The position numbers and the translations under genes are program-made. Below the pieces are notes generated by a model. It made no database searches. It saw only the letters and a list, made by a program, of their open reading frames with translations, and was not told where the DNA came from. A stretch of DNA of 64,000 nt, taken from assembly GCA_963727765.1 (NCBI GenBank), contig CAVSGZ010000013.1, positions 344,491 through 408,490 on the forward strand, given 5' to 3'. Source of the DNA: an uncultured Acidobacteriota bacterium (lineage in GTDB: Bacteria > Acidobacteriota > Vicinamibacteria > Vicinamibacterales > Fen-181). This document shows, piece by piece, positions 1 to 64,000 of the stretch; within the stretch, counting starts at the first letter, position 1, and the number at the start of each line of letters is the position of its first letter.

Positions 1-836
1 GCCTTGCGATCGTTGATCTTGTCGATCGCCTCGAGGCCGCCGAGCGAGACCAGCCACTTCATCACGAGGCCGATCATGTAGATCGTGAAGACCGGCGGTG
101 TGTTGTAGAGCGAATGCTCCGGCACGTGCGTGCCGTACTGCAGCATGATCGGCAGAACGGCGTACGACGGCCGCTCGGCCGCCTTCTTGACCAGGTCGTC
201 GCGGACGATCACCAGCGTGGCGCCGGCCGGGCCGAGGTTCTTCTGCACGCCGGCGTAGATCAGGCCGTACTTGGTGACGTCGATCGGCCGGCTGAACATG
301 TGCGAGGACGTGTCGGCCACGACGGTGGCGTCACCCAAGTCGGGCAGCTTCTGGAACTCGACGCCGTGGATCGTCTCGTTGGTCGTGATGTGGATGTAGG
401 CGGCGCCCGGCGTCAGCTTCAGCTCTTCCTTCTTCGGAATCCGGACGTAGTTCTCGGCCTTGTTGTCGAAGGCGACGTTAACCGCGCCGACCTTCTTGGC
501 CTCCTTCACCGCCTTCGACGACCACGCGCCGGTGACGATGTAGTCGGCCCACGAGCCGGCGGGCAGCAGGTTCATCGGCACCATCGAGAACTGCGTCGTC
601 GCGCCGCCCTGCAGGAACAGGACGTGGTAGTTGTCGGGAATGCCGGCCAGCTTGCGGATGTTGGCCTCGCATTCGCCGATGATCGCCTCGAACGTCTTGG
701 ACCGGTGGCTGATCTCGAGCACCGACATGCCGACGCCGGGGAGCGCCACCAGGTCGCGCTGCGCTTCCTCCAGGGCGGGCAGCGGCAGGACGGCGGGTCC
801 GGCCGCGAAGTTGAACACTCGGGTGGTGGTTGCCAT
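1..836 (-). CDS. serC: phosphoserine aminotransferase (C-terminal end lies outside the window)
   Basis: Absent from the ORF track because it runs off the window start. The reverse-strand ATG at 836..834 gives MATTTRVFNFAAGPAVLPLPALEEAQRDLV..SHRSKTFEAIIGE..YHVLFLQGGATTQFSMVPMNLL, a typical SerC N-terminus. It lies directly downstream of serA. Confidence 0.9.
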   Translation of the reverse strand, partial: MATTTRVFNFAAGPAVLPLPALEEAQRDLVALPGVGMSVLEISHRSKTFEAIIGECEANIRKLAGIPDNYHVLFLQGGATTQFSMVPMNLLPAGSWADYIVTGAWSSKAVKEAKKVGAVNVAFDNKAENYVRIPKKEELKLTPGAAYIHITTNETIHGVEFQKLPDLGDATVVADTSSHMFSRPIDVTKYGLIYAGVQKNLGPAGATLVIVRDDLVKKAAERPSYAVLPIMLQYGTHVPEHSLYNTPPVFTIYMIGLVMKWLVSLGGLEAIDKINDRK

Positions 837-958
837 GGATGATCTCCTCAATGACGATGTGAATGCGCTTGGTCCCGCAGACCGGCATTCGGCCTTCGAC
901 TCTCGGCCTTCGGCATCGTGCCGAAAGCCGAACGTCGATCGCCGAGAGCCGGGTTCTC

Positions 959-2224
959 CTACCCCGCCAGCTCGACGACGCTGACGTCCATGATGCCGCT
1001 GCAGCCCTTGAGCGATTCCAGCAACTCGGCCGGCGGCTCCTTGTCGACGTTGACGCGCGCGATGGCGGCGCCGCCGCTGTCGAAGATGATGTTCTCGGTC
1101 TCGTGGGCATTGATGCCCGCGGCCGCCAGCTTGCTGAACACGCAGGCGCCCACGCCCGGCTGGTCGCCGTGGCGCACGATGAGCGAGTACTTCGCCGCGC
1201 TCTTCTTGGCGAGGTTCACGACGTTCGGCACGCGGCCGGTCTCCTTGAACGTCTTCACGATGCGCACGGTCTCGGCGGCAATCGCCTCCTGCGCCTGGTC
1301 GGTGGACGCGCCGATGTGGTGCGTGCCGTAGACGCCCGGCAGGCCGATGAGTTCGTGCGTGAAGTCGGCCGTCGCGCTCGCCGGCTCGCCCGGGTACACG
1401 TCGAGGCCGACGCGGATCCCCTTCTCCCTCACGGCCTTCGCCAGCGCCTTGTAGTCCACCACGTCCGGGCGCGCGGTGTTGATGACGCACGCCCCCGGCT
1501 TCAGCTTGTCGATCACCTGGGCGTTGACGATGTTCTTGGTCAGCGGGCTGGCGGCGAGATGGATGCTCAGGATGTCGCACCGCTCCGCCACCTCGGCCGG
1601 CGTCTCGACCACCGTGATCCGCTCCTCGATGAGCGCGCCCGGCCCCGGCCTGACCTGCAGCAGCAGCGGCAGGTCCACCGGGATGGCGTCGCGGTCCACG
1701 CGGACGCCCATCTCGCTCCAGATCACGAGGTTCATGCCGAACCCCATCGCGCGCCGCGCCACTTCCTGGCCGATCTTGCCGAAGCCGAGGATGCCGAGCG
1801 TGGCGCCGTAGAGTCCCTTGGCCTTCGAGTACTCCTTCTTGTTCCACTTGCCGCGCAGCAGCTCCGCGACGTTGTCGGGGATCCGCCGGTCGAGGGCGAG
1901 GATCAGGCCGAAGGCCAGCTCGGCCACCGCCAGCGAGTTCTTCCCCGGGCAGTTCGACACGTAGATGCCGCGCTTGCTCGCCGCCTTCACGTCAATGGTG
2001 TTGTAGCCGGCGCCGGCGCGGACGATCAGGGCGAGCTTGCCCGCGTCCATCATCGGCTCGGTCACCTGCGTGGAGCGCACGACCAGCACCTCGGCGCCGG
2101 TCTTGGCGAGGGCCTCGGTGAGCGTGGCGTCCTTGAGATCCGGCTCGAAGATGACCTCGCACCCCGCGGCTTTGAGCCCCTCGATCCCGCTCTTCTCGAA
2201 CTTGTCAGCAACGAGCACTTTCAT
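959..2224 (-). CDS. serA: D-3-phosphoglycerate dehydrogenase
   Basis: From ORF 959..2254, with the start moved to MKVLVADKF (ATG at 2224, GAGGGG upstream). Has the NAD Rossmann motif GILGFGKIGQEVARR, 2-hydroxyacid dehydrogenase core motifs and a C-terminal ACT-like regulatory domain. Confidence 0.9.
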   Translation of the reverse strand: MKVLVADKFEKSGIEGLKAAGCEVIFEPDLKDATLTEALAKTGAEVLVVRSTQVTEPMMDAGKLALIVRAGAGYNTIDVKAASKRGIYVSNCPGKNSLAVAELAFGLILALDRRIPDNVAELLRGKWNKKEYSKAKGLYGATLGILGFGKIGQEVARRAMGFGMNLVIWSEMGVRVDRDAIPVDLPLLLQVRPGPGALIEERITVVETPAEVAERCDILSIHLAASPLTKNIVNAQVIDKLKPGACVINTARPDVVDYKALAKAVREKGIRVGLDVYPGEPASATADFTHELIGLPGVYGTHHIGASTDQAQEAIAAETVRIVKTFKETGRVPNVVNLAKKSAAKYSLIVRHGDQPGVGACVFSKLAAAGINAHETENIIFDSGGAAIARVNVDKEPPAELLESLKGCSGIMDVSVVELAG

Positions 2225-2260
2225 GGCTGTGCACCCCTCGGCGTGGCCGGCCACGCCCGG

Positions 2261-3484
2261 TTAGATGAGATGACTGAGAAGACCATCGCGCAGTTTCGGT
2301 TCGAACCACGTGGACTTGGGGGGCATGATCTCGCCGCCGTCCGCGATCCGCATCAGGTCGCCGACGCCGACGGGGAACAATGAGAACGCCACCGCCGCCT
2401 TGCCGCCGTTCACGAGCTTCTCGAGCTCGGCGGTGCCACGGATGCCGCCGACGAAATCGATCCGCTTGTCGGTGCGCGGATCGCCCACGCCGAGCAGCGG
2501 CGAGAGCACCTGGTCCTGGAGGAGGCTGACGTCGAGCGTGCTGCCCACGTCGGTCGAGTTCGCCGCCGCCGTGAGGCGTAAAGTGTACCACTGCCCGCCC
2601 AGGTACATCCCGACCTCGCCCTTCTTCGCCGGGCTCGGCGTCCCGGCACCGACGGCCACGCGCGACTTCAGCGCCGCCAGGAACGCCTCGGGGGTCTGCC
2701 CGGCCAGGTCCTTGACCACGCGGTTGTAGGGGAGAATCTGCGTCTGGTTGTCGGGAAACGCGACGGCGAGCATCCAGCTCGCTTCGTCGTTGTCGGTCGA
2801 CGGCGACCGGTCGGCCAGGTACTTCCGCGTCCGGCTGGCGCTGGCAGCCCGGTGGTGCCCATCGGCGATGTAGAGGCAGGGCAACTCGCCGAACGCCTTC
2901 ACGACCGCCTCGAGGTTGGCGCCGGTAACCGCCCACACGGTGTGCCGCACCTGGTCGGCCGATTCGAAGTCGAACAGCGGCGCGCCCGCCGTCACCTTCG
3001 CGGCCACCGCGTCCACGGCCGCCGAGTGGCGGTAGGTCAGGAAGACCGGCCCAGTCTGGGCGCGCAGCGTGCCGATGTGGCGCGTGCGGTCGTCCTCCTT
3101 GTCGCGCCGCGTCTTCTCGTGCTTCTTGATCAGGTCGTGATCGTACTCGTCGATCGAGTAGCAGGCCGCCAGCCCGGTCTGATAGTGGTTCCCCATCTTC
3201 AGGCGGTAGAAGTAGACGGCCGGCGTGTCCTCGACGACCAGCGGCGCCGTGCGGCGCAGCGTCGTGAAGTTCTCGAGGGCCTTCTCGTAGACCGCGGGCG
3301 AATACGGATCGGTGGCCGGCGGCAGATCGATCTCGGCGCGCGACACGTGCAGGAAGCTGAGCGGGTTGCCGGCGGCCAGCGCCCGCGCCTCTTCGGTGTT
3401 GACCACGTCGTACGGCACGGCCGACACGCGTTCGACGTTCGAGGGTGAGGGTCTGAGCGCACGGAACGGACGGATGATGGACAT
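2261..3484 (-). CDS. DUF1015 family protein
   Basis: ORF 2261..3484. The N-terminus MSIIRPFRALRP..VSAVPYDVV..LSFLHVSRAEIDLP and the internal YIADGHHR motif are characteristic of DUF1015. It sits upstream of serA-serC on the same strand. Confidence 0.85.
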   Translation of the reverse strand: MSIIRPFRALRPSPSNVERVSAVPYDVVNTEEARALAAGNPLSFLHVSRAEIDLPPATDPYSPAVYEKALENFTTLRRTAPLVVEDTPAVYFYRLKMGNHYQTGLAACYSIDEYDHDLIKKHEKTRRDKEDDRTRHIGTLRAQTGPVFLTYRHSAAVDAVAAKVTAGAPLFDFESADQVRHTVWAVTGANLEAVVKAFGELPCLYIADGHHRAASASRTRKYLADRSPSTDNDEASWMLAVAFPDNQTQILPYNRVVKDLAGQTPEAFLAALKSRVAVGAGTPSPAKKGEVGMYLGGQWYTLRLTAAANSTDVGSTLDVSLLQDQVLSPLLGVGDPRTDKRIDFVGGIRGTAELEKLVNGGKAAVAFSLFPVGVGDLMRIADGGEIMPPKSTWFEPKLRDGLLSHLI

Positions 3485-3602
3485 CTGATGACTCGCGGCG
3501 GGCCGCCCGGTATTCCGAGCAGCGCAGAGGGTTACGAAGGGGCGGACACCGGCGGCGGCGAGACCGCTGATTAGCCTTAATTACCGGAAGCGTGGAGGAG
3601 TG

Positions 3603-4856
3603 TCAAGGAGTAGTGCCGCCGCCGTGCGAGGGGCCCTGCCGGGCCAGCAGCGCCAGCAGCCGGTCGCGCTCGGCCGAGAACTCCGGGAGCAGCTTGGCCG
3701 GGATCGGCTCGCCGGGCGGAAGCGACCGCAGGAGCGTCAGTGGATTGATGGCCGTCCCGTTCTTCTTGACCCGGTAGTCGAGGTGAGGGCCGGTCGCCAT
3801 GCCGGTCATGCCGACCCGGCCGATGAGGTCTCCTTGGCCCACGCGCTGGCCGGCGCGCACGGCCACCTTCGACAGGTGCATGTAGTAGGTCTCGTAACCG
3901 CCGGCGTGCCTGAGATGCACCATCAGGCCTCCTTCCCCGCTCCACCCGGCCGAGACGACCGAGCCGTTCGCGACAGCGAGGACGGGGCTGCCGGCGGGGG
4001 CGCCGTAGTCCACGCCGAGGTGCGGCCGGACGATTCGCAGGATCGGGTGCATTCGCGCGCCCGAGAACTTCGAGGTTACCGGTGCCGCGAACTTGAGCGG
4101 CGATTTCAGGAATAGACGCTTGAGCGAGCGTCCTTCGCCGTCGTAGTAGCCGGGCTGACCTCCCGGCACGGTGTAGCGGAAGGCCTTGAGCACGCGGCCA
4201 CCGTTGGTGAATTCGGCGGCCAGTACGCCGCCGTACGAGGAGAACTTCCCCTCGCGGTAGACCTGCTCGAAGGTGAGGTTGAAGGAATCGCCCGGCTGCA
4301 GCTCGGAATTGAAGTCGATCTCCCCGCTGAAAACGTCCGCCAGCTCGATCGAGAGGTCCGGCCCCTCACCCGCCTTGTCCATCGCCTCGAACAGCGACGG
4401 CGCCTCGGCCGAGATTTCGCCGTGAGCCCACGACGGCACGCGGTCCTTCTTGTAGGGCACGATCTCGACGGTCAGGTCTTCGGGCTGCCGATCCGAGGGG
4501 CCGAGCACGCGAAGGAACCGGTCCTCGTCGATCTGGTACTCGAACTTGCGGATCAGGCCGGCGAAGGTGCGCTCCACCAGATAGGCGTGGTTCGCTTTCA
4601 GCTGGCGCGGGTCGAACATGCGGCGCGTGAGCGACGCGATGGCGGGTACGAGATCCGCTCGAAGGTGCGAGGAGGCCAGCAGCGCAGAAAGCGTCGTCCG
4701 AGCGGGTACTTGCCCGCTCGTCGACTCGGTCTCGCGCGCCAAGAACACGTCAGGCCGGCTGGGCGCCTGGCGCGGTGGGGCGTTCGTCCGAGCGCACGCC
4801 GCCCCAAGTCCCACGGCAAGCGCGAGACCCAGGGCGGCAGCAGGGCGGCAGATCAA
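3603..4856 (-). CDS. M23/LytM family peptidoglycan metalloendopeptidase
   Basis: ORF 3603..4856, with a TTG start as listed, so the exact start is uncertain. Has a lipoprotein-like N-terminus LALAVGLGAAC and the C-terminal M23 motifs HLGVDYGAPAGSPV and GMTGMATGPHLDY. Confidence 0.85.
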   Translation of the reverse strand: MICRPAAALGLALAVGLGAACARTNAPPRQAPSRPDVFLARETESTSGQVPARTTLSALLASSHLRADLVPAIASLTRRMFDPRQLKANHAYLVERTFAGLIRKFEYQIDEDRFLRVLGPSDRQPEDLTVEIVPYKKDRVPSWAHGEISAEAPSLFEAMDKAGEGPDLSIELADVFSGEIDFNSELQPGDSFNLTFEQVYREGKFSSYGGVLAAEFTNGGRVLKAFRYTVPGGQPGYYDGEGRSLKRLFLKSPLKFAAPVTSKFSGARMHPILRIVRPHLGVDYGAPAGSPVLAVANGSVVSAGWSGEGGLMVHLRHAGGYETYYMHLSKVAVRAGQRVGQGDLIGRVGMTGMATGPHLDYRVKKNGTAINPLTLLRSLPPGEPIPAKLLPEFSAERDRLLALLARQGPSHGGGTTP

Positions 4857-4901
4857 AGGTGGGGCCAGCCTCCTGGCCGGCCGTGATGTCGTCGCCCCAT
4901 C

Positions 4902-5495
4902 CTACTTGCTCGGCTCGCTCGAGGGCGGCACGAGCCCCTTCAGGCGCAGGTAGGTCACCAGGTTGCCGTAGTGCTCCTGGTCATGCGTGATGTTGCCGAG
5001 CAGGAAGCGCAGCTTCAGCGCGGGCTGCTGCGGCGGGCGGGCGGGCGCGCTTGCCGTTGGCGCGGGCGCCGGGGGCGCCGCGACCGGTTCGACCGCCATG
5101 GCATCGGTCATCGTGTCGTAGACGGCCGAGCAGTAGGCGACCGAGTCCTTGAGCGCCTTGACGAGATCGTCCTTTGCGGTCTTCTTCTCGAAGTCGTTCC
5201 CCTGGTTGGGGTTCTTCTCCCCCTTCGCGCGGGCGCAGTACGAGAACTGCGAGTTGGCCACGTGGCCGATGATCTGGCCGAAGCTGCGCACCTCGGGCGT
5301 CGGCTTGAACGAGAAGTTCGACTCGGGCATCTTCTCGGCCGATCCTACGAGATAGCGCGCGACGGTATCGAAGGAAGTCTTCAGCGCCTTGCTGAAGGGG
5401 TCGGCCATTGCGCCAGCACCCTGAGCGGGCGGCTGTGCGAAGGCCGGAAGCGTCATCACGACCAGGCACACGACGACGAGCAGCGTTCGTTTCAT
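4902..5495 (-). CDS. DinB family protein, secreted
   Basis: ORF 4902..5495. Has the signal peptide MKRTLLVVVCLVVMTLPAFAQ and DinB-like His-containing helices (IIGHVANSQF, HDQEHYGNLVTYLRLKG). Confidence 0.7.
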   Translation of the reverse strand: MKRTLLVVVCLVVMTLPAFAQPPAQGAGAMADPFSKALKTSFDTVARYLVGSAEKMPESNFSFKPTPEVRSFGQIIGHVANSQFSYCARAKGEKNPNQGNDFEKKTAKDDLVKALKDSVAYCSAVYDTMTDAMAVEPVAAPPAPAPTASAPARPPQQPALKLRFLLGNITHDQEHYGNLVTYLRLKGLVPPSSEPSK

Positions 5496-5519
5496 GGATG
5501 TTCCCCCAGAACCGAAATG

Positions 5520-6470
5520 CTACAGCGGATGGCGTGGCGCGGGCAACATCGCCGGGGGACGGCTGGCGTCCGGCTCGAGGGACTGGAGGTAGGCGACCAC
5601 TGCCGATGGCAACGACTTGTGGCGAGGCTCGTCCGCGACGACCTCTTCGAAGGCGGCGGCGGCCTCGACCGCCGTGCGGAACGCCGACCGGATCTGGGGC
5701 TGGCCCGCGCGCAGCAGCCACGCCCGCATGGCCGGCGATCCAACAGAGAGGAGTTCGACAGACGGCGAGGAGCCGTCCGAGAGGGGTGGCTCGATCTCGC
5801 AGGGATACTCGTCGCGCCCGATAGGCCGACCCAGAACGAGCGCCAGCATGACCATCCCCAACTGGACGACGTCGGTCACCTGGTCGAACCGGACGGCGCC
5901 CGCGCTCGGCGGCACCGCGATCCGGAACGTCCTCCAGAAAGCCACCCGATTCATCCCGAGCAGCTCGAGGGCCGGCGCCAGCACGTATTCAACGATAACC
6001 GCTCGCCCGTCGGGGCCGACAACCACGCGCTCGGGCCCCAGCGCACCGTGCGCGAGGTCGGGAAACGCGCGATGGAAGTCGGCCATCGCGCGCACAATCT
6101 GGCGACCGAGGTTTCGGACCACGCCGGGACTGGGAGTGATTCCCTTCTCGGCACCGCGACGCAGGAGGTCGGATAGCCGGACGCCCGGGACGGCGGTTGA
6201 GACGATGGCGAGCTGGTCGGCCGCGCCAGGGACGCGCTCGATCCGGCGAATTGGGGCGAATCCCGGGTGGGAGAACGTCGACAACCGGCTTGCCCGCGCC
6301 ACGAGTCGGGCCTCGGCGGCCGTGCCCGACGAGAACGGCAGGCTGAGCCGGAAGAACTCGACAGCCGAGCCGTCTGGGTCGGTGGCCCAGAACCTGGAGC
6401 CGAGCGCGTCTGCGAACGAGTCCTTCACAACAGTGGCTCCCCAGGTACTTCGACTCGCAATTACGGCCAC
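5520..6470 (-). CDS. protein kinase-like domain protein (probably catalytically degenerate)
   Basis: ORF 5520..6470 with a GTG start. ALGSRFWATDPDGSAVEFFRL occupies the GxGxxG..VAxK position. HGALGPERVVV occupies the HRDLKPxN position. There is no clear DFG motif. The product call is tentative. Confidence 0.4.
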   Translation of the reverse strand: MAVIASRSTWGATVVKDSFADALGSRFWATDPDGSAVEFFRLSLPFSSGTAAEARLVARASRLSTFSHPGFAPIRRIERVPGAADQLAIVSTAVPGVRLSDLLRRGAEKGITPSPGVVRNLGRQIVRAMADFHRAFPDLAHGALGPERVVVGPDGRAVIVEYVLAPALELLGMNRVAFWRTFRIAVPPSAGAVRFDQVTDVVQLGMVMLALVLGRPIGRDEYPCEIEPPLSDGSSPSVELLSVGSPAMRAWLLRAGQPQIRSAFRTAVEAAAAFEEVVADEPRHKSLPSAVVAYLQSLEPDASRPPAMLPAPRHPL

Positions 6471-7087
6471 GATCGTCCTTCGACGCCCGTGGCCGGCGTG
6501 GCTCGCTCAGCACTGAGTCCTGAGGGCACAGATACGTCGTCGTATTTGTGCATCGAAGGACTCAGCGACACGATTCCAGGATACGCCGCTCTAGTCGAGT
6601 AGGAAAAGAGAGAAGGGCCAGATGCAAGACCGGCACCAGGGGGCTCCTGGGCGGGCTCGCTGAATTTCTAGACTTTTCGAGGAGAGATAGCTGAGCTTGG
6701 ACCGTCTTGGGCCCCTGGGCTTCACGCTTCGCGGGACCGGGCGTCAGAACTGTAACTGAAGGACAGAGAGTCGCCGGATACGGCTCAGGCGTGCCGGTAG
6801 CGCGAGCCTCACGGCTCGCGGACCCTAGACAAGAGGGGGCATTCGCGCGGTCCGCAGCAAGAGCGTATAGGCCGGCGTAAGAACGTCGGAGGAGAGTGGC
6901 GAGTCGTTATCGATCGCGTGCGGCTGATCGCGGCGGTTCGCCGTTCGGCGTCAGCAGGGTTGAGTGATTTGAACTTGGAGTCATTTGTCTGCTCGGGCAG
7001 CGACTTTCCAGGCGTCAAGAAGACTCGAGACCCTCACATCATGTTGATTTCAAACCGATTAGACGGCACAGCCGTAGGAATGAGCTA

Positions 7088-7103
7088 CGGCATCGGACTT
7101 GCT
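7088..7103 (+). promoter_or_regulatory. candidate sigma54 (-24/-12) promoter for the PEP-CTERM gene
   Basis: CGGCATCGGACTTGCT has GG and GC separated by exactly 10 nt and matches TGGCAC-N5-TTGCW at 9 of 11 defined positions. It lies about 108 nt upstream of the ATG at 7211. Confidence 0.25.
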
Positions 7104-7210
7104 GTCAAACTGTAGTATCGAGCATCGAGGCTCTTGTGCTGCGGCGCTCTGGCGCCTGATCCAGTCGTCCATCCTGGCAGGTCGTCATACGTCGCGCGGA
7201 GACCGACTTT

Positions 7211-7900
7211 ATGAGCAAGACGTTCGGAAGCATTGCCCTGGCGCTGCTGCTGGCGGCGACGGTCATGGCGGGGCCGGCAAGCGCCGCCACCATCACGGTT
7301 TCAGCCTCGGTGGGGGGCGCTGCAACCGGAACGATCCTGGATAACCTGAACTGGCTCACGGCTGGCAGTAGCAGCGGTGGGACTGGTTCGAGCGGCATTT
7401 CCGTCGCCTTCACTTCTGACGGCAAGGCCGTGACGGGCAGCTTGTCGGGAGAGTACGCCGCGCCGTACCTTTCCGGCGGCAATGGAACTGGCTTCGGCAA
7501 CGGCGACGGCGTGGACACGACGACTTACGTGACGACAGGCCTCGGCGCCGTCACCCTCACGATGCCTGGTGACGAGCTGTACTTCGGTCTGTTGTGGGGC
7601 TCGGTTGACACCTACAACACGCTGAGCTTCTACGACGGCAACACGCTCATGGGCAGCGTGAGCGGCTCCGACGTCCTCGCATCACCCAATGGCAACCAGG
7701 GCGAGGCGGGGACCGTGTACGTGAACCTGGGGTTCGACTCGCCGTTCAATAAAGTGGTCGCAAGCAGTTCGCAGTACGCGTTCGAGTTCGACAACGTGGC
7801 GTTCAGCCCGACCGACCCGGTGCCCGAACCCGGTTCGCTGCTGCTTCTCGGCACCGGCCTGATTGGCCTCGGCCGAGTCTGGCGCAAGCGCCGCAGCTGA
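7211..7900 (+). CDS. PEP-CTERM sorting-domain surface protein
   Basis: ORF 7211..7900. Has the signal peptide ..VMAGPASAA and the C-terminal sequence VPEPGSLLLLGTGLIGLGRVWRKRRS (PEP motif, TM helix, basic tail). The YFGLLWGSVDTYNTLSFY motif resembles exosortase-dependent surface proteins. Confidence 0.85.
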   Translation: MSKTFGSIALALLLAATVMAGPASAATITVSASVGGAATGTILDNLNWLTAGSSSGGTGSSGISVAFTSDGKAVTGSLSGEYAAPYLSGGNGTGFGNGDGVDTTTYVTTGLGAVTLTMPGDELYFGLLWGSVDTYNTLSFYDGNTLMGSVSGSDVLASPNGNQGEAGTVYVNLGFDSPFNKVVASSSQYAFEFDNVAFSPTDPVPEPGSLLLLGTGLIGLGRVWRKRRS

Positions 7901-7935
7901 GTCGCACCGTGCGCACATCGCACGCTCGAAAAACG

Positions 7936-7967
7936 AAGGGCCACCACCGGGTGGCCCTTTTCCTTTG
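7936..7967 (+). terminator. rho-independent terminator
   Basis: A perfect 10-bp stem AAGGGCCACC / GGTGGCCCTT with a 4-nt loop, followed by TTTTCCTTT. It lies 36 nt after the PEP-CTERM stop. Confidence 0.7.
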
Positions 7968-8120
7968 TACGGCGCGCCCCGTCCTCCGCCGTTCGAAACA
8001 CGTCCGGCGGTCTGAAGCGCGTCACGAAACCGCCGCTTCACGCTCGGCGGCCAGCAGGTCCTCGCGCGCGCGGGCGACGAGCACGTGACCGACCCACTGA
8101 AACTGCCGGCGAAATAGAGG

Positions 8121-8546
8121 TCAGCGCTTCGACTCCAGCGCCTTCACCCTGTTCGGCGCATGTGCGGGCAGCTTGCGGTAGCAGTCACACGTCTCTCGCC
8201 GCCTGCCGGACCGCACGTCGGCCAGCACGCACTTCATCCCCAAGTGGAGCGGCCCGGTTTCATACGCGATCCGCTTGCCGTCATCCCAAAACATCCACTG
8301 CCAGATGATCGGCTCGCCCTCGATCCGGCGCACGATCCTCCCGTTGTGCGCGATGACCAGTTTGAAGGCAAAGCGCTCGTCTCCGTAACTTGAATCGGGA
8401 GGCGGCCACTTCAGGGCCTACGCTTCGAGCCCGTGGGGGTCATGGACATGCTTGGATTCGGTCGCCTTTTCGTCGGGCAGCTTGAGTTGTGCGTGCACCG
8501 TGAGAACAGCCGTCCCCGGGATCGCGATCAGAAGGAGTCGTGGCAT
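8121..8546 (-). pseudogene. small exported protein of unknown function, interrupted by an in-frame TAG
   Basis: The reverse-strand ATG at 8546 gives MPRLLLIAIPGTAVLTVHAQ..HDPHGLEA, then TAG at 8420..8418. The same frame continues ALKWPPPDSSYGDERFAFKLVIAHNGRIVRRIEGEPIIWQWMFWDDGKRIAYETGPLH.. to the stop at 8121. ORF-track entry 8121..8333 is its tail. Confidence 0.35.
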
Positions 8547-8734
8547 CGACGTACTTCCGGCTTGTGCGGTCGAGGTCAGCACGAACAGAAACCCCGCACC
8601 CCCGCGCCACCAGCCACGCCTCGGTCAGCGACGACGGGCGATATGAAGGCCCTGCGGCCGTGGCGCCGCCGGGGTCCGATCCGACTCTGACACAACTGAT
8701 CTCCGGCACTGGACAGCCAGGAACGGACCGGGCC

Positions 8735-10312
8735 TCAGGCCCGCCCAGAGTTCCTGGCAAACTGCCGGAGCACCTCGGCCCGCTCGCGGGCTTCGGGCTG
8801 GTCGGCCAGCGTGTCGGACGGCCACGGCAGCCGCCAGGTCCAGTTGTGGTTGTCGATGAGCGCGGGCACGTTGATCCGGTCCCGCCAGCCGAAGACGTCC
8901 TGGATCGGCAGCAGCAGGATGTCCGAACCCGAGGCGAACAGGATCTCGAGCAGCACGTCTCTGAGTCCGGGCGTGAACGGCCCTCCGGGATTCTCAAGCG
9001 CGGCCGCGCGCTCGCGGACGCCCGGCGCCTCCAGCACCGCGGCCCGCTCCGCGGCGTCGAGGCCGTCCCACCAGGCCGCAACCGTCTCCGTGTCGTGGGT
9101 GCCCGAGGTCGCCATCGACACGGCCGTGTACGCCGCCGGGTCCCGGTAGGGGCGGCCCGGCTGATCCCAGTGGCGCTCCCACCGGAAGACCTTGCAGCCG
9201 GGCACGCCGAGCCGCGCGATCGACTGCCGGACGAAGTCGGGGACCGTGCCGAGGTCCTCGGCGATGATCCGCGCGTCCGACCCGGCGAAGATCGAGAGCA
9301 CCTTCTCGCCGAGCGCAAGTTGCGCGGGCTCGTCGGCCGGATCGAAGCGCGCGGGAGACCCGTCGCGCGGGAAGAGACAGGTGCGATAGAACCCCACCAG
9401 GTGATCCACCCGGTAGCCGTCGTAGAGCGCCGCCGTTCGGAGCGCCCGCCGCCGCAGCCAGCCGAAGTCGCGGGCGGCGAGTTCGTCCCACGCGTAGGCC
9501 GGCATGCCCCAGTTCTGCCCGGTCGCGCTGAAGGCGTCAGGCGGTGCGCCGATCGACACGTCCAGGCGGAACGACGAGGCGTCGGCCCAGACATCGGCGC
9601 TGTCGCCGTCGACCATGAACGGCAGGTCGCCAAACAGGCAGAGCGGGCGCGCGCGCGCTTTCGCCTCGCGCCACTGCAGGTCCGCCAGCAACTGCAGCCA
9701 CTGCCGGTAGCGCATGTCGGCGGCCAGCTCCCGGGCGGCGCCGACCAGCGCTTCTGGTTCCCGGTTGCGGAGCGGCGCCGGCCACTCGTGCCAGGGCCGC
9801 TCGCCGAAACGCGCGTGCAGCGCGCGGAAGAGCGCGTACTCGTCGAGCCACCAGGCCTGGCTGACGCGCCACGCGTCGAAGGCGTCGGCTTCCTGCGCTC
9901 CCCCGCCCGCCGATCGACGCTCGAACTCCGCGAACGCGGCCCGGAGCGCCGGCTCCTTCACGCTCCTGACGAGCGCGTGATCGATCACCGGCGACCGGCG
10001 TGCCGCGTCCAGCCGCTCCCGCCACTCGCCACCCATCGCCGCCTCGCCGCCCAGGTCCTGGAATTCAGGGATCGTGCCGACGCTGATGAAGATCGGGTCG
10101 ACCGCCATCGCGCTCATCGCGGAATAAGGCGACCGCTGGCCGACCGCCATCTCATGAATCGGGAGAAGCTGCAGCAGGTCGAAGCCGGCCTCGCGCAGCC
10201 ACGAGGCGAACGCCGGGATGTCGCTGATCTCGCCGATGCCCCAGCTCGCGCGGGCGGGGATCGAGAAGAGCGGCACGAGCAGCCCGGCGTGTCGGCCTGA
10301 GGCAAGTGGCAT
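8735..10312 (-). CDS. malQ: 4-alpha-glucanotransferase (amylomaltase, GH77)
   Basis: From ORF 8735..10324, with the start moved to ATG 10312 (GAGGA 6 nt upstream). Carries the GH77 blocks GIGEISD, LLQLLPIHE, FGDLPFMVDGDSADVW, GAPPDAFSATGQNWGMPAY, YRVDHLVGF, IAEDLGTVP and SGTHDTET. Confidence 0.9.
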   Translation of the reverse strand: MPLASGRHAGLLVPLFSIPARASWGIGEISDIPAFASWLREAGFDLLQLLPIHEMAVGQRSPYSAMSAMAVDPIFISVGTIPEFQDLGGEAAMGGEWRERLDAARRSPVIDHALVRSVKEPALRAAFAEFERRSAGGGAQEADAFDAWRVSQAWWLDEYALFRALHARFGERPWHEWPAPLRNREPEALVGAARELAADMRYRQWLQLLADLQWREAKARARPLCLFGDLPFMVDGDSADVWADASSFRLDVSIGAPPDAFSATGQNWGMPAYAWDELAARDFGWLRRRALRTAALYDGYRVDHLVGFYRTCLFPRDGSPARFDPADEPAQLALGEKVLSIFAGSDARIIAEDLGTVPDFVRQSIARLGVPGCKVFRWERHWDQPGRPYRDPAAYTAVSMATSGTHDTETVAAWWDGLDAAERAAVLEAPGVRERAAALENPGGPFTPGLRDVLLEILFASGSDILLLPIQDVFGWRDRINVPALIDNHNWTWRLPWPSDTLADQPEARERAEVLRQFARNSGRA

Positions 10313-10320
10313 CGGGTTCC

Positions 10321-11484
10321 TCACGCGGATGCCCGCGCCAGCAGGCGCGCGGCGCCTTCACGAAACTCGGCCGGCGGCGGCAGCAGGCTCACCACGACGA
10401 ACGCCTCGTGCGGGAAGTCGAAGAAGTAGCCCGGGTGCGCGAGCACGTGGTCGCGCTCCAGCAGGTCGAGCACGAGCGCCTCTTCCGTTCTCGTCGCCGG
10501 CACGCGGACGACCGCAGACCAGCCGCCCTCGACGCGCAGCACCGAGCAGGCCGGGTGCCCGGCGGCAAGCGACTGCAGGTCGCGCAGGTTCGTCGTCACG
10601 CGGTCGAGGATCTGGGCGCGGACTTCACTCCCGGCCGCGATGAGCGCCTTCGCGGCGCGCTGCACGGGCGTCGACACCGAGAGGAACGTGTCGCAGATGA
10701 TCTCGAGGCGAGCGAGCGCGGCATCGACCAGCGGCGCCGGGCCGCCGACTGCCATCCACCCGAGCTTCATCTGCGGCATGCCGGCCGACTTCGAGAGGCC
10801 CCCGAGACTGAACGCCAGTGCGTCGTCCTGCTCGAGCACGCGCGCCAGATCCGGGCGCGGGTCGATGAGGTAGTCGCAGAACACCTCGTCGCCGACGAGC
10901 GCGATCTCGCGCGACGCGCAGAGGCGGGCCAGCACGGCCAGGTCGCCGCGCGCGATTACCGAACCGGTGGGGTTGTTCGGGCTGACGACCAGCACGGCCC
11001 GCGTCCGCGGCGTGATGGCCGACTCGACCGCGTGCGCGTCGATCGACCAGGTGCCGTGGAAGTCGAGCGAATAGGGACGGACGGCGACCAGCTCGAGCCG
11101 CGTCAGGTGCTCGAACAGCGGGTAGCTCGGCACCGGGACCAGCACCTCGTCGCCGGGGTTGCACAGCAACTTGAAAAGAAACGCGTAGGCCTCGCTCGTG
11201 CTGGCCGTCAGGACGACGCGCGCGGGATCGACGGGCGGACCGGTTCTGCCGATCTCGGCGGCAACGGCCTCGCGGGTGATCGACAGGCCGAACGGCTGCG
11301 GGTCGTAGTCAAGCCCTTCGGGCGCCGCCAGTGCGGCCAGCGCCCGATCCGGGTAAGCCAGGCCGACCCTGGTCGGGTTGGTCTCGGTGAGATCGATCGG
11401 CCGGACGCCTCGAGCCCGGATCGTCAGCTCGGCGCTGGTCAGCCGGTTGGGCGCGAGGTCGGACGGGGTCCGCGTCGAGAACAT
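10321..11484 (-). CDS. PLP-dependent aminotransferase, class I/II
   Basis: ORF 10321..11484. Has the N-terminus [20 protein letters not shown], the SPNNPTGSV motif and the Schiff-base lysine context [18 protein letters not shown]. Only 8 nt separate its stop from the malQ ATG, so the two likely form an operon. Confidence 0.85.
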
Positions 11485-11546
11485 CTATCTACGTTAGACT
11501 AGCTCTCAGGCGGGGCAACAGTGTTTTCCGCCGGGGCCGCTACGTC

Positions 11547-12466
<920 letters not shown>

Positions 12467-12470
<4 letters not shown>

Positions 12471-13330
12471 CCGACTTCGACCTCGACCCGGTGTTCGTCC
12501 GCGAGCAGGTCCGGCGGTTCCTGCGCGAGGACCTCGGTGACGGCGACCTGACGACGCTGTGGACCGTCCCCGAGGGCGCGCTGGCCCGCGCGTGGGTCGT
12601 CGCGCGCCAGCCCTGCGTCGTCGCGGGGCTGCCGATCGCCGAGGTCGTATTCGCCGAGCTCGACGAGCGGATCGTCGCCGACGCCCAGGTGCGCGACGGC
12701 GCGGAGGTCGCTGCGGGTGGCCGGCTGATGAGGGTCACGGGGCCGGCGGCGCCGGTGCTGTCGGGCGAGCGCCTCGCGCTGAACCTCCTTCAGCGGCTCT
12801 CGGGCATCGCGACCCTCACGCGCCGCTACGTCGAGGCCATCGCCGGAACCAGGGCCTCCGTCTCCGACACGCGCAAGACCACGCCCGGGCTGCGGGCGCT
12901 CGAGAAGTACGCCGTCCGCGCGGGCGGCGGGCGCAATCACCGCTCCGGTCTCTACGACGCCGTCCTCATCAAGGACAACCACGTGACGGCGGCAGGCGGC
13001 GTGGCGGCGGCGCTGCGGTCCGTTCTCTCGCGCAAGACGGGCGACCTCACGGTGCAGGTGGAAGTGGACTCGGTGGCACAGCTTGCCGAGGCGCTCGACG
13101 CCGGCGCGCGCGCTGTGCTGCTCGACAACATGTCACCCGCCGTGACGGCCGAGGCCGTGGCCCTGGTCCGCCGGCGGCCGGCCGGCCACTCAATCTGGGT
13201 AGAATCGTCTGGCGGCATCGCCCTCCAGAACATCCGGGCCTACGCCGAGGCTGGCGTGGACACCATCTCCGTCGGCGCCCTCACGCATTCGGCGCCGTCG
13301 GTGGACATCGCGCTGGATTTCGAAACATGA
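12467..13330 (+). CDS. nadC: nicotinate-nucleotide diphosphorylase (quinolinate phosphoribosyltransferase)
   Basis: The internal ATG at 12467 of ORF 12140..13330 overlaps the nadA stop (ATGA). Carries [34 protein letters not shown] and LIKDNH. Confidence 0.95.
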
Positions 13331-14880
13331 CCGACCGGATCGACGTGCTCGTCATCGGCAGTGGCCTGGCCGGCTGCTCGACCGCGCTGGCCGCCGCACG
13401 GCGCGGCGCGCGCGTCGTCATGCTCACCAAGGCGGGGCGCGCCGAGGACTCCAACACGTGGGAGGCGCAGGGCGGCATCATCTACCGTGCCGAGGACGAC
13501 TCCCCGGACCTTCTGGCGTCCGACATCCTCACCGCCGGCGCCGGACTCTGCAAGCCGGAGGCGGTGGAACTCCTGAGTCGCGAGGGGCCGCGGCTGGTCG
13601 AGGAGATCCTGCTCGGCGAGGCCCACGTGCCGTTCGATCGCCGTCCCGACGGCTCGCTCGACCTGACCGCCGAGGCCGCGCACTCGCGGCCGCGGATCAT
13701 TCACCGCGCCGACGGCACCGGGCGCGCGATCGAGGAGTCGATCCTGGCCGCGGTCCGGCGCGAGCCCGACATCTCGATCCTCACCGGCCGCACGGCCGTC
13801 GATCTGCTGACGCTCTCCCATCACTCGCGGAACCCGCTCGACGTCTACGCGCCGCCGACGTGCGTGGGGGCTTACGTGTTCAACCAGGCGTCGGGGCGCG
13901 TGGAGACGCTGCTGGCGAAGGAGACCGTTCTCGCCACCGGCGGCCTTGGCCGAATCTTCCTGCACACGACCAACCCGGCCGGTGCGTGCGGCGACGGAGT
14001 GGCGACGGCCTACCGCGCCGGCGCGCGCTGCCTGAACATGCAGTTCATCCAGTTCCACCCGACGACGCTCTATCACAGCGGGGAGCGGTTCCTGCTCTCC
14101 GAGGCGCTGCGCGGGGAGGGCGCGCGGCTGGTGGACGGGAGCGGCCGCGAGTTCATGACCGACTATCACCCGGACGGCTCGCTGGCGCCGCGCGACATCG
14201 TCGCGCGCGGCATCCACCAGATGATGCACGAGACCGGGTCGTCGTGCGCCTACCTGGACATCAGCCACAAGCCGGCGGCCTGGATCCTCGAGCGCTTCCC
14301 GACCGTGGCGGGCAAATGCCGTGAGGCCGGGTTTGACCTGACCACTCAGCCGATTCCGGTTGTGCCGGCCGCGCACTACAGCTGCGGCGGCGTCGTGGTG
14401 GACGGCGAGGGGCAGTCCAGCCTGCACCGGCTGCGCGCGGTCGGCGAGGTGTCGTGCACGGGGCTGCACGGCGCGAACCGGCTGGCGAGCACGTCGCTGC
14501 TCGAGTGCCTCGTGTGGGGCACGCGCGCCGGCCACGCGGCGGCGGAATCCTGCCGGGACGGCTCCTGCGACTACTTCCCCGAGATTGCGCCCTGGCAGTA
14601 CAAGACCGAGCCGGTCGACCCGGCGCTCATCGCGCAGGACTGGCTCACCATCCGCCAGACGATGTGGAACTACGTCGGCCTGGTGCGAAACCGCCGGCGG
14701 CTCGACCGGGCGCAGGCCATCCTCAGGGAACTGAACATGGAGATCGGGCGCTTCTACGGGAAGGCGGCGCTCGGCGACGCGCTCATCACGCTGCGCAACG
14801 GCGTGCAGACGGCGCTGGTGGTGCTGCTGGCGGCGATGGAATCGCGCGAGAGCAGGGGCTGCCACTACCGCACCGATTGA
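13327..14880 (+). CDS. nadB: L-aspartate oxidase
   Basis: The internal ATG at 13327 of ORF 12559..14880 overlaps the nadC stop (ATGA). Has the FAD motif VLVIGSGLAGCS plus FIQFHPTTL, LRGEGA and GLHGANRLASTSLLE. Confidence 0.95.
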   Translation: MTDRIDVLVIGSGLAGCSTALAAARRGARVVMLTKAGRAEDSNTWEAQGGIIYRAEDDSPDLLASDILTAGAGLCKPEAVELLSREGPRLVEEILLGEAHVPFDRRPDGSLDLTAEAAHSRPRIIHRADGTGRAIEESILAAVRREPDISILTGRTAVDLLTLSHHSRNPLDVYAPPTCVGAYVFNQASGRVETLLAKETVLATGGLGRIFLHTTNPAGACGDGVATAYRAGARCLNMQFIQFHPTTLYHSGERFLLSEALRGEGARLVDGSGREFMTDYHPDGSLAPRDIVARGIHQMMHETGSSCAYLDISHKPAAWILERFPTVAGKCREAGFDLTTQPIPVVPAAHYSCGGVVVDGEGQSSLHRLRAVGEVSCTGLHGANRLASTSLLECLVWGTRAGHAAAESCRDGSCDYFPEIAPWQYKTEPVDPALIAQDWLTIRQTMWNYVGLVRNRRRLDRAQAILRELNMEIGRFYGKAALGDALITLRNGVQTALVVLLAAMESRESRGCHYRTD

Positions 14881-15069
14881 CGCCTGTCTTTGTGGGCCGT
14901 CCCTTCCCGCCTCCGCGCGAAGCGCTACGCCGGGTCCGCCGTAGCCGGGCGAAGGAGGACACGGGCGGCGCGTGTGCGGGCTGTGGCGCCGGTCGGGTTG
15001 CCTGTCGATACATCGTGACAACGTGACGCCGTCGTCGGCCGTCAGCCTGCCTGCGCGAGCGTGTCCGTG

Positions 15070-16455
15070 TCAGCGCGCGAGCGCTTCAACGTCCTCCATC
15101 TCGATCGGAATCGGCTTCCCGAGTATCCGGCAGCCGGTGTCGGTGATGACCACGTCGTCCTCCACGCGGATGCCGCCGAAGCCGCGGAACTTGTCGATCA
15201 CGTCGTAGTTGAGGAAATCGGTGAACTTCCCCTCGGCCCGCCACTTGTCCATCAGCGTCGGGATCATGTAGATGCCCGGCTCGACCGTCATCACGAAGCC
15301 TGGCTCGAGCGCGCGTCCCATGCGCAGCGACTTGAGGCCGAACTGCGTGCTGCGCGTCACCGTGTGGTCGTACCCGACGTGCTGCTCGCCCAAGCCCTCC
15401 ATGTCGTGCACGTCGAAGCCCATCATGTGGCCGAGGCCGCACTGGAAGAACATCGCGTGCGCCCCCTCGCGGACGGCCGCGTCGAGATCGCCCTTCATGC
15501 AGCCGATTGCCTTGAGGTCCTCGGCCAGGCTGCGGCAGGCGAGCAGGTGGACGTCCATCCACTTGACGGCCGGCTTCGCGGCGGCCAGCGCCTTCTTGTG
15601 CGCGCGGAGGACCGCCTGGTAGAGGTCGCGCTGCGGGCCGACGAACTTCCCGCCGATCGGAATCGTGCGGGTGATGTCGCTCGCGTAGTGCAGCGGCGAG
15701 TCGCCGCCCGAGTCGTTGACCGCCATCTGCCCGGCCTGCATCAGGTTGTCGTGCGAGTGGTTGTGCAGCGTCTCGCCGTGCACCGAGAAGATGATCGGGA
15801 AGGAGAGCTGCGCCCCGCGCGACTCGACCAGGCCGGCCATCGCGCCGGCCACCTCGCGCTCGTACATGCCGGGCCGGGCGATCTTCATCGCGAGCACGTG
15901 CATGTCGTGGGCCAGGTCGACGGCGGCTTCGATCTCGCAGATCTCCTCCGGCCCCTTGTAGGCGCGCTGCGCCACGACGGCCTTGACGAGCGGGATCGAT
16001 GCGTGCGCGTTCACCATGCCCGGACGGATCCCCACGTGGTAGGTGATGACCAGCACGTTGTCGTGGCGGTACTGGGGCAGGTAGTGAATGCGCCGCCCCT
16101 GCCGAACCGCCGCGTCGAGCGCCGCCGCAAGGTCTTTCCGCGAGCCGGTGGCGGTGACGCCCGCCTTCGCGGCTCGCTCCGCGATGGTCGGCTGCGGCCC
16201 GCGCCAGACGATGTCGTCGATTGTGAAGTCGTTGCCGTAGATAGTGTGCGTGCCGGCATCAACGTCGATGACGGCGGCCAGCTCCGGGTCGTCGAGGCCC
16301 CAGTAGTAGAGGAACGACGAGTCCTGCCTGAAGTGGTAGGTGTTATCGGTGTAGTTCATCGGCGAGTCGTTGTTGCCGATGAAGAGGAGCAGGCCGCGCT
16401 TGAACTGCTGCTGCAGCTTGGTACGGCGCGTGGTGTAGATCGTGGCGTCGAACAT
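15070..16455 (-). CDS. Xaa-Pro aminopeptidase (M24B family)
   Basis: ORF 15070..16455, with GGGAGGA upstream of the ATG. Has an N-terminal AMP_N-like domain and the pita-bread metal-ligand blocks VNDSGGD..SDITRT, GLGHMMGFDVHD, TVEPGIY and IRVEDDV. Confidence 0.85.
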   Translation of the reverse strand: MFDATIYTTRRTKLQQQFKRGLLLFIGNNDSPMNYTDNTYHFRQDSSFLYYWGLDDPELAAVIDVDAGTHTIYGNDFTIDDIVWRGPQPTIAERAAKAGVTATGSRKDLAAALDAAVRQGRRIHYLPQYRHDNVLVITYHVGIRPGMVNAHASIPLVKAVVAQRAYKGPEEICEIEAAVDLAHDMHVLAMKIARPGMYEREVAGAMAGLVESRGAQLSFPIIFSVHGETLHNHSHDNLMQAGQMAVNDSGGDSPLHYASDITRTIPIGGKFVGPQRDLYQAVLRAHKKALAAAKPAVKWMDVHLLACRSLAEDLKAIGCMKGDLDAAVREGAHAMFFQCGLGHMMGFDVHDMEGLGEQHVGYDHTVTRSTQFGLKSLRMGRALEPGFVMTVEPGIYMIPTLMDKWRAEGKFTDFLNYDVIDKFRGFGGIRVEDDVVITDTGCRILGKPIPIEMEDVEALAR

Positions 16456-16478
16456 GATTCCTCCCGGAGCGTAACGGT

Positions 16479-19131
16479 TTAGCGGCCTCCGACAATCGTC
16501 GCACTCTGCGTGAGCTTCAGCTCGCCGGCCTGTATCGTCACGACATAGCTGCCCGGCGCGACCTGGCGCTCGTGGGCATCGCTCATATCCCAGCTTGCCC
16601 GGTTCATGCCGGCTTCACCGGAGCCTGTGAGCGTCCTAATCTCATTGCCCGACATGTCGACGACCGCGATCTTCACTCCGCCGTCGGCCTTGTCCTTCAG
16701 GTAGTAGTCGAAGTTCAACCCGTCGTCGTTCGGGACGAGCAGCGCACGGTCGCCGTAGAACTCGAAGTTGCCGAGCGGCCCCGGCGCCGGCAGCGGGCGC
16801 GGCTGCACGGCGAAGAAGTGCGCGGGGCCGTCGAACGCCCCCTGCTTCGCCTCGGCCACCCACGCGGTGTTCGCGATGTAGAGACCGCGGCCGTAGGTCG
16901 CCACGACCAGGTCGCGCTCCCGCGGGTGGATCAGCATGTCTGTCACCGGCACGGCAGGCATGTTCCCCTTCAGCGCCACCCACCGCTGCCCTCCGTCGAG
17001 CGACAGGTAGATGCCCTTGTTGCTGCCGACGTAGAGGATGTCCGGGTCCTTCAGGTCCTCGACAATCACGTCGATCGCCCGGTCGGCGAGGTTCGCGGAG
17101 ATCGATGTCCACGTGGCGCCGAAATCCGTCGTCTTCATCACCACGGGTTTGAACTCGTCGAACCGTCGCCCGTTGCGCGTCACGTAGGCCGTGCCCGACG
17201 CGAAGGCCGACGGCAGGACGCGCGTGGTGGCGTAGTAGGCCGGGCCGCCTCCGGCCGCCACGACCTTCGCCGTCGCGTCCGTCCATGTGGCCCCGTGATT
17301 GCGCGTCACCTGCACCTTGCCGTCGTCGGTCCCGACCCAGATGACGCCCGGCGTGACTGGCGACTCGGCAATCGTGGTGATCGTGCAGGTACTGGACCGT
17401 TGCGCCCGGCGGCGAGATCTTCGACGTGTCGTTGCCGGTCAGGTCGGGGCTGATCTCTTCCCAGTGATCGCCTTGATCGACCGACTGGAACAGCACCTGC
17501 GCGCCGGTGTAGATGATGTGGCTGTTGAACGGCGACAGCGCGAGCGGCGGTGTCCAGTTCCAGCGCAGCGGCGGCTGGCCTGGCGCTCGCATGGGGGTGA
17601 TTGCCTTGCGCATCCTGGTCCGCTGGTCGAGCCGGTAGTGCCCGCCCCACTGGAACGTGTTGTAGACCCAGCGGCTGTCGTTCGGATCGACCCGGTTGTA
17701 CTGGCCATCGTTGTCGCCCACCGTCACCCAGTCCTCAGGCCCGACGCGCCCAGCCGGCCCGTTGATGGGGCCCCGCCACGAGTCATGGTCCTGCAGGCCG
17801 CCGTAGATGTGATACGGGCGATCCATGTCAACGGCAATCGAGTAGAACTCGCCGCCCGGGATGTTCGAGTAGTGGTCGCACGTCCTGCCGGCGTCGTAGG
17901 AGATGTGGACGCCGCCGTCGCTGCCAAGGATCCAGCGGTCGGAGTTCTGCGGGTCGATCCACATCGTGCGGAAGTCGCCGAACCCCTTGGCGAACAGGTT
18001 CCTCGCGTCCCACGTGAGGCCCTTCCACGTCCTGCCGCCGTCCTCCGAGCTGAGCAGCGAGTCGCAGTTGACGATGATCCGCCTGTCGTTGTTCGGATCG
18101 ACCCGGATCTGATTGAACGAGTACCCCGCCTTCGAACTCACGTCGTCGGTCGCGGCGTTCATCTTCCGCCACGTCCTGCCGCCGTCGTCGGTTCGGTAGA
18201 CCTCGCCGCCGATCGCCCTCGGTTGCGGATCCTGGCCGCGTGCACGATCGCGCTTCGCCTCCTGCTCCGTCGGCGGACGGGTGGCGAAGTTCTCGGTCAC
18301 CGCGTAGAGGATTTCGGGGTTCTTCTGGTAGATGTCGAGGCCGATTCGGCCCTGCTTCGCGGGCAAACCGGCCGTCAGCTTCTTCCAGGTCCTCCCGCCG
18401 TCGGTCGTCTTGAAAATGCCGCTGCCCTCTCCGCCCTCCAGGAGTTTCCACGGCCGTCGCTGCACGTCGTACATCGCCGCGTAGAGCGTGTCGGGGCGCT
18501 TGCGGTCGAGCACGAGGTCGATGGCGCCGGTCCGATCGTTGAGGTAGAGGACCTTCTTCCAGGTCTTTCCGCCGTCGGCCGTCTTGAACACGCCGCGCTC
18601 CTCGTTGGTCGACCAGAGGCGGCCCATCGCCGCGACGTAGACGATGTCGGGGTTGGTGGGATGGACGACGATGCGGCCGATGTGCTGCGTCTCGCGCAGC
18701 CCCATGTGCTGCCAGGTCTTGCCCGCGTCGATCGACTTGTAGACGCCGTCGCCCGGGTAGGCCACGCGCACGCTTGACGCGTCGCCGGTGCCGACCCAGA
18801 CGATGTTCTCATTCGACGGCGCGACGGCGAGGCAGCCGATGTCGGTGACATCCTGCGCGTCGAAGATCGGCTGGAACGTGGTGCCGTTATTGGTCGTTTT
18901 CCAGACACCGCCGTACCGGACCGCGACGTAGAAGGTGTAGAGGTGCGACTTCTCTGGCGCCTCGGGCACGGCGATGTCGGAGACCCAGGAGCCAGCGCGG
19001 TACGGGCCAAGCGCGCGATACGTGAAGCCGGCCAGCTTGTCTTCGGTGAACGAGCGCGTCGGCGACTGCGCAAGGGCGGTGACGCTGGCAGTGGCCAACA
19101 GGAGGAGGCCGAGCGCGATTCTGGTTCTCAT
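16479..19131 (-). pseudogene. secreted sortilin/VPS10-type BNR (Asp-box) repeat beta-propeller protein; frame broken by one extra nt near 17388
   Basis: Signal peptide MRTRIALGLLLLATASVTALAQ from ATG 19131. Has many SxDxGxTW Asp-boxes (SIDAGKTWQ, TADGGKTWK, TTDGGRTWK, SEDGGRTWK). The N-terminal part is ORF 16642..19176 up to ..GATVQY, and the C-terminal part is ORF 16479..17315. The span is 2653 nt, which is 3n+1. Confidence 0.8.
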
Positions 19132-19140
19132 GATCACGTC

Positions 19141-19168
19141 CTGAGTCCTGAGCCTTGAGCCCTGAGCC
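19141..19168 (-). repeat. 28-bp tandem heptamer array (GGCTCAG GGCTCAA GGCTCAG GACTCAG)
   Basis: Four 7-nt units read on the minus strand, ending 10 nt upstream of the ATG at 19131. A near-identical copy lies at 20611..20638. Confidence 0.8.
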
Positions 19169-19172
19169 TCTT

Positions 19173-20459
19173 TCATGCCACCGCCTTGTCAATCGCCGGA
19201 CTGGGCGTCGTGAAGAACTTCGGGCCCTGCTCGGTCATGTGGAAACAGTCCTCGATGCGGATCCCGAACTCGCCCGGAAGAACGAGCATCGGCTCGTCGC
19301 TGAAGCACATGCCGGGCGCGAGCTTCGTCTTGTTGCCGCGCACGAGGTTGGTCCACTCGTGCCCGTCCATGCCGATGCCGTGTCCCGTCCGGTGCGGCAG
19401 GCCCGGCAGCTTGTAGTCGGGGCCGAAGCCGTGCTCGGCGTAAAGTTTCCGCGGTGCCGCATCCACGTCCTCGCACGCCGCGCCGAGCTTCGCCGCGGCG
19501 AACGCCGCCGCCTGGCCGCGCTTGACGAGATCCCAGATCTCCCGCTGCCGCCTGGTCGGCGCGCCGACGACGACCGTGCGGCTCATGTCGGAGTGGTAGC
19601 CATCCACCGTGCAGCCGCCGTCCATGAGAACGATGTCGCCTTCGCGGAGCGGGCGGCTCTTGATGCTCCCGTGTGGCGAGGACGTCATCTCCCCGAAGGT
19701 GGCGCCGATGCCGCCCTCCGCGCCGAGCGCATGATGCGCGGCAACGGCCAGCGCGCCGAACTCCTCTTCGGTCATGCCCGGCTTGAGCAGCGGGATAATC
19801 GCGCGGTACGCCTCGTTGGTGATGTTGTTCGCGCACTGCAGGAGCGCGATTTCCTTGGGCGTCTTGAAGATGCGACAGCCGGCGGTCACCGGGGTCCCGC
19901 TGACGATCTCCACGGCGGGCGCAGCCTTGCGAAGGCCGTCCGACACGAAGAACCGCGCGTACTCCTCGAAGCCGACGCGCGAGACGCCGCGGTCCTTCAG
20001 CGCCTGGGCGATTCGCTCGAACGGGCTCTCGTGCTCCTCCCACGTGCGCACGTCGCTGCCGATCGTGATCAACTCGCGCGCCCTGCCTTCCTCGAACTTC
20101 GGGCAGACGTAGGCCACCTCGCCGCGCGCCGGCAGGATGGCGACGAATGTCCGCTCGCTCGGCCACCAGCTCACGCCGGTGAAATATACGAGGCTCGTGC
20201 CCGAGTCGAGAATGATGGCGTCGATCTTGTTCTCGACCATCAGGCGGCGCGCCTTCTCGACGCGCGCCTTCCGGTCCTCGGTATCGATCCGGACGATGCC
20301 GCCGGTCATCGGCTTGAGGTGGCTGAACGGGCCGGCTGAAGCGGGCGTGGCTTGCGGCGCCGCGCCCGTGCCCGGCACGAGCGCCGCGGCATCCAGTGTG
20401 ACCCCCGCCCCGACGGCCAGGGCTGAAGACTGCAGGAATCTACGTCTGTCGATCGACAT
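19173..20459 (-). CDS. M24 family Xaa-Pro dipeptidase-like peptidase with Tat signal
   Basis: Internal ATG at 20459 of ORF 19173..21284, giving 428 aa. Has the twin-arginine signal MSIDRRRFLQSSALAVGAG and the M24 ligand blocks MDGGCTVDGYHSDMSRT, HRTGHGIGMDGHE, FSDEPM and IRIEDC. Confidence 0.85.
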   Translation of the reverse strand: MSIDRRRFLQSSALAVGAGVTLDAAALVPGTGAAPQATPASAGPFSHLKPMTGGIVRIDTEDRKARVEKARRLMVENKIDAIILDSGTSLVYFTGVSWWPSERTFVAILPARGEVAYVCPKFEEGRARELITIGSDVRTWEEHESPFERIAQALKDRGVSRVGFEEYARFFVSDGLRKAAPAVEIVSGTPVTAGCRIFKTPKEIALLQCANNITNEAYRAIIPLLKPGMTEEEFGALAVAAHHALGAEGGIGATFGEMTSSPHGSIKSRPLREGDIVLMDGGCTVDGYHSDMSRTVVVGAPTRRQREIWDLVKRGQAAAFAAAKLGAACEDVDAAPRKLYAEHGFGPDYKLPGLPHRTGHGIGMDGHEWTNLVRGNKTKLAPGMCFSDEPMLVLPGEFGIRIEDCFHMTEQGPKFFTTPSPAIDKAVA

Positions 20460-20487
20460 GGTCGGCTCCAGGATACTGACGCGCGCA

Positions 20488-20522
20488 GGCTTCGGGCTCC
20501 AGGCTTCAGGCGGCGGGCTGAG
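20488..20522 (+). repeat. tandem heptamer array (GGCTTCG GGCTCCA GGCTTCA GGCGGCG GGCTGAG) with embedded hairpin
   Basis: Five 7-nt units on the plus strand. GGCTTCAGGCG (20502..20512) pairs with CGCCTGAAGCC (20523..20533). It lies in the 5' leader of the Tat-M24 gene. Confidence 0.6.
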
Positions 20523-20610
20523 CGCCTGAAGCCGGATCATACGTCCCCCGGAGGGGTTGGGGCGGTTTTTCTCGAGCGCTGCCATCTGGCCGTCGTTCGC
20601 GCAGCGCCCC

Positions 20611-20638
20611 CTGAGCCCTGAGCCTTGAGCCCTGAGCC
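20611..20638 (-). repeat. 28-bp tandem heptamer array (GGCTCAG GGCTCAA GGCTCAG GGCTCAG)
   Basis: Differs at one position from the 19141..19168 copy. It lies 152 nt upstream of the ATG at 20459, in the divergent spacer shared with the histidine kinase gene. Confidence 0.8.
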
Positions 20639-20720
20639 CTTTCCCCTCCCCCATCCGGGTGACCCATTTCGCGAAAGCCGGGTGATGTGCGATGCTGCGC
20701 CCAACTCGTAGAGTGGGCGC

Positions 20721-22091
20721 ATGTACACAGCAACCTACGACGTCACAATCAACACGCGACTGGTCTTCAAGGTCTACGCCGTCGTTGCGTGGGCTACGGG
20801 CGCGGTGCTCTACGGGTGGGGCGGACTGCTTTCCCCCCTGCCGCTTGCCGGCCTGCCCTCTGCCGACCACGTCGTCGTCCGGCTGGCCGGCTCGGTCCTT
20901 CTCTGCCTCGGGTTCCTCGCGTTCGCGATGGCGCGCACGCTCGACGAGGACGGCCGGCGCAAGGCCCTCGGGTGGTGGGCCGTCGGTCACGCCGTCGCAG
21001 CGCTTGGCGTCGGCGTCCAGTTGCTGGCCGTTGTGGGTTTCCACCGCCTCGGGTGGGGCGGCGCGGTGACGCTCGGATGGCTGACAGCCGGATCCTACCT
21101 CTTTGCCGATTTCTGGCTGTACCCGAACGGAATCCCCTGGGGCGGGCTTGGGATGCAGCGGCACGACTCCGTGCTCCAGGAGCTTCGGCAACCGAGCGTT
21201 CGTCGCCTTCGATCCACCTACGAGGAGAAGATCCGGGAGGTTGCGAGCCAGGAGGAGCGCAACCGCCTGGCGCGTGACCTCCACGATTCAATCAAGCAGC
21301 AGATCTTCGTCATGCACACTGCAGCGGCGACGGCGCAGGCGCGGTTCGACGCCGACCCGGCCGGGGCCCGGTCTGCCATCAACCAGGTGCGCAATGCCGC
21401 GCGGGAGGCGACGGCCGAGATGGAGGCGATGCTCGATCAGCTTCGCGCGTCGCCACTCGAGAACAGCGGGCTCATCGAGGCGCTCAAGAAGCAGTGCGAG
21501 GCGCTGCGCTTCCGGACCGGCGCCGATGTCCGGCTGGTGGTAAAGGACCTTCCGTCCAGCGAGACGCTCCCGGTCGGCACACAGCAGGTGCTCTTCCGGG
21601 TGGCGCAGGAGGCGCTCGCCAACGTCGGACGGCACGCCCGGCCGAAGCAGGTGTCGATAACGCTCGAGTCCACGCCAATCAGTGTCCAGTTGCGCGTGGA
21701 CGACGACGGTGTCGGTTTCGATCCTGCGCAGCCTCCGGCGGGCATGGGACTCGGGAACATGCGCTCGCGCGTCCAGACGCTGGGCGGAACTCTCGCGGTT
21801 ACCAGCCAGCCTGGTTCCGGAACGGTGGTCCGGGCGTTGATTCCGTATGCACCCGCGGATGACGTGGATCTCGGCGCGTACCGCCGTCGTGCGATCTTCT
21901 GGTCTGGCCACACGCTGGCTTGGGCGGCTGTGCTCGCCTGGGCCTGCACGCGCGAGAGGGATCCGTACTTCCTGCTTCTGAACGGTGCCTTCGTCCTCCT
22001 GATCTTCTCCCAAGCCGCGCTGGTGGTGGCCGCCTACTTCCGGGCACGAACAGGGTTGTCTCACCAGCCGGAGAAGGATGGTGCGCGATGA
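20721..22091 (+). CDS. sensor histidine kinase (HisKA_3 / NarL-partner type)
   Basis: ORF 20721..22091. Has hydrophobic N-terminal helices, the H-box EERNRLARDLHDSIKQQIF and the ATPase boxes QEALANVGRHA, DDDGVGFD and GMGLGNMRSR. An unusual hydrophobic C-terminal tail follows. Confidence 0.85.
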   Translation: MYTATYDVTINTRLVFKVYAVVAWATGAVLYGWGGLLSPLPLAGLPSADHVVVRLAGSVLLCLGFLAFAMARTLDEDGRRKALGWWAVGHAVAALGVGVQLLAVVGFHRLGWGGAVTLGWLTAGSYLFADFWLYPNGIPWGGLGMQRHDSVLQELRQPSVRRLRSTYEEKIREVASQEERNRLARDLHDSIKQQIFVMHTAAATAQARFDADPAGARSAINQVRNAAREATAEMEAMLDQLRASPLENSGLIEALKKQCEALRFRTGADVRLVVKDLPSSETLPVGTQQVLFRVAQEALANVGRHARPKQVSITLESTPISVQLRVDDDGVGFDPAQPPAGMGLGNMRSRVQTLGGTLAVTSQPGSGTVVRALIPYAPADDVDLGAYRRRAIFWSGHTLAWAAVLAWACTRERDPYFLLLNGAFVLLIFSQAALVVAAYFRARTGLSHQPEKDGAR

Positions 22092-22729
22092 GTGGTCCCA
22101 TCCGCGTGGCGCTCGTGGACGACCACCGCGTGGTCTCGCGCAGCCTGAAGGCGTATCTCGAGTCGTTCCCGGACCTCGTCGTAGTGGGAAGCGCCGTCAG
22201 CGGCGAGGATCTGCTCGAGCACCTCGACGAGTGGAAGCCGCAGGTCGTGCTCCAGGACCTCCTGCTTCCCGGCGGCATGGACGGCATCGAGGCGACGCGA
22301 CGCGTGCTCGAGCGGCGGCCGGAGGTTCGCGTCGTCGCGCTGACCGCGTCGATCGACGAGGCGCGGATGATGGGCGTGCTTCGGGCCGGGGCCGTCGGCT
22401 ACGTGCGGAAGAACGCCGAACCCGAGACGCTGCTGGCGGCGGTGCGTGCGGTCGCCCGCGGCAAGACCTACATCGACCCGTCGGTGAGCGACCAGGTGCT
22501 GCATGCCTCGTCGCCACACGATGGGTTGACGGCGCGGGAGCGCGAGGTCCTCCGGCGACTCGCGCTGGGGCTCACCAACCGCGAGATCGGGGACGCGCTG
22601 TGCATCAGCGAGGAGACGGTGAAGACGCACGTGGCGAGCGTGCTCGGAAAGCTGCAGGTCGAAAACCGCGCCCAGGCCATCGTGCAGGCGCTAAGGCGCG
22701 GCCTGGTGACGCTTGAAGAACTGGAATAG
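22088..22729 (+). CDS. response regulator, NarL/LuxR family
   Basis: The internal ATG at 22088 of ORF 21920..22729 overlaps the kinase stop (ATGA). Has a REC domain (VALVDDH.., LLPGGMDG, ALTAS) and a LuxR HTH (LTAREREVLRRLALGLTNREIGDALCISEETVKTHV). Confidence 0.9.
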   Translation: MSGPIRVALVDDHRVVSRSLKAYLESFPDLVVVGSAVSGEDLLEHLDEWKPQVVLQDLLLPGGMDGIEATRRVLERRPEVRVVALTASIDEARMMGVLRAGAVGYVRKNAEPETLLAAVRAVARGKTYIDPSVSDQVLHASSPHDGLTAREREVLRRLALGLTNREIGDALCISEETVKTHVASVLGKLQVENRAQAIVQALRRGLVTLEELE

Positions 22730-22731
22730 AT

Positions 22732-22794
22732 CGGCGTTCGGCCGTGTCCTCGTCACGCGCGACACCGCCGAACGCCGAAAGCCGTAAGCCGAAC
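22732..22794. repeat. hairpin plus 28-bp tandem heptamer array (GCCGAAC GCCGAAA GCCGTAA GCCGAAC); probable bidirectional terminator
   Basis: CGGCGTTCGGC (22732..22742) is the inverted complement of GCCGAACGCCG (22767..22777). The array spans 22767..22794. It lies between the convergent response-regulator and BNR-paralog genes. Confidence 0.6.
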
Positions 22795-22799
22795 GCCTG

Positions 22800-25230
22800 C
22801 TATTTCTTGTTCTCCACCGCCATCGCATCCATCAGCCACACGCCGCGCCCGTGCGTCGCAATCGCAATCATCTTGTCGCGCGGCTGGATGTTCAGGTCGA
22901 GCACGAACACCTGCGGCAGGTTGCCGCCCAGCACGTTCCACGTCGCCCCGCCGTCGGTCGTGACGTAGACCCCCATGTCGGTCCCCACGTAGAGGATCTT
23001 CGGATTGGTGGGATCCTCGCGGATCACGTTCACCGGCCCGGCCGGGATGTTGCCCACGATGCTCTTGAACGTCTTGCCGAAGTCGGTCGACTTGTAGATG
23101 TAGGCCGCGAACTCGTCGTCTCGCTTCCCGTTCTGGGTCACGTAGACGGTGCCCTCGTTGAAGGCCGACGGCGTCACGCGCGAGATCCATTTGCGCTGCG
23201 GCAGGTTGGCCGTCAACTCGGTCCACGCCTTCCCGCCGTCCCTCGTGACCCACAGCCGCCCGTCGTCGGTGCCGGCGTAGAGAAGTCCGAAGCGCATCGG
23301 CGATTCGGCCAGCGCGAACAGCGTCTGGTACGGGATGTCGCCGAACATCTTCGGATCGTTGCCGGTCAGGTCCGGGCTGATCCGCTCCCAGGTGTCTCCC
23401 TGGTGCATCGAGCGGAAGACGTACTGGAGCCCGTGGTAGACGATGTCGGGGTCGTGCGGCGAGACGATGGTCGGCGCCATCCACTGGCCGCGCAGCGCCG
23501 GTTCGCCAGGCCCGACCTTCGGCATGATGTTGGCAACCTCGAACGGCGCCGAACCCCAGAGCGTGCGGCTCCGGGCTGGTTTGGTCACGTCGGCACGGTC
23601 GAGGTTCCCGTAATAGCTCGAGGCGTAGATGATGTCGTTGCTGCTCTTGTCGATCGCGTGCGTCGTCCCCTCGCCGCCGAGCGTTTCTTCGAACGCCTGC
23701 GTGGGGATCTTGTCGCGCCCCTTGCTCAGGTCGACGACGGCGCGGTAGCTGCCGTGGTCCTGCACCGAGCCGTAGACGCGCAACGGAGTTCCGTTGTCGA
23801 ACTCGATGTTGAAGAAGGTGGAGATCGGCAGGTTGTCGATGAACAGACGCCACGTCTTGCCGCCGTCGTACGAGATCACCACGCCGCCGTCGTTGCCGTC
23901 GATCAGGTTGTCGGGATTGGCCGGGTCGATCCAGAGCGCATGATGGTCTGTGTGGGGTCCGCGCAGGGCCTTGAACGTCCTGCCGCCGTCGGTGGACTGG
24001 TTGAGCATCAGCCCCTGGAAGTAGACGACGTTTTCGTTTGTCGGGTCGACGCGGATCTGCGAGAAGACCCATCCGTAGGTCGCCGCCGCCCCTTCCATGA
24101 ACGCGTTCGACTCGCTCACCTTCCGCCAGGTCTGTCCCTTGTTGTCTGACCGGTAGATCTCGGCGCCCCTGATCGTCCCCTCCTTCTGCCGGCCTGTACG
24201 AGTCCAGATCGCCCGGCTTGGCCTGGTGCGCGATCTCGTAGTCGTCCACGAAGGCATAGACGACGTTCGGGTTCGATCGCGCGATGTCGATGCCGATGCG
24301 GCCGCGGTGATCGGGCACCGGGAGGCCCTCGTTGATCGGTGTCCAGGTCTTGCCAGCGTCGATCGTCTTCCAGATGCCGCTGCCGGTATAGCCCTTCAAG
24401 GTGCGCGGGTCGTTCCACTTCTGCCGGATGCGCTGCCAGGTGGTCGCGTACAGGATATTCGGGTCGGTGGGGTCCATCACGAGGTCGTTCGCCCCGGTCT
24501 TCGCATCGACGTAGAGCACCTTCGTCCAGCTCTTGCCGCCGTCGGTCGTCTTGTAGACGCCGCGGTCTTCGTTGTCGGTCCACTCGTGTCCGCCGGCCGC
24601 GACATACACGATGTCCGGGTTGGTCGGGTGAATGATGATGCGTGGGATGGTGTGGGTCGAGGCGAGGCCCATGTGCTGCCACGTCTTGCCCGCATCGGTC
24701 GACTTGAAGATGCCGACGCCGGCGTTCGAGCTGCGGAAGATGTTGGCCTCACCGGTGCCGAACCAGACGATGTTCGGATCAGACGGCGCGACTTCGACGT
24801 TCCCGCCCTGCACCGATGCCGCCTGGTCGAACGCCGGTTCGAATGTGGTCCCCTCGTTCTCGGTTTTCCAGAGGCCGCCTGAGGCCGTTGCGACGTAGAT
24901 GATCCGGGTCTTGCCCTTGCGGTTGGCGACCGCCACGTCGACGACGCGACCGCTGATGCTGGTCGGCCCGAAGAACTGCCACTTCAGGTCTTTGAAGGGT
25001 GAGTTGCCGCGCATCGAGACGAACGAGTCCCAGGCCTTGAGGCGGAACGCCGCATCGGCCACGGAAGATGCGGGACCGGCGGTCGAGGCGGCGGCGGTTG
25101 CCGCGGCTTTCGGTGGTTGCGCCTTGGCGGCCGGCGCCTGGGCGGACACGGGTTGCGAAACGCTCAGTGCCAGGACAGCGAGGACGCCAAGCACTGGGGC
25201 CGTGCGGTTGAGGCAACGGAAGTTGGTCAT
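22800..25230 (-). pseudogene. secreted sortilin/VPS10-type BNR (Asp-box) repeat beta-propeller protein (paralog 2); frame broken by one extra nt at 24186..24195
   Basis: Signal peptide MTNFRCLNRTAPVLGVLAVLALSVSQPVSAQA from ATG 25230. Has Asp-boxes STDAGKTWQ, TTDGGKSWT, TIDAGKTWT, STDGGRTF, SYDGGKTW and TTDGGATW. The N-terminal part is ORF 22753..25341 up to ..GDLDSY, and the C-terminal part is ORF 22800..24257. The span is 2431 nt, which is 3n+1. Confidence 0.8.
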
Positions 25231-25265
25231 TGATAACCTCAGACAAGTTACTGACACGAAATGGC

Positions 25266-25307
25266 TTGTCAAACAACTACGAGCAGGGCGACACATATTG
25301 TATACAA
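25266..25307. promoter_or_regulatory. two candidate GntR/FadR-type operators
   Basis: TTGTCAAACAA (25266..25276) fits T.GT-N3-AC.A. TTGTATACAA (25298..25307) is a perfect 10-bp palindrome. Both lie in the AT-richer divergent spacer between BNR paralog 2 and the GntR gene. Confidence 0.35.
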
Positions 25308-25325
25308 AAACACGTGCAATACGAG

Positions 25326-26129
25326 ATGCAAAAGAGTACATTGGTGGACGTCATGACGCCCGCTCCTGGACAGGCCGTCGCCCGCCGGCCGGCCGCCCCG
25401 CACCGGCGCCCAGCGGCCACCAGCCGCAAGACCCGTCGCACTCCGCGCCGCGAGGTCACCTCGTCGGCGTATCAACGGTTGCGCGACCTGATTGTAACCG
25501 GTCGGCTGCCCCCCGGCGCTCCGCTTGTCGAGACCGAGCTTTCCGCGCGCCTCGGCGTGAGCCGGACGCCCGTGCGGGCCGCGCTGCAACGGCTGCAGCA
25601 GGAGGGGTTCGTCCACGTCGCGCGGGCCGGCTCGATGCTGCGCGCGGCGGTCGCGCCAGTGACGGCGGAAGACATGCGCGAGGTGTTCCTGATGGCGGGC
25701 GCGCTCGAGGCCTCAGCGGCCCGGCTGGCCACCGGCCTCGACGAGGCCCGGCGACGGGCGCTGGCCGACGAGATGGCGCGGCTCGCCGATGCCGTGGACG
25801 CCGCGACCTCGTCGCGGCCGCCGGAGATGCTCGACGCCCTCGGGGCGCACGCGCGCTTCCACCGCGCTTACACGGTGGCCGGCGCGGGACCCCGCCTGCT
25901 GGCCGAACTCGACGTGCTGCAGCCGCAGGCCGAGCGCTACGAGCGCATCTACGCAAGCGCCATCGCCCGCGCGCTCGATGACGGTTCCCGGGAGCACGCC
26001 GCCATCGTGGACGCGATCCGCGCCGGCGACAGCGACGGGGCCGAGAGCGCCGTGGAGCGCCACTGGCGGGCGTCTGCCGCGCGCTACGGCCAGGTGGTGA
26101 CGATTCTCGGCGAACGGGGAAACTGGTAG
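25326..26129 (+). CDS. GntR family transcriptional regulator (FCD/FadR subfamily)
   Basis: From ORF 25230..26129, with the start at ATG 25326 or alternatively 25353. Has the winged HTH YQRLRDLIVTGRLPPGAPLVETELSARLGVSRTPVRAALQRLQQEG and a helical FCD-like C-terminal domain. Confidence 0.85.
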   Translation: MQKSTLVDVMTPAPGQAVARRPAAPHRRPAATSRKTRRTPRREVTSSAYQRLRDLIVTGRLPPGAPLVETELSARLGVSRTPVRAALQRLQQEGFVHVARAGSMLRAAVAPVTAEDMREVFLMAGALEASAARLATGLDEARRRALADEMARLADAVDAATSSRPPEMLDALGAHARFHRAYTVAGAGPRLLAELDVLQPQAERYERIYASAIARALDDGSREHAAIVDAIRAGDSDGAESAVERHWRASAARYGQVVTILGERGNW

Positions 26130-26138
26130 GGGATTCAC

Positions 26139-27092
26139 GTGACCTGCGCAGCCTGGACCGACCCGGCGTTTCTCGGGATGCCCGACATCCAGGGGACCAT
26201 CCTGCGGATCGAGCGTTTCGCCATCCACGACGGCCCCGGCATCCGCACCACCGTGTTCCTCAAGGGCTGCCCGCTCCGCTGCGCATGGTGCCACAGCCCG
26301 GAGAGCCAGTCGACTCATCCCGAGTTCATGCCGCACAAGGACCGGTGCGTCCAGTGTGCCTCCTGCACGGACGCCTGCCCGTTCCACGCGGCCCCGCCGG
26401 CGGCGAGCGACGGCCCGGTGGCGCCCGCCGAGTGCACGACCTGCGGCGCCTGTGCCGAGGCGTGCCCGACGGGCGCGCGCGAGCTGGTCGGCCGGACCAT
26501 GAGCATCGAGGCCCTGATGGCCGAGATCGAGCGCGACCGCATCTTCTACGACGAGTCGAACGGCGGCGTCACCTTCTCGGGCGGCGAGCCGTTCATGCAG
26601 CCGGTCTTCCTGGCCAACATGGCCCGGTCCTGCCGCGCCGCCGGGATCCACGTCGCCATCGAGACCTGCGGCCACGCCGACACGCGCGCGCTGCTCGACG
26701 TCGCCGACGACACTGACCTTTTCCTGTTCGACCTGAAACTGCTCGACGATCGGCGTCACCGTGAATACACCGGCGCGTCCAACGTCCTCATTCTCCGCAA
26801 TCTCGAGCGGTTGATCGAGACGCCCGCCGAGATCCGCGTCCGCTTCCCGCTCATCCCGGGCGTCAACGACGACGACGGCAACGTGCGCGCCGTGGGCGCG
26901 CTGCTAGCCTCGCTCGGACTGACCCGGATCGACGTGCTGCCCTATCACCGCGCGGGGCTGGCCAAGTACGACCGGCTGCACCGCTCGTACCGACTTCCCG
27001 AGACCGAGCCGCCGACCGCCGATCGGCAGACCCACGTGGTCCGCCTCCTCGAGTCGTGCGGGCTCATCGTGCAACCAGGAGGAGCGTCATGA
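26139..27092 (+). CDS. glycyl-radical enzyme activating protein (radical SAM)
   Basis: ORF 26139..27092, with a GTG start preceded by AGGGGA and an alternative ATG at 26178. Has RFAIHDGPGIRTTVFLKGCPLRCAWC (CX3CX2C), the two ferredoxin-type motifs CVQCASCTDACP and CTTCGACAEACP, and GGVTFSGGEP. Its stop overlaps the GRE start. Confidence 0.9.
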   Translation: MTCAAWTDPAFLGMPDIQGTILRIERFAIHDGPGIRTTVFLKGCPLRCAWCHSPESQSTHPEFMPHKDRCVQCASCTDACPFHAAPPAASDGPVAPAECTTCGACAEACPTGARELVGRTMSIEALMAEIERDRIFYDESNGGVTFSGGEPFMQPVFLANMARSCRAAGIHVAIETCGHADTRALLDVADDTDLFLFDLKLLDDRRHREYTGASNVLILRNLERLIETPAEIRVRFPLIPGVNDDDGNVRAVGALLASLGLTRIDVLPYHRAGLAKYDRLHRSYRLPETEPPTADRQTHVVRLLESCGLIVQPGGAS

Positions 27093-29447
27093 CCGAGCGC
27101 GTAGCCAGGCTGCGCCAGGAGAGCCTCGACCGCCACCCCACGCTGTCGACCGAGCGCGCCGAGCTGATGACGGCGTTCTACCGTGAGGCCCCGTCTGCAT
27201 CGCTGCCGATCCTGCGGGCGCTCTCGCTGCAGTACCCTGATGGCGCGCAAGGCGCTGTGCATCATGCCGGGCGAGCTGATCGTCGGCGAGCGCGGACCCA
27301 CGCCCAAGGCGACGCCCACCTACCCCGAACTGTGCTGCCACACCCTCGAGGACCTCGACATCCTGGACTCGCGCGAGAAGATCTCCTTCGCCGTCGACGA
27401 CCACGCGCGCGCGGCGTACCGCGACACCGTCATCCCGTACTGGCGCGAGCGCTCGATGCGCCACCGGATGTTCCACGAGCTTCCCGACGCGTGGAAGCAC
27501 GCCTACGAGGCCGGCGTTTTCACCGAGTTCATGGAACAGCGCGCGCCCGGCCACACGGTGGCCGACGGGAAGATCTACGCGAAAGGCCTTGCCGGGCTGC
27601 AGGCGGACATCGACCGCGAGCTGGCCGCGCTCGACGACCTGCACGATCTCGACGCGTACGACAAGCGGCAGCAGCTCAAGGGCATGCGGATCGCCGCCGA
27701 CGCGGTGATCCACTTCGCGCGGCGCCACGCCGTGGAGGCCGCGCGCCACGCCGCCGCCGAGGCCGACCCGGTCCGGAAGGCAGAACTCGAGCAGATCGCC
27801 GCCACCTGCACGTGGGTCCCCGAACACCCGGCGCGCACCTTCTGGGAGGCGCTCCAGGCCTACTGGTTCATGCACCTCGGCGTGATCACCGAGCTGAACA
27901 CGTGGGACTCGTTCTGCCCGGGGCGGCTCGACCAGCACCTCTATCCCTACTACAAGCGCGAGATCGAAGCCGGCACGCTGACGCGCGAGCGGGCGAAGGA
28001 ACTCCTGCAGTGCTTCTGGGTGAAGTTCAACAACCAGCCGGCGCCGCCCAAGGTCGGTGTCACGGCGGCCGAGAGCGGCACCTACACGGATTTCGCCAAC
28101 ATCAGCAACGGCGGCCTGAAGGCCGACGGCAGCGATGGCGTCAACGAGGTCTCGTACCTCCTCCTCGAGGTCATCGACGAGATGCGCCTCCTGCAGCCAT
28201 CGTCGAACATCCAGCTGAGCAAGAAGAGCCCGGACCTCTTTCTCAAGAAGGCGTGCGAGGTCATCCGGAAGGGCTGGGGCCAGCCTTCGATCTTCAACGC
28301 CGACATGGTGGTGGCCGAGCTGGTGCGGCAGGGCAAGGCGGTCGAGGACGCGCGGTGCGGCGGGACGAGCGGCTGCGTCGAGGCGGGCGCGTTCGGCAAG
28401 GAAAGCTACATCCTCACCGGCTACTTCAACCTGCCGAAGGTCATCGAGATTACGCTCAACGACGGCTACGACCCGCGCACCGAGCGGCAGATCGGGCCGA
28501 AGACGGGCGACCCGTCCGCGTTCACGACGTTCGAAGAATTCCTCGACGCGTTCAGGCGCCAGCTCCAGCATTTCATCGACGTGAAGATCGCCGGCAGCCA
28601 AGTCATCGAGCGGATGTACGCGACGATGATGCCGGCGCCGTTCCTGTCGATCATCACCGACGACTGCATCAGAAACGGCCGCGACTACAACGCCGGCGGC
28701 GCCCGCTACAACACCCGCTACATCATGCCGGTCGGGCCGGGCACGGCGGCCGACAGCCTCTCGGCCATCAAGTACCACGTGTTCGATCACGGCCACGTCA
28801 CGATGCCCGCGCTCGTCAAGGCGGTGCGCGACGACTTCGTCGGCCACGAGAGCCTGCGCCAGCTGCTGCTCAACAAGACGCCCAAGTACGGCAACGACGA
28901 GGAGTACGCCGACGCGTTCGTGACGCTGCTGTGCGACGAGCTGTTCCACCGGATCGACGGGCGGCGGGGGCCGACCGGATCCACCTACCACGTCAACTAC
29001 CTGTCGACCACGTGCCACGTGTACTTCGGATCGGTGTGCGGCGCGACACCCGACGGCCGCCACGCCTGGGTGCCGGTGTCCGACGGCATCTCCCCCGCGC
29101 ACGGCGCGGACCGTCACGGCCCGACGGCGGTCATCAAGTCGGCCTCGCGCATGGATCACGCGCGCAGCGGCGGCACGCTGCTCAACCAGAAGTTCACGCC
29201 GGCGCTGCTCGAGGGGCAGGAGGGGATCGACCAGCTCGCCCACCTCGTGCGGGCGTATTTCAAGCTCGACGGGCACCACATCCAGTTCAACGTGGTGACG
29301 GCCGACACGCTTCGCGCCGCGCAGAAGGAACCGGAGAAGCACCGCGATCTGATCGTCCGCGTCGCCGGCTACAGCGACTATTTCTGCGATCTCACCAAGG
29401 GGCTGCAGGACGAGATCATCGAGAGGACCGAGCAGAAGGGGTTCTGA
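27089..29447 (+). pseudogene. hypD: glycyl radical enzyme, trans-4-hydroxy-L-proline dehydratase (HypD)-like; frame broken by one extra nt at 27236..27239
   Basis: ATG at 27089 (AGGAGG upstream) reads MTERVARLRQESLDRHPTLSTERAELMTAFY..ILRALSLQY, then shifts +1 into ORF 27183..29447. Carries EFMEQRAPGHTV, WVKFNNQPAPPKVG, GGTSGCVEAG (Cys/Glu), NAGGARYNTRYI and the glycyl site LIVRVAGYSDYF. The span is 2359 nt, which is 3n+1. The HypD assignment rests on recalled family motifs, not on a search. Confidence 0.8.
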
Positions 29448-29483
29448 CGCCGGCCGACGGCTGGGCGCGTATAATGCGCGTCC

Positions 29484-30809
29484 ATGAGACGCCTTTCGAA
29501 GTCGCTGTCGTTCGCCGCGGCTCTTACCCTCCTGGGTTCGGTCGCATTTCTCGCCACTGACGTCGGCGCGCAGCGCGCGCCAGCCCCCCAGGCCGCGTCC
29601 GAGAGCTGGCTGATTCGTCCGCAGCAGGTCTTCGACGCGACCAGCGAGCAGGCCCATCCCGGCTGGGTCGTCCTCGTCACCGGGAACACGATCGCCGCCG
29701 TCGGCCCGACGGCCTCGGTCACGCCGCCGGCCGGTGCGCACACGGTCGATCTGCCGGGCATGACACTGCTGCCCGGCCTCATCGAAGCCCACACGCACAT
29801 CTTCCTCCACGCCTACAACGAGACCACCTGGAACGACCAGGTGCTGAAGGAGTCGGAGGCCTACCGGACCATCGAAGCGGTGAAGCACTGCGAGACCACG
29901 CTGCTCGCCGGGTTCACCACGCTTCGCGATCTCGGCACCGAAGGCGCGGGCTTTGCCGACGTGGACGTGAAGCGCGCCATCAACGAGGGCCTGATCCCGG
30001 GGCCGCGCCTGTTCGTCGCCACGCGGGCCATCGTCGCAACCGCCAGTTACGGCCCTGGGCCGTTCGGTTTCGCGCCCAACGTGGACACGCCGAAGGGCGG
30101 GCAGGAAGTGAGCGGCGTCCCCGAGATGCTCAAGGCGGTCCGCGAGCAGATTGGCCACGGCGCCGACTGGGTGAAGCTGTACGCCGACTATCGCCGCGGC
30201 GCCGGTCCCTCGGTGCCGACCTTCAGCCTCGACGAGCTGAAGGCGGCGGTCGAGGAGGCCCACAGCGCGGGCAAGCCGGTCTCCGCGCACGCCTCCACCA
30301 CGGAAGGCATGCGGCGCGCGGTGGTGGCCGGCGTCGACACGATCGAGCACGGCTACGGCGGCACCGACGAGGTGTTCCGGATGATGGCCGAGCGCAACGT
30401 CGCGTTCTTCCCGACGCTGACAGCCGTCGAGGCCTCCGCCGAATACTCAGGCGCCTACAAGCGCGGCGGCGCGCCAACCCGCTCGATGGAGCAGGCAAAG
30501 CAGGCGTTCCAGCTCGCGATGAAGAACCACGTGGTCATCGGCCTCGGCGGCGACATCGGCGTCTACAACCACGGTGAGGACTACCGCGAGGCGGAGTGGC
30601 TCGTGCGCGACGGAATGACGCCCGTGCAGGCGCTGCTCGCGGCGACGGCCGTCAACGCGAAGGTGCTGCGCCAGGCCGACCGGATCGGCACGATCAGGCC
30701 AGGCCTGCTGGCCGATCTCGTGGCGGTCCCGGGCGACCCGACATCCGACATCACGACGCTCGAGAAGGTGGCGTTCGTGATGAAGGACGGTAAGATCTAC
30801 AAGCGATAG
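29484..30809 (+). CDS. amidohydrolase family protein (COG1228-like, possible Xaa-Pro dipeptidase), secreted
   Basis: ORF 29484..30809, with TATAAT at 29470..29475. Has the signal peptide [30 protein letters not shown], the metal-binding motif [13 protein letters not shown], and the later motifs VSAHA, DTIEHG and PGLLADLV. Confidence 0.8.
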
Positions 30810-30817
30810 AGATCGGG

Positions 30818-31519
30818 ATGTCCACTTCGCGCACGCTCGCCGACACCGCCTACGTTCGCCTTCGCGACAGCATCGTCACGCTCAGGCTGGCGCCGGGCGC
30901 CCGGCTCACCGAGGTCGAGCTCGGCCGGCGCCTCGGCATCAGCCGGACGCCTGTTCGTGCGGCGCTGCTCCGTCTTCACCAGGAGGGGCTGGTCGAGACG
31001 CGCGGCGTGAAGCGGTCCGGCCGCGTCACGGTGGCCCCAATGACCGCCGCCGACATGCGCGAGCTGTTCCTCATGGTCGGCGCGCTCGACGGCGTGGCGG
31101 CGCGGCTGGCCGCCGAATTGCCCGAGACGCCGCGGCGGGCCGTGGCCGGCGAAGCCCAGGCGATCAACGCGCGCCTCCGGGCCCTCTCCGGGACAGGGGC
31201 CGCCGACATCCGCGCCGCGCAGGAGCTGGATATCGCATTCCACCGCTGTTACGAACAGGCGGCGTCGGGGCCGCGGCTGCTCGCGAAGCTGGCCGCCCTG
31301 CACGCCCGACGGGAGCGCTACGTCCGCGTGTACACGGAGGCGCTCTTCCACACGCACCACGAGCAGGAGTCGCTCGACGAGCACGGCGCCATCGTGGCGG
31401 CCATCTCGCGCGGAGACGCCGAGGCGGCCGAACGGCACGCCGTGTTCAATCACCGGAACGCGCTCGAGCGGTACCGGCGAATCGCCGCGAGCCGCGGCGA
31501 TCGCGAGGGTTGGAATTGA
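30818..31519 (+). CDS. GntR family transcriptional regulator (FCD subfamily)
   Basis: ORF 30818..31519. Has the HTH YVRLRDSIVTLRLAPGARLTEVELGRRLGISRTPVRAALLRLHQEG. It is paralogous in layout to 25326..26129 and lies 8 nt after the amidohydrolase stop. Confidence 0.85.
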   Translation: MSTSRTLADTAYVRLRDSIVTLRLAPGARLTEVELGRRLGISRTPVRAALLRLHQEGLVETRGVKRSGRVTVAPMTAADMRELFLMVGALDGVAARLAAELPETPRRAVAGEAQAINARLRALSGTGAADIRAAQELDIAFHRCYEQAASGPRLLAKLAALHARRERYVRVYTEALFHTHHEQESLDEHGAIVAAISRGDAEAAERHAVFNHRNALERYRRIAASRGDREGWN

Positions 31520-31544
31520 CCACGTCACTCGACGGGAGACGATT

Positions 31545-32729
31545 ATGTCGCTCATTCAAGAGAAGATCGCCCAGGCCGCACTCATCCTGAGGGAACTCGA
31601 TATCCCCTGCTGGCTCACCTTCGTGCGCGAGACGGGCATGAACGGCGATCCCGTGATGCCGTTTCTCGCGCCGTCCCAGCTCACCTGGCACAGCGCCCTC
31701 CTCGTGATGGCCGACGGAGAGGCGTACGCCATCGTCGGCGAGTTCGAGCGCAAGACGATGGAGGACACCGGGGCCTACCGGCAGGTCGAGGGCCACGTGC
31801 AGGGCGCGAAGGCGCCGCTGCTCGAGTTCCTGCGGAGCCGGAACCCGGCATCGATCGCCATCAACTACTCGACCGACAGCGAGGTCTGCGACGGCCTGAC
31901 GCACGGGATGTTCCTCACGCTGCAGTCCTGGCTCGCCGAGATCGGGTTCGAGAAGCGCCTCGTGTCCGCCGAGCGGATCGTCTCGACGCTGCGCGCGCGG
32001 AAGACCGACGAGGAACTGGGGCGCATGAAGACCGCCATCCTCCTGACCGAGGAGATCTTCGGAAAGGTCGGCCGGTTCCTGGCGCCGGGCGTCACCGAGC
32101 GCGACGTCGCGGGCTACGTGGCGGCCCAGGTCAAGGACGCCGGCCTCGAGGTCGCGTGGGAGCCCGGCACCTGCCCGGCCGTCTTCACGGGGCCCGACAC
32201 GGCGGGCGCGCACTACTCGCCCACCGGCCGCCAGGTCGAGCGCGGCCACATCGTCAACATGGACTTCGGCATCAAGTACCGCGACTACTGCGCCGACCTG
32301 CAGCGGACCTGGTACGTCCTCCGCGACGGTGAATCGGTGGCGCCCGCCGAGGTGCAGCGCGGCTTCGACACGATCGTGCGGGCGATCGAGGAGTCGCGAA
32401 AGGCCCTCAAGCCCGGCGTGACCGGACAGGCGGTCGACGAGGTGGCCAGGACGCTCATTACCGGCGCCGGCTACGCCGAATTCCCGCACGCGCTCGGCCA
32501 CCAGGTCGGCCGCTACGCCCACGACGGCACGGCGATCCTCGGCCCGGCGTGGGAGAAGTACGCCCGCCGGCCGTTCGTGCCGGTCGAGGCCGGCATGGTG
32601 TTCACGCTCGAGCCGCGCTTGACAGTGCCCGGCTACGGCGTCGCGACGGTCGAGGAAATGGTGGTGGTCACGCCGACCGGGGCGGAGTTCATGTCGGGGC
32701 CGCAGACCGAGCTGATTCTCATCCGCTAG
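31545..32729 (+). CDS. M24 family metallopeptidase (Xaa-Pro peptidase-like), cytoplasmic
   Basis: ORF 31545..32729, with no signal peptide. Has the ligand blocks NMDFGIKYRDYCADLQRT, HALGHQVG, FTLEP and TVEEMVV. Confidence 0.85.
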   Translation: MSLIQEKIAQAALILRELDIPCWLTFVRETGMNGDPVMPFLAPSQLTWHSALLVMADGEAYAIVGEFERKTMEDTGAYRQVEGHVQGAKAPLLEFLRSRNPASIAINYSTDSEVCDGLTHGMFLTLQSWLAEIGFEKRLVSAERIVSTLRARKTDEELGRMKTAILLTEEIFGKVGRFLAPGVTERDVAGYVAAQVKDAGLEVAWEPGTCPAVFTGPDTAGAHYSPTGRQVERGHIVNMDFGIKYRDYCADLQRTWYVLRDGESVAPAEVQRGFDTIVRAIEESRKALKPGVTGQAVDEVARTLITGAGYAEFPHALGHQVGRYAHDGTAILGPAWEKYARRPFVPVEAGMVFTLEPRLTVPGYGVATVEEMVVVTPTGAEFMSGPQTELILIR

Positions 32730-32785
32730 GCGCACCTGTCGCCGGCCGGATGCAACCTTCACGCGCCGCGCTGCGTATTGCAGGT

Positions 32786-32977
32786 ATGTGGCTCGTGAAG
32801 ACATCCGGCCTCATCGCCATCACGTGCGCGGTGCTTGCCGTGTCGGCGATCTGGTTGGTGCTGAGTGACCCGATCGCCGTGGCAACGGCCGTGCAGGCGG
32901 GCGACCTGTCTTCGGCCTACACCCTCGTTTCCCACGCCTTTCTCGAAGCCCTCCGGACGCTGCTGAAGTACCTCTAG
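32786..32977 (+). CDS. small hydrophobic protein (hypothetical)
   Basis: Internal ATG of ORF 32549..32977. MWLVKTSGLIAITCAVLAVSAIWLVLSDPIAVATAV.. contains one clear TM helix. No other support. Confidence 0.3.
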   Translation: MWLVKTSGLIAITCAVLAVSAIWLVLSDPIAVATAVQAGDLSSAYTLVSHAFLEALRTLLKYL

Positions 32978-33023
32978 GGCCACCGCGCCCCGGGGTCCGC
33001 CGGCCCGTGATAGCATCCTCGCC

Positions 33024-34617
33024 ATGGTGACCAGACCTTCCCGTCGCGTGCTGCTGGCAGCCCTCGCCGTTGCCCTCGCCCTCGCCGGCGCGACGTCGGT
33101 GCCGGCCCAGCCGGCACCGGCTGTCGGTGCGCTTCCCGCCGACTTCGATGCCTACGTCCAGCGGGTCATGAAGTCGTTCGATGTTCCCGGCCTCGCGGTC
33201 GCCGTCGTGAAGGACAACGGTGTGGTGCTGGCCAGGGGATACGGCGTCCGCAAGATGGGCGACCCTGTACCTGGTCGACGCGAAGACGCTCTTCGGCATC
33301 GCGTCGAACACCAAGGTGTTCACGGCCACGGCGCTCGGACTGCTGGTCGAGCAGGGCAAGCTCCAGTGGGACGCGCCGGTCGTCAACTACCTGCCCTGGT
33401 TCCAGCTCTACGACGCCTGGGTCACGCGCGAGCTGACCATCCGCGACCTGCTGGTCCACCGAAGCGGCCTCGGCCTGGGCGCGGGCGACCTGCTCTGGTG
33501 GCCTCCCAGCACGTACAACCGGAGCGAGATTGCCGCGCGCCTGCGGTACATCAGGCCGGCGACGAGCTTCCGGAGCGCGTATGCCTACGACAACGTGCTC
33601 TATCTCGTGGCAGGCGAAGTGATCGAAGCCGTCAGCGGCCAGTCATGGGAGGATTTCGTGTCCTCGCGCATCCTCGCGCGAGTGGGCATGACGAACAGCA
33701 ACGTCCGGCACTCGTCGGCGGTCTCCGGCGGTAACGTCTCGACGACGCACGCCGTCGTCGACGGAAAGGTGCAACCGATTTCGCCGTTCGTCAGCGACAA
33801 CACGAACCCGGCGGGCGGCATCAACTCCTGCGCCGAGGACATGGCGAAGTGGCTCAAGCTGCTGCTCGCCGAGGGTCAGCTGTCGGATGGATCCCGGCTG
33901 TTCGGCGCTGCGACCTGGCGGCAGATCTCGACGCCGGTGACGCCCGAGCCGAACAACCCGCCGCCTCCTGATCTGCCGGCTCTCCGGTCGAACTTCCGGG
34001 GTTACGCCCTCGGCCTCGAAGCCCGCGACTTCAAGGGATACAAGGTGCTCACGCACACGGGCGGCCTTCCAGGCTACGTCTCCCGCGTGCTGATAATCCC
34101 GGATCTCAAGCTCGGCGTCGCGGTGCTGACCAACCAGGAGTCCGGCGAGGCGTTCGACGCGATCGCCTACGCCGTGGCCGACGCCTACGCGGGCGGCGCC
34201 CGCACCGACTGGCTGGCCGGCTACGAGAAGATCCACGCGCGGACGGCTGCGGCCGTGGCCGAGGCCGACCGCAAGACAACGTCAGCGCGCAACAGCGAGT
34301 CGAAACCGTCGCTGCCGCTGGCCGCCTACGCCGGCACGTATCGCGACGCGTGGTACGGCGACGTCGCCATCGCGGTCGAGGACGGGAAGCTCGTCATCCG
34401 GTTCACGAAGACGCCCGCGCTTGTCGGCGAGCTCCAGCACTGGCAGCACGACACGTTCGTCGCCAGGTGGCGCGATCGCGAGTTGCGCGCCGACGCGTTC
34501 GTCACCTTCGCCCTCAACCCGGACGGCACGATCGACCAAGCGAAGATGCGGGCGGTGTCGCCGTCCACCGATTTCAGTTTCGATTTTCAGGATTTGCTGC
34601 TCAGGCCCGTGAAGTAA
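33024..34617 (+). pseudogene. beta-lactamase-fold serine hydrolase (class C / PBP-like), secreted; frame broken by one extra nt at 33264..33273
   Basis: ATG at 33024 reads MVTRPSRRVLLAALAVALALAGATSVPAQ..VVKDNGVVLARGYGVRKMGDPVP, then shifts +1 into ORF 33220..34617. That part reads VDAKTLFGIASNTKVFTA (SxxK nucleophile motif) ..YDNVLY... The span is 1594 nt, which is 3n+1. Confidence 0.8.
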
Positions 34618-34653
34618 GGGGTCGCGTACCACTTTGAACTTCCGAGGTCACCA

Positions 34654-36798
34654 ATGAAGCCTTATCTGCTCGTCGCCATCACAGTTGCCATGGCCATGCT
34701 CTCCGCCCAGCCGAATGCCCAGAAACCGACCTATCCCGTCGCGCACAAGGGCCCCCAGGTTGACACCTTCTTCGGTGTCAAGGTGGCCGATCCCTACCGG
34801 TGGCTCGAGGACTCCGACTCGACCCAGACCCGCGCCTGGATCGACGCCGAGAACACGGTCACCTTCGACTACCTGTCGAAGATCCCCGAGCGGGCAGCGA
34901 TCAAGGCGCGCCTGACGAAACTGTGGGATTACGAGCGCTTCGGCACGCCGTCGCGCGAGGGAGCCTGGTACATCTTCTCGAAGAACAGCGGTCTGCAGCC
35001 GCAGGCCGTCGTTTACAAGACGAAGTCGCTCTCGGCGCCGCCCGAGGTGCTGATCGATCCCAACACGCTGTCGAAGGACGGGACGGTGGCGCTGGGCGGC
35101 GTCTCGTTCACCGAGGACGGCCGCTACATGGCCTACTCGCTCGCGGCGAGCGGGTCCGACTGGATCGAGTGGCACGTGCGCGAGATCGCGACGTCGAAGG
35201 ACCTGCCGGATCTCGTGAAGTGGTCCAAGTTCAGCGGCGCCTCCTGGCTCAAGGACGGCTCCGGCTTCTACTACAGCCGCTACGACGAGCCGAAGGGCGA
35301 GGCGCTCCAGGCGCTCAACAAGAACCAGAAGGTCTTCTTCCACAAGCTGGGCACGCTGCAGGAGAAGGACGCGCTGGTCTACGAGCGGCCGGACAAGCCC
35401 GACTGGGGCTTCGGGGCGGATGTCACCGAGGACGGCCGCTTTCTGCTCATCACGCAGACCGAGGGGACCGACAACCGCAACCGCGTCTTCGTCCGCGACC
35501 TCGGCAAGCCCGGCAGCGCGATCCAGCCGTTCCTCGACGCTTTCGACGCCAGCTACTCGGTGGTCGGCAACGACGGCGAGACGTTCTACGTGCTGACCAA
35601 CAAGAACGCGCCGAGGTTCAGGCTGGTGGCCATCACGCTGCAGCATCCGGCGGAAGCCGCGTGGAAGACGCTCGTCGCCGAGGCGCCCGGCAAGGCCGTC
35701 CTCGAGAGCGTGGTGATGGTGAACAATCAGTTCGTCACGCTCTGGATGACCGACGCCCACCACGCGCTGCGCGTCTACGGTCTCGACGGCAAGCCCGGCG
35801 CGGAGGTCGCGCTGCCGACGCTCGGCTCGGTCGCCGGGCCGACCGGCCGGCGGTCGCAGAGGGAGATGTTCTACTCGTTCGGCTCGTTCCTCTATCCGAC
35901 CACCGTCTACCACTACGACTTCGCCACGGCGAAGAGCGAGGTCTTCAAGAAGCCGGCGCTCGCGTTCGATCCGGGCCAGTACGAGACGATCCAGGTCTTC
36001 TACCCCTCGAAGGACGGGACGAAGATCCCGATGTTCCTCACCTACAAGAAGGGGCTCAAGAAAGACGGCTCGAACCCGACGCTGCTCTACGGCTATGGCG
36101 GCTTCAACATCGCGACCATGCCGGCCTTCTCGCCCGCGGCGGCCGGCTGGCTGGAGATGGGCGGCGTCTACGCGGTGGCCAACCTGCGCGGCGGCGGTGA
36201 GTACGGCCAGGCCTGGTACGACGCGGGCCGGCTGCAGCACAAGCAGAACGTGTTCGACGACTTCATCGCGGCGGCCGAGTACCTGATTCGCGAGAAGTAC
36301 ACGTCGACGCCGAAGCTGGCCATCCAGGGCGGCAGCAACGGCGGCCTGCTCGTCGGCGCGTGCCTCACCGAGCGGCCCGATCTGTTCGGCGCGGCGCTGC
36401 CGGCGGTCGGCGTGATGGACATGCTCCGGTTCGACAAGTTCACGATCGGCTGGGCGTGGCGGTCCGACTACGGCGAGCCGGACAAGAACAAGACGGACTT
36501 CGACACGGTGATGAAGTACTCGCCGCTCCACAACATCAAGCCCGGCGCGAAGTACCCGGCCACCTTCGTGACGACGGCCGACCACGACGACCGCGTGGTG
36601 CCGGCGCACAGCTTCAAGTTCACGGCCACGCTCCAGGCCGCGCAGGCCGGGTCCGCGCCGATCCTGATCCGGATCGAGACCAAGGCCGGGCACGGGGCGG
36701 GCAAGCCGACCGACAAGATCATCGAGGAGCGCGCGGACATGTACGGCTTCCTCGTGCGCGAGTTGAAGATGACGCTGCCGGCAACGTTCGGAAAGTAG
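34654..36798 (+). CDS. prolyl oligopeptidase (S9A)
   Basis: ORF 34654..36798. Has a signal-like N-terminus, DPYRWLED, a propeller region, and the catalytic triad contexts IQGGSNGGLLVGA (Ser), TTADHDDRVVPAHS (Asp) and ETKAGHGAGKP (His). Confidence 0.92.
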   Translation: MKPYLLVAITVAMAMLSAQPNAQKPTYPVAHKGPQVDTFFGVKVADPYRWLEDSDSTQTRAWIDAENTVTFDYLSKIPERAAIKARLTKLWDYERFGTPSREGAWYIFSKNSGLQPQAVVYKTKSLSAPPEVLIDPNTLSKDGTVALGGVSFTEDGRYMAYSLAASGSDWIEWHVREIATSKDLPDLVKWSKFSGASWLKDGSGFYYSRYDEPKGEALQALNKNQKVFFHKLGTLQEKDALVYERPDKPDWGFGADVTEDGRFLLITQTEGTDNRNRVFVRDLGKPGSAIQPFLDAFDASYSVVGNDGETFYVLTNKNAPRFRLVAITLQHPAEAAWKTLVAEAPGKAVLESVVMVNNQFVTLWMTDAHHALRVYGLDGKPGAEVALPTLGSVAGPTGRRSQREMFYSFGSFLYPTTVYHYDFATAKSEVFKKPALAFDPGQYETIQVFYPSKDGTKIPMFLTYKKGLKKDGSNPTLLYGYGGFNIATMPAFSPAAAGWLEMGGVYAVANLRGGGEYGQAWYDAGRLQHKQNVFDDFIAAAEYLIREKYTSTPKLAIQGGSNGGLLVGACLTERPDLFGAALPAVGVMDMLRFDKFTIGWAWRSDYGEPDKNKTDFDTVMKYSPLHNIKPGAKYPATFVTTADHDDRVVPAHSFKFTATLQAAQAGSAPILIRIETKAGHGAGKPTDKIIEERADMYGFLVRELKMTLPATFGK

Positions 36799-36893
36799 GA
36801 AGCGCCGACCATCACCTTCCCAGTTGCGATCTTGGCGAGTCTGAGGTGAAATGCGCCTTGCATCCTCGCCAACAAGCTCATCTGGAGGGTCCG

Positions 36894-38648
36894 ATGGAGG
36901 ACCGTCTCGCGTCGCTGGAGCGGCAGGTGCGCGACCTGTCGGGCGCCGTGGCGTCTCTCGAACAACGGCTGGCCGCCCTGGAATCCACGCCGGCGGCGGT
37001 TGTCGGCGACGGTTCGCCGGAGGCGGCGCCCAGGTCTTCGGCGTCGGCGGCCCACGCGCCCTCGGGGGGCGCGGTCTCTTCCGGGTCCGACATCACGGTG
37101 GTCACCGTGCTGTCGCTCGTCGGACGCACCTGCCTCGTGCTGGGCGGCGCCTACCTGCTGCGGGCGCTGACCGACGCCGGCACTCTTCCCCGGATCGGCG
37201 GCACGGCGCTCGGCCTGATCTACGCCGTGGCGTGGCTCGGCCTCGCTTATCGCCTCGACGCGACGGGGCGCCGGCTGGTGGCGCCCTTCTACGGAATCGC
37301 AACCACGCTGATCGCCTTCCCGATCCTGTGGGAGGCGGCGGTCCGCGTGAAGCTGCTCACGCCGGCCGCGACGGCGGTCGCCATGGCGGCCGTCACCGCG
37401 CTGGCGTTTCTCGTCGCCGCCGCGCGGCGCATCCAGTCGCTGGCCTGGATCGTCACCCTCGGCGGCGTCGTGACGGCGCTGCTGCTCCTGCTCGCCGTCG
37501 AACCGCCCGACATCTCGCTCGGCTTCTACCTGGCCTTCCTTGGGGTCAGCACGCTGTGGCTTGGGTACTCGCTCGACTGGATCTGGCTGCGGTGGCCGGT
37601 GGCCTTCATCGCCGACGGCTACGTCCTGCTCATCGCCGGGTCGGTGGTCGGCCCGTGGCAGAAGGGCAGCCCCGGCGCGGTGATGGCGCTGCAGCTCGCG
37701 ATGTTCGCCGCCTACCTGATCAGCATCGCGGCGCGGACGCTCTGGCGATCGCGCGACGTGGTTCCCTTCGAGGTGGTGCAGACCGTGGCGCTGCTCGTGG
37801 TGGCTTTCGGCGGGGCTGTGTACGTCATGCAGGCGACTGGTGCCGGCGCGACGCCGCTCGGCCTGGCCAGCCTCGTCTTCGGCGCGGGCTGCTACGGCGT
37901 CGCCTTCGCGTTCGTCAACTGGCGAGCGGGGCGCTGGAAGAACTTCACTTTCTACACGTCGCTCGCCGTGGTGTTCACGCTCGCCGGCGTCGGCCTGACT
38001 GTCGGCGCGCTGGCGCAGGCCGCTTCGTGGGCGGTCCTTGCCATCGTCGTGGCGTGGCTCGGATACCGATACTCAGCGATCGCGATCGGATCGCACGCCG
38101 CCGTCTACCTCGTCGCGGCGGCCGTGTCCTCCGGCCTGCTCGACATCATCACCAACGGTTTCACTGCGTCGGCCGACCACGTGTGGGCGGGCGTGCCGCT
38201 GGCGGCGTGGGTGGTGCTCGCGGCGACGGCCGTGTGCGCGGCGGTCCCGGTGACGACGCGCGTGGAGGCGCCGCCGCGCCACCTGCGGATCCCGAAGGTC
38301 GTCGTGGTCATCCTGCTGCTCGCCGGCGTGGGAGCCGTGTGCATCACCTATGCGGCATCGCTGCTCGCGGGACAGCCCGGAGGCACGGCAGATCCGGCGG
38401 TGACGGCGGCGATCCGCTCCGTCGTGTGCGCGGCGGCCGTGCTGCTGCTGGCGTTTCTCGGCGGGCGCGGGTTGTTCGCCGAAGGCCGCTGGCTCACGTA
38501 CATCGTCCTCGTCCTGGGCGGCCTCAAGCTGCTCGTCGAGGATTTTCCGCAGGGACGGCCGGCGACGCTGGTCTTCTCGCTGGCCGTCTACGGCGCGGCG
38601 CTCATCGTGGCGCCGCGGTGGGCGCGGCGCGGAGGGGACGGCCGGTAG
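36894..38648 (+). CDS. DUF2339-like polytopic membrane protein
   Basis: Internal ATG at 36894 of ORF 36360..38648. Has the N-terminal coiled segment MEDRLASLERQVRDLSGAVASLEQRLAALE followed by more than 12 hydrophobic helices. Confidence 0.65.
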   Translation: MEDRLASLERQVRDLSGAVASLEQRLAALESTPAAVVGDGSPEAAPRSSASAAHAPSGGAVSSGSDITVVTVLSLVGRTCLVLGGAYLLRALTDAGTLPRIGGTALGLIYAVAWLGLAYRLDATGRRLVAPFYGIATTLIAFPILWEAAVRVKLLTPAATAVAMAAVTALAFLVAAARRIQSLAWIVTLGGVVTALLLLLAVEPPDISLGFYLAFLGVSTLWLGYSLDWIWLRWPVAFIADGYVLLIAGSVVGPWQKGSPGAVMALQLAMFAAYLISIAARTLWRSRDVVPFEVVQTVALLVVAFGGAVYVMQATGAGATPLGLASLVFGAGCYGVAFAFVNWRAGRWKNFTFYTSLAVVFTLAGVGLTVGALAQAASWAVLAIVVAWLGYRYSAIAIGSHAAVYLVAAAVSSGLLDIITNGFTASADHVWAGVPLAAWVVLAATAVCAAVPVTTRVEAPPRHLRIPKVVVVILLLAGVGAVCITYAASLLAGQPGGTADPAVTAAIRSVVCAAAVLLLAFLGGRGLFAEGRWLTYIVLVLGGLKLLVEDFPQGRPATLVFSLAVYGAALIVAPRWARRGGDGR

Positions 38649-38681
38649 CGCAGCCCGGTGTCGGGCGACGTCGGACCGACG

Positions 38682-39881
38682 TCAAATCGTCGGCCGGTCG
38701 TGGCACGTATCGATCAGTTCGCGCTTCACGAGGTCCTTGCTGCCGATCACGGTGAAGAACTCCTCCAGGTACTCCGCGGCCTTGCGCCGCTCGGCGTCGT
38801 CGAGCCCGGGGATGGAACTGACGAGCGTCAGCATCTCGGCTCGCTTCGCACGGAAGGCGGCCAGCGTCGGCTCGAATTCCTCCGGGCTGCGGCAGGGCCC
38901 GAGGTAGGACCGCGTCCGGACCTCCGCGATCTTCTTTCTCACCTGCGGGATGGGGATCGCGTACTGGGGGTCGACCAGCCCGGTGACGTCGAAATCCCAC
39001 GTGATCGGATAGCGCACCTTCGCGGCCGTCTGCACCAGGCGGACGTTGTGCATCGCGGAGATCGAATAGTCGGGATTGCCGATCATGTACTGGAAGACCG
39101 TCATCAGCGTGAGCGACTCCTGGTCGAAGTCCTTGAACGCCAGCCCGGTCATCGCCACCGCGCGCCCTTCCATCCGCCGCGCCACGTCGTCGTCGTCCTC
39201 GATGAACACGGCGTTGTGCGTGGACAGCGTCCGGCCGCTGTTCGAGTCGACGTACGTGGCTTGCGCGAGCCGCACGCGGAACGACCGCGGAGTCATCAGG
39301 TTGTAGAGGCGATAGGCCAGGTACTCGAGCAGCACGAGCTGGTCGGACGTCTGGTTCTCGTTGCAGTGCGCCACGAGCTTCAGCTTGCTCTGCCCGTCGA
39401 ACACCGTGCGTGTCGCGCCCTGCTTGACGAACTCGATGCTGAGCGGCGCGAACGCACACACATCCGATCGTCGCCTGATGCTCCCGCGCGTGCGCAGGTT
39501 CACGTGGAGCGGGACGGCGGGGACGGAGCCCTCCTGGCCCTTGACGGTGAGCACGGCGGGGAAGGTCTTGGTGCTGGCGTAATCCCGATCCCGGTTCACC
39601 GCCTTGAAGTCGGCCGCGAGGGTGAAGGCGAGCGGCTCCACGTCCTGGAACAGCCGGCGCGCCTCCGCGTCCTTGCGGCGTTCAGCCAGCGTTGCGGCAT
39701 CGGGCCACGGCTCGGCCAGCTTGGCGGCCGCCGGCTTCTTCGGCTTCTGGGTCTGGCCGGGTTTCGCCTGCGAACCATGCGCCACGCCGGCCGTGCCGAG
39801 AGCGGGCACCGTGCGAAGCACGGGGGAGGGCAGCAGCATCAGGAGCGCACCGGCCATCGGTGCCACGCGCGGAGGGAGCAT
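38682..39881 (-). CDS. exported protein of unknown function
   Basis: From ORF 38682..39980, with the start moved to ATG 39881 (AGGAGG 6 nt upstream). Has the signal-like N-terminus MLPPRVAPMAGALLMLLPSPVL, a Lys/Pro/Ala linker and a globular domain with coding-like composition (..LLEYLAYRLYNLMT..FIEDDDDVARRMEG..FQYMIGNPDYS..). I do not recognise a family. Confidence 0.6.
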   Translation of the reverse strand: MLPPRVAPMAGALLMLLPSPVLRTVPALGTAGVAHGSQAKPGQTQKPKKPAAAKLAEPWPDAATLAERRKDAEARRLFQDVEPLAFTLAADFKAVNRDRDYASTKTFPAVLTVKGQEGSVPAVPLHVNLRTRGSIRRRSDVCAFAPLSIEFVKQGATRTVFDGQSKLKLVAHCNENQTSDQLVLLEYLAYRLYNLMTPRSFRVRLAQATYVDSNSGRTLSTHNAVFIEDDDDVARRMEGRAVAMTGLAFKDFDQESLTLMTVFQYMIGNPDYSISAMHNVRLVQTAAKVRYPITWDFDVTGLVDPQYAIPIPQVRKKIAEVRTRSYLGPCRSPEEFEPTLAAFRAKRAEMLTLVSSIPGLDDAERRKAAEYLEEFFTVIGSKDLVKRELIDTCHDRPTI

Positions 39882-40045
39882 CACAACCTCCTGGCCAGGG
39901 GGGAATCCGCTCCAGTATCCACAGGCGCCGCCGCTCGTCAAGCCAACCAGCCGGGTTCGCCCGCTCGCTTGACTCGCCATCGGGCGCCACCTACGATGGC
40001 GACGGGTTCACATCGGCATGGTCCACAACGTCGGCGAAGGGCCAC

Positions 40046-41389
40046 ATGGCGAGATCTCATCGATTGGCACGGCAAGCGCTTTCGGCGTATCTCGCCGTCG
40101 CGCTTCTGCTGACCCCGGCCGCGCAAAATCGGACTCCGGCCCGGGTGGTCGCGGTCGCGGACGTGCACGGCGCCTACCAGCAGTTGGTAGCCCTGCTGCA
40201 GCGCGCCCGGCTGATCGACGCCCGCCTTCGGTGGATCGGCGGTCCGGCGTCACTGGTGCAAATTGGCGACGTCCTCGACCGGGGGGCGCGATCGCGCGAG
40301 TGCCTCGATCTCCTGATGGCGCTCGAACGCCAGGCCCCGAGAGCGGGCGGCAAGGTGATACCCCTTCTCGGGAACCACGAAGTCATGAACGTGATGGGCG
40401 AGCTCCAATACGTCACCCCGGCCATCTACCGGAGCTTCGCCACCGGCAGCTCGGAGAAGCGGCGCCAGCAGGCCTACCGGGACTACCTGAAGTTCCTCGC
40501 CGCGCACGCCGGCCACGGCCACGCGGCGGTCCCGCCCGGCGACGACGTGGAGCGCGCGAAATGGATGGACGAGCATCCCCCGGGCTTCGTCGAGCACCGC
40601 GACGCATTCGGGCCCAACGGCAAGTACGGCCGCTGGCTTCGCACGCACCATACGGTCGTGCAGATTGGCGATGGCGTATTCGTTCACGGCGGCCTGGACC
40701 CGACGTTCGAGATTCCCGGGATCCGTCAACTGGACGAACGGGTGACCGCCGAACTGGCCGTGTTCGACTCGATCTGGCAGGCGCTCGTCGACGGGAAAGT
40801 GATCTGGCGCTATATGACGCTGCCCGAGGCGGTGAAATTCGTGGGCGAGGAGTCGGCGTGGTTGCAGGCCCGTGGCCTAGCGGCGGCGCCCGGTGTGGGC
40901 GTCGCGATGCAGCGACTGCTCGACCTCGAGAGCTGGATGGTGGCGGCCTCCCCCGACGGCCCCCTGCGGTACCGCGGATTGGCCGAGGCGCCGGAAGACA
41001 CGCTCATCGACGCCGTGACGGCGATGCTGGCGCGCCTGCACGTCCGGTACATGGTGGTCGGTCACACGCCTCAGCCGAACGCGGAGATAGTCCCTCGTTT
41101 CGGCAGCCGCGTCTTCCTGCTCGATACCGGGATGCTCCCGGAGGTGTACCAGGGGCGCGCGACCGCGCTGGAGATTCAGAACGGACGGTTTACCGCCCTG
41201 TCCGCTGACAGGGACCCGGTCGAACTCCCTGCGCCCCCGACCGCGACGAGCGCATCGCCGGTTGTGCGGCAGCCCGGAACGCTGTCCTTGACTCACCTGC
41301 TTCGTTCCCGTTTCGAACTCAATGTGAATAGCGGCCCGCTTTCAGTGCCATTCCTGTTTCTTTCTGGGATCCCCCGCACTAGACAATAG
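40046..41389 (+). CDS. calcineurin-like metallophosphoesterase, secreted
   Basis: Internal ATG at 40046 of ORF 39692..41389. Carries the motifs VAVADVHG, QIGDVLDRG, LLGNHE, VFVHGG and VVGHTP. Confidence 0.8.
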   Translation: MARSHRLARQALSAYLAVALLLTPAAQNRTPARVVAVADVHGAYQQLVALLQRARLIDARLRWIGGPASLVQIGDVLDRGARSRECLDLLMALERQAPRAGGKVIPLLGNHEVMNVMGELQYVTPAIYRSFATGSSEKRRQQAYRDYLKFLAAHAGHGHAAVPPGDDVERAKWMDEHPPGFVEHRDAFGPNGKYGRWLRTHHTVVQIGDGVFVHGGLDPTFEIPGIRQLDERVTAELAVFDSIWQALVDGKVIWRYMTLPEAVKFVGEESAWLQARGLAAAPGVGVAMQRLLDLESWMVAASPDGPLRYRGLAEAPEDTLIDAVTAMLARLHVRYMVVGHTPQPNAEIVPRFGSRVFLLDTGMLPEVYQGRATALEIQNGRFTALSADRDPVELPAPPTATSASPVVRQPGTLSLTHLLRSRFELNVNSGPLSVPFLFLSGIPRTRQ

Positions 41390-41439
41390 ACAGCATTCGC
41401 GGTCTCTGGCGGCCAGCAGGGTCCGGCCTGTGAACCTCA

Positions 41440-41594
41440 GCCCGTTCTCAGACGCTGGCTCCCGGGATTCGCGGCCCTTCGACGCGCTCAGGTCCGCCCC
41501 GAGCAACGTCGCCCTTCGAGGGCCTCAGGGCGACCCTGAGCTTGTCGAAGGGTCGAGGGGCGGCGGCGCCAGCCGCTGCGCCACTCTGACACAG
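41440..41594 (+). repeat. 155-bp structured intergenic repeat, copy 1
   Basis: About 95 percent identical to 42272..42426 (roughly 8 mismatches by hand alignment). It contains the imperfect inverted repeat CCCTTCGACGCGCTCAGG .. CCTGAGCTTGTCGAAGGG and the inner stem GTCGCCC..GGGCGAC. Confidence 0.85.
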
Positions 41595-41615
41595 TCGCGC
41601 GGTATAATCGCGTCG

Positions 41616-41813
41616 ATGAAACGGCGTGCACAGTCTCATCGTGCAGCGCGACCAGCGCGAAGCGTGGCCGCGCGCCTCAGGGAGGCGGAACGCCTGTTCG
41701 CGGATTTCAGGGCGCTCACGCCGCACCGGTTCCGGCCGTTCACGCGGTCGTTCGCCTCCTTCGCTCAGTACCAGCGGTGGAAACGTGCCCAAACCAACCC
41801 CTGGTACAGATAA
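41616..41813 (+). CDS. small basic protein, partner of the downstream nucleotidyltransferase-fold gene
   Basis: Internal ATG of ORF 41430..41813, with TATAAT at 41603..41608. The 65-aa product is MKRRAQSHRAARP..RFRPFTRSFASFAQYQRWKRAQTNPWYR. Its stop lies 4 nt before the GTG of the next gene. Confidence 0.4.
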   Translation: MKRRAQSHRAARPARSVAARLREAERLFADFRALTPHRFRPFTRSFASFAQYQRWKRAQTNPWYR

Positions 41814-41817
41814 TCGC

Positions 41818-42249
41818 GTGCTCCGCGTGTGCCGGCTGCTCAACCGGCACAGGGCTCGCTACCTGCTGGCGGGAGGCGTTGCGGCCAACCTGCACGGGTC
41901 GGTGCGTGCGACCAAGGACGTCGACATCCTGGTGCCGCGAGAAGGCGCGAACATGGCGCGGGTGCTGGCAGCGCTCGGCGAACTCCCGTACGGCATCGCG
42001 CGCGAACTGGACGCGTCCGCGATCTCGAACAACCCCATCACCATTGTCGGGGACGATCCGCGCGTTGACATTCTGACGATCGCCTGGACGGTCACATTCG
42101 AGCACGCCTGGGGTTCGCGCGTCGTGCGGCGCATCGAAGGCGTCCGCGTCCCGTATCTCGGGCGCGACGACCTCATTGCCTCGAAACAGACAGGCCGTCC
42201 CGCCGACCAGGCCGACATCGAGGTCCTGACGAGTCTCCGCCAACGGTAG
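41818..42249 (+). CDS. nucleotidyltransferase-fold protein (MNT/DUF6036-like)
   Basis: GTG at 41818 within ORF 41626..42249. VLRVCRLLNRHRARYLLAGGVAANLHGSVRATKDVDILV fits the GG..hG..R.T.DvDi pattern of minimal nucleotidyltransferases. The C-terminal end reads LGRDDLIASKQTGRPADQADIEVL. Confidence 0.6.
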   Translation: MLRVCRLLNRHRARYLLAGGVAANLHGSVRATKDVDILVPREGANMARVLAALGELPYGIARELDASAISNNPITIVGDDPRVDILTIAWTVTFEHAWGSRVVRRIEGVRVPYLGRDDLIASKQTGRPADQADIEVLTSLRQR

Positions 42250-42271
42250 GGTGTCGGGCACGGTATTGAGC

Positions 42272-42426
42272 GCCCGTTCTCAGACGCTCGCGACCGGGTT
42301 TCGCGGCCCTTCGACGCGCTCAGGTCCGCCCCGAGCAACGTCGCCCTTCGAGGGCCTCAGGGCGACCCTGAGCTTGTTGAAGGGTCGAGGGGCGGCGGCG
42401 CCAGCCGCCGCCCCACTCTGATACAG
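42272..42426 (+). repeat. 155-bp structured intergenic repeat, copy 2
   Basis: A direct repeat of 41440..41594. Together the two copies bracket the two-gene nucleotidyltransferase module. Confidence 0.85.
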
Positions 42427-42691
42427 CGGCGATCGCGAAACGCCTCGATTGGCGGCTGCGCTTGGAATGCACCGAGTATCGCCCGTTATCGGCCCCGCTC
42501 GCGATGCCGATTAGCCGGCTTTCGGTGTTTGGCGCTCGCGAGCCAGGCGTCTCGCGCCAGAGCAGGTCGTGTCTGGATGCAGGCCATCCCTTCAGGGGCA
42601 GCGCTCTCGGCGGAGTTCTATGCCGGGGTCGCTCGTGGTGTGCCTGAGAAGATCACCCCTCGTGATCCTGCGCAAGAGGGAAGATACTCGC

Positions 42692-43522
42692 TCAGACGTG
42701 TGATTTGTCCACGGGCTCCATGGCTTTTCTGACTACGCTCCCTAGGTCGAGCACGTCGATCGGGCTCTCTTTCCAATCGTGCACCCAGCAGACAATCAAA
42801 TCGCACTTCGCGGGATCATGCTTGTGCTTGAGGAAGTTGGAGCTCTTGAACTCGAATTCAACCGCGATCTTCCTCCACAGCCGACGCTTCTTGTCGTAGG
42901 CCTTGGCTTCGCAATCTGGAAAGCCGGCACCAATCGCCTCGACGACGAAGCCCAGTTCCTTTGCAATCATCCCGAACAGGAAGACGACACCGAGTTCGTT
43001 CAATGGGGCGTGCTGCATCCCGCGGAAGTTGATCAAGTCGCCGTAGCATCGCGCGCCCTCGCGGGCGGGCCGAATGCTCATCCCCTGAGGCGCCGTCACT
43101 CCAATCGGCGCGGCACCATCGGTTCTCTCCGGTTCGCCGCCATCGGCTGACTTGATGAAACGCTCTAAGGCCCTGGCGTGCCCGCCAAACCGCTTCTTGA
43201 GTAGTGCGCTGCTGACGGTCGAGAGTTCGTCGAACTCCTCCCTAGAGGGACTGTGCCCCAGCAGTGTCCATACTCGCCCGATCTCAGCGAGGATCTCGTC
43301 GTCAGGGATGTCCATTCGCTTCGACACATGCAAGCCGGCCTTCTTGAGTGCGTTGTTCCATGTTCCGAAGCGCTTCTTTATAAGCGAGACGGATATCAAA
43401 GCGTGCTCGGCGAACTCCGCTTGCGTGAGGCTGTCCTGCCCGAGCCTCGCGGCGACGCGCCGCAACTCCTCCAGCAGGGATTCGTCCGAACGCTCTGCGA
43501 GAAAGTCCCGTTGGAATCCCAA
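42692..43522 (-). CDS. HEAR-repeat (homing-endonuclease-associated repeat) protein with C-terminal PD-(D/E)xK nuclease-like domain
   Basis: ORF 42692..43522, where the only start is a TTG and the true N-terminus is uncertain. Has two repeats, SLTQAEFAEHALISVSLIKKRFGTWNNALKKAGL and SPSREEFDELSTVSSALLKKRFGGHARALERF. The C-terminal part GFPDCEA..KIAVEFEFKSSNF..CDLIVCWVHDW fits the PD..ExK pattern. The region is visibly lower in GC than its neighbours. Confidence 0.6.
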   Translation of the reverse strand: MGFQRDFLAERSDESLLEELRRVAARLGQDSLTQAEFAEHALISVSLIKKRFGTWNNALKKAGLHVSKRMDIPDDEILAEIGRVWTLLGHSPSREEFDELSTVSSALLKKRFGGHARALERFIKSADGGEPERTDGAAPIGVTAPQGMSIRPAREGARCYGDLINFRGMQHAPLNELGVVFLFGMIAKELGFVVEAIGAGFPDCEAKAYDKKRRLWRKIAVEFEFKSSNFLKHKHDPAKCDLIVCWVHDWKESPIDVLDLGSVVRKAMEPVDKSHV

Positions 43523-43626
43523 GTTCCCTCCAATGCCTGCTGATCCGGACGGGGTTGTCGTTCTCGGCGGCTTATGATCGCGCGAGGGACACCCAGATGC
43601 AAGCGCACGTCAGGCTGGATTGCGGC

Positions 43627-43686
43627 GTTCTCGGCCGCTGGCGACCGGGACTGGCGGCGGCGCCAGCCGCCGCGCCACTCTGACAG
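43627..43686 (+). repeat. truncated copy of the 155-bp repeat (termini only)
   Basis: GTTCTCGGCCGCTGGCGACCGGGA matches the repeat start and GGCGGCGGCGCCAGCCGCCGCGCCACTCTGACAG matches its end. The central hairpin module is missing. Confidence 0.6.
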
Positions 43687-43739
43687 ATCACGCTCTGACC
43701 GCGACGGCGAGGCGGGTATGAATCCGACCCCTGACCATG

Positions 43740-44522
43740 TCAGAGCGTGATGGTGCCGGTCAGGTACGGTACCGCCCGCCCGGCGATCTCCACGCGGTCG
43801 CCCGCCATGCGGCAGCGCAGGCGTCCCTGCCGCTTCGATAACTGCATCGCCGAGAGGACCGCCTTCCCGAGCCTCGCGGACCAGTAAGGCGTCAGCTTGG
43901 TGTGCGCCGAGCCGGTCACCGGGTCTTCCGGAACCCCGACCCGCGGCGCGAAGAACCGCGAAACGAAGTCGACCTCGCGCCCGGGCGCGGTCACGATGAC
44001 GGCGCGGCCGGGGATGGCGCCGAGCGCCGCAATGTCCGGCGTGAGCGCCGCGACGTCCTCTTCGGCCCCGTAGACCGCCATGTAGTCGGTCTTCCCCAGC
44101 CAGACCTCGACCGGATCGCGGCCGAGCGCGGCGGCGAGTCCCGCCGGCGGCTCCACCTTCACCGGCCGTTCGGCCGGGAAGTCCAGCACGAGAAGATCGC
44201 CCTCGCGCCTCACTCTCAGGGGTCCGCTCTTCGACTCGAACTCGATCACCTCGCCCGGGTAACGGTCGTAGTTGAAGACGACGTACGAGCTCGCCAGCGT
44301 CGCGTGCCCGCACAGGGCGACCTCGACGGCGGGCGTGAACCACCGGATGTGGAAGCCGCTCCCGGTCCGAACGTAGAACGCGGTCTCCGAGAGGTTGTTC
44401 TCGGCCGCGATCTTCTGCATCGTCTCGTCGGGCAGCCACGCCTCGAGCGGACAGACGGCGGCAGGATTGCCGCTGAACAGGTGATCGGCAAAGGCATCGA
44501 TTTGATAAAGACGAAGGTCCAT
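43740..44522 (-). CDS. PhzF family isomerase-like protein
   Basis: ORF 43740..44522. Carries YQIDAFADHLFSGNPAAV, NLSETAF and CGHATLAS. Its start overlaps the SDR stop (TAATG). Confidence 0.9.
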   Translation of the reverse strand: MDLRLYQIDAFADHLFSGNPAAVCPLEAWLPDETMQKIAAENNLSETAFYVRTGSGFHIRWFTPAVEVALCGHATLASSYVVFNYDRYPGEVIEFESKSGPLRVRREGDLLVLDFPAERPVKVEPPAGLAAALGRDPVEVWLGKTDYMAVYGAEEDVAALTPDIAALGAIPGRAVIVTAPGREVDFVSRFFAPRVGVPEDPVTGSAHTKLTPYWSARLGKAVLSAMQLSKRQGRLRCRMAGDRVEIAGRAVPYLTGTITL

Positions 44523-45268
44523 TACGCGTCCTCCCCAACCGACCCGTAGTAATCCGCCACGCGCTGCCGCGATCCCCGGCGCGTGTAGACGTCCGGGCGA
44601 CGGGATTCAATCACATCGGCGATGATTTCTGCCACTTCTCCAGGGGTCTGCGCGTCGGGAATCGTGCGCGAGTCGGGCCCGCCGTGGCGCGCGTTCTTCC
44701 CGAAGTCGGTGTGGACCACGCCCGGCGAGACGATCGAGAACTGGATGCCGGGATGCGACTGCTGCACCTCGGCGCGGAAGTTGGCGGTCAGGGCGTTGAG
44801 GTAGTGCTTGGCCGCGCTGTACGCCGCACGGCCGACGAGATAAGGAACCCGCCCGAGCATCGAGGACACGTTGATGACGTGCCCCGTGCCGCGCGCGCGG
44901 AAGTGCGGCAGCACCTCCTGCATCCCATAGAGCGCCGACTTCACGTTGACGCGCATCATCTCGTCGATGTCGTCATCGGTCAGTTGCGAGGGCGGGCGGG
45001 TGATGCCGCGGCCGGCGTTGTTGACGAAGACGTCGATGCGGCCGAACGTGTCGAGCGCCGCCTGCACGAGCCGGCGCACGTCCTCGCGCCTCGTCACGTC
45101 GGCAACCACGGCGTGCGCGCGAGCGCCGCACCGCGAGGCCACGGCGCCCAGTTCCGCCTCTCTCCGCGCAGCGAGCACCAGCGAGGCCCCGCGCTCGGCC
45201 AGCAACTCGGCCAGCGCCGCACCGATTCCGCCGCTTGCGCCCGTGATTACCACGACTTTGTCGGTCAT
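44522..45268 (-). CDS. short-chain dehydrogenase/reductase (SDR)
   Basis: ORF 44522..45268, with GGAAGGAG upstream. Carries VITGASGGIG, VNNAG and YSAAK. Confidence 0.9.
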   Translation of the reverse strand: MTDKVVVITGASGGIGAALAELLAERGASLVLAARREAELGAVASRCGARAHAVVADVTRREDVRRLVQAALDTFGRIDVFVNNAGRGITRPPSQLTDDDIDEMMRVNVKSALYGMQEVLPHFRARGTGHVINVSSMLGRVPYLVGRAAYSAAKHYLNALTANFRAEVQQSHPGIQFSIVSPGVVHTDFGKNARHGGPDSRTIPDAQTPGEVAEIIADVIESRRPDVYTRRGSRQRVADYYGSVGEDA

Positions 45269-45491
45269 CTTGCTCCTTCCGGCTGACGACTTACGCCTTG
45301 CGGCTCACGGCCAGCCCTCGAGAGCCAGGCGCGGACCGGGTCGGCGCAAAGGGCGAATTGCGAGGTCCGCCGAGCTGAGCCCGGAGCGACGAACCGGGCC
45401 ACGACGGGCGTCTCAGTGCTGGCCGCCCCGCTGGCCGCTGTCCCCGATCCCCATTCTCCCATCCCCCGCTTCCTGTAGTAATGTTCCCCGC

Positions 45492-47333
45492 ATGAGAACC
45501 AGATTCTTCGTCCTGTTCGTACTGCTGGTCGGGCTCGGCCTGGCCGTTTCGGCTCAGCGGACCGTGAAGCCCGTGCTTCACGGCCGGCACTGGGTGGCGA
45601 TTACCGGCAAGCCGCTCGGCGCCACCGCCGGCGCGATGATATTCCAGAAGGGCGGCAACGCGGTCGATGCCGCCTGCTCGATGCTCGCGGCGGTCTGCAC
45701 GATGTGGGACACGCTCAGCTGGGGCGGCGAGACGCAGGCGCTCATCTACAACCCGAAGACCGGCAAGGTCATCGCGATCAACGGCCTCGGCGTCGCCCCG
45801 ACCGGCGCGACGCCGGAGTTCTTCCGCAGCAAGGGGATGGCGTACCCGCCCGAGTACGGCCCGCTCGCCGCCGTCACGCCCGGCACGCCGGGCGGGCTGA
45901 TGACGATGCTGGCCGAGTTCGGCACGATGAGCCTGAAGGAGGTGCTCGCGCCGGCCATCCAGATGGCGGACGGTTATCCGATCGAGAAGCAGTTGACCGA
46001 CACCATCGAGCACGACAAGCGGGAGATCAAGAAGTGGCCGCCGTCGGTGGCGGTCTTCCTCACCCACCCGGGCGAGTCGCACGAGGCGCCGCAGCCCGGC
46101 GAGATCTTCAAGCAGGCCGATCTCGCGGCCACGCTCCGCAAACTGGTCGACGCCGAGCAAGCGGCGCTCAAGGCCGGCAAGAGCCGGAAGGCGGCGATCT
46201 ATGCCGCCTACGACCGGTTCTACAAGGGGGACATCGCGCGCGAATTCGTGCGCGGCTCGCACGAGCTCGGCGGCCTGATCACGGAGGCGGACCTCGCCAA
46301 CTGGAAGGTGCACATCGAGGAGCCGGTCGTCACCCGCTACAAGGGGATCGACGTCTACAAGCTGAACACGTGGGTGCAGGGGCCGGTAATGCTGCAGGCG
46401 CTGAACATGCTCGAGCCGATGGATCTCAAGGCCATGGGCTACAACAGCGCCCGCTACATCCACACGCTCTACCAGGTGATGAACCTAACTTATGCCGACC
46501 GCGATTTCTATTACGGCGACCCGTACATGCCGCCCGCGACGCCGATCAGGGGACTGCTGTCGAAGGAGTACGCCAACGAGCGCGCGAAACTGATCAACTG
46601 GGAGAAGAACGACCCCAACGTGAAGCCCGGCGATCCGTACCCGTTCCAGGGCGGGACGAACCCCTACTCGAAGTTCCTGGCCAATTGGCCGCCGCCGCCG
46701 CCCAAGCCGACAGGCGCCGAGGGGAGCCGCACGTTCGAGGAGGGATTCACGGCCGGCACGACATCGATCGAAGCGGCGGACGAGGAGGGCTGGGTGGTGT
46801 CGGTGACGCCGAGCGGCGGCTGGGTCCCGGCCACGATCGCCGGCAAGACCGGCATCGGCATGAGCCAGCGCATGCAGGCGTTCGTCCTCGACGAGGCGAT
46901 GTGCCCGTTTAACGTCGTCACGCCCGGCAAGCGCCCGCGCTCGACGCTCACGCCGGGGCTCGCGCTCAAGGACGGCAAGCCGTATCTGGCGTTTGCCGTG
47001 CAGGGCGGCGACACGCAGGATCAGAACCTGCTCCAGTTCTTCCTGAACATGGTCGAGTTCGGCATGAACGTGCAGCAGGCGACCGAAGCCGCCAACTTCA
47101 ACAGCTACCAGATGCACAGCACGTTCGGCGACCACCGGGCGGAGCCGGGACGCATGACGCTCAACGAGGGAACGCCATCATCGGTGCGGGAGGATCTCGC
47201 CCGGCGAGGATACAGGCTGGACTACTTGAGGCTCACCTCGGGACCGATCAACGCGATCTTCTTCGACCGCCTCCACGGGTCCATGTGGGGCGGGTCGAGC
47301 AACCACGGGGAGGACTACGGCATCGCCTGGTGA
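45492..47333 (+). CDS. ggt: gamma-glutamyltransferase
   Basis: Internal ATG at 45492 of ORF 44946..47333. Has the signal peptide MRTRFFVLFVLLVGLGLAVSAQ, the nucleophile region FTAGTTSIEAADEEGW, and TPGKRPRSTLTP and FAVQGGDTQDQ. Confidence 0.9.
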   Translation: MRTRFFVLFVLLVGLGLAVSAQRTVKPVLHGRHWVAITGKPLGATAGAMIFQKGGNAVDAACSMLAAVCTMWDTLSWGGETQALIYNPKTGKVIAINGLGVAPTGATPEFFRSKGMAYPPEYGPLAAVTPGTPGGLMTMLAEFGTMSLKEVLAPAIQMADGYPIEKQLTDTIEHDKREIKKWPPSVAVFLTHPGESHEAPQPGEIFKQADLAATLRKLVDAEQAALKAGKSRKAAIYAAYDRFYKGDIAREFVRGSHELGGLITEADLANWKVHIEEPVVTRYKGIDVYKLNTWVQGPVMLQALNMLEPMDLKAMGYNSARYIHTLYQVMNLTYADRDFYYGDPYMPPATPIRGLLSKEYANERAKLINWEKNDPNVKPGDPYPFQGGTNPYSKFLANWPPPPPKPTGAEGSRTFEEGFTAGTTSIEAADEEGWVVSVTPSGGWVPATIAGKTGIGMSQRMQAFVLDEAMCPFNVVTPGKRPRSTLTPGLALKDGKPYLAFAVQGGDTQDQNLLQFFLNMVEFGMNVQQATEAANFNSYQMHSTFGDHRAEPGRMTLNEGTPSSVREDLARRGYRLDYLRLTSGPINAIFFDRLHGSMWGGSSNHGEDYGIAW

Positions 47334-48055
47334 GGCGAGGCCCGGTGGGCCGACCGCTCCACCGATTCGACCCAGACGACGGTGACGAGCGTGTAGGCCA
47401 GCACGAGGAAGACGTCTCCGACGAGCGGCAGCGCGGGGCCGGCAGCCCACAGCCGGTCCCGCACGACCGCGAAGACGACCATCACTGAGAACAGCGCCAC
47501 GTACGCCCGGGCCAGCCGCAGCACGGTCCCCCGCCACGGCGCTTCGGACAAGCCGCGCGCACCCGCCAGCAGCCAGATCCACGTCGCCAGCGCCAGGGGG
47601 AACGACGCCACGCCCAGCGCCCGGCGCAACGGCGTGAACAGCATCGTGCTGGCCTGGAAGTGATACGCGCTCCACCCGACGATGAGCAGCGCGGAGTAAA
47701 GCAGCGCGACATGCTTCGCGCCGCGGCGCACGCGCCGGGCCGTGCTGCCCCCGAGAAGCTGGTGCACCACCGACACGCAGCCATAAAGACAGCCGACCGC
47801 GAACAAGGCCTGGACGAGGAACACGAATGCCACCAGACGCATCGCGGAAGCCGGTGTCATCGCCGTCAGGATGAACTGGCGCAGGCACTCATAGGTGAAC
47901 CACGCCGACATCCACAGGTTGTAGAGGACGAGCGGCACGGGAAGGAACGTGATGGCGTGCGGCACGCGCCCGAACGCCGTGCGGACGAACAACACTACGG
48001 AGAGAAACGTCGCGGCCAGCGTGAAGACCAGGCCCAGGATGATGGTCGGCGCCAC
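47315..48055 (-). CDS. polytopic membrane protein (about 7 TM), unknown function
   Basis: ORF 47315..48055 with a GTG start. Strongly hydrophobic with regular helices. Its 3' end overlaps the ggt 3' end by 19 nt (convergent). Confidence 0.6.
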   Translation of the reverse strand: MAPTIILGLVFTLAATFLSVVLFVRTAFGRVPHAITFLPVPLVLYNLWMSAWFTYECLRQFILTAMTPASAMRLVAFVFLVQALFAVGCLYGCVSVVHQLLGGSTARRVRRGAKHVALLYSALLIVGWSAYHFQASTMLFTPLRRALGVASFPLALATWIWLLAGARGLSEAPWRGTVLRLARAYVALFSVMVVFAVVRDRLWAAGPALPLVGDVFLVLAYTLVTVVWVESVERSAHRASPHQAMP

Positions 48056-48075
48056 GGACGGATCGTATCACTGGT

Positions 48076-48197
48076 AATCGGAACTGACGGTGAGGGATCG
48101 GTTCTGACGATTGTCAATCGAAACTGACGCCGAGGGATCGAGGCTGCTTGTCCGCCGAAGTTGCGACAGCGACGAAGGCGGAACGATGAGGGATCGG
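48076..48197 (+). repeat. direct repeats AATCGRAACTGACGSYGAGGGATCG (two full copies 40 bp apart, one partial)
   Basis: Copy 1 is 48076..48100 and copy 2 is 48116..48140. A partial copy GATGAGGGATCG lies at 48185..48196, and CTGACG occurs three times. All lie in the divergent spacer between the membrane-protein gene and the YtrA-type GntR gene. Confidence 0.7.
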
Positions 48198-48207
48198 AAG
48201 AAGGCGC

Positions 48208-48236
48208 TTGACAATGTATTAGTATATTAATAAACT
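48208..48236 (+). promoter_or_regulatory. sigma70-type promoter with embedded AT-rich palindromic operator
   Basis: TTGACA (48208..48213), a 17-nt spacer and TAAACT (48231..48236). The spacer contains ATTAGTATATTAAT, which is 12 of 14 palindromic. The ATG at 48248 lies only about 12 nt after the -10 box. Confidence 0.45.
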
Positions 48237-48247
48237 CATATTAGGAT

Positions 48248-48655
48248 ATGAATAGCACAAGCTCAGCCCAGCTCTTCCGGCGCGACATGGCGAGCGGCGT
48301 GCCTGTGTATCGCCAGATCATCGACCAGATCCTGGGCGGCATCGCCGCCGGCACGATCAAACCCGGCGACCAACTGCCCACCGTCCGCCAGCTCGCCGTT
48401 GACCTCGCCATCAACCCCAACACCGTCGTCCGCGCCTACCGAGAGCTCGAGATCCGGGGCGTCCTCAGCACCCAGCAGGGCGTGGGCACCTTCGTGACGA
48501 CGGCCCCGGTCGAGCCGAACGATGCCGAGCGGCAGCGGCAGCTCGACCAGTTGGTGGGCGAGGTCATCGCTCGCGCGGGCGGAGCGGGATTCTCCGCCGA
48601 AGCCCTCATCGAACGCATCTGCGAATTCGTTGCCGACCAGGGGAGGCAATCATGA
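48248..48655 (+). CDS. GntR family transcriptional regulator (YtrA subfamily)
   Basis: ORF 48248..48655. Has VPVYRQIIDQILGGIAAGTIKPGDQLPTVRQLAVDLAINPNTVVRAYRELEIRGVL and the short helical C-terminus typical of YtrA. Confidence 0.85.
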   Translation: MNSTSSAQLFRRDMASGVPVYRQIIDQILGGIAAGTIKPGDQLPTVRQLAVDLAINPNTVVRAYRELEIRGVLSTQQGVGTFVTTAPVEPNDAERQRQLDQLVGEVIARAGGAGFSAEALIERICEFVADQGRQS

Positions 48656-49458
48656 ACAGACCGGTGGAGCTCTTTTCGTCCGGCGTCGGCCGCAACTCGT
48701 CGTTGAGTCCTGTCGGCGGCGCGTTGTTCTTCGCGTGCCTGATTCTCGGCGGCCTCGCCGCCGGCCTCACCGGCCACCCGGCGCCCGTCGTCATCGGCAC
48801 CGTCCTCGCCTTCTACTTCCTCTTCGCCATCCGCGTGGCGGCGCAGTGGGACAAGGCGGCCGTCCTGCGCCTCGGGCGCTACCGCGGGCTGCGGGGACCG
48901 GGCTGGTTCCACATCATTCCGATCGTCGATACGGTCAGCGAATACGTGGACCAGCGGATCCGCGTCACCGACGTGCGGGCCGAGACGGCGCTGCGCGAGT
49001 CGATCGGGCGGCACGAGCTGGCACAGATGATCACCGAGCGGGAGACGCTCGGCCACGAGCTGCAGCGGATCCTCGACGAGAAGACCAACCCGTGGGGGAT
49101 CACGGTGCAGTCGGTGGAGATCCGCGACGTGAACATCCCGAAGGAGCTCGAGGACGCGATGTCGCGCCGCGCGCAGGCCGAGCGCGAGAGGCAGGCGCGC
49201 ATCATCCTCGGCACGGCCGAGACGGAGATCTCCGACAAGTTCGCCCAGGCGGCGCTGGTCTACCGCGACAACCCGATCGCCCTCCACCTGCGCGCGATGA
49301 ACATGCTCTACGAGGCGATCAAGGAAAAGGGCTCCATGGTCATCGTCCCCTCGTCAGTCGTGGAGACGATGGGGCTCGGCGGGATGTTGGGCACGGCGGC
49401 GCTTGGTGGGGCGGCACCAGGCGCGACGGCACCCGGCGACGCCACAAAGGCCCGATAG
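48652..49458 (+). CDS. SPFH/band-7 (stomatin-like) protein with shortened core
   Basis: ORF 48652..49458, whose ATG overlaps the GntR stop (ATGA). Has TM helices, then LRLGRYRGLRGPGWFHIIPIVD and ..WGITVQSVEIRDVNIP..AQAERERQA. The segment normally found between the VD.R...V strand and the ..TLR..IG helix is missing. Confidence 0.8.
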   Translation: MNRPVELFSSGVGRNSSLSPVGGALFFACLILGGLAAGLTGHPAPVVIGTVLAFYFLFAIRVAAQWDKAAVLRLGRYRGLRGPGWFHIIPIVDTVSEYVDQRIRVTDVRAETALRESIGRHELAQMITERETLGHELQRILDEKTNPWGITVQSVEIRDVNIPKELEDAMSRRAQAERERQARIILGTAETEISDKFAQAALVYRDNPIALHLRAMNMLYEAIKEKGSMVIVPSSVVETMGLGGMLGTAALGGAAPGATAPGDATKAR

Positions 49459-49484
49459 CACCAAGCCGGGCGGAAGGAGGCACT

Positions 49485-49724
49485 ATGGGCTCCGAGGGCC
49501 ACGGCGGCCGCACCCGCGAAGACGACTACCCGGAGATCAACATGTCCCGGATCAAGGTGGGCGGCGATCTGGGCGGCTTGATCTTCGTCGTCGGCGTGGT
49601 CGTGTGCACGCTCATCGGCGTGCCCGAGGCGCGAGGGTTCTTCGGCGGCTCGCTGGCCGGCGGGGTGGTCGTGGCCGCCATGCTGCTCTGGTGGCATCGG
49701 AGGAAGAGAGGGCGACGGGTCTGA
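49485..49724 (+). CDS. small membrane protein (hypothetical)
   Basis: Internal ATG of ORF 48522..49724, preceded by GGAAGGAGG. The 79-aa product has two hydrophobic segments (GGLIFVVGVVVCTLIGV, GGVVVAAMLLWW) and a basic tail. Confidence 0.45.
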   Translation: MGSEGHGGRTREDDYPEINMSRIKVGGDLGGLIFVVGVVVCTLIGVPEARGFFGGSLAGGVVVAAMLLWWHRRKRGRRV

Positions 49725-49733
49725 AGACCCGGC

Positions 49734-50543
49734 CTACACCCGGCGGAACTTCTTCCCGACCCGCTTCGTCACGCCGCTGACGATCCACTGCGGCGTGTAC
49801 CGCGCGAGCGCGACGACCGCGCGGTTCACGCGGCCGTTGACGTAGACGATGTCGCCGCGCACAACCGCTTCGTACGCCTGGCGGGCGACCGTGCCGGCGT
49901 CCATCCACATCCAGCGCGGCAGCTTGCTCACCTGGCTGCGCATGCCGTTCACGTCGTGGAACTCGCTGTAGGTGAAACCCGGGCAGAGGGAGGTCACGTG
50001 CACGCCGTGGGGCCGCAGCTCGAGCGCGAGCGACTCCGAGAAGCGGATGACGAGCGCCTTGGCCGCGCCGTAGAGGGTGTGACCCGCGGTCGCCGGCACC
50101 AGTCCCGCGACCGACGCGACGTTGATGATGAAGCCGCGGCGCCGTTCCACCATCCCCGGCGCGAACCGGTGGCACAGCTCGGCGACCGAGGTCACCATCA
50201 CCTGGATAAACGCCCGGTGCTGCTCCCAGCCCGAGCCGAGGAAGCCGCCCGGCAGGCCGTAGCCGGCGTTGTTGACGAGAGCGTCCACGGTGAGGCCCGC
50301 GCGCGCCACCTCGTCGAAGATGCGCGCCGGCGCGGCTGGGTCGGAGAGGTCGGCCACGATCACGTGCGCGGCGCAGCCGTGGGCGGCCTTGAGCTCCTTC
50401 ACGAGCGCCTCGAGCCGGTCCGCCCGCCGCGCCGTCAGCACCAGGTCGAATCCGTGCGCCGCGAATTCGCGCGCAATGGCGGCGCCGATCCCGGCCGAGG
50501 CACCGGTGACGAGCGCCGTCATTCTCGCCGTATCTTCAGGCAT
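49734..50543 (-). CDS. short-chain dehydrogenase/reductase (SDR)
   Basis: ORF 49734..50543. Carries LVTGASAGIG, VNNAG and YGAAK. Confidence 0.9.
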   Translation of the reverse strand: MPEDTARMTALVTGASAGIGAAIAREFAAHGFDLVLTARRADRLEALVKELKAAHGCAAHVIVADLSDPAAPARIFDEVARAGLTVDALVNNAGYGLPGGFLGSGWEQHRAFIQVMVTSVAELCHRFAPGMVERRRGFIINVASVAGLVPATAGHTLYGAAKALVIRFSESLALELRPHGVHVTSLCPGFTYSEFHDVNGMRSQVSKLPRWMWMDAGTVARQAYEAVVRGDIVYVNGRVNRAVVALARYTPQWIVSGVTKRVGKKFRRV

Positions 50544-50567
50544 TACCGGAGTGTAGCAAACCGGGCG

Positions 50568-50650
50568 GACGGCTGACGACTGACGGCTGATGGCCGTTCC
50601 ACGGGACAGTTGTGATACGGCCGTCGGTCGGCTGCCGTCAGCCGTCGGCC
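50568..50650. repeat. inverted pair of tandem heptamer arrays (GACGGCT GACGACT GACGGCT GATGGCC and its complement)
   Basis: The plus-strand array is 50568..50595 (4 x 7 nt). The inverted, degenerate array at 50621..50650 reads GACGGCT GACGGCA GCCGACC on the minus strand. The pair can fold into a long hairpin between the S9 peptidase stop and the SDR start. Confidence 0.7.
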
Positions 50651-50655
50651 GGTCC

Positions 50656-53600
50656 CTACTTCTTCTCCTCCGGCTTCGCGGCCTTCTTCTGCTCCTCCAG
50701 CCGCTGCTTGATGTAGTCCTCCATCTCGAGCCGCGGCACGCCCTTGGTCCACCAGTCGGGCGCTGGCTTGCCCATCAGGAAGTGATCGAAGAACTCCTTC
50801 ATCCGCACCGTGTAGTCCTGCTGGTTGGGCGGCTTCGCCAGGCCGTGGTTCTCGCCCGGGTACTCCAGCATCACCACCGGCTTGCCGAGGCGGCGAAGCG
50901 TGTTGAAGTACTCCACACCCTGCGTGAAATCGACCGCCCCGTCCTTGTCGTTGTGCAGGATGACGAGCGGCGTCTTCACGTTCCTCGCGAAGTTGACCGG
51001 CGAGTTGCGCACGTAGGCTTCCCAGTTGTCCCAGTAGCCGCCGAGGAACCGCCCCTGGCTGCTCTCGAAGATCGCCTGGTTGGCCCCGCCGCTGTTCTTG
51101 TAGATCAGGCTGTACATGCTGACCATGTCGGTCAGCGGCGCGCCGGCGACGGCCGCCGCGAACAAATCGGTCTGCGTCACGGTGAATGCCGTCTGGTAGC
51201 CGCCCCACGAGTGCCCCTGCAGGCCGATGTGCTTCGGATCGACGACGCCGGTGGCGACGGCCGCCTTGACGGCGGCGGTGATGCACCAGACGGCTGACAT
51301 GCCGGGGTCGTTGAGCCGGTAGGTGATGTCCGGCATCAGCACGGCGTAGCCGTTGCTCGTGTAGACCGATTTGTTGAACCCGTTGGCCGTCGGCGTCGTG
51401 AAGCCGTAGTGCCCCTGCGAGAGCTTCTCGTAGATGTAGACGAGCGTGGGATAGCTCCTCCCCTTCACGTAGTTCGCCGGCAGGAAGAGCGACGCCTGCA
51501 GCTTCCTGGTCGGACCGTTCTTGCCGAGGGTCACGGCGTAGTCGACGATCTGCGCGCCGCTCGACCAGGTGAACGCCTTGACCTGCTCGTCGAGGTCCGT
51601 GAGCTTCGCGCCGGCTTTCAGAGTGGCGTCGGCCAGGTAGTAGTCGCCCGGCGCCGACGGCGTCGCCTTCGTGTAGAGATAGACGTCCGCCTTCTTCGCC
51701 TTCGTCAGGCCGAACGTCGCTTCCTCGAACAGGAGCCGCTGCACGCCGGCCCGGCCCGGCTCGATCCTGGCGATGCCCCCCTTCTTGGTGTACTCGCCGA
51801 ACATGTCGACGTAGCGTGGCGCAGACAGGTCCCACCCCTTCTCCTCGGGATCGAGGCGCAGGATCCGCCGGTACCTGATCCCGTCCTTCCTGCCGTTCAC
51901 CGTCAGGTTGACTGCCTGCCCTGCGGCGGCCGGCACCTTCCAGAGGTCCCAGCCGTCCGACAGGATCACGGCGTCACCGTTCTTCGTCCAGCCAAGCGCG
52001 GGCACCGGCGGCTTGACGACGTTGTGGTCGTCGTCGACGTTGACGAAGGAGGTCGGCACGGTCTTGGTGATGTTGGCCGACTGGCCGGTCGCCATGTCGT
52101 ACACGAAGTAGTTCCCGTCGTCGTAGTAGAGGAACTTCGTGCCGTCGGTGGACGGCTGGTTCACCCAGCGCGCCTTCTTGAGCGCGAGCTTCCGCTCGCC
52201 GGTCCGCAGGTTGATGACGTACACGTCTTCGTAGTTGCGGCCGTCGAGGTTGCCCTCGAGTTCGTACTCGCGGATGTCCGAGCCGATCGCGTACTTTCCC
52301 TTGGGCGCCGCCGCCACCGAGCGCACGTTCTCATCGGCGAGGCGGATGAACTTCCTGTCGTCCACCCGGTAGATGGACAGGAAACTGAAGTTCTTGTCCG
52401 CCTCTTCCTGCACCTGCTGCTCGGACTGCAGCCGCGGATCCTGGTAGTTCCAGATCACGATGTCCGGCTTCTCGTCGTCCGGGGCGGCGTCGGCCGCGAC
52501 CGGCGTGTCGGCCGCGGGTTTCTGGTCGGTCTTCGCGGCAGCCTCCGCGTCCGGTTTGGCGTCGGGCTTCACGTCCGCCTTCTTGGACTTGCGGATCCCG
52601 AACAGCAGCGCCGAGAGGTCCTCGGTCCACGCCGGCGTCCGGTTGGGGCTGATGGCCATCCCGTCCGGAAACGTCTTGTCGGTGGCCGGGTCGTAGACGA
52701 CCTTCTCCGGCTTCGGCAGGCCGAATTTCGTGAACGCGACCACGGCGTAGACCTTGTCCTTGTAGCGCTTGTCCTCGGTGCCCTTCAGCACGGCGAGGCC
52801 GTCGCCCTTCTCGGTCCACGCGAGGCGCTCGTAGGACGCCTTGCCGCTGTCGAGCGGCAGCACGGCGCCGGTTTCCATGTTGTAGAGGACGACGGCGTTG
52901 CCCAGTTTGTCGGCGGCGTCGACGGTGACGGCCAGGAACTTGCCGCTCTTGTCGAAGGCGAACTCGTTGACGTTGCCGATGTTCAGCTCGGAGCCGGTGG
53001 CCAGTTCGTAGAGGACGAGGTCGGTGCCCTTCGGCCGCTCGTCGGCCGCGGCGCCGGACGACCCGGCCGCTGCCGCGGGTCCAGCCGAGGGGGCCGCGCC
53101 ACCGCCCGGTCCATCGGCGCCGTACTTCTTGAGCGCGATCCACCCGCCGCGCTCGCCCGCGAAGGCGAACCGCTGGATCTTGTCGATTCTCGTTTCGCTG
53201 CCGTCGGCCAGTTTGACGATGACGACCTTGTTCTGCACGGGCTTGTGCTGTTTCTTGAGCTGGGCCGCGTCCTTCTTGGTCGGCGCCACGCTGAAGGCCA
53301 GCCATTGCGAGTCGTCGGAAAAGGCCAGCATGCCGGGCGTCGTCCGCGTGTCGCCGACGCGGAAGTGCTGGCGCCTCTTGCCCTGCGTCTCCACCACCAT
53401 CAGGTCACTATCGCCCTCGAGCGGCGACAGGCGGTAGGCGAACCAGCGGCCGTCTGGCGACAGCATTGCCATGTTCGCGCTCTTCCAGGCCAGGATGTCG
53501 GCCAGTTCCATCGGCCGGGGCGCGGCCGGCTTGGCCTGCGCCGCAGAAGCCGGGGATGTCGGGGCTTGAGCCGGCGGCGCCTGTGTGGACGCGGCACGCG

Positions 53601-53685
53601 GCGCGGGCTGCAGCAGGAAGAGGAGGGCGACGGCAAGCAGGATGGGCGTCGACAATCGGCAGCGAGTCATGGCTGAGTTCTCCAA
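50656..53685 (-). CDS. S9 family serine peptidase with large N-terminal beta-propeller region, secreted
   Basis: ORF 50656..53685, with an alternative start at MTRCRL. Has the signal peptide ..ILLAVALLFLLQPAPRAAS and the catalytic contexts GLQGHSWGGYQT (Ser), LHNDKDGAVD (Asp) and YPGENHGL (His). Confidence 0.85.
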   Translation of the reverse strand: MENSAMTRCRLSTPILLAVALLFLLQPAPRAASTQAPPAQAPTSPASAAQAKPAAPRPMELADILAWKSANMAMLSPDGRWFAYRLSPLEGDSDLMVVETQGKRRQHFRVGDTRTTPGMLAFSDDSQWLAFSVAPTKKDAAQLKKQHKPVQNKVVIVKLADGSETRIDKIQRFAFAGERGGWIALKKYGADGPGGGAAPSAGPAAAAGSSGAAADERPKGTDLVLYELATGSELNIGNVNEFAFDKSGKFLAVTVDAADKLGNAVVLYNMETGAVLPLDSGKASYERLAWTEKGDGLAVLKGTEDKRYKDKVYAVVAFTKFGLPKPEKVVYDPATDKTFPDGMAISPNRTPAWTEDLSALLFGIRKSKKADVKPDAKPDAEAAAKTDQKPAADTPVAADAAPDDEKPDIVIWNYQDPRLQSEQQVQEEADKNFSFLSIYRVDDRKFIRLADENVRSVAAAPKGKYAIGSDIREYELEGNLDGRNYEDVYVINLRTGERKLALKKARWVNQPSTDGTKFLYYDDGNYFVYDMATGQSANITKTVPTSFVNVDDDHNVVKPPVPALGWTKNGDAVILSDGWDLWKVPAAAGQAVNLTVNGRKDGIRYRRILRLDPEEKGWDLSAPRYVDMFGEYTKKGGIARIEPGRAGVQRLLFEEATFGLTKAKKADVYLYTKATPSAPGDYYLADATLKAGAKLTDLDEQVKAFTWSSGAQIVDYAVTLGKNGPTRKLQASLFLPANYVKGRSYPTLVYIYEKLSQGHYGFTTPTANGFNKSVYTSNGYAVLMPDITYRLNDPGMSAVWCITAAVKAAVATGVVDPKHIGLQGHSWGGYQTAFTVTQTDLFAAAVAGAPLTDMVSMYSLIYKNSGGANQAIFESSQGRFLGGYWDNWEAYVRNSPVNFARNVKTPLVILHNDKDGAVDFTQGVEYFNTLRRLGKPVVMLEYPGENHGLAKPPNQQDYTVRMKEFFDHFLMGKPAPDWWTKGVPRLEMEDYIKQRLEEQKKAAKPEEKK

Positions 53686-53730
53686 TTGCGGTTCGGTCGG
53701 GCTACGTCAGCGCAGGGCTGAAGCCCTGCG

Positions 53731-54960
53731 CTATCCGAGGCTGTCCGGTCGGGGCATTTCGAGAATGCGGTCGGCGAAGTTGATCATCTCCCTGACATAC
53801 GCCCGCTTCTCGAGGTAGGTTCCCGGGAAGAAGCTGCGCTTGAAGCCGTAGATCAAAATGTCGCGCACCTCGCGGTCGGTGAGCGCGAACGCCTCGGTCG
53901 CCCGCCGAATCTCATTCGAGACCGACGTGTTCGACACCAGGCGGTTGTCGGTGCAGATGGTGGTCGACAGCCTCCGCTTCCGCATCTCGCCGAACGGATG
54001 CCGGGAGAGGTCGGTGCCCAGCTCCGGCACGGTTTGCTGGTTCGACGTCAGGCACACCTCGATCGTGATCCGCTTGTCGGCGATGAACTGCGCGAGGCGT
54101 TCAACGTAGGCGCGCCTGTCGGCAATGCGGCCCCCCTCGATCTTCGACTCGTCGAACAGCCAGGTGCCGTGGCCGATGCGGTCGGCGTGCAGCATGCCGA
54201 TCGCCTGGAAGATCGACTCCGGCCCGTAGTCCTCGCCAGCGTGGACGGTCTTGCCGAGAAACGCCTCGTGCGCCACCTGGTAGGCCAGCGTATGCTCCTC
54301 GGCCGGGTGGCCGTGCTCCTGGCCCGCCAGATCCACGCCGACGACGAGGAGCCCCTCCTCGTGCCTGAGGCGGGCCGCCGCACGCGCCACCTGGATGCTG
54401 GCAGCCGAGCACAGCTCTCTCGGGGATGCCTCGGGCAGCGCGGCGAAGATCCGCCGGTACCCCTCGGAGTACTCAGGAGTGAACGCCCGCAGCGCGCACA
54501 GGATGATCCCTGCCGCGAAGCGCGGCTCCGCACCCGAGGCGACCTCGGGCCTGGCGTTGAACACCCGTGTCGCGCGGCGAATGCCGGTGTCGACGGCCCT
54601 TACGACTTCCGAGAAATCGAACCCGGCCCGGACGTGCAGCTGCGGCGCAAACCGGATCTCCACGTAGCGCACGCCCTCATCCTGGCAGTCCTCGCACAAC
54701 TCGAACGCCGCCCGTTCGAGTGCTTCAGGGTCCTGCAGCGCGGCGACGGTGTACTTGAACCCCTCGAGGTATTCGGGCAGGTTCGCGTAGTGGTCCCGGA
54801 AGACGATCTCGCGCAGACCGGCCTCGGTCGACGACGGAAGCGACGCCCGCTGGCCGCGGGCCAGCTCGATGAGCGTCGAGAGGCGCAGCGAGCCGTCGAG
54901 ATGGACGTGGAGGTCGGTCTTCGGCAGCCGGCGAATCACCTCTGGCGTCATAGCGGGCAT
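53731..54960 (-). CDS. add: adenosine deaminase family protein
   Basis: ORF 53731..54960. Carries LPKTDLHVHLDGSL, TVHAGEDYGPES, ADRIGHG and ICTDNRLVS. Confidence 0.8.
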   Translation of the reverse strand: MPAMTPEVIRRLPKTDLHVHLDGSLRLSTLIELARGQRASLPSSTEAGLREIVFRDHYANLPEYLEGFKYTVAALQDPEALERAAFELCEDCQDEGVRYVEIRFAPQLHVRAGFDFSEVVRAVDTGIRRATRVFNARPEVASGAEPRFAAGIILCALRAFTPEYSEGYRRIFAALPEASPRELCSAASIQVARAAARLRHEEGLLVVGVDLAGQEHGHPAEEHTLAYQVAHEAFLGKTVHAGEDYGPESIFQAIGMLHADRIGHGTWLFDESKIEGGRIADRRAYVERLAQFIADKRITIEVCLTSNQQTVPELGTDLSRHPFGEMRKRRLSTTICTDNRLVSNTSVSNEIRRATEAFALTDREVRDILIYGFKRSFFPGTYLEKRAYVREMINFADRILEMPRPDSLG

Positions 54961-55026
54961 GATAAGCCCGAACCGGCCGCGCGGCCAGCATCGGCGCGGG
55001 CTTCATCGACACGGTGCTCGCCGCCG

Positions 55027-55527
55027 CTACTGCACCTTGGTGAATTTCTCGTGCCGCGCGCCGCACACCGGACAGACGTCCGGCGCTTCGCCGACGACGG
55101 TGTGGCCGCAGACCTCGCAGACGTAGAGGTCGGCCGCCGGCAGGTCCTTCCCCGCCTTGGCCGTCTCGAGCGCCTGGCTGTAGAGCACGTGGTGGGTCTG
55201 CTCGACTTCGTTCGCCCGCTCGAAACTCGACTGCGCGCTCTTCTTGCCCTCGGCGACGGCGGTGGCGATGAACTCCGGGTACATCGTGGTGAACTCGTAA
55301 TGCTCGCCGGCGACCGCGGCCTGGAGGTTGGTGACCGTGTCCTTGATGTGCCCGGCCACGCGGAAATGCGCCATCGCGTGCACGGTCTCGGCCGCCGCGG
55401 CCGCGCGGAACAACTTCGCGATCTGCGGGAAGCCTTCGGACTCGGCCTTCTTCGCGAATGCCAGGTACTTGCGGTTCGCCTGGCTCTCGCCGGCGAATGC
55501 CGCCATCAGGTTGTCGTCGGTTTTCAT
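55027..55527 (-). CDS. rbr: rubrerythrin
   Basis: ORF 55027..55527. Has diiron four-helix motifs (GESQANRKY, AAETVHA, GEHYEF, EVEQTHH) and a C-terminal rubredoxin-like CEVCG..CPVCG. Confidence 0.92.
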   Translation of the reverse strand: MKTDDNLMAAFAGESQANRKYLAFAKKAESEGFPQIAKLFRAAAAAETVHAMAHFRVAGHIKDTVTNLQAAVAGEHYEFTTMYPEFIATAVAEGKKSAQSSFERANEVEQTHHVLYSQALETAKAGKDLPAADLYVCEVCGHTVVGEAPDVCPVCGARHEKFTKVQ

Positions 55528-55701
55528 AGCGTGGCTCCTTTATGAGACCGATACGGTCCACATGTAAGCCTATCACAGGCCCGGCTTCACTCTTCGAGCT
55601 TCGGCGAGGCAGGCTCCGCCGTCCCTGAAGAAGGGAGCAGGGCCGAAGCCCTGCTCCAACAGTGTGGAACCTTGTGTGGCCTGAAGCCCTGAGCCTTCTT
55701 C

Positions 55702-58689
55702 CTACTGGTTCGGTCTGAGCAACTCGCGGAAGGTGAGCGCGTTGATGTCGCGGAACATCGGCGTCCTCGGCGGCAGCTGAGAAATCGTCAGGAAATCGGA
55801 ATCGAACTTGTAGCCGCGTGTCGGCGGTGAGTAGACCACCTCGCAGCACTTGTAGGTGCCGACGGCCTGGCGGCTCGTGTAGAAGCTCACGATCGAGCCG
55901 CGGTAGTTGAGCGTGTCACCGCCCCAGTTCTCGATGTAGCGCAGGAAGTTGTGCGCCCCGCCGTCGGTGCCGAAGTCGATGTTGTCGTTGCTGTTGCTCG
56001 TCGGATGCGGGAAAGTCAGTCCCTTCCCCGCGATGACCGCCATCCGGTACCACGTCGTGCTCGCGGCGCGGACCGCGTTGGTGACGTCGTGCGGCGCCTG
56101 GAAGCTCCCGATGTCGTTGAACGCGTTCGACAGCAGCGTGACGGCGTCAGCGATGACGGCCGCCGAGACGTGGTCTGTGCCAGGCGTCGAGCCGAAGTCG
56201 GTGCCCGCGGAGTTGGGGGCGTTGAAATCGCCCTGCACGTAGGCGGGGTTCTCGGCCACGATCGCGAGGCCCTGTGTTCCGTTGTGCGGCAGCCTGAGGA
56301 GCGTTGTGGGGGTCGTGTACGCCGCATCGACGATCTTGAGCGCCCGGCGGAAGAACACGGGTGGGTTGACCCGCACCTCGTCAGGCACGATTGGCGTGGT
56401 AAGCGTGACTGTCGTCCCCACGGCCCAGTAACTGTCTGTCGACGGTCCCGTCGTCGTGCTGGCCTGGTAGCCCTTCGACGGGGGCCACGCCAGAACGGCT
56501 GCGGTCAGGGCTGACGGCCACGCCGGAGTGTGCGTTCCCGACCACGCCGAGTTGTTCGCCAGAGTGTAGGCGCTGCCGGCGGTCGGATAGAGCCTCGGCA
56601 CGCCCCCGTAGGTGTCCAGAATGCCATTCCCGTTGACGTCCTCGCCGGTGTCGAGGATCCCGTTCGACACACTCTGCGCGGAGGCGGGGTTGACGACGTC
56701 CTCGAACCCGAGTTCGCCAGTCTCCTGGTCGTCGCCGAAGTCGTCGGTGCTGTAGAGAATGCCGTCCGCCCCGGCCCGCGGGTTGGCCACACCGTCGCTC
56801 CCCAGGTTCTTGTTGCCCCTGCGGTCGGAGAAGTAGACCACGAAGCCGGTCGTGTTCTGCGTGTCCGAATGGGTCGCCAGCCAGACGCGCAGGTTGTTGA
56901 CGTCGAGTTCCACGTAGTGCATGACGCCGCCGGCCAGCGGGACAGTGCCGGCGCCGGTCGGGTCGTCTCTCCTCGCGCCTTCTCTCGGGTCGTAGAGCGC
57001 GAGGGGCAGGTAGTCGGTCGGCGCGGTCGACCAGGTCCCGGCGCTGCCGTTGTTACCCGAGTGGCCGCAGGCCCCATTCGTGGCCGAGCTGTAGGTCGAG
57101 GGCTTGTCGCGCACCCTCTGCAGCCGTATGACAGCGTTTGGACTCGGGTCGTCATTCGCCGAGGTCGCGCACGTTGTGCCCTCGGTGTCCCACGTGCCGG
57201 CATTGGCCAGGTTGCGGCCGGTAAAACCGAGCTTGAGGATCTCGACGGTCACGTCCGTCCAGTTGCCGCTCTGGTCCTGGCGCTCGATCTTCAGGTAGCC
57301 GTCGGCTGTCGGCGTGCCCGGAGGCAGACGGTACCCGAAGCCCGCAGTGGTGGCGGGCTTGACGTAGGTTCCCTCGAGCGCGAGCGGGATGTTGTTCACG
57401 AACGTCATGCCCAGCGACGTCTGATACGTGGCGTCGCGCGCGAGTTTCGCGAGGCTGACCGGCGCCGTGGCGGTCACCGTCTGCAGGCCGGTGATGTCGG
57501 ACGCCCGGTCCGACAGCAGGATGCGGACGCTGGCCATGCTGAAGTACCGCTGGCCGAGCACCGCGGCCGAGTCGGGCGCGGAGATCGAGGGGCGGCGAAT
57601 CAGGTCGATCGGCATCGCGCCGTCGCTGACCAGGGGCAGGTCCAGTCGCGTGACCCCGGTGCGTCCGTTTCGGATTCGGTTGTTGTACGTGCCGGTGGAC
57701 ACGTTCGTCCACGTCGGCTCGTTCGCCGTGTTGCCGGCCACAAGGACCATCGTGAGGTTTCCGTTGACTGTCTGCAGCGTGCTCGGCGGCACGCTGGCCA
57801 CGTTGACGCTGCCTTCCTGTTTCGTGACGCCGGACGGCGTGGTGCTGCAGGTGCCCCCCTGGCCGTAGCAACTCAGGTTGCGGAACACCGGGTTGCTCCC
57901 GCTGGTCGTCGCCAGGTTCACGAGGCCGGTATGGCCGCTGGTCGAGATCGGGATGCCGTTGGGCAGGTAGGTCCGGACGACTTCGCCCGCCGCTGTCACG
58001 ATGTCGCGCATCGTGAGCGTCGCCGACGTGGCGAGGTAAAGGTTCTGGTTCGTGTGCACGCGACCGCCGAAGTCGAAGTCGGCCCCGGGGAAGAAGCTCA
58101 AGTCGTTTTCCGAGAACATGCCGAACTGGAAGACCGGCACCGCCGCGGTCTGCAGGATGCGCCGCATCTTCACCTCGGCGGCTCCGCCGCCGAACGGGTC
58201 CACGCTGGCCCGCGCCGTGACGTCCACCTGATACGGCGTGAGCAGCGCCTGTAACCCTTGGTACGCCCCATTGGGAACCGTCGCGGTCACCTGCGGCTGC
58301 GGGGTGATGGTGTATCCGGAGGTGCCGTCAGGCGCCAGGTAGCTGAACCCCGTGAGGGACGGCGGCTGGGCGGTCAGCGCACTGAGTTGGGCGGCGGTGG
58401 GGCTGTAGTTGCCCCCGATGAACAACGCGCCGAGGTCGGCGGTGAGCTTCTCCAGCCCGGCATGAGCGGCGGCGTAGGCCTGCGTCTGGTCGCGGTTGAC
58501 GCCGCTGGCCTGCTGGTCCGCCCGGATCATCGCGAAGAACCCGATCAGCAGACCCGACATCAGCGCCATGATCAGCAGCGCCGACAGGAGCGCCATCCCC
58601 GACTCGCTCCGGCCGCGCGTCGCGTGCCTCCGCCGGGCACGCGTGTTCGCGTCACCTGTCCGTCGTTCGCCGTTCGCCATTCGCATCAT
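55702..58689 (-). CDS. giant PilX/GspK-like minor pilin-associated protein (995 aa)
   Basis: ORF 55702..58689. Has the N-terminal hydrophobic helix GMALLSALLIMALMSGLLIGFFAMI without the Glu5 position, followed by AYAAAHAGLEKL (a PilX_N-like pattern). It is the last gene of the minor-pilin operon. It also has the Asp/Asn/Gly-rich segment DTGEDVNGNGILD. Confidence 0.65.
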   Translation of the reverse strand: MMRMANGERRTGDANTRARRRHATRGRSESGMALLSALLIMALMSGLLIGFFAMIRADQQASGVNRDQTQAYAAAHAGLEKLTADLGALFIGGNYSPTAAQLSALTAQPPSLTGFSYLAPDGTSGYTITPQPQVTATVPNGAYQGLQALLTPYQVDVTARASVDPFGGGAAEVKMRRILQTAAVPVFQFGMFSENDLSFFPGADFDFGGRVHTNQNLYLATSATLTMRDIVTAAGEVVRTYLPNGIPISTSGHTGLVNLATTSGSNPVFRNLSCYGQGGTCSTTPSGVTKQEGSVNVASVPPSTLQTVNGNLTMVLVAGNTANEPTWTNVSTGTYNNRIRNGRTGVTRLDLPLVSDGAMPIDLIRRPSISAPDSAAVLGQRYFSMASVRILLSDRASDITGLQTVTATAPVSLAKLARDATYQTSLGMTFVNNIPLALEGTYVKPATTAGFGYRLPPGTPTADGYLKIERQDQSGNWTDVTVEILKLGFTGRNLANAGTWDTEGTTCATSANDDPSPNAVIRLQRVRDKPSTYSSATNGACGHSGNNGSAGTWSTAPTDYLPLALYDPREGARRDDPTGAGTVPLAGGVMHYVELDVNNLRVWLATHSDTQNTTGFVVYFSDRRGNKNLGSDGVANPRAGADGILYSTDDFGDDQETGELGFEDVVNPASAQSVSNGILDTGEDVNGNGILDTYGGVPRLYPTAGSAYTLANNSAWSGTHTPAWPSALTAAVLAWPPSKGYQASTTTGPSTDSYWAVGTTVTLTTPIVPDEVRVNPPVFFRRALKIVDAAYTTPTTLLRLPHNGTQGLAIVAENPAYVQGDFNAPNSAGTDFGSTPGTDHVSAAVIADAVTLLSNAFNDIGSFQAPHDVTNAVRAASTTWYRMAVIAGKGLTFPHPTSNSNDNIDFGTDGGAHNFLRYIENWGGDTLNYRGSIVSFYTSRQAVGTYKCCEVVYSPPTRGYKFDSDFLTISQLPPRTPMFRDINALTFRELLRPNQ

Positions 58690-58719
58690 CGTCGTGCCTC
58701 TCGTCCGGGGACTCCCGGC

Positions 58720-59898
58720 TTACTGATATCTGTTGACGAGCGCCAGACTTCGAAGGCTGACCTGCGTCTCCAGCGAGTTGCGGAAGAACCGCTTGGTCAG
58801 CGAGAAGGCTTGCGTCGATCGCCCGGCCATGTACATGTTCACTTTTCGAATCTGGTTCGGCGAGCACGCGTTGGGCGCGCACCGGCCCGTGCCGGCCAGA
58901 TCGGCCGCCGTCATCTCCACGCCCGCCGGGTTGGTCACGCCGTCCACCATGTCGTAAGTGAACTGCAGGTTGTCGATCGCGAAGGCGACGGTGAGCCCCC
59001 GCTGGTTGACCGGCAGCGCGTTGTTCCCCCAGTTCATGTGCCGCATCAGCCTGGGCGTGGTCGGGTCGATCGTGTTGTCCAGGTAGTACCAGATCATCCG
59101 GATGCGCGAGACGAGCGCCGTGTTGTTCCCGGTCGGCGTGGTCGCCTCCAGGTCGTCGGCCGTCCCGTTCAGCACGCCGCCGAACTGGTTGACGTTCATC
59201 GGGTCGCCGGTCGCAAAAGTGAACGTCTGGACGCCGTCGAAGGCCGTCACGTACACCAGGGCACTGACGCTGCCCTTGGTGAACATCATCAGGTCGCCCA
59301 CCTCGATGTCGTCCCCGCTGCCGGTGCTGACATCGACGCCGTTGGTGTAGGTCCCGGCAACGAACGTCGTGCAGTTGGGCAGCGTCCCGGTAGCGCACTG
59401 GGCGGGCAGCGCGACTCTCGCCGTGTGCGCGGCCAGCATGGAGGAGCTGTAGACCGGCACCGAGTCGAGCATCGAGTCCACGGCGAGTGTCGTCACCATA
59501 TCGGTGGCCGTGCCGTTGATGACGGGCCCGCATCCGGGGCCGACGGTCACGGCCGATATGGTGGTGATCCCGGCGGCCCACTGCGTGCAGGCGCTGCCCT
59601 GGGGGTGAGGACGCTGGATCTGCAGGGCGCCGTTGCCATTGGGCACCTGCACGACTCGTCCCGTCGGCAGACCCTGGCCGACCTGGATGAAGTCGCGGAC
59701 CATCAGGTCGGCGCCAATCCGCAGGTTGTTGTTCACGTCGATGATGCCGCGCGAGTTCTCGGCGCTCCGGTAGGCGTTGGTCAGCGCGGTCACCGCGCCG
59801 CCCATGACGGCGAGCACGATGACCATCGCGACCAATAACTCGACGAGACTGAAGCCGGCCTCCCTGGCCGCCCGCTGTTCCGGCCTGCGCATGGGCAT
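58720..59898 (-). CDS. PilW/GspJ-like type IV minor pilin
   Basis: ORF 58720..59898. Has the prepilin motif REAG/FSLVELLVAMVIVLAVMGG, with Gly before the cleavage site and Glu5. Confidence 0.7.
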   Translation of the reverse strand: MPMRRPEQRAAREAGFSLVELLVAMVIVLAVMGGAVTALTNAYRSAENSRGIIDVNNNLRIGADLMVRDFIQVGQGLPTGRVVQVPNGNGALQIQRPHPQGSACTQWAAGITTISAVTVGPGCGPVINGTATDMVTTLAVDSMLDSVPVYSSSMLAAHTARVALPAQCATGTLPNCTTFVAGTYTNGVDVSTGSGDDIEVGDLMMFTKGSVSALVYVTAFDGVQTFTFATGDPMNVNQFGGVLNGTADDLEATTPTGNNTALVSRIRMIWYYLDNTIDPTTPRLMRHMNWGNNALPVNQRGLTVAFAIDNLQFTYDMVDGVTNPAGVEMTAADLAGTGRCAPNACSPNQIRKVNMYMAGRSTQAFSLTKRFFRNSLETQVSLRSLALVNRYQ

Positions 59899-59902
59899 AC
59901 CT

Positions 59903-60475
59903 CTACGAATACGACGAGATGTAGGTGCGAAGCGTGTAACTGCCCGTCATCGGGCCGACCTTGTACGTGATGGTGACCACGATCTGGCGCAGGTCCGCGT
60001 TGACCGGGCTGAACTCGAGAATCTGGATCTGTCGCGTGAACCCGGTGAGCGGCGTGACGATGTCGTCGGCCGTGTTCAGGATCCCGTCCGGCCCCGGATC
60101 GCGCACGGTCTCGAGACCGGCGGCGGCGTCGTCCGCGGTGTTGACGAGGCCGTCCGCGCCGGCGGCGTAGAGCGGCTCCGCGGCGTCGAGGAACACGCCG
60201 CCGTTGGACACGTTCTGGATCTGCGCCCAGGTGATCGTGCGCGTGTCGCGGGCCGTGTGCACGCTTTCGACCGCCTCGCGCGCCTTCTCTCTCGCGATCA
60301 GGAGGGCCGACGATGTGGACATGTGGCGCATGCCCAGGTAGAACGCCTGCGCGACGCCGAGCAGGCCGATCGTCAGGACGAGCATGGCCACGAGGGCTTC
60401 GATCAGCGTGAAGCCCGCTGTCGCGCGCGAAGTGGTGCGATTCGACACCGTCTCCTCCATCCGGCCCGTCGCCAT
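59903..60475 (-). CDS. PilV/GspI-like type IV minor pilin
   Basis: Internal ATG at 60475 of ORF 59903..61030, giving 190 aa, with an alternative ATG at 60460. Has the prepilin motif ATAG/FTLIEALVAMLVLTIGLLG. Confidence 0.7.
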   Translation of the reverse strand: MATGRMEETVSNRTTSRATAGFTLIEALVAMLVLTIGLLGVAQAFYLGMRHMSTSSALLIAREKAREAVESVHTARDTRTITWAQIQNVSNGGVFLDAAEPLYAAGADGLVNTADDAAAGLETVRDPGPDGILNTADDIVTPLTGFTRQIQILEFSPVNADLRQIVVTITYKVGPMTGSYTLRTYISSYS

Positions 60476-60477
60476 CG

Positions 60478-61053
60478 TCAGCTCGCCCACTGGAGCCCGT
60501 TCCAGCGCCACTGCCGGATCAGCGCCGTGGACCCGAAGATCGTCACCGCGCGGGCGCTGTTCGTCTCGTTGTATCGGCCCAGGAAGATGGACCCGTTCAA
60601 CGGGTCCCCGTGCTGATCGATCAGCCCACCCTCGCTCGTGAAGGCAATCGTCGTGGCCGTCCCGAACGACGTGGCCGAGGCGTTGCCGAAGGCGTCTGGC
60701 GTATCGGGCAGGCCGTTGAACAGCAGGTACCTCATGCCGCTCTCGAGCCAGACAGTCGCGATGACGGTCGTGGACCCACTGGGCACTTCCACGCGGGACA
60801 CGACGATCTGGTTCGGAGCGTTGAACACCACCTGGATGTTCCGGCGTTGACTGATGGCCTGTTCGCGGGCCGTCCGGAGTGTCGAGACGACCTTGCTCAT
60901 CGCGCCGTCCGCCGTGCTGGTGCGGACGGCGGAGGGCATGATGACGGCGGCCATCGCTCCGAGCGCGCAGATGATGCCGAGCACCACGACTATTTCGAGC
61001 ATCGTGAAGCCGTGGCTTGTCGTCGAACACCGGGGCTGGTGCAGGTGGTTCAT
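60478..61053 (-). CDS. FimT/GspH-like type IV minor pilin
   Basis: Internal ATG at 61053 of ORF 60478..61152. Has the prepilin motif TSHG/FTMLEIVVVLGIICALGAM. Its stop lies 2 nt before the next pilin ATG. Confidence 0.7.
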   Translation of the reverse strand: MNHLHQPRCSTTSHGFTMLEIVVVLGIICALGAMAAVIMPSAVRTSTADGAMSKVVSTLRTAREQAISQRRNIQVVFNAPNQIVVSRVEVPSGSTTVIATVWLESGMRYLLFNGLPDTPDAFGNASATSFGTATTIAFTSEGGLIDQHGDPLNGSIFLGRYNETNSARAVTIFGSTALIRQWRWNGLQWAS

Positions 61054-61209
61054 GGTCTCAGCTCGCACACACACTCGCACCCCCCCACCGCAAGGCGCGA
61101 GCCATCGGCCTCTTCCGGCGGGACTTGCAAATTGTCTAGGAATACCGGCCAATCCGGCTCAGGTGGCCAGCTCGAGTGTTTCAGGATTGGACAGGGAATG
61201 ACGTTTCTG

Positions 61210-61533
61210 TCAGAGCCAACCAAGCTGGAGCCGGGCCGCTTCGGACATCCGATCGGGCGACCAGGCGGGCTCCCAGACGACGTCGACGAAGACGTCGGCG
61301 ACGCCCTCGACCCCCCGGACCCTTCGTTCGACCTCGAGCGGGAGCGCCTGCGCGGACGGGCACGCCGGAGCCGTCAGCGTCATGGTGATCTGCACGCGGC
61401 GAGCCTCGTCGATGTCGACCGAGTAGATCAGGCCCAGCTCCCAGACATTGACCGGGATCTCGGGGTCGTACACCGAGCAGATGGCGTCGATGACCCTGGG
61501 GCGCAGGGTGAGGGCGAGGACGGGGTCGGACAT
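61210..61533 (-). CDS. sufT: SUF-associated Fe-S assembly protein (DUF59/SufT-like)
   Basis: ORF 61210..61533. Carries VYDPEIPVNVWELGLIY and MTLTAPACP. It lies downstream of sufU. Confidence 0.8.
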   Translation of the reverse strand: MSDPVLALTLRPRVIDAICSVYDPEIPVNVWELGLIYSVDIDEARRVQITMTLTAPACPSAQALPLEVERRVRGVEGVADVFVDVVWEPAWSPDRMSEAARLQLGWL

Positions 61534-61550
61534 GGGTAGCCTTACCGGCC

Positions 61551-61629
61551 TGCGGCTGGCGGCTTGCGACTGGTGGCCGTGTCACGCGGGTCGTGTTGAA
61601 GGCCGCAAGCCGCGAGTCGCGGGTCGCGA
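61551..61629. repeat. inverted pair of tandem heptamer arrays (GCCGCAA GCCGCGA GTCGCGG GTCGCGA and partial complement)
   Basis: The plus-strand array is 61602..61629 (4 x 7 nt). The upstream sequence TGCGGCT GGCGGCT TGCGACT (61551..61571) is its approximate complement. GCGGCTTGC pairs with GCAAGCCGC. It lies between sufU and sufT. Confidence 0.65.
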
Positions 61630-61631
61630 GC

Positions 61632-62081
61632 CTATTCCGTGCTCACTGTCTTCTTCTCCGCCTCGAGCGCGGCGTGCAGCGTGTGCCACGCCAGGCTGGC
61701 GCACTTGACGCGCGACGGGAACTCGCGGACTCCGCAGAGCACGCCGAGCTTGCCGAGACTGGCTTCGACCGGGTCGTCGGGGCCCGAGACGACCATCCGG
61801 CGGAACTCATCGACCATCTTCTCGGCGTCCTCGACGCGCTTCCCTTTGACGGCGTCGGTCATCAGCGAAGCCGAGGCGCGGGAGATGGCGCAGCCCGCCC
61901 CCTCGAATGCCACCCCCTTGATCACGCCGTCCTGCACGTCCACGTGGACCGCAAGGTGGTCGCCGCACAGGGGATTGAGCCCCTCGGCGTGGTGGTTCGC
62001 CTCGGCCAGCGGCCCGAAGTTCCTGGGCCGCTTGTTGTGGTCCAGGATCACCTCCTGGTAGAGCTCTCGAAGGTCCGACAT
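61632..62081 (-). CDS. sufU: SUF system sulfur-transfer/scaffold protein SufU
   Basis: ORF 61632..62081. Carries YQEVILDHNKRPRNFG, NPLCGD, GAGCAISRASAS and RVKCASLAW. Confidence 0.9.
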   Translation of the reverse strand: MSDLRELYQEVILDHNKRPRNFGPLAEANHHAEGLNPLCGDHLAVHVDVQDGVIKGVAFEGAGCAISRASASLMTDAVKGKRVEDAEKMVDEFRRMVVSGPDDPVEASLGKLGVLCGVREFPSRVKCASLAWHTLHAALEAEKKTVSTE

Positions 62082-63358
62082 CAGCCGAACATCTCCCTGA
62101 CGCGGGCGAGCGCGTCGACGAGCCGGTCCACGTCTTCGTGGGTGTTGTAGAAGGCGAACGAGGCGCGGGCGGTGGCCGCCACGCCGAGGCGGCGCATCAG
62201 GGGCTGACAGCAGTGATGGCCGGTGCGGATGGCCACCCCTTCGCCGTCGAGCACGGTGCCGATGTCGTGCGGATGCGCGCCCGACATCACGAAGGAGACG
62301 ATGCCAGCCTTCTCCCTCGCCCGACCGAACACCGTCACGTCGTGGGACTCGGACAACCGCTTCTCGGCGTAGCGGGTGAGCGCCGCCTCGTGCGCCGCCG
62401 CCGCCTCGCGGTCGAGGCCTTCCAGGTACTCGATGGCCGCGGCGAGGCCGACCGCGCCGGCGATGTCCGGCGTCCCGGCCTCGAACTTCGCGGGCAGCGT
62501 GTTGTAGCGGACCTCTTCGAGCGTCACCGAGCTGATCATGTCGCCGCCCCCCTGCCAGGGCGGCATCCGGTCCATCACGGAGGCCTTGCCGTAGAGCACG
62601 CCGATCCCGGTCGGACCGAACAGCTTGTGGCCCGAGAAGGCATAGAAGTCACAGTCGATCGCCCGCACGTCGACCTTTACGTGCGGCACGGCCTGCGCCC
62701 CGTCGAGCAGCACTGGGATTCCGCGCGCGTGGGCAAGGCCGACGATGTCGGCCACGGGATTGACCGTGCCGAGGGCGTTCGACACGTGGCCGATCGCCAC
62801 CAGCCGCGTGCGGTCCGACAGCAGGCGTTCGTACTCGTCGAGGCGCAGTTCGCCGGCGTCGGTCATCGGGACCACTCGCAGCGCCGCGCCCGTGGCGTCG
62901 CAGGCCATCTTCCACGGCACGAAGTTGGAGTGATGCTCGAGGATGGACACCACGATTTCGTCGCCCGGCCCGAGCAGCGGCCGCGCGTAGGCCTGGGCCA
63001 CGAGGTTGATGGCTTCCGTCGTGCCCCTGACGAACACAATCTCGCGCGCTTCGGCCGCGTTCAGGAACCGCTGCACGCAGACGCGGGCGCCCTCGTAAGC
63101 CGCCGTGGCCCGCTCGCTGAGGGTGTGGACGCCGCGATGAATGTTGGCGTTGTCGGTCAGGTAGTACTGCGTGACGGCGTCGATGACCGCGCGCGGCTTC
63201 TGGGACGTCGCCGCGTTGTCGAGGTAGACGAGCGGGTGGCCATGGATGTTCTGCTGCAGGATCGGGAAGTCGCCGCGGATCTTGGCCACGTCGAACGGCT
63301 GCCGCGCCTCGGCCGCCGCCAGAAGCGGTGCCCGCGCCGCGCCTGCCCCCGCTCTCAT
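62081..63358 (-). CDS. sufS: cysteine desulfurase SufS
   Basis: The internal ATG at 63358 of ORF 62081..63571 overlaps the sufD stop (ATGA). Carries LVYLDNAATSQKP, FSGHKLFGPTGIGVLY (PLP Lys) and RTGHHCCQP (catalytic Cys). Confidence 0.92.
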   Translation of the reverse strand: MRAGAGAARAPLLAAAEARQPFDVAKIRGDFPILQQNIHGHPLVYLDNAATSQKPRAVIDAVTQYYLTDNANIHRGVHTLSERATAAYEGARVCVQRFLNAAEAREIVFVRGTTEAINLVAQAYARPLLGPGDEIVVSILEHHSNFVPWKMACDATGAALRVVPMTDAGELRLDEYERLLSDRTRLVAIGHVSNALGTVNPVADIVGLAHARGIPVLLDGAQAVPHVKVDVRAIDCDFYAFSGHKLFGPTGIGVLYGKASVMDRMPPWQGGGDMISSVTLEEVRYNTLPAKFEAGTPDIAGAVGLAAAIEYLEGLDREAAAAHEAALTRYAEKRLSESHDVTVFGRAREKAGIVSFVMSGAHPHDIGTVLDGEGVAIRTGHHCCQPLMRRLGVAATARASFAFYNTHEDVDRLVDALARVREMFG

Positions 63359-64000
63359 GCCGCCCTTTCCGTCACCGGCGCACCGGCGAGTCTGTCGGCC
63401 AGCAGCCGCTCGGCCTCCGCCCGGACCGGGTCGAGGCCGATCCGCCCGGTGACGTCGGCCGCGAAGGCGCGGATGAGCATCCCGCGCGCCTCGTCGAGGC
63501 CGATGCCGCGCGCGCGGAGGAAGAACAAGGCGTCCGCGTTCAACTGGCCGACGGTGGCGCCGTGCGTGCATTTCACGTCGTTGGCGAAGATCTCGAGCTG
63601 CGGCTTCGTGTTCACCTGCGCATCGTCGGAGAGGAGCAGCGTCTTGTTGGTCTGCTTCGCGTCCGTCTTCTGCGCATCCGGCCTGACCCGCACGCGTCCG
63701 TTGAACACGCCCCTCGCGCGGCCGCCGAGAATCCCCTTGTAGAGCTCCCGGCTCGTGCCGTGCGGCATGGCGTGATCGATCTCGGTGTGGTTGTCGATCA
63801 GCTGGACGCCGCCCCCGAAGTAGAAGCCGTTCAGCGTGCAGTCGGCGCCTTCACCGCCGAGCACGGCGACCGCGTCGGTCCGCGCGATCAGGCCGCCGAT
63901 CGCCACAGCGTGGGCCGACAGGCGGCTCGCGCGGCCGAGGTCGTACTGCGTGTGCCCGATGTGAAAGGCCGACTCCGCTTCGCGCTGGATCCGATAGTGC
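63355..64000 (-). CDS. sufD: Fe-S cluster assembly protein SufD (N-terminus outside the window)
   Basis: ORF 63355..63906 is open to the window end. Carries HTEIDHAMPHGTSRELYKGIL, DAQKTDAKQTNKTLLLS and PQLEIFANDVKCTHGATVGQL. Confidence 0.85.
   Translation of the reverse strand, partial: HYRIQREAESAFHIGHTQYDLGRASRLSAHAVAIGGLIARTDAVAVLGGEGADCTLNGFYFGGGVQLIDNHTEIDHAMPHGTSRELYKGILGGRARGVFNGRVRVRPDAQKTDAKQTNKTLLLSDDAQVNTKPQLEIFANDVKCTHGATVGQLNADALFFLRARGIGLDEARGMLIRAFAADVTGRIGLDPVRAEAERLLADRLAGAPVTERAA

Follow-up and report, generated by a model that had tools for sequence, protein, structure and literature searches.

Four conserved genes in a 64,000-nt stretch of DNA (here, the window) are split by frameshifts that are consensus errors at GTAC and do not belong to the organism's DNA; the genes are intact, as they are in other assemblies of the same bacterium. 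We consider it likely that the errors arose in a long-read-only consensus, most probably through modification of GTAC. An in-frame TAG elsewhere in the window is a separate and genuine mutation. No new biology is encoded at the four frameshift sites.

Four genes carry one surplus base each beside GTAC

GC3-based Viterbi segmentation of the window indicated four same-strand frame changes with no intervening stop or start, and each adjoined a GTAC (at 17389, 24196, 27232, and 33267, respectively). The split genes and their extra bases are as follows.

16479 to 19176, minus strand: BNR/Sortilin-Vps10 protein 1, with a C-terminal FlgD_ig domain (Pfam on the repaired protein)
17388 to 17392, minus strand: spurious extra base in BNR paralog 1 (frame change 17380/81)
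22800 to 25230, minus strand: BNR/Sortilin-Vps10 protein 2, split in the window (Pfam on the repaired protein)
24195 to 24199, minus strand: spurious extra base, the T at 24195, in BNR paralog 2 (frame change 24189/90)
27089 to 29447, plus strand: glycyl-radical enzyme (GRE), 785 aa after base removal (Pfam PFL-like and Gly_radical)
27232 to 27237, plus strand: spurious extra C in the GRE (frame change 27235/36)
33024 to 34617, plus strand: serine hydrolase with Beta-lactamase and DUF3471 domains, split in the window (Pfam)
33267 to 33273, plus strand: spurious extra C in the beta-lactamase-fold gene (frame change 33263/64)

The same type of correction, removal of one surplus base, applied to all four genes and restored full-length Pfam matches in each. 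Moreover, the joins described in the first-pass annotation were visible in three-frame translations. Its claim that four conserved genes each have one surplus base touching GTAC was thus confirmed by frame segmentation, three-frame translation, and the repair test. It had also put GTAC at once every few hundred bases, and the window contains 145 sites, or one per 441 nt. Assuming that each shift is localised to about 10 nt, the probability of overlapping a GTAC is about 0.03 per shift and the chance of finding one at all four is about 1e-6, in agreement with the earlier judgment that the association is non-random.

The segmentation also reported same-strand frame changes at 10331, 12461, 13323, 16505, 19177, 22078, 27073, 30804, 31500, 48648, 49403, 59903, 60489, 62085, and 63367. 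Each of these was a gene boundary with a stop and a start, and no indels were found at them relative to GCA_965012915.1 where that assembly covers them.

The extra bases are absent from other assemblies and from relatives

The window was compared with two near-identical assemblies, GCA_965012915.1 and ENA ERZ25039473 contig_26760 (the ERZ contig), which are 99.5 to 99.9% identical to it and belong to the same Acidobacteriota population. The coding sites are covered by L003, L012, L017, and L001 of the former and by L002, L004, and L010 of the latter. All four coding insertions were missing from both assemblies, as were two insertions in non-coding DNA.

6445 to 6448, no strand: spurious extra G at GTAC (CCCCAGGTACTTCG vs CCCCAG-TACTTCG)
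34623 to 34633, no strand: four spurious extra bases around the GTAC at 34626 (GGGGTCGCGTACCACTTTG vs GGGGT-G-GTACCA--TTG)

The insertion at 6445 lies upstream of the start of a 302-aa gene and so breaks no gene; the site was one base shorter in L007 (GCA_965012915.1), in L002 and L006 (ERZ), and in L008 (Logan ERR11594402). The insertions at 34623 to 34633 sit in the spacer between the hydrolase and an S9 peptidase, and the identical four gaps were present in L001 (GCA_965012915.1) and L010 (ERZ). Because both events are non-coding, they were invisible to the first-pass annotation.

At the BNR paralog 1 site, the window reads GCAGGTACTGG vs GCAG-TACTGG in GCA_965012915.1 (sense ..CAG TAC TGC.., encoding Q Y C), and the surplus base was missing both in L003 of that assembly and in L002, L004, and L010 of the ERZ contig (GCAGG-ACCGG). 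The ERZ contig has this gene called intact at 872 aa, and its start is probably the ATG at 19131, which opens a signal peptide beginning MRTRIALG. At the BNR paralog 2 site, the window reads GGCCTGTACGAG vs GGCC-GTACGAG in the others (sense ..TCG TAC GGC CGG.., encoding S Y G R). The T at 24195 was missing in L012 (GCA_965012915.1), in L002, L004, and L010 (ERZ), and in the orthologues L022 and L023; both near-identical assemblies have an intact 809-aa call for the gene, and one tblastn HSP spans residues 14 to 846 in the relative L022.

The GRE site reads CAGTACCCTGATG in the window vs CAGTACCTGATG in the others (Q Y L M), which lack the surplus C in L017 (GCA_965012915.1), L004 and L010 (ERZ), L021, L022, and L023. 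The repaired GRE matched P0008 with 100% identity over all 785 residues, the length of most homologues among the 120 listed, and its join, LSLQYLMARK, aligned without gaps with the 120 homologues. Among GTDB species representatives, a set from which the window's own species is absent, the best match was 93% identical. The repaired protein covers PF02901 (PFL-like) from 1 to 647 of 647 and has the C-terminal glycine-radical domain PF01228, and a Radical_SAM activase gene lies directly upstream (26139-27092, Pfam); the two domains and the neighboring activase place it in the glycyl-radical enzyme class. Going by the names that sources give its homologues, the enzyme may be trans-4-hydroxy-L-proline dehydratase-like.

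At the hydrolase site, the window reads CCTGTACCTGGTC vs CCTGTA-CTGGTC in the others (D P V L V D). The surplus C was missing in L001 (GCA_965012915.1) and L010 (ERZ), and the orthologues L021 and L022 were likewise one base shorter. In L001 the frame is open from the contig end across the site (502 aa), and L021 and L022 each gave the hydrolase as one HSP. For the amidohydrolase at 29484-30809, a lookup of the identical product matched no record, owing to SNPs between the window and the other assemblies there.

The first-pass annotation had proposed a comparison with orthologues, and orthologues from other species (L021, L022, and L023, with GREs 93%, 85%, and 72% identical to that of the window) were one base shorter at the three sites covered: BNR paralog 2, GRE, and hydrolase. 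Over the 52,185 nt that the window has in common with GCA_965012915.1, which include 123 GTAC sites, six of six indel events fell within 1 nt of GTAC (binomial p = 5e-10), all six were surplus bases in the window, and no indels were found away from GTAC. The earlier statement that the remaining genes look intact is consistent with the lack of further window indels over these 52 kb. An ORF at 7211-7900, which is longer in the ERZ contig, was considered as a fifth frameshift and rejected because the window version has a canonical PEP-CTERM anchor at its end and is matched by GCA_965012915.1; an inserted G at 7774 in the ERZ contig ruins the PEP-CTERM tail that the window retains. We conclude that intact is the correct annotation for the two BNR/Sortilin proteins, the GRE, and the hydrolase in this uncultured Acidobacteriota (Vicinamibacterales-like) bacterium.

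Errors at GTAC probably reflect DNA modification

The ERZ contig has errors of its own at different GTAC sites, usually T>G or the insertion of a G; they account for 16 of its 40 indel events and 21 of its 112 substitutions. GATC was the site of 22 of the 112 substitutions, mostly C>T. These motif-linked errors indirectly indicate that the organism probably modifies GTAC (and GATC). Methylation of GTAC is suggested by the palindromic motif, by the parallel GATC errors in the ERZ assembly, and by the literature, in which GTAC is a known methylation motif in bacteria (PMC12679398) and modified DNA is a source of systematic errors, mainly C>T and G>A, that remain in assemblies built from R10.4.1 reads alone (PMC11610603). 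The window's source is presumably of a nanopore-type long-read kind, given the error pattern and a source contig of 0.2 to 1 Mb; the ERZ contig, 288.6 kb in length, is named in the style of Flye.

The most likely cause of the extra bases is modification of GTAC by the bacterium, for example by Gm6-type adenine or cytosine methylation, through a restriction-modification system or an orphan methyltransferase. The modified base would distort the pore signal, most reads would then carry the same basecaller error, and the error would outlive consensus. In the window's source, assembly or polishing added one base too many at some GTAC sites, typically turning CAGTAC into CAGGTAC or GTACCTG into GTACCCTG, four times inside genes and twice between them. 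About 7% of GTAC sites were affected in the window (9 of 123, including 3 adjacent substitutions), and thus context or coverage must matter too. No DNA methyltransferase or restriction gene was found in the window up to 62.4 kb, either in the gene calls of other assemblies or in Pfam scans of unannotated ORFs. The sole nuclease-like gene found in that search encodes an HNH_repeat protein (42692-43522).

The pattern resembles the methylation-motif errors of nanopore-only assemblies (PMC11610603), including Dam/Dcm-type motif errors in isolate genomes, in its confinement to short palindromes (GTAC, and GATC in the ERZ assembly), its recurrence across assemblies of the same population, its survival of consensus, and the typical C>T at GATC in the ERZ assembly. 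It differs in that the window has single-base insertions, whereas the literature describes C>T or G>A substitutions, in that a minority of motif sites is affected, and in that GTAC modification is here what we infer.

The errors could instead stem from basecaller or polisher bias at GTAC k-mers, or from mixed strains, with unmodified DNA, a reading that we regard as unlikely but worth weighing. What the comparison displays directly is the artefact, and modification enters as its probable cause. Moreover, three of the six events have the true heptamer core CAGTAC[T/A] written as CAGGTAC (6445, 17389, and 33270 on the reverse strand), and a common core could mean a k-mer-specific model weakness. 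Against such a bias, the errors concentrate on GTAC and GATC, two 4-bp palindromes of the kind that methyltransferases classically target, and the two assemblies err at different GTAC sites, whatever the flanks. The exact context CCGTACGAG was also correct in L022, a related long-contig MAG, which argues against an unconditional k-mer bias.

The first-pass annotation had ascribed all five lesions in the first instance to base-calling or assembly error at GTAC. That explanation held for the four frameshifts, as the insertions are missing elsewhere and the indels all lie at GTAC, and failed for the TAG. For quality control, a pile-up of frameshifts on one short palindrome is the signature of a motif-linked consensus error, and such sites, if left unpolished in long-read MAGs, would mislead counts of pseudogenes, screens for recoding, and reconstructions of metabolism. 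Substitutions make up most of the motif-linked errors in the literature, where insertions of a single base are less well documented; the change of CAGTAC to CAGGTAC is worth bringing to the attention of anyone training basecallers and polishers.

The extra bases are not a property of the window's strain

That the window's strain really carries the extra bases, whether from a GTAC-targeted mutational process, such as self-restriction with imprecise repair, or as part of functional UAC-linked +1 recoding, is highly improbable. If it were so, both other assemblies, one of them with the window's haplotype, would be insertion-free variants.

Taken on its own, strain-specific pseudogenisation by GTAC-aimed mutation, for example through self-restriction and imprecise end joining, is very unlikely. 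SNPs between the window and GCA_965012915.1 amount to about 0.1%, so that the two represent different clones, and the TAG shows at least one real gene lesion in the population, both of which leave room for such a process. Of the 55 SNP positions at which GCA_965012915.1 differs, however, the ERZ contig carries the window allele at 41, and thus has the same haplotype as the window, yet it has none of the insertions. Likewise, L008 (Logan ERR11594402) matches the window in its local SNPs but is one base shorter at 6445. Moreover, GTAC is kept at every site, whereas scars of cutting and repair would usually destroy it, and the process would have struck four strongly conserved genes while leaving no other indel in 52 kb. 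Pseudogenisation, the second explanation put forward in the first-pass annotation, is thus contradicted by lesions that are reproduced neither in GCA_965012915.1 nor in the same-haplotype ERZ contig.

We give almost no credence to the third explanation, in which the genes really are 3n+1 nt long and ribosomes make the four proteins by a programmed +1 frameshift after UAC. The identical +1 correction beside a Tyr codon is needed in all four genes, but each protein lies in a single frame in the near-identical assemblies and in every orthologue examined; the shift site is therefore not conserved, and the first requirement for recoding fails. Similar surplus bases also occur at GTAC in non-coding DNA (6445 and 34623-34633), the hydrolase GTAC is read GTA-C with no UAC codon, and at none of the four sites is UAC followed by a zero-frame stop codon. 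Frameshifting of the prfB/RF2 type is similar in that one surplus nucleotide must be skipped for a full-length protein. It differs in that the window shifts are not conserved in orthologues or in the same strain, the window sites have neither an in-frame stop nor a hungry codon, and insertions are found in non-coding DNA as well.

The TAG at 8418-8420 has a separate origin

The remaining lesion is a stop codon within a small gene.

8121 to 8546, minus strand: 141-codon gene for a small secreted protein, interrupted by TAG, with no Pfam match (homologue comparison)
8418 to 8420, minus strand: in-frame TAG at codon 43, GCG TAG GCC (homologues have Trp at this position)

Seven homologues were found, six of which are 141 to 150 aa long and span 80 to 96% of the query. 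Trp occupied the TAG position in six of the seven (GLEGWTLE in five and GLEAWTLS in one), and the seventh had no match to this N-terminal region. Four other assemblies, representing at least three accessions, encode the identical 42-aa product that ends at the TAG, so that the TAG is reproduced as a true lesion would be. No GTAC is present at the site. The first-pass annotation had read the TAG as a corrupted TAC (Tyr) belonging to the GTAC set, an origin excluded by the Trp of six homologues and the agreement of the four assemblies. The homologue Trp (TGG), together with the TAG in those assemblies, points to a real TGG>TAG change, and, judged by this comparison, the TAG is a genuine nonsense mutation that is separate from the GTAC errors. 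As a single transition at a conserved Trp, reproducible in the four other assemblies, it resembles an ordinary nonsense pseudogene or polymorphism, and nothing unusual about it was seen. A 70-aa reading frame that may still be expressed lies downstream of the TAG.

Four genes are frameshifted beside GTAC

The window has a G+C content of 68% and contains 145 GTAC sites, or one per 441 nt, a scarcity that the first-pass annotation had estimated at one site every few hundred bases. When the window was segmented with a Viterbi model of codon-position G+C, same-strand changes of frame without an intervening stop or start appeared at four places (17380/81, 24189/90, 27235/36, and 33263/64), and a GTAC adjoined each of them (at 17389, 24196, 27232, and 33267, respectively). 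The remaining same-strand frame changes in the model fell on ordinary gene boundaries. Three-frame translations made the previously described joins visible, and deletion of one base per place gave full-length Pfam matches for all four proteins: Sortilin-Vps10/BNR for BNR proteins 1 and 2, PFL-like (profile positions 1 to 647 of 647) plus Gly_radical for the glycyl-radical enzyme (GRE), and Beta-lactamase plus DUF3471 for the hydrolase. Segmentation, translation, and repair thus bore out the earlier claim that four conserved genes are frameshifted beside GTAC. With a chance of roughly 0.03 at any one site, a GTAC at all four would be expected with a probability of about 1e-6, and we conclude that the association is far beyond chance.

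The extra bases are absent from other assemblies

Exact-protein look-ups of neighboring genes located further public assemblies, whose genome is essentially that of the window (99.5 to 100% identity).

GCA_965012915.1: eight contigs of 3 to 22 kb (L001, L003, L007, L012, L016, L017, L018, L020)
ENA ERZ25039473 contig_26760 (the ERZ contig): 288.6 kb (L002, L004, L006, L010, L011, L015, L019)
Logan contigs: runs ERR11594402 and ERR11748453
ERZ19048064: one scaffold

Both GCA_965012915.1 and the ERZ contig had one base fewer than the window at all four frameshift sites.

Table. Sequence at the frameshift sites
Site 17389: window, GCAGGTACTGG; other assemblies, GCAG-TACTGG
Site 24195: window, GGCCTGTACGAG; other assemblies, GGCC-GTACGAG
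Site 27235: window, CAGTACCCTG; other assemblies, CAGTACCTG
Site 33270: window, CCTGTACCTGG; other assemblies, CCTGTA-CTGG

Intact BNR proteins (872 and 809 aa) and an intact GRE (785 aa) were called in the other assemblies, and the repaired GRE was 100% identical to P0008, the GRE of GCA_965012915.1. Most of the 120 GRE homologues listed were 785 aa long, and the join LSLQYLMARK aligned without a gap in all 120. Comparison with orthologues from relatives, as the first-pass annotation had proposed, found the extra base missing there too: in other species (L021, L022, and L023), the orthologous DNA had one base fewer at each of the three sites covered (BNR2, GRE, and hydrolase), and tblastn gave single in-frame HSPs for these genes in other species' DNA. 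Separately, the BNR2 orthologue at the end of contig L021 (positions 2 to 638; PMKG01000048.1, fen_299 MAG) aligned in frame −3 and then −1, and this unrelated MAG may be frameshifted or misassembled there.

Comparison with GCA_965012915.1 covered 52,185 nt in common, including 123 GTAC sites, and yielded 58 substitutions and six indel events. Every indel event lay within 1 nt of a GTAC (binomial p = 5e-10) and consisted of extra bases in the window, and no indel was found away from GTAC in the 52,185 nt. Two events, an additional G at 6445 and four additional bases surrounding the GTAC at 34626, could not have been seen in the first pass because both are noncoding. On the strand reading CAGTAC, three events (6445, 17389, and, on the reverse strand, 33270) changed CAGTAC to CAGGTAC. 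Moreover, a Logan contig from ERR11594402 (L008) carried the window's local SNPs yet was one base shorter at 6445. We conclude that the four frameshifts and the two noncoding insertions are artifacts of the window's assembly and are specific to GTAC.

Three substitutions also touched a GTAC. At 41772 and 59090, and also at 40967, GTACCAG stands in both the window and the ERZ contig, against GTACGAG in GCA_965012915.1. At 5242 and 44287, the ERZ contig shows this G>C change following GTAC as well, which suggests a recurrent miscall, and the three window sites are probably remaining GTAC errors of the substitution type.

A contig of the same haplotype fails at other instances of the same motifs

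The ERZ contig represents the window's haplotype: of the 55 SNP positions that distinguish the window from GCA_965012915.1, it carried the window allele at 41. All six window insertions were absent from it, and it had errors of its own: 16 of 40 indel events and 21 of 112 substitutions (as a rule T>G or an inserted G) were at GTAC, and 22 of the 112 substitutions, mostly C>T, were no more than 1 nt away from a GATC (p = 3e-9). The latter suggest that GATC is a second modified motif, one that the window's consensus handled correctly. GATT replaced the window's GATC, as C>T or, seen from the opposite strand, as G>A, at, for example, 5694, 6474, 9343, 12673, 13639, 31856, 34842, and 57949. An inserted G at 7774 turned a canonical PEP-CTERM tail into junk in the ERZ contig, and GCA_965012915.1 agreed with the window there; where testable, the window's reading is the correct one and the ERZ contig's is not. 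Two consensuses of one population that fail at different instances of the same palindromes show the pattern expected of a systematic read-level error near the decision threshold, not that of a mutational process.

The ERZ contig differed from the window in other ways. Within the GRE (27577 to 29216; L004/L010), it departed from the window by dozens of substitutions (G<->C in many cases) and by about 14 inserted single bases, mostly away from GTAC. The GRE was called there as 206-aa and 142-aa fragments. GCA_965012915.1 matched the window, and the ERZ stretch looks badly polished or strain chimeric. An extra G in the ERZ contig at 19129, not at GTAC and seen in the window-ERZ comparison only, lies immediately upstream of the ATG (19131) that is probably the BNR1 start and alters the N terminus of the called 872-aa protein. 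Finally, the spacer upstream of the histidine kinase contains a short tandem repeat (20616 to 20640; GAGCCCT/TGAGCCC-like units) whose length and sequence differed between the window, Logan contig L005, and the ERZ contig, which is 6 nt shorter here.

Origin of the insertions

The frameshift finding is an assembly artifact. The window's source would be a long-read-only assembly, judging from its type (a 0.2- to 1-Mb metagenome contig) and a sister contig with a Flye-style name, and GTAC and GATC are probably modified in the organism, which would lead to misreading of the pore signal. In assemblies built from R10.4.1 reads alone, errors due to DNA modification persist, mainly as C>T and G>A (PMC11610603), and GTAC is among the motifs known to be methylated in bacteria (PMC12679398). 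One variant, in which k-mer bias produces the insertions without modification, is live though rather improbable: gene calls and Pfam scans covering the first 62.4 kb of the window gave no DNA methyltransferase, but the identical context CCGTACGAG was correctly read in the related MAG L022, which speaks weakly against an organism-independent bias. Genuine strain-specific pseudogenization at GTAC, also raised in the first pass, is very unlikely, as the insertions are missing from L008 and from the haplotype-matched ERZ contig, GTAC survives at every site, and no further indel occurs in 52 kb. Programmed +1 recoding after UAC lacks its first requirement, a conserved shift, and cannot account for the same insertions in spacers. 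Systematic error at GTAC, the explanation preferred in the first pass, holds for four of its five lesions, the exception being a TAG codon. The finding can serve as a quality-control signature and points indirectly to modification of GTAC and GATC in the lineage.

The TAG codon is a separate change

8418 to 8420, minus strand: TAG, interrupting a 141-codon gene

The interrupted gene encodes a small secreted protein without a Pfam family. Six of its seven homologues (141 to 150 aa) aligned over 80 to 96% of the query and had Trp at the TAG position (GLEGWTLE or GLEAWTLS versus GLEA*ALK in the window); the seventh covered the C-terminal part only. The 42-aa truncated product was identical in the ERZ contig, GCA_965012915.1, a Logan contig, and an ERZ19048064 scaffold. 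Trp in the homologues and TAG in other assemblies together indicate a real TGG>TAG nonsense change with no link to the other four lesions. Neither its proposed derivation from TAC nor its grouping with the GTAC lesions can be kept, the former because of the Trp and the latter because the site has no GTAC and the TAG recurs elsewhere.

The surrounding stretch, 6429 to 8759 (64% G+C), lacks the normal GC3 coding signature and contains a PEP-CTERM-anchored protein (7211 to 7900) and the TAG-interrupted gene (8121 to 8546).

Gene surroundings

The names of GRE homologues point to Acidobacteriota, Vicinamibacterales-like, and among species representatives the best match is a fen Acidobacteria MAG with 93% GRE identity. 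The four affected genes lie within a region where genes for proline and peptide catabolism abound.

15070 to 16455, about 19173 to 20540, and 31545 to 32729: three M24 peptidases (AMP_N or Creatinase_N type)
15070 to 36798: S9 prolyl-oligopeptidase-type enzyme, amidohydrolase, serine hydrolase, two GntR/FCD regulators
Also in 15070 to 36798: two BNR/Sortilin proteins, two-component system, GRE activase and HypD-like GRE

Relatives of the GRE carry the annotation trans-4-hydroxy-L-proline dehydratase in the sources, and the cluster suggests peptide, proline, or hydroxyproline catabolism.

Farther downstream, a 178-nt direct repeat (41440 to 41617 and 42272 to 42449; 90% identical) flanks a small ORF (41626 to 42249) with a weak, subthreshold Pfam match to a nucleotidyltransferase family (Aminoglyc_resit), beside which lies an HNH_repeat (homing-endonuclease-associated repeat) protein (42692 to 43522). 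The genome's GC3 signature is absent from 41176 to 43742, which may be a small acquired island.

What the first reader, a model, noticed from the sequence alone, without database searches (positions are those of the whole stretch)
25230..32729. Oxygen-sensitive glycyl-radical hydroxyproline-dehydratase-like module in a secreted-peptidase locus
The gene order is GntR(FCD), GRE activase, HypD-like GRE, secreted COG1228-type amidohydrolase, second GntR(FCD), M24 peptidase, with 4-37 nt spacers or overlaps. The GRE carries the Cys/Glu loop GGTSGCVEAG and the glycyl motif RVAGYS. The activase has the CX3CX2C motif plus two ferredoxin-type clusters. COG1228-type amidohydrolases and M24 enzymes both include characterised Xaa-Pro dipeptidases. 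The module therefore reads as: release of Pro/Hyp from dipeptides, then radical dehydration of trans-4-hydroxyproline. The neighbouring genes (DinB, PEP-CTERM, rubrerythrin, L-aspartate oxidase) suggest a soil organism usually regarded as aerobic, so a strictly anaerobic radical enzyme here is unexpected. No P5C reductase gene is adjacent.
Basis: partly seen in the sequence, partly recalled or inferred. Interest (0 to 1): 0.65.

Follow-up and report, generated by a model that had tools for sequence, protein, structure and literature searches.

The report
Anaerobic hydroxyproline dehydratase operon, Acidobacteriota
This is a genuine but ordinary copy of the known oxygen-sensitive enzyme that removes water from hydroxyproline, sitting with its activating enzyme, two regulators and proline-cutting peptidases in a wetland Acidobacteriota genome; the break in its reading frame is an assembly error.

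Summary
The glycyl radical enzyme is an orthologue of trans-4-hydroxy-L-proline dehydratase (HypD). It passes NCBI's HypD equivalog model (1279 bits, cut-off 1100). It scores 1035 bits against the solved C. difficile HypD, against 510 for the next class. It keeps all 15 catalytic and pocket residues.

One thing was missed: in the window the gene is split by one extra C at 27235-27237. Three independent short-read assemblies with otherwise identical sequence lack that C. Neighbouring genes carry the same kind of one-base insertion, so this is an assembly artefact and the gene is intact.

The cluster is syntenic in related fen and freshwater Acidobacteriota MAGs. HypD orthologues from 14 Acidobacteriota species group together. 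The sequence occurs in sediment, wetland and peat metagenomes. The "unexpected in an aerobe" argument is therefore not supported.

An M24 Xaa-Pro peptidase and a GntR/FCD regulator recur next to HypD across phyla. The secreted amidohydrolase does not recur, and its nearest characterised relative is an arginine carboxypeptidase, not a prolidase. Adjacent proC is found only in Clostridium-type loci.

Verdict: a correct call, a new member of a known kind, of modest interest.

The parts
25298..25307 (.). Perfect palindrome TTGTATACAA in the 122-bp divergent intergenic region. Candidate GntR operator, about 46 nt upstream of the GntR1 start.
   Evidence: This is the only GTATAC in the 64 kb. GTATAC-cored sites also lie just upstream of the GntR1 orthologue in L001 (904), L002 (8041, 8089) and L003 (8083, 8108). 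Operator function is inferred.
25353..26129 (+). GntR1: a GntR-family regulator with an FCD ligand domain (FadR subfamily). The mechanical ORF starts at TTG 25230; ATG 25353 is the likely start.
   Evidence: Pfam GntR 1.1e-17 and FCD 3.5e-13. The ATG is conserved in the L001 alignment. Orthologues at 75%, 68% and 53% identity sit upstream of the activase in L001-L003.
26139..27092 (+). Glycyl-radical-enzyme activase (radical SAM, CX3CX2C plus two ferredoxin-type CX2CX2CX3CP clusters). Its stop overlaps the HypD start (ATGA).
   Evidence: TIGR02494 scores 338 bits (cut-off 174). The best equivalog is NF043069, HypD activase, at 350 bits, below its 425 cut-off. Motifs were read in the translation.
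27089..29447 (+). hypD, trans-4-hydroxy-L-proline dehydratase (785 aa once the extra base is removed). An RBS aggagg lies at 27077-27082.
   Evidence: NF043068 scores 1279 bits (cut-off 1100). PDB 6vxc scores 1035 bits against 510 for glycerol dehydratase. All 15 of 15 active-site residues are kept. It is 94% identical to an intact orthologue in L001.
27235..27237 (+). CCC run holding one extra C that breaks the hypD frame. This is an assembly artefact.
   Evidence: L001-L003 have CC here. Contigs of runs X1, X2 and X4, with 0 other differences over 240-1015 nt, all leave out one base at 27235.
29484..30809 (+). Secreted binuclear-metal amidohydrolase (COG1228-type). Its substrate is not established. 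TATAAT lies 9-10 nt upstream of its ATG.
   Evidence: Amidohydro_1 6e-38. NF051886 scores 303 bits, below the 500 cut-off. The best PDB match is 3mtw, L-Arg carboxypeptidase, at 209 bits; the prolidases 3mkv and 3feq score 151 and 123. An orthologue is present in L001 only. The signal peptide was read from the N-terminus. TATAAT is conserved in L001.
30818..31519 (+). GntR2: a second GntR+FCD regulator, about 50% identical to GntR1, always paired with an M24 peptidase gene in the close relatives.
   Evidence: Pfam. Orthologues sit next to an M24 gene in L001, L002 and L003.
31545..32729 (+). Cytoplasmic M24 metallopeptidase of the Xaa-Pro peptidase (M24B) type.
   Evidence: Peptidase_M24 1.3e-43. 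The best PDB matches are YpdF 5cnx at 115 bits and D. radiodurans proline dipeptidase 5cdl at 109 bits. Orthologues at 88% and 71% identity are in L001 and L002.
22753..25230 (-). Divergently transcribed secreted BNR/Sortilin-Vps10 repeat protein, frame-broken at about 24195 in the window. Conserved neighbour of the cluster; function unknown.
   Evidence: Pfam Sortilin-Vps10 and BNR. It is one continuous ORF in L002. A contig leaves out one base at 24195. It is syntenic in L001-L003 and has more distant homologues (35-44% identity) near HypD in L018, L019, L049.
34654..36798 (+). Prolyl oligopeptidase (S9A) with a signal-peptide-like N-terminus. Downstream conserved neighbour.
   Evidence: Peptidase_S9_N 3e-129 and Peptidase_S9 3e-64. 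An orthologue at 86% identity is at the same position in L001, and one at 48% is in L003.

Best explanation
The locus is an anaerobic hydroxyproline-utilisation operon of an uncultured wetland or freshwater Acidobacteriota bacterium.

Shown:
- The GRE is an orthologue of HypD with a complete HypD active site.
- It is translationally coupled to its own radical-SAM activase.
- The cluster is conserved in related MAGs.
- The frame break is an assembly error.

Inferred mechanism:
1. Under anoxia the activase uses SAM and a reduced [4Fe-4S] cluster to place a radical on Gly760.
2. The radical passes to Cys429, which abstracts the C5 hydrogen of trans-4-hydroxy-L-proline. Asp273, His155 and Glu431 promote loss of the 4-OH, giving P5C. 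This follows the mechanism proposed for C. difficile HypD (PMC7077986).
3. Free Hyp is supplied by proline-specific peptidases encoded around the operon. These are the cytoplasmic M24B peptidase in the cluster, further M24 enzymes at 15070-16455 and 19173-21284, and a secreted prolyl oligopeptidase at 34654-36798. They would act on Hyp/Pro-rich peptides such as plant cell-wall glycoproteins or collagen.
4. P5C is then taken by a housekeeping P5C reductase or dehydrogenase encoded elsewhere.
5. GntR1 probably represses its own operon at the TTGTATACAA palindrome until an effector binds (Hyp or a related imino acid). GntR2 probably controls the peptidase part.

The role of the secreted amidohydrolase is the weakest link.
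For: HypD identity:
- NF043068 equivalog 1279 bits against a cut-off of 1100; other GRE equivalog models all fall below their cut-offs.
- 6vxc 1035 bits. Glycerol dehydratase scores 510, HpyG 487, CutC 483, HpzG 460 and HplG 405.
- F152, R156, H160, W277, D278, K326, S334, D339, F340, C434, V435, E436, Y450, T645 and G765 are all conserved. They are conserved across 80 related loci, whereas glycerol dehydratase differs at 10 of 15.
- In an NJ tree the protein sits inside the HypD clade.

Activase: ATGA overlap; TIGR02494 above its cut-off; best equivalog is the HypD activase.

Intactness.

Synteny: L001 has Sortilin-GntR1-activase-HypD-amidohydrolase-GntR2-M24-beta-lactamase family-POP. L002 and L003 have variants of this order.

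Recurrence near HypD: an M24 peptidase in 10 other loci, and GntR+FCD in 14 loci counted together (11 plus L001, L002 and L028; Pfam check).

Operator.

Habitat: the runs holding the sequence are freshwater-sediment, soil, wetland and peat metagenomes.
Against: - No activity, expression or effector data exist. No RNA run holds the gene.
- The activase is below the HypD-activase equivalog cut-off (350 against 425).
- The amidohydrolase is closer to an Arg carboxypeptidase than to proven prolidases, and it is absent from L002.
- The M24 subfamily is unresolved; no equivalog cut-off is met.
- No Hyp or peptide transporter and no P5C-consuming enzyme were found in the window.
- The fate of P5C and the physiological role (carbon/nitrogen source or electron sink) are unknown.
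- The tree has no support values.
Confidence: 0.78

Rival explanations
1. The hypD gene is a real pseudogene in this strain. The +1 insertion is biological, and the module is decaying in an organism that no longer needs it.
For: As given, the window carries the extra C. Several neighbouring genes are also frame-broken, which could be read as regional decay.
Against: - Three independent short-read assemblies with identical flanks lack the base.
- The other breaks are also single-base insertions relative to short-read contigs or relatives. That is the pattern of consensus errors.
- There is no other stop or indel in 785 codons.
- GC3 is 0.94, and the protein is 94% identical to the intact L001 orthologue.
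Confidence: 0.06
2. The GRE acts on a different hydroxyproline-type or diol substrate. Candidates are N-methyl-hydroxyproline (HpyG/HpzG), trans-4-hydroxy-D-proline (HplG), or glycerol, propanediol or choline.
For: All are CXE-loop GRE eliminases of similar length and share 400-510 bits with the query.
Against: - The score to HypD is twice that to any other class.
- Only the HypD equivalog cut-off is passed.
- Every residue that contacts the Hyp carboxylate, amine and hydroxyl is conserved, and glycerol dehydratase differs at 10 of 15.
Confidence: 0.03
3. The peptidase genes are only neighbours. The unit activase-HypD (+GntR1) works on free Hyp taken up from the environment. The amidohydrolase, GntR2 and M24 form an unrelated unit, for example a C-terminal Arg/Lys carboxypeptidase or a general aminopeptidase.
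For: - The best characterised relative of the amidohydrolase is Cc2672, an L-Arg carboxypeptidase.
- The amidohydrolase is missing in L002.
- A TATAAT box upstream of the amidohydrolase, and a TTGACA...TTATAC pair upstream of GntR2 in L002, suggest a separate promoter.
- Most HypD loci (about 70 of 81) have no M24 gene within 6 kb.
Against: - M24 is the commonest non-activase neighbour of HypD and recurs in five phyla.
- GntR2-M24 stays next to HypD in L001-L003 although other genes are rearranged.
- The window holds at least five further proline-specific or related peptidases.
Confidence: 0.25

Closest known systems
Clostridioides difficile HypD (trans-4-hydroxy-L-proline dehydratase, PDB 6VXC/6VXE) with its activase HypD-AE
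   Same: - 55% identity over 781 aligned residues.
- Same length.
- Identical Gly loop, CVE Cys loop and all Hyp-binding and acid-base residues.
- Activase gene immediately upstream.
   Different: - Host is a high-G+C environmental Acidobacteriota bacterium, not a gut Firmicute.
- There is no adjacent P5C reductase. In this dataset adjacent proC is seen only in Clostridium-type loci.
- It is flanked by GntR/FCD regulators and peptidases. Eight other loci, mostly Bacillota, carry a sigma-54 type activator instead.
Other hydroxyproline-acting GREs: HpyG (8ID1), HpzG (8IOF), HplG (7VUA)
   Same: Same fold; HpyG and HpzG share the CXE loop and abstract H from C5 (review PMC13450708).
   Different: They score only 405-487 bits against 1035 for HypD. 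The window protein passes the HypD equivalog model only.
COG1228 amidohydrolases: Cc2672 L-Arg carboxypeptidase (3MTW) and the prolidases Sgx9260c/b (3MKV, 3FEQ)
   Same: Amidohydro_1 fold. An HxH motif and the other metal-ligand motifs are visible in the sequence. Similar length.
   Different: - It is nearer to the Arg carboxypeptidase (209 bits) than to the proven prolidases (151 and 123 bits).
- It is below the NCBIfam Xaa-Pro dipeptidase cut-off (303 against 500).
- It carries a signal peptide.
GntR/FadR-subfamily repressor HypR of the Sinorhizobium meliloti aerobic hydroxyproline cluster (recalled from memory, not tested here)
   Same: A GntR HTH plus FCD domain regulator encoded with hydroxyproline catabolic genes. 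The predicted operator is a short GT...AC palindrome.
   Different: No sequence comparison was made. The regulated pathway here is the anaerobic radical route, not the epimerase/oxidase route.

Membership tests
HypD (trans-4-hydroxy-L-proline dehydratase, glycyl radical enzyme) | Passes the curated equivalog HMM NF043068 over its full length | tested here: met
   1279 bits against a cut-off of 1100, profile positions 1-783 of 784.
HypD (trans-4-hydroxy-L-proline dehydratase, glycyl radical enzyme) | Glycyl radical site (RVxG) and Cys loop with the CXE motif | tested here: met
   G760 in RVAGYS aligns with G765. C429-V430-E431 in GGTSGCVEAG aligns with C434-V435-E436.
HypD (trans-4-hydroxy-L-proline dehydratase, glycyl radical enzyme) | HypD-specific substrate and acid-base residues: His160, Asp278, Asp339, Ser334, Phe340, Tyr450, Thr645 (plus Phe152, Arg156, Trp277, Lys326) | tested here: met
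   All are identical (residue list from PMC7077986). They are conserved in 80 related loci, and glycerol dehydratase differs at 10 of 15.
HypD (trans-4-hydroxy-L-proline dehydratase, glycyl radical enzyme) | Closer to characterised HypD than to any other characterised GRE class | tested here: met
   6vxc scores 1035 bits against 510 or less for GD, HpyG, CutC, HpzG, PD, IslA, HplG, HPAD, BSS and PFL. The NJ tree agrees.
HypD (trans-4-hydroxy-L-proline dehydratase, glycyl radical enzyme) | Uninterrupted reading frame | tested here: inconclusive
   The frame is broken in the window by one extra C at 27235-27237. It is intact in contigs of three independent runs and in L001-L003. Raw reads of the source assembly were not available.
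HypD (trans-4-hydroxy-L-proline dehydratase, glycyl radical enzyme) | Dedicated radical-SAM activase encoded alongside | tested here: met
   The activase is at 26139-27092 with an ATGA overlap. TIGR02494 scores 338 against a cut-off of 174. The HypD-activase equivalog NF043069 is the best hit, but at 350 it is below its 425 cut-off.
HypD (trans-4-hydroxy-L-proline dehydratase, glycyl radical enzyme) | Catalyses Hyp to P5C under anoxic conditions | not testable with these tools
   This needs an anaerobic enzyme assay.
COG1228 Xaa-Pro dipeptidase (amidohydrolase-superfamily prolidase) | Passes the Xaa-Pro dipeptidase equivalog model | tested here: not met
   NF051886 scores 303 bits against a cut-off of 500.
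COG1228 Xaa-Pro dipeptidase (amidohydrolase-superfamily prolidase) | Nearest characterised relative is a prolidase | tested here: not met
   The best match is Cc2672, L-Arg carboxypeptidase 3mtw, at 209 bits. Prolidases 3mkv and 3feq score 151 and 123 bits.
M24B Xaa-Pro peptidase (prolidase / aminopeptidase P group) | Peptidase_M24 pita-bread domain, with closest solved relatives in the Xaa-Pro peptidase group | tested here: met
   PF00557 1.3e-43. Top PDB hits are YpdF, proline dipeptidases and aminopeptidase P.
M24B Xaa-Pro peptidase (prolidase / aminopeptidase P group) | Passes a curated equivalog model (PepQ, PepP or YpdF) | tested here: not met
   PRK09795 scores 117 against 393. PepQ_Arch scores 82 against 630. 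PRK10879 scores 34 against 465. The subfamily and substrate are unresolved.
GntR family, FadR (FCD) subfamily regulators | N-terminal GntR winged helix plus C-terminal FCD domain | tested here: met
   Both regulators hit PF00392 and PF07729 above the gathering scores.

The most novel reading that the evidence does not exclude
Wetland and peat Acidobacteriota, together with Chloroflexota, Planctomycetota and Gemmatimonadota, carry a conserved regulon. A GntR/FCD sensor couples secreted and cytoplasmic proline-specific peptidases, and a conserved BNR/Sortilin-like secreted protein, to the radical enzyme HypD. This would let them mine hydroxyproline from plant cell-wall glycoproteins or collagen in anoxic soil. 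It would be an undescribed environmental role for an enzyme so far discussed mainly for gut Clostridia.
Probability: 0.4. Interest if true: 0.45.

Novelty: new member of a known kind. Interest (0 to 1): 0.3.

Why it matters
HypD has mostly been studied as a gut-microbiome and C. difficile enzyme. Here a complete, well-conserved copy sits in uncultured Acidobacteriota from fens and freshwater sediments, inside a cluster of proline-specific peptidases. That points to anaerobic recycling of hydroxyproline-rich organic nitrogen in waterlogged soils. It also offers a testable regulator-operator pair.

No paper in the searchable library links HypD to Acidobacteria, soil or prolidases in bacteria. 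Nevertheless, standard annotation pipelines would name this gene correctly, so the finding adds ecology and context rather than new biochemistry.

The practical lesson is that the window has single-base insertion errors that split real genes.

Tried and rejected
- RNA evidence: no public RNA run holds the gene.\n- Exact-sequence look-up of the amidohydrolase: not on record, so the source contig and sample could not be named.\n- Sigma-70 promoter and terminator scan of 24800-33400: no promoter, and one terminator-like site inside hypD, below the number expected by chance. Uninformative for this phylum.\n- Inverted-repeat search in the short intergenic spacers: only G+C-rich low-quality palindromes inside the GntR1 5' region. 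The AT-rich TTGTATACAA was found by eye and then tested.\n- PDB search with the intact BNR/Sortilin orthologue: only weak repeat-level hits, E about 1e-5, so no function could be assigned.\n- Programmed +1 frameshifting at TAC-CCT-G: rejected, because identical-sequence contigs simply lack the base.\n- Recent horizontal transfer into an aerobe: rejected. G+C is 0.67-0.70 throughout, GC3 is 0.94, and the Acidobacteriota sequences group together.\n- Structure prediction and the large protein searches were not run, because a 55%-identical solved structure and a passing equivalog model already settle the family.\n- The class-level taxonomy of the organism could not be resolved with the tools left.

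Full report
**What is in the sequence.** Between 25230 and 32729 six genes lie head to tail on the + strand.

- Pfam gives GntR+FCD for 25230-26129.
- It gives Radical_SAM plus 4Fe-4S ferredoxin domains for 26139-27092.
- It gives PFL-like plus Gly_radical for the GRE.
- It gives Amidohydro_1 for 29484-30809, GntR+FCD for 30818-31519 and Peptidase_M24 for 31545-32729.

The spacers are 9, -4, 36, 8 and 25 nt. The quoted motifs can all be read in the translations: GGTSGCVEAG, RVAGYS, CPLRCAWC, and two CX2CX2CX3CP clusters.

The GRE start is ATG 27089. It overlaps the activase stop (ATGA) and follows an aggagg ribosome-binding site. After 49 codons the protein continues in another frame.

- Removing one C from the run CCC at 27235-27237 restores a 785-aa protein.
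- The orthologous genes of three related genomes have CC at this point.
- Contigs assembled from three independent public runs (X1, X2, X4) have no other difference over 240-1015 nt, and all leave out exactly one base at 27235. It was the only indel seen in the 19.7 kb laid, at the low and patchy depth of these runs.
- Neighbouring genes show the same defect. The BNR/Sortilin gene is split near 24195, where a contig of a related strain lacks one base.
- The beta-lactamase-family gene is split at 33270/33271. There a short-read contig reads GTACTGG instead of GTACCTGG, and the two halves are in one frame in L001 and L002.
- A second Sortilin paralogue changes frame at 17384-17416.

Repeated single-base insertions in conserved genes are the signature of consensus errors. 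I conclude that hypD is intact in the organism. Confirmation needs the raw reads of the source assembly.

**What the GRE is.**

- The corrected protein passes NCBI's equivalog model for trans-4-hydroxy-L-proline dehydratase (NF043068, 1279 bits, cut-off 1100, full length). It fails every other GRE equivalog model.
- Against all solved structures, C. difficile HypD (6vxc) scores 1035 bits. The next class, glycerol dehydratase, scores 510.
- The other hydroxyproline-acting GREs score lower: HpyG 487, HpzG 460 and HplG 405. Choline TMA-lyase scores 483.
- The structure paper lists the residues that bind Hyp and carry out the acid-base chemistry (PMC7077986). All fifteen are identical in the window protein. 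These are F152, R156, H160, W277, D278, K326, S334, D339, F340, C434, V435, E436, Y450, T645 and G765.
- They are also conserved across 80 related loci, whereas glycerol dehydratase differs at 10 of the 15.
- In a neighbour-joining tree rooted on glycerol dehydratase, the window protein sits inside one tight clade with C. difficile HypD (no support values).

**The activase.** It passes the GRE-activase subfamily model. Its best equivalog is the HypD activase, although it falls below that model's cut-off (350 against 425).

**Whose genome it is, and whether the enzyme is out of place.** A scan of one genome per species found at least 596 genomes with a relative.

- The best matches are Acidobacteriota MAGs from a fen (L001, 94% identity; L003, 72%) and from a Danish survey (L002, 85%).
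- Fourteen of the best 80 loci are Acidobacteriota (Terriglobia, Bryobacteraceae, Acidobacteriaceae and unclassified). The rest are mostly Anaerolineae/Chloroflexota, Bacillota, Gemmatimonadota and Planctomycetota.
- The Acidobacteriota sequences group together in the tree.
- The cluster has the same G+C (0.67-0.70) and GC3 (0.9 or more) as the rest of the window.
- Runs that hold the sequence are freshwater-sediment, soil, wetland and peat metagenomes.
- The window also encodes rubrerythrin.

Nothing in the window marks an obligate aerobe. The argument that a strictly anaerobic enzyme is unexpected here rests on a phylum-level stereotype and is not supported. The class of the organism could not be resolved.

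**The surroundings.**

- L001 has the same order as the window: BNR/Sortilin (divergent), GntR1, activase, HypD, amidohydrolase, GntR2, M24, beta-lactamase family, prolyl oligopeptidase, DUF2339.
- L002 lacks the amidohydrolase.
- L003 has GntR2-like, an aminopeptidase-P-type M24, GntR1, activase, HypD, Sortilin and a prolyl oligopeptidase.
- The window itself is rich in proline-specific peptidases: M24+AMP_N at 15070-16455, M24+Creatinase_N at 19173-21284, prolyl oligopeptidase at 34654-36798 and a large S9 peptidase at 50656-53685. It also holds a gamma-glutamyltranspeptidase.

I clustered ORFs within 6 kb of HypD in all 81 loci. After the activase, the commonest neighbours are:

- M24 peptidases, in 10 loci plus the window, from Acidobacteriota, Chloroflexota, Planctomycetota, Bacillota and candidate division B38;
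- GntR+FCD regulators, in 11 loci plus L001, L002 and L028, or 14 in all;
- Liv-type ABC transporters, in 10 loci;
- sigma-54 activators, in 8 loci;
- P5C reductase, in only 4 loci, all Clostridium-type.

The HypD-M24-GntR association is thus a recurring arrangement, and the absence of an adjacent proC is the rule rather than an oddity.

**The weak link.** The amidohydrolase has a signal-peptide-like N-terminus and the metal-ligand motifs of the family.

- Its best characterised relative is the Caulobacter L-Arg carboxypeptidase Cc2672 (209 bits). The experimentally proven COG1228 prolidases score 151 and 123 bits.
- It is well below the NCBIfam Xaa-Pro dipeptidase cut-off (303 against 500).
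- An orthologue accompanies HypD only in L001.

Calling it a Xaa-Pro dipeptidase is therefore a guess.

**The M24 peptidase in the cluster.** It belongs to the Xaa-Pro peptidase group by its nearest solved relatives (YpdF, proline dipeptidases, aminopeptidase P). It meets no equivalog cut-off.

**Regulation (inferred).**

- GntR1 most likely starts at ATG 25353 and the divergent Sortilin gene at 25230, which leaves a 122-bp AT-richer intergenic region.
- In its middle lies the perfect palindrome TTGTATACAA (25298-25307). Its GTATAC core occurs nowhere else in the 64 kb.
- GTATAC sites also sit just upstream of the GntR1 orthologue in related loci. This is the only such site in L001, both sites in L002, and two of four in L003.
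- This fits the short GT...AC palindromes bound by GntR-family proteins (established knowledge). I propose it as the GntR1 operator.
- A TATAAT box lies 9-10 nt before the amidohydrolase start and is conserved in L001. A TTGACA...TTATAC pair lies before GntR2 in L002. Both hint at a second promoter for the peptidase unit.

**How it most likely works.**

- Shown: a complete HypD with its activase, conserved in the lineage.
- Inferred: under anoxia the activase generates the glycyl radical. HypD dehydrates trans-4-hydroxy-L-proline to P5C by the mechanism proposed for the C. difficile enzyme (PMC7077986). Hyp is released from Hyp/Pro-rich peptides by the surrounding peptidases. P5C is reduced to proline or oxidised to glutamate by enzymes encoded elsewhere. 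The two GntR/FCD proteins sense an imino acid or peptide and de-repress the genes.

**Comparison and verdict.** The locus is a member of the HypD family by every sequence-level criterion. It differs from the Clostridial paradigm in host, regulator type, peptidase linkage and lack of an adjacent proC.

I found no paper in the searchable library that links HypD to Acidobacteria, soil or bacterial prolidases. A 2026 review still frames Hyp-utilising GREs mainly in the human microbiome (PMC13450708).

It is a new member of a known kind. The ecological reading is of moderate interest and there is no new biochemistry. Interest 0.3.

Noticed in passing
window 24195; 33270-33271; 17384-17416: Three more genes near the finding are split by frame changes: the BNR/Sortilin gene, a beta-lactamase-family/DUF3471 gene and a second Sortilin paralogue. 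At the first two sites, short-read contigs or relatives lack one base that the window has. This suggests systematic single-base insertion errors in this assembly.
   Followed up: partly
window 15070-16455 (-), 19173-21284 (-), 34654-36798 (+), 50656-53685 (-), 44946-47333 (+): The window is unusually rich in proline-specific or peptide-processing enzymes: an aminopeptidase-P-type M24, a Creatinase_N+M24 prolidase type, a secreted prolyl oligopeptidase, a 1009-aa S9 peptidase and a gamma-glutamyltranspeptidase. Together they form a peptide-degradation neighbourhood around hypD.
   Followed up: partly
window 22753-25230 (-); L001 about 213-611, L002 4546-6798, L003 12632-14977; more distant homologues in L018, L019, L049: A secreted BNR/Sortilin-Vps10 repeat protein of about 800 aa lies next to the HypD cluster in the close Acidobacteriota relatives L001-L003. 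More distant homologues (35-44% identity) lie a few kb from HypD in two other Acidobacteriota MAGs and one Gemmatimonadota MAG. It has no informative solved relative and its function is unknown.
   Followed up: partly
window 29466-29471; L001 about 5130: A TATAAT box lies 9-10 nt upstream of the amidohydrolase start codon and is conserved in L001. In L002 a TTGACA...TTATAC pair sits directly before the GntR2 ATG. This may indicate internal promoters giving leaderless or near-leaderless mRNAs.
   Followed up: no
L012 5290-8659; L021 10-2072: In a Desulfosporosinus genome and a Bacillota MAG, a second, distant GRE (35-37% identical to HypD) with its own activase lies immediately upstream of the HypD pair. 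Its substrate was not examined.
   Followed up: no
window 42692-43522 (-): An ORF with two homing-endonuclease-associated HNH_repeat domains lies in a stretch (about 40-43.7 kb) with lower G+C (0.64) and few recognisable genes. It may be a mobile-element remnant.
   Followed up: no
L044 4359-5165; L048, L056, L079: P5C reductase directly follows hypD only in the four Clostridium-type loci of the 80 examined. Eight other loci, mostly Bacillota, instead carry a PAS/sigma-54 activator next to hypD.
   Followed up: yes
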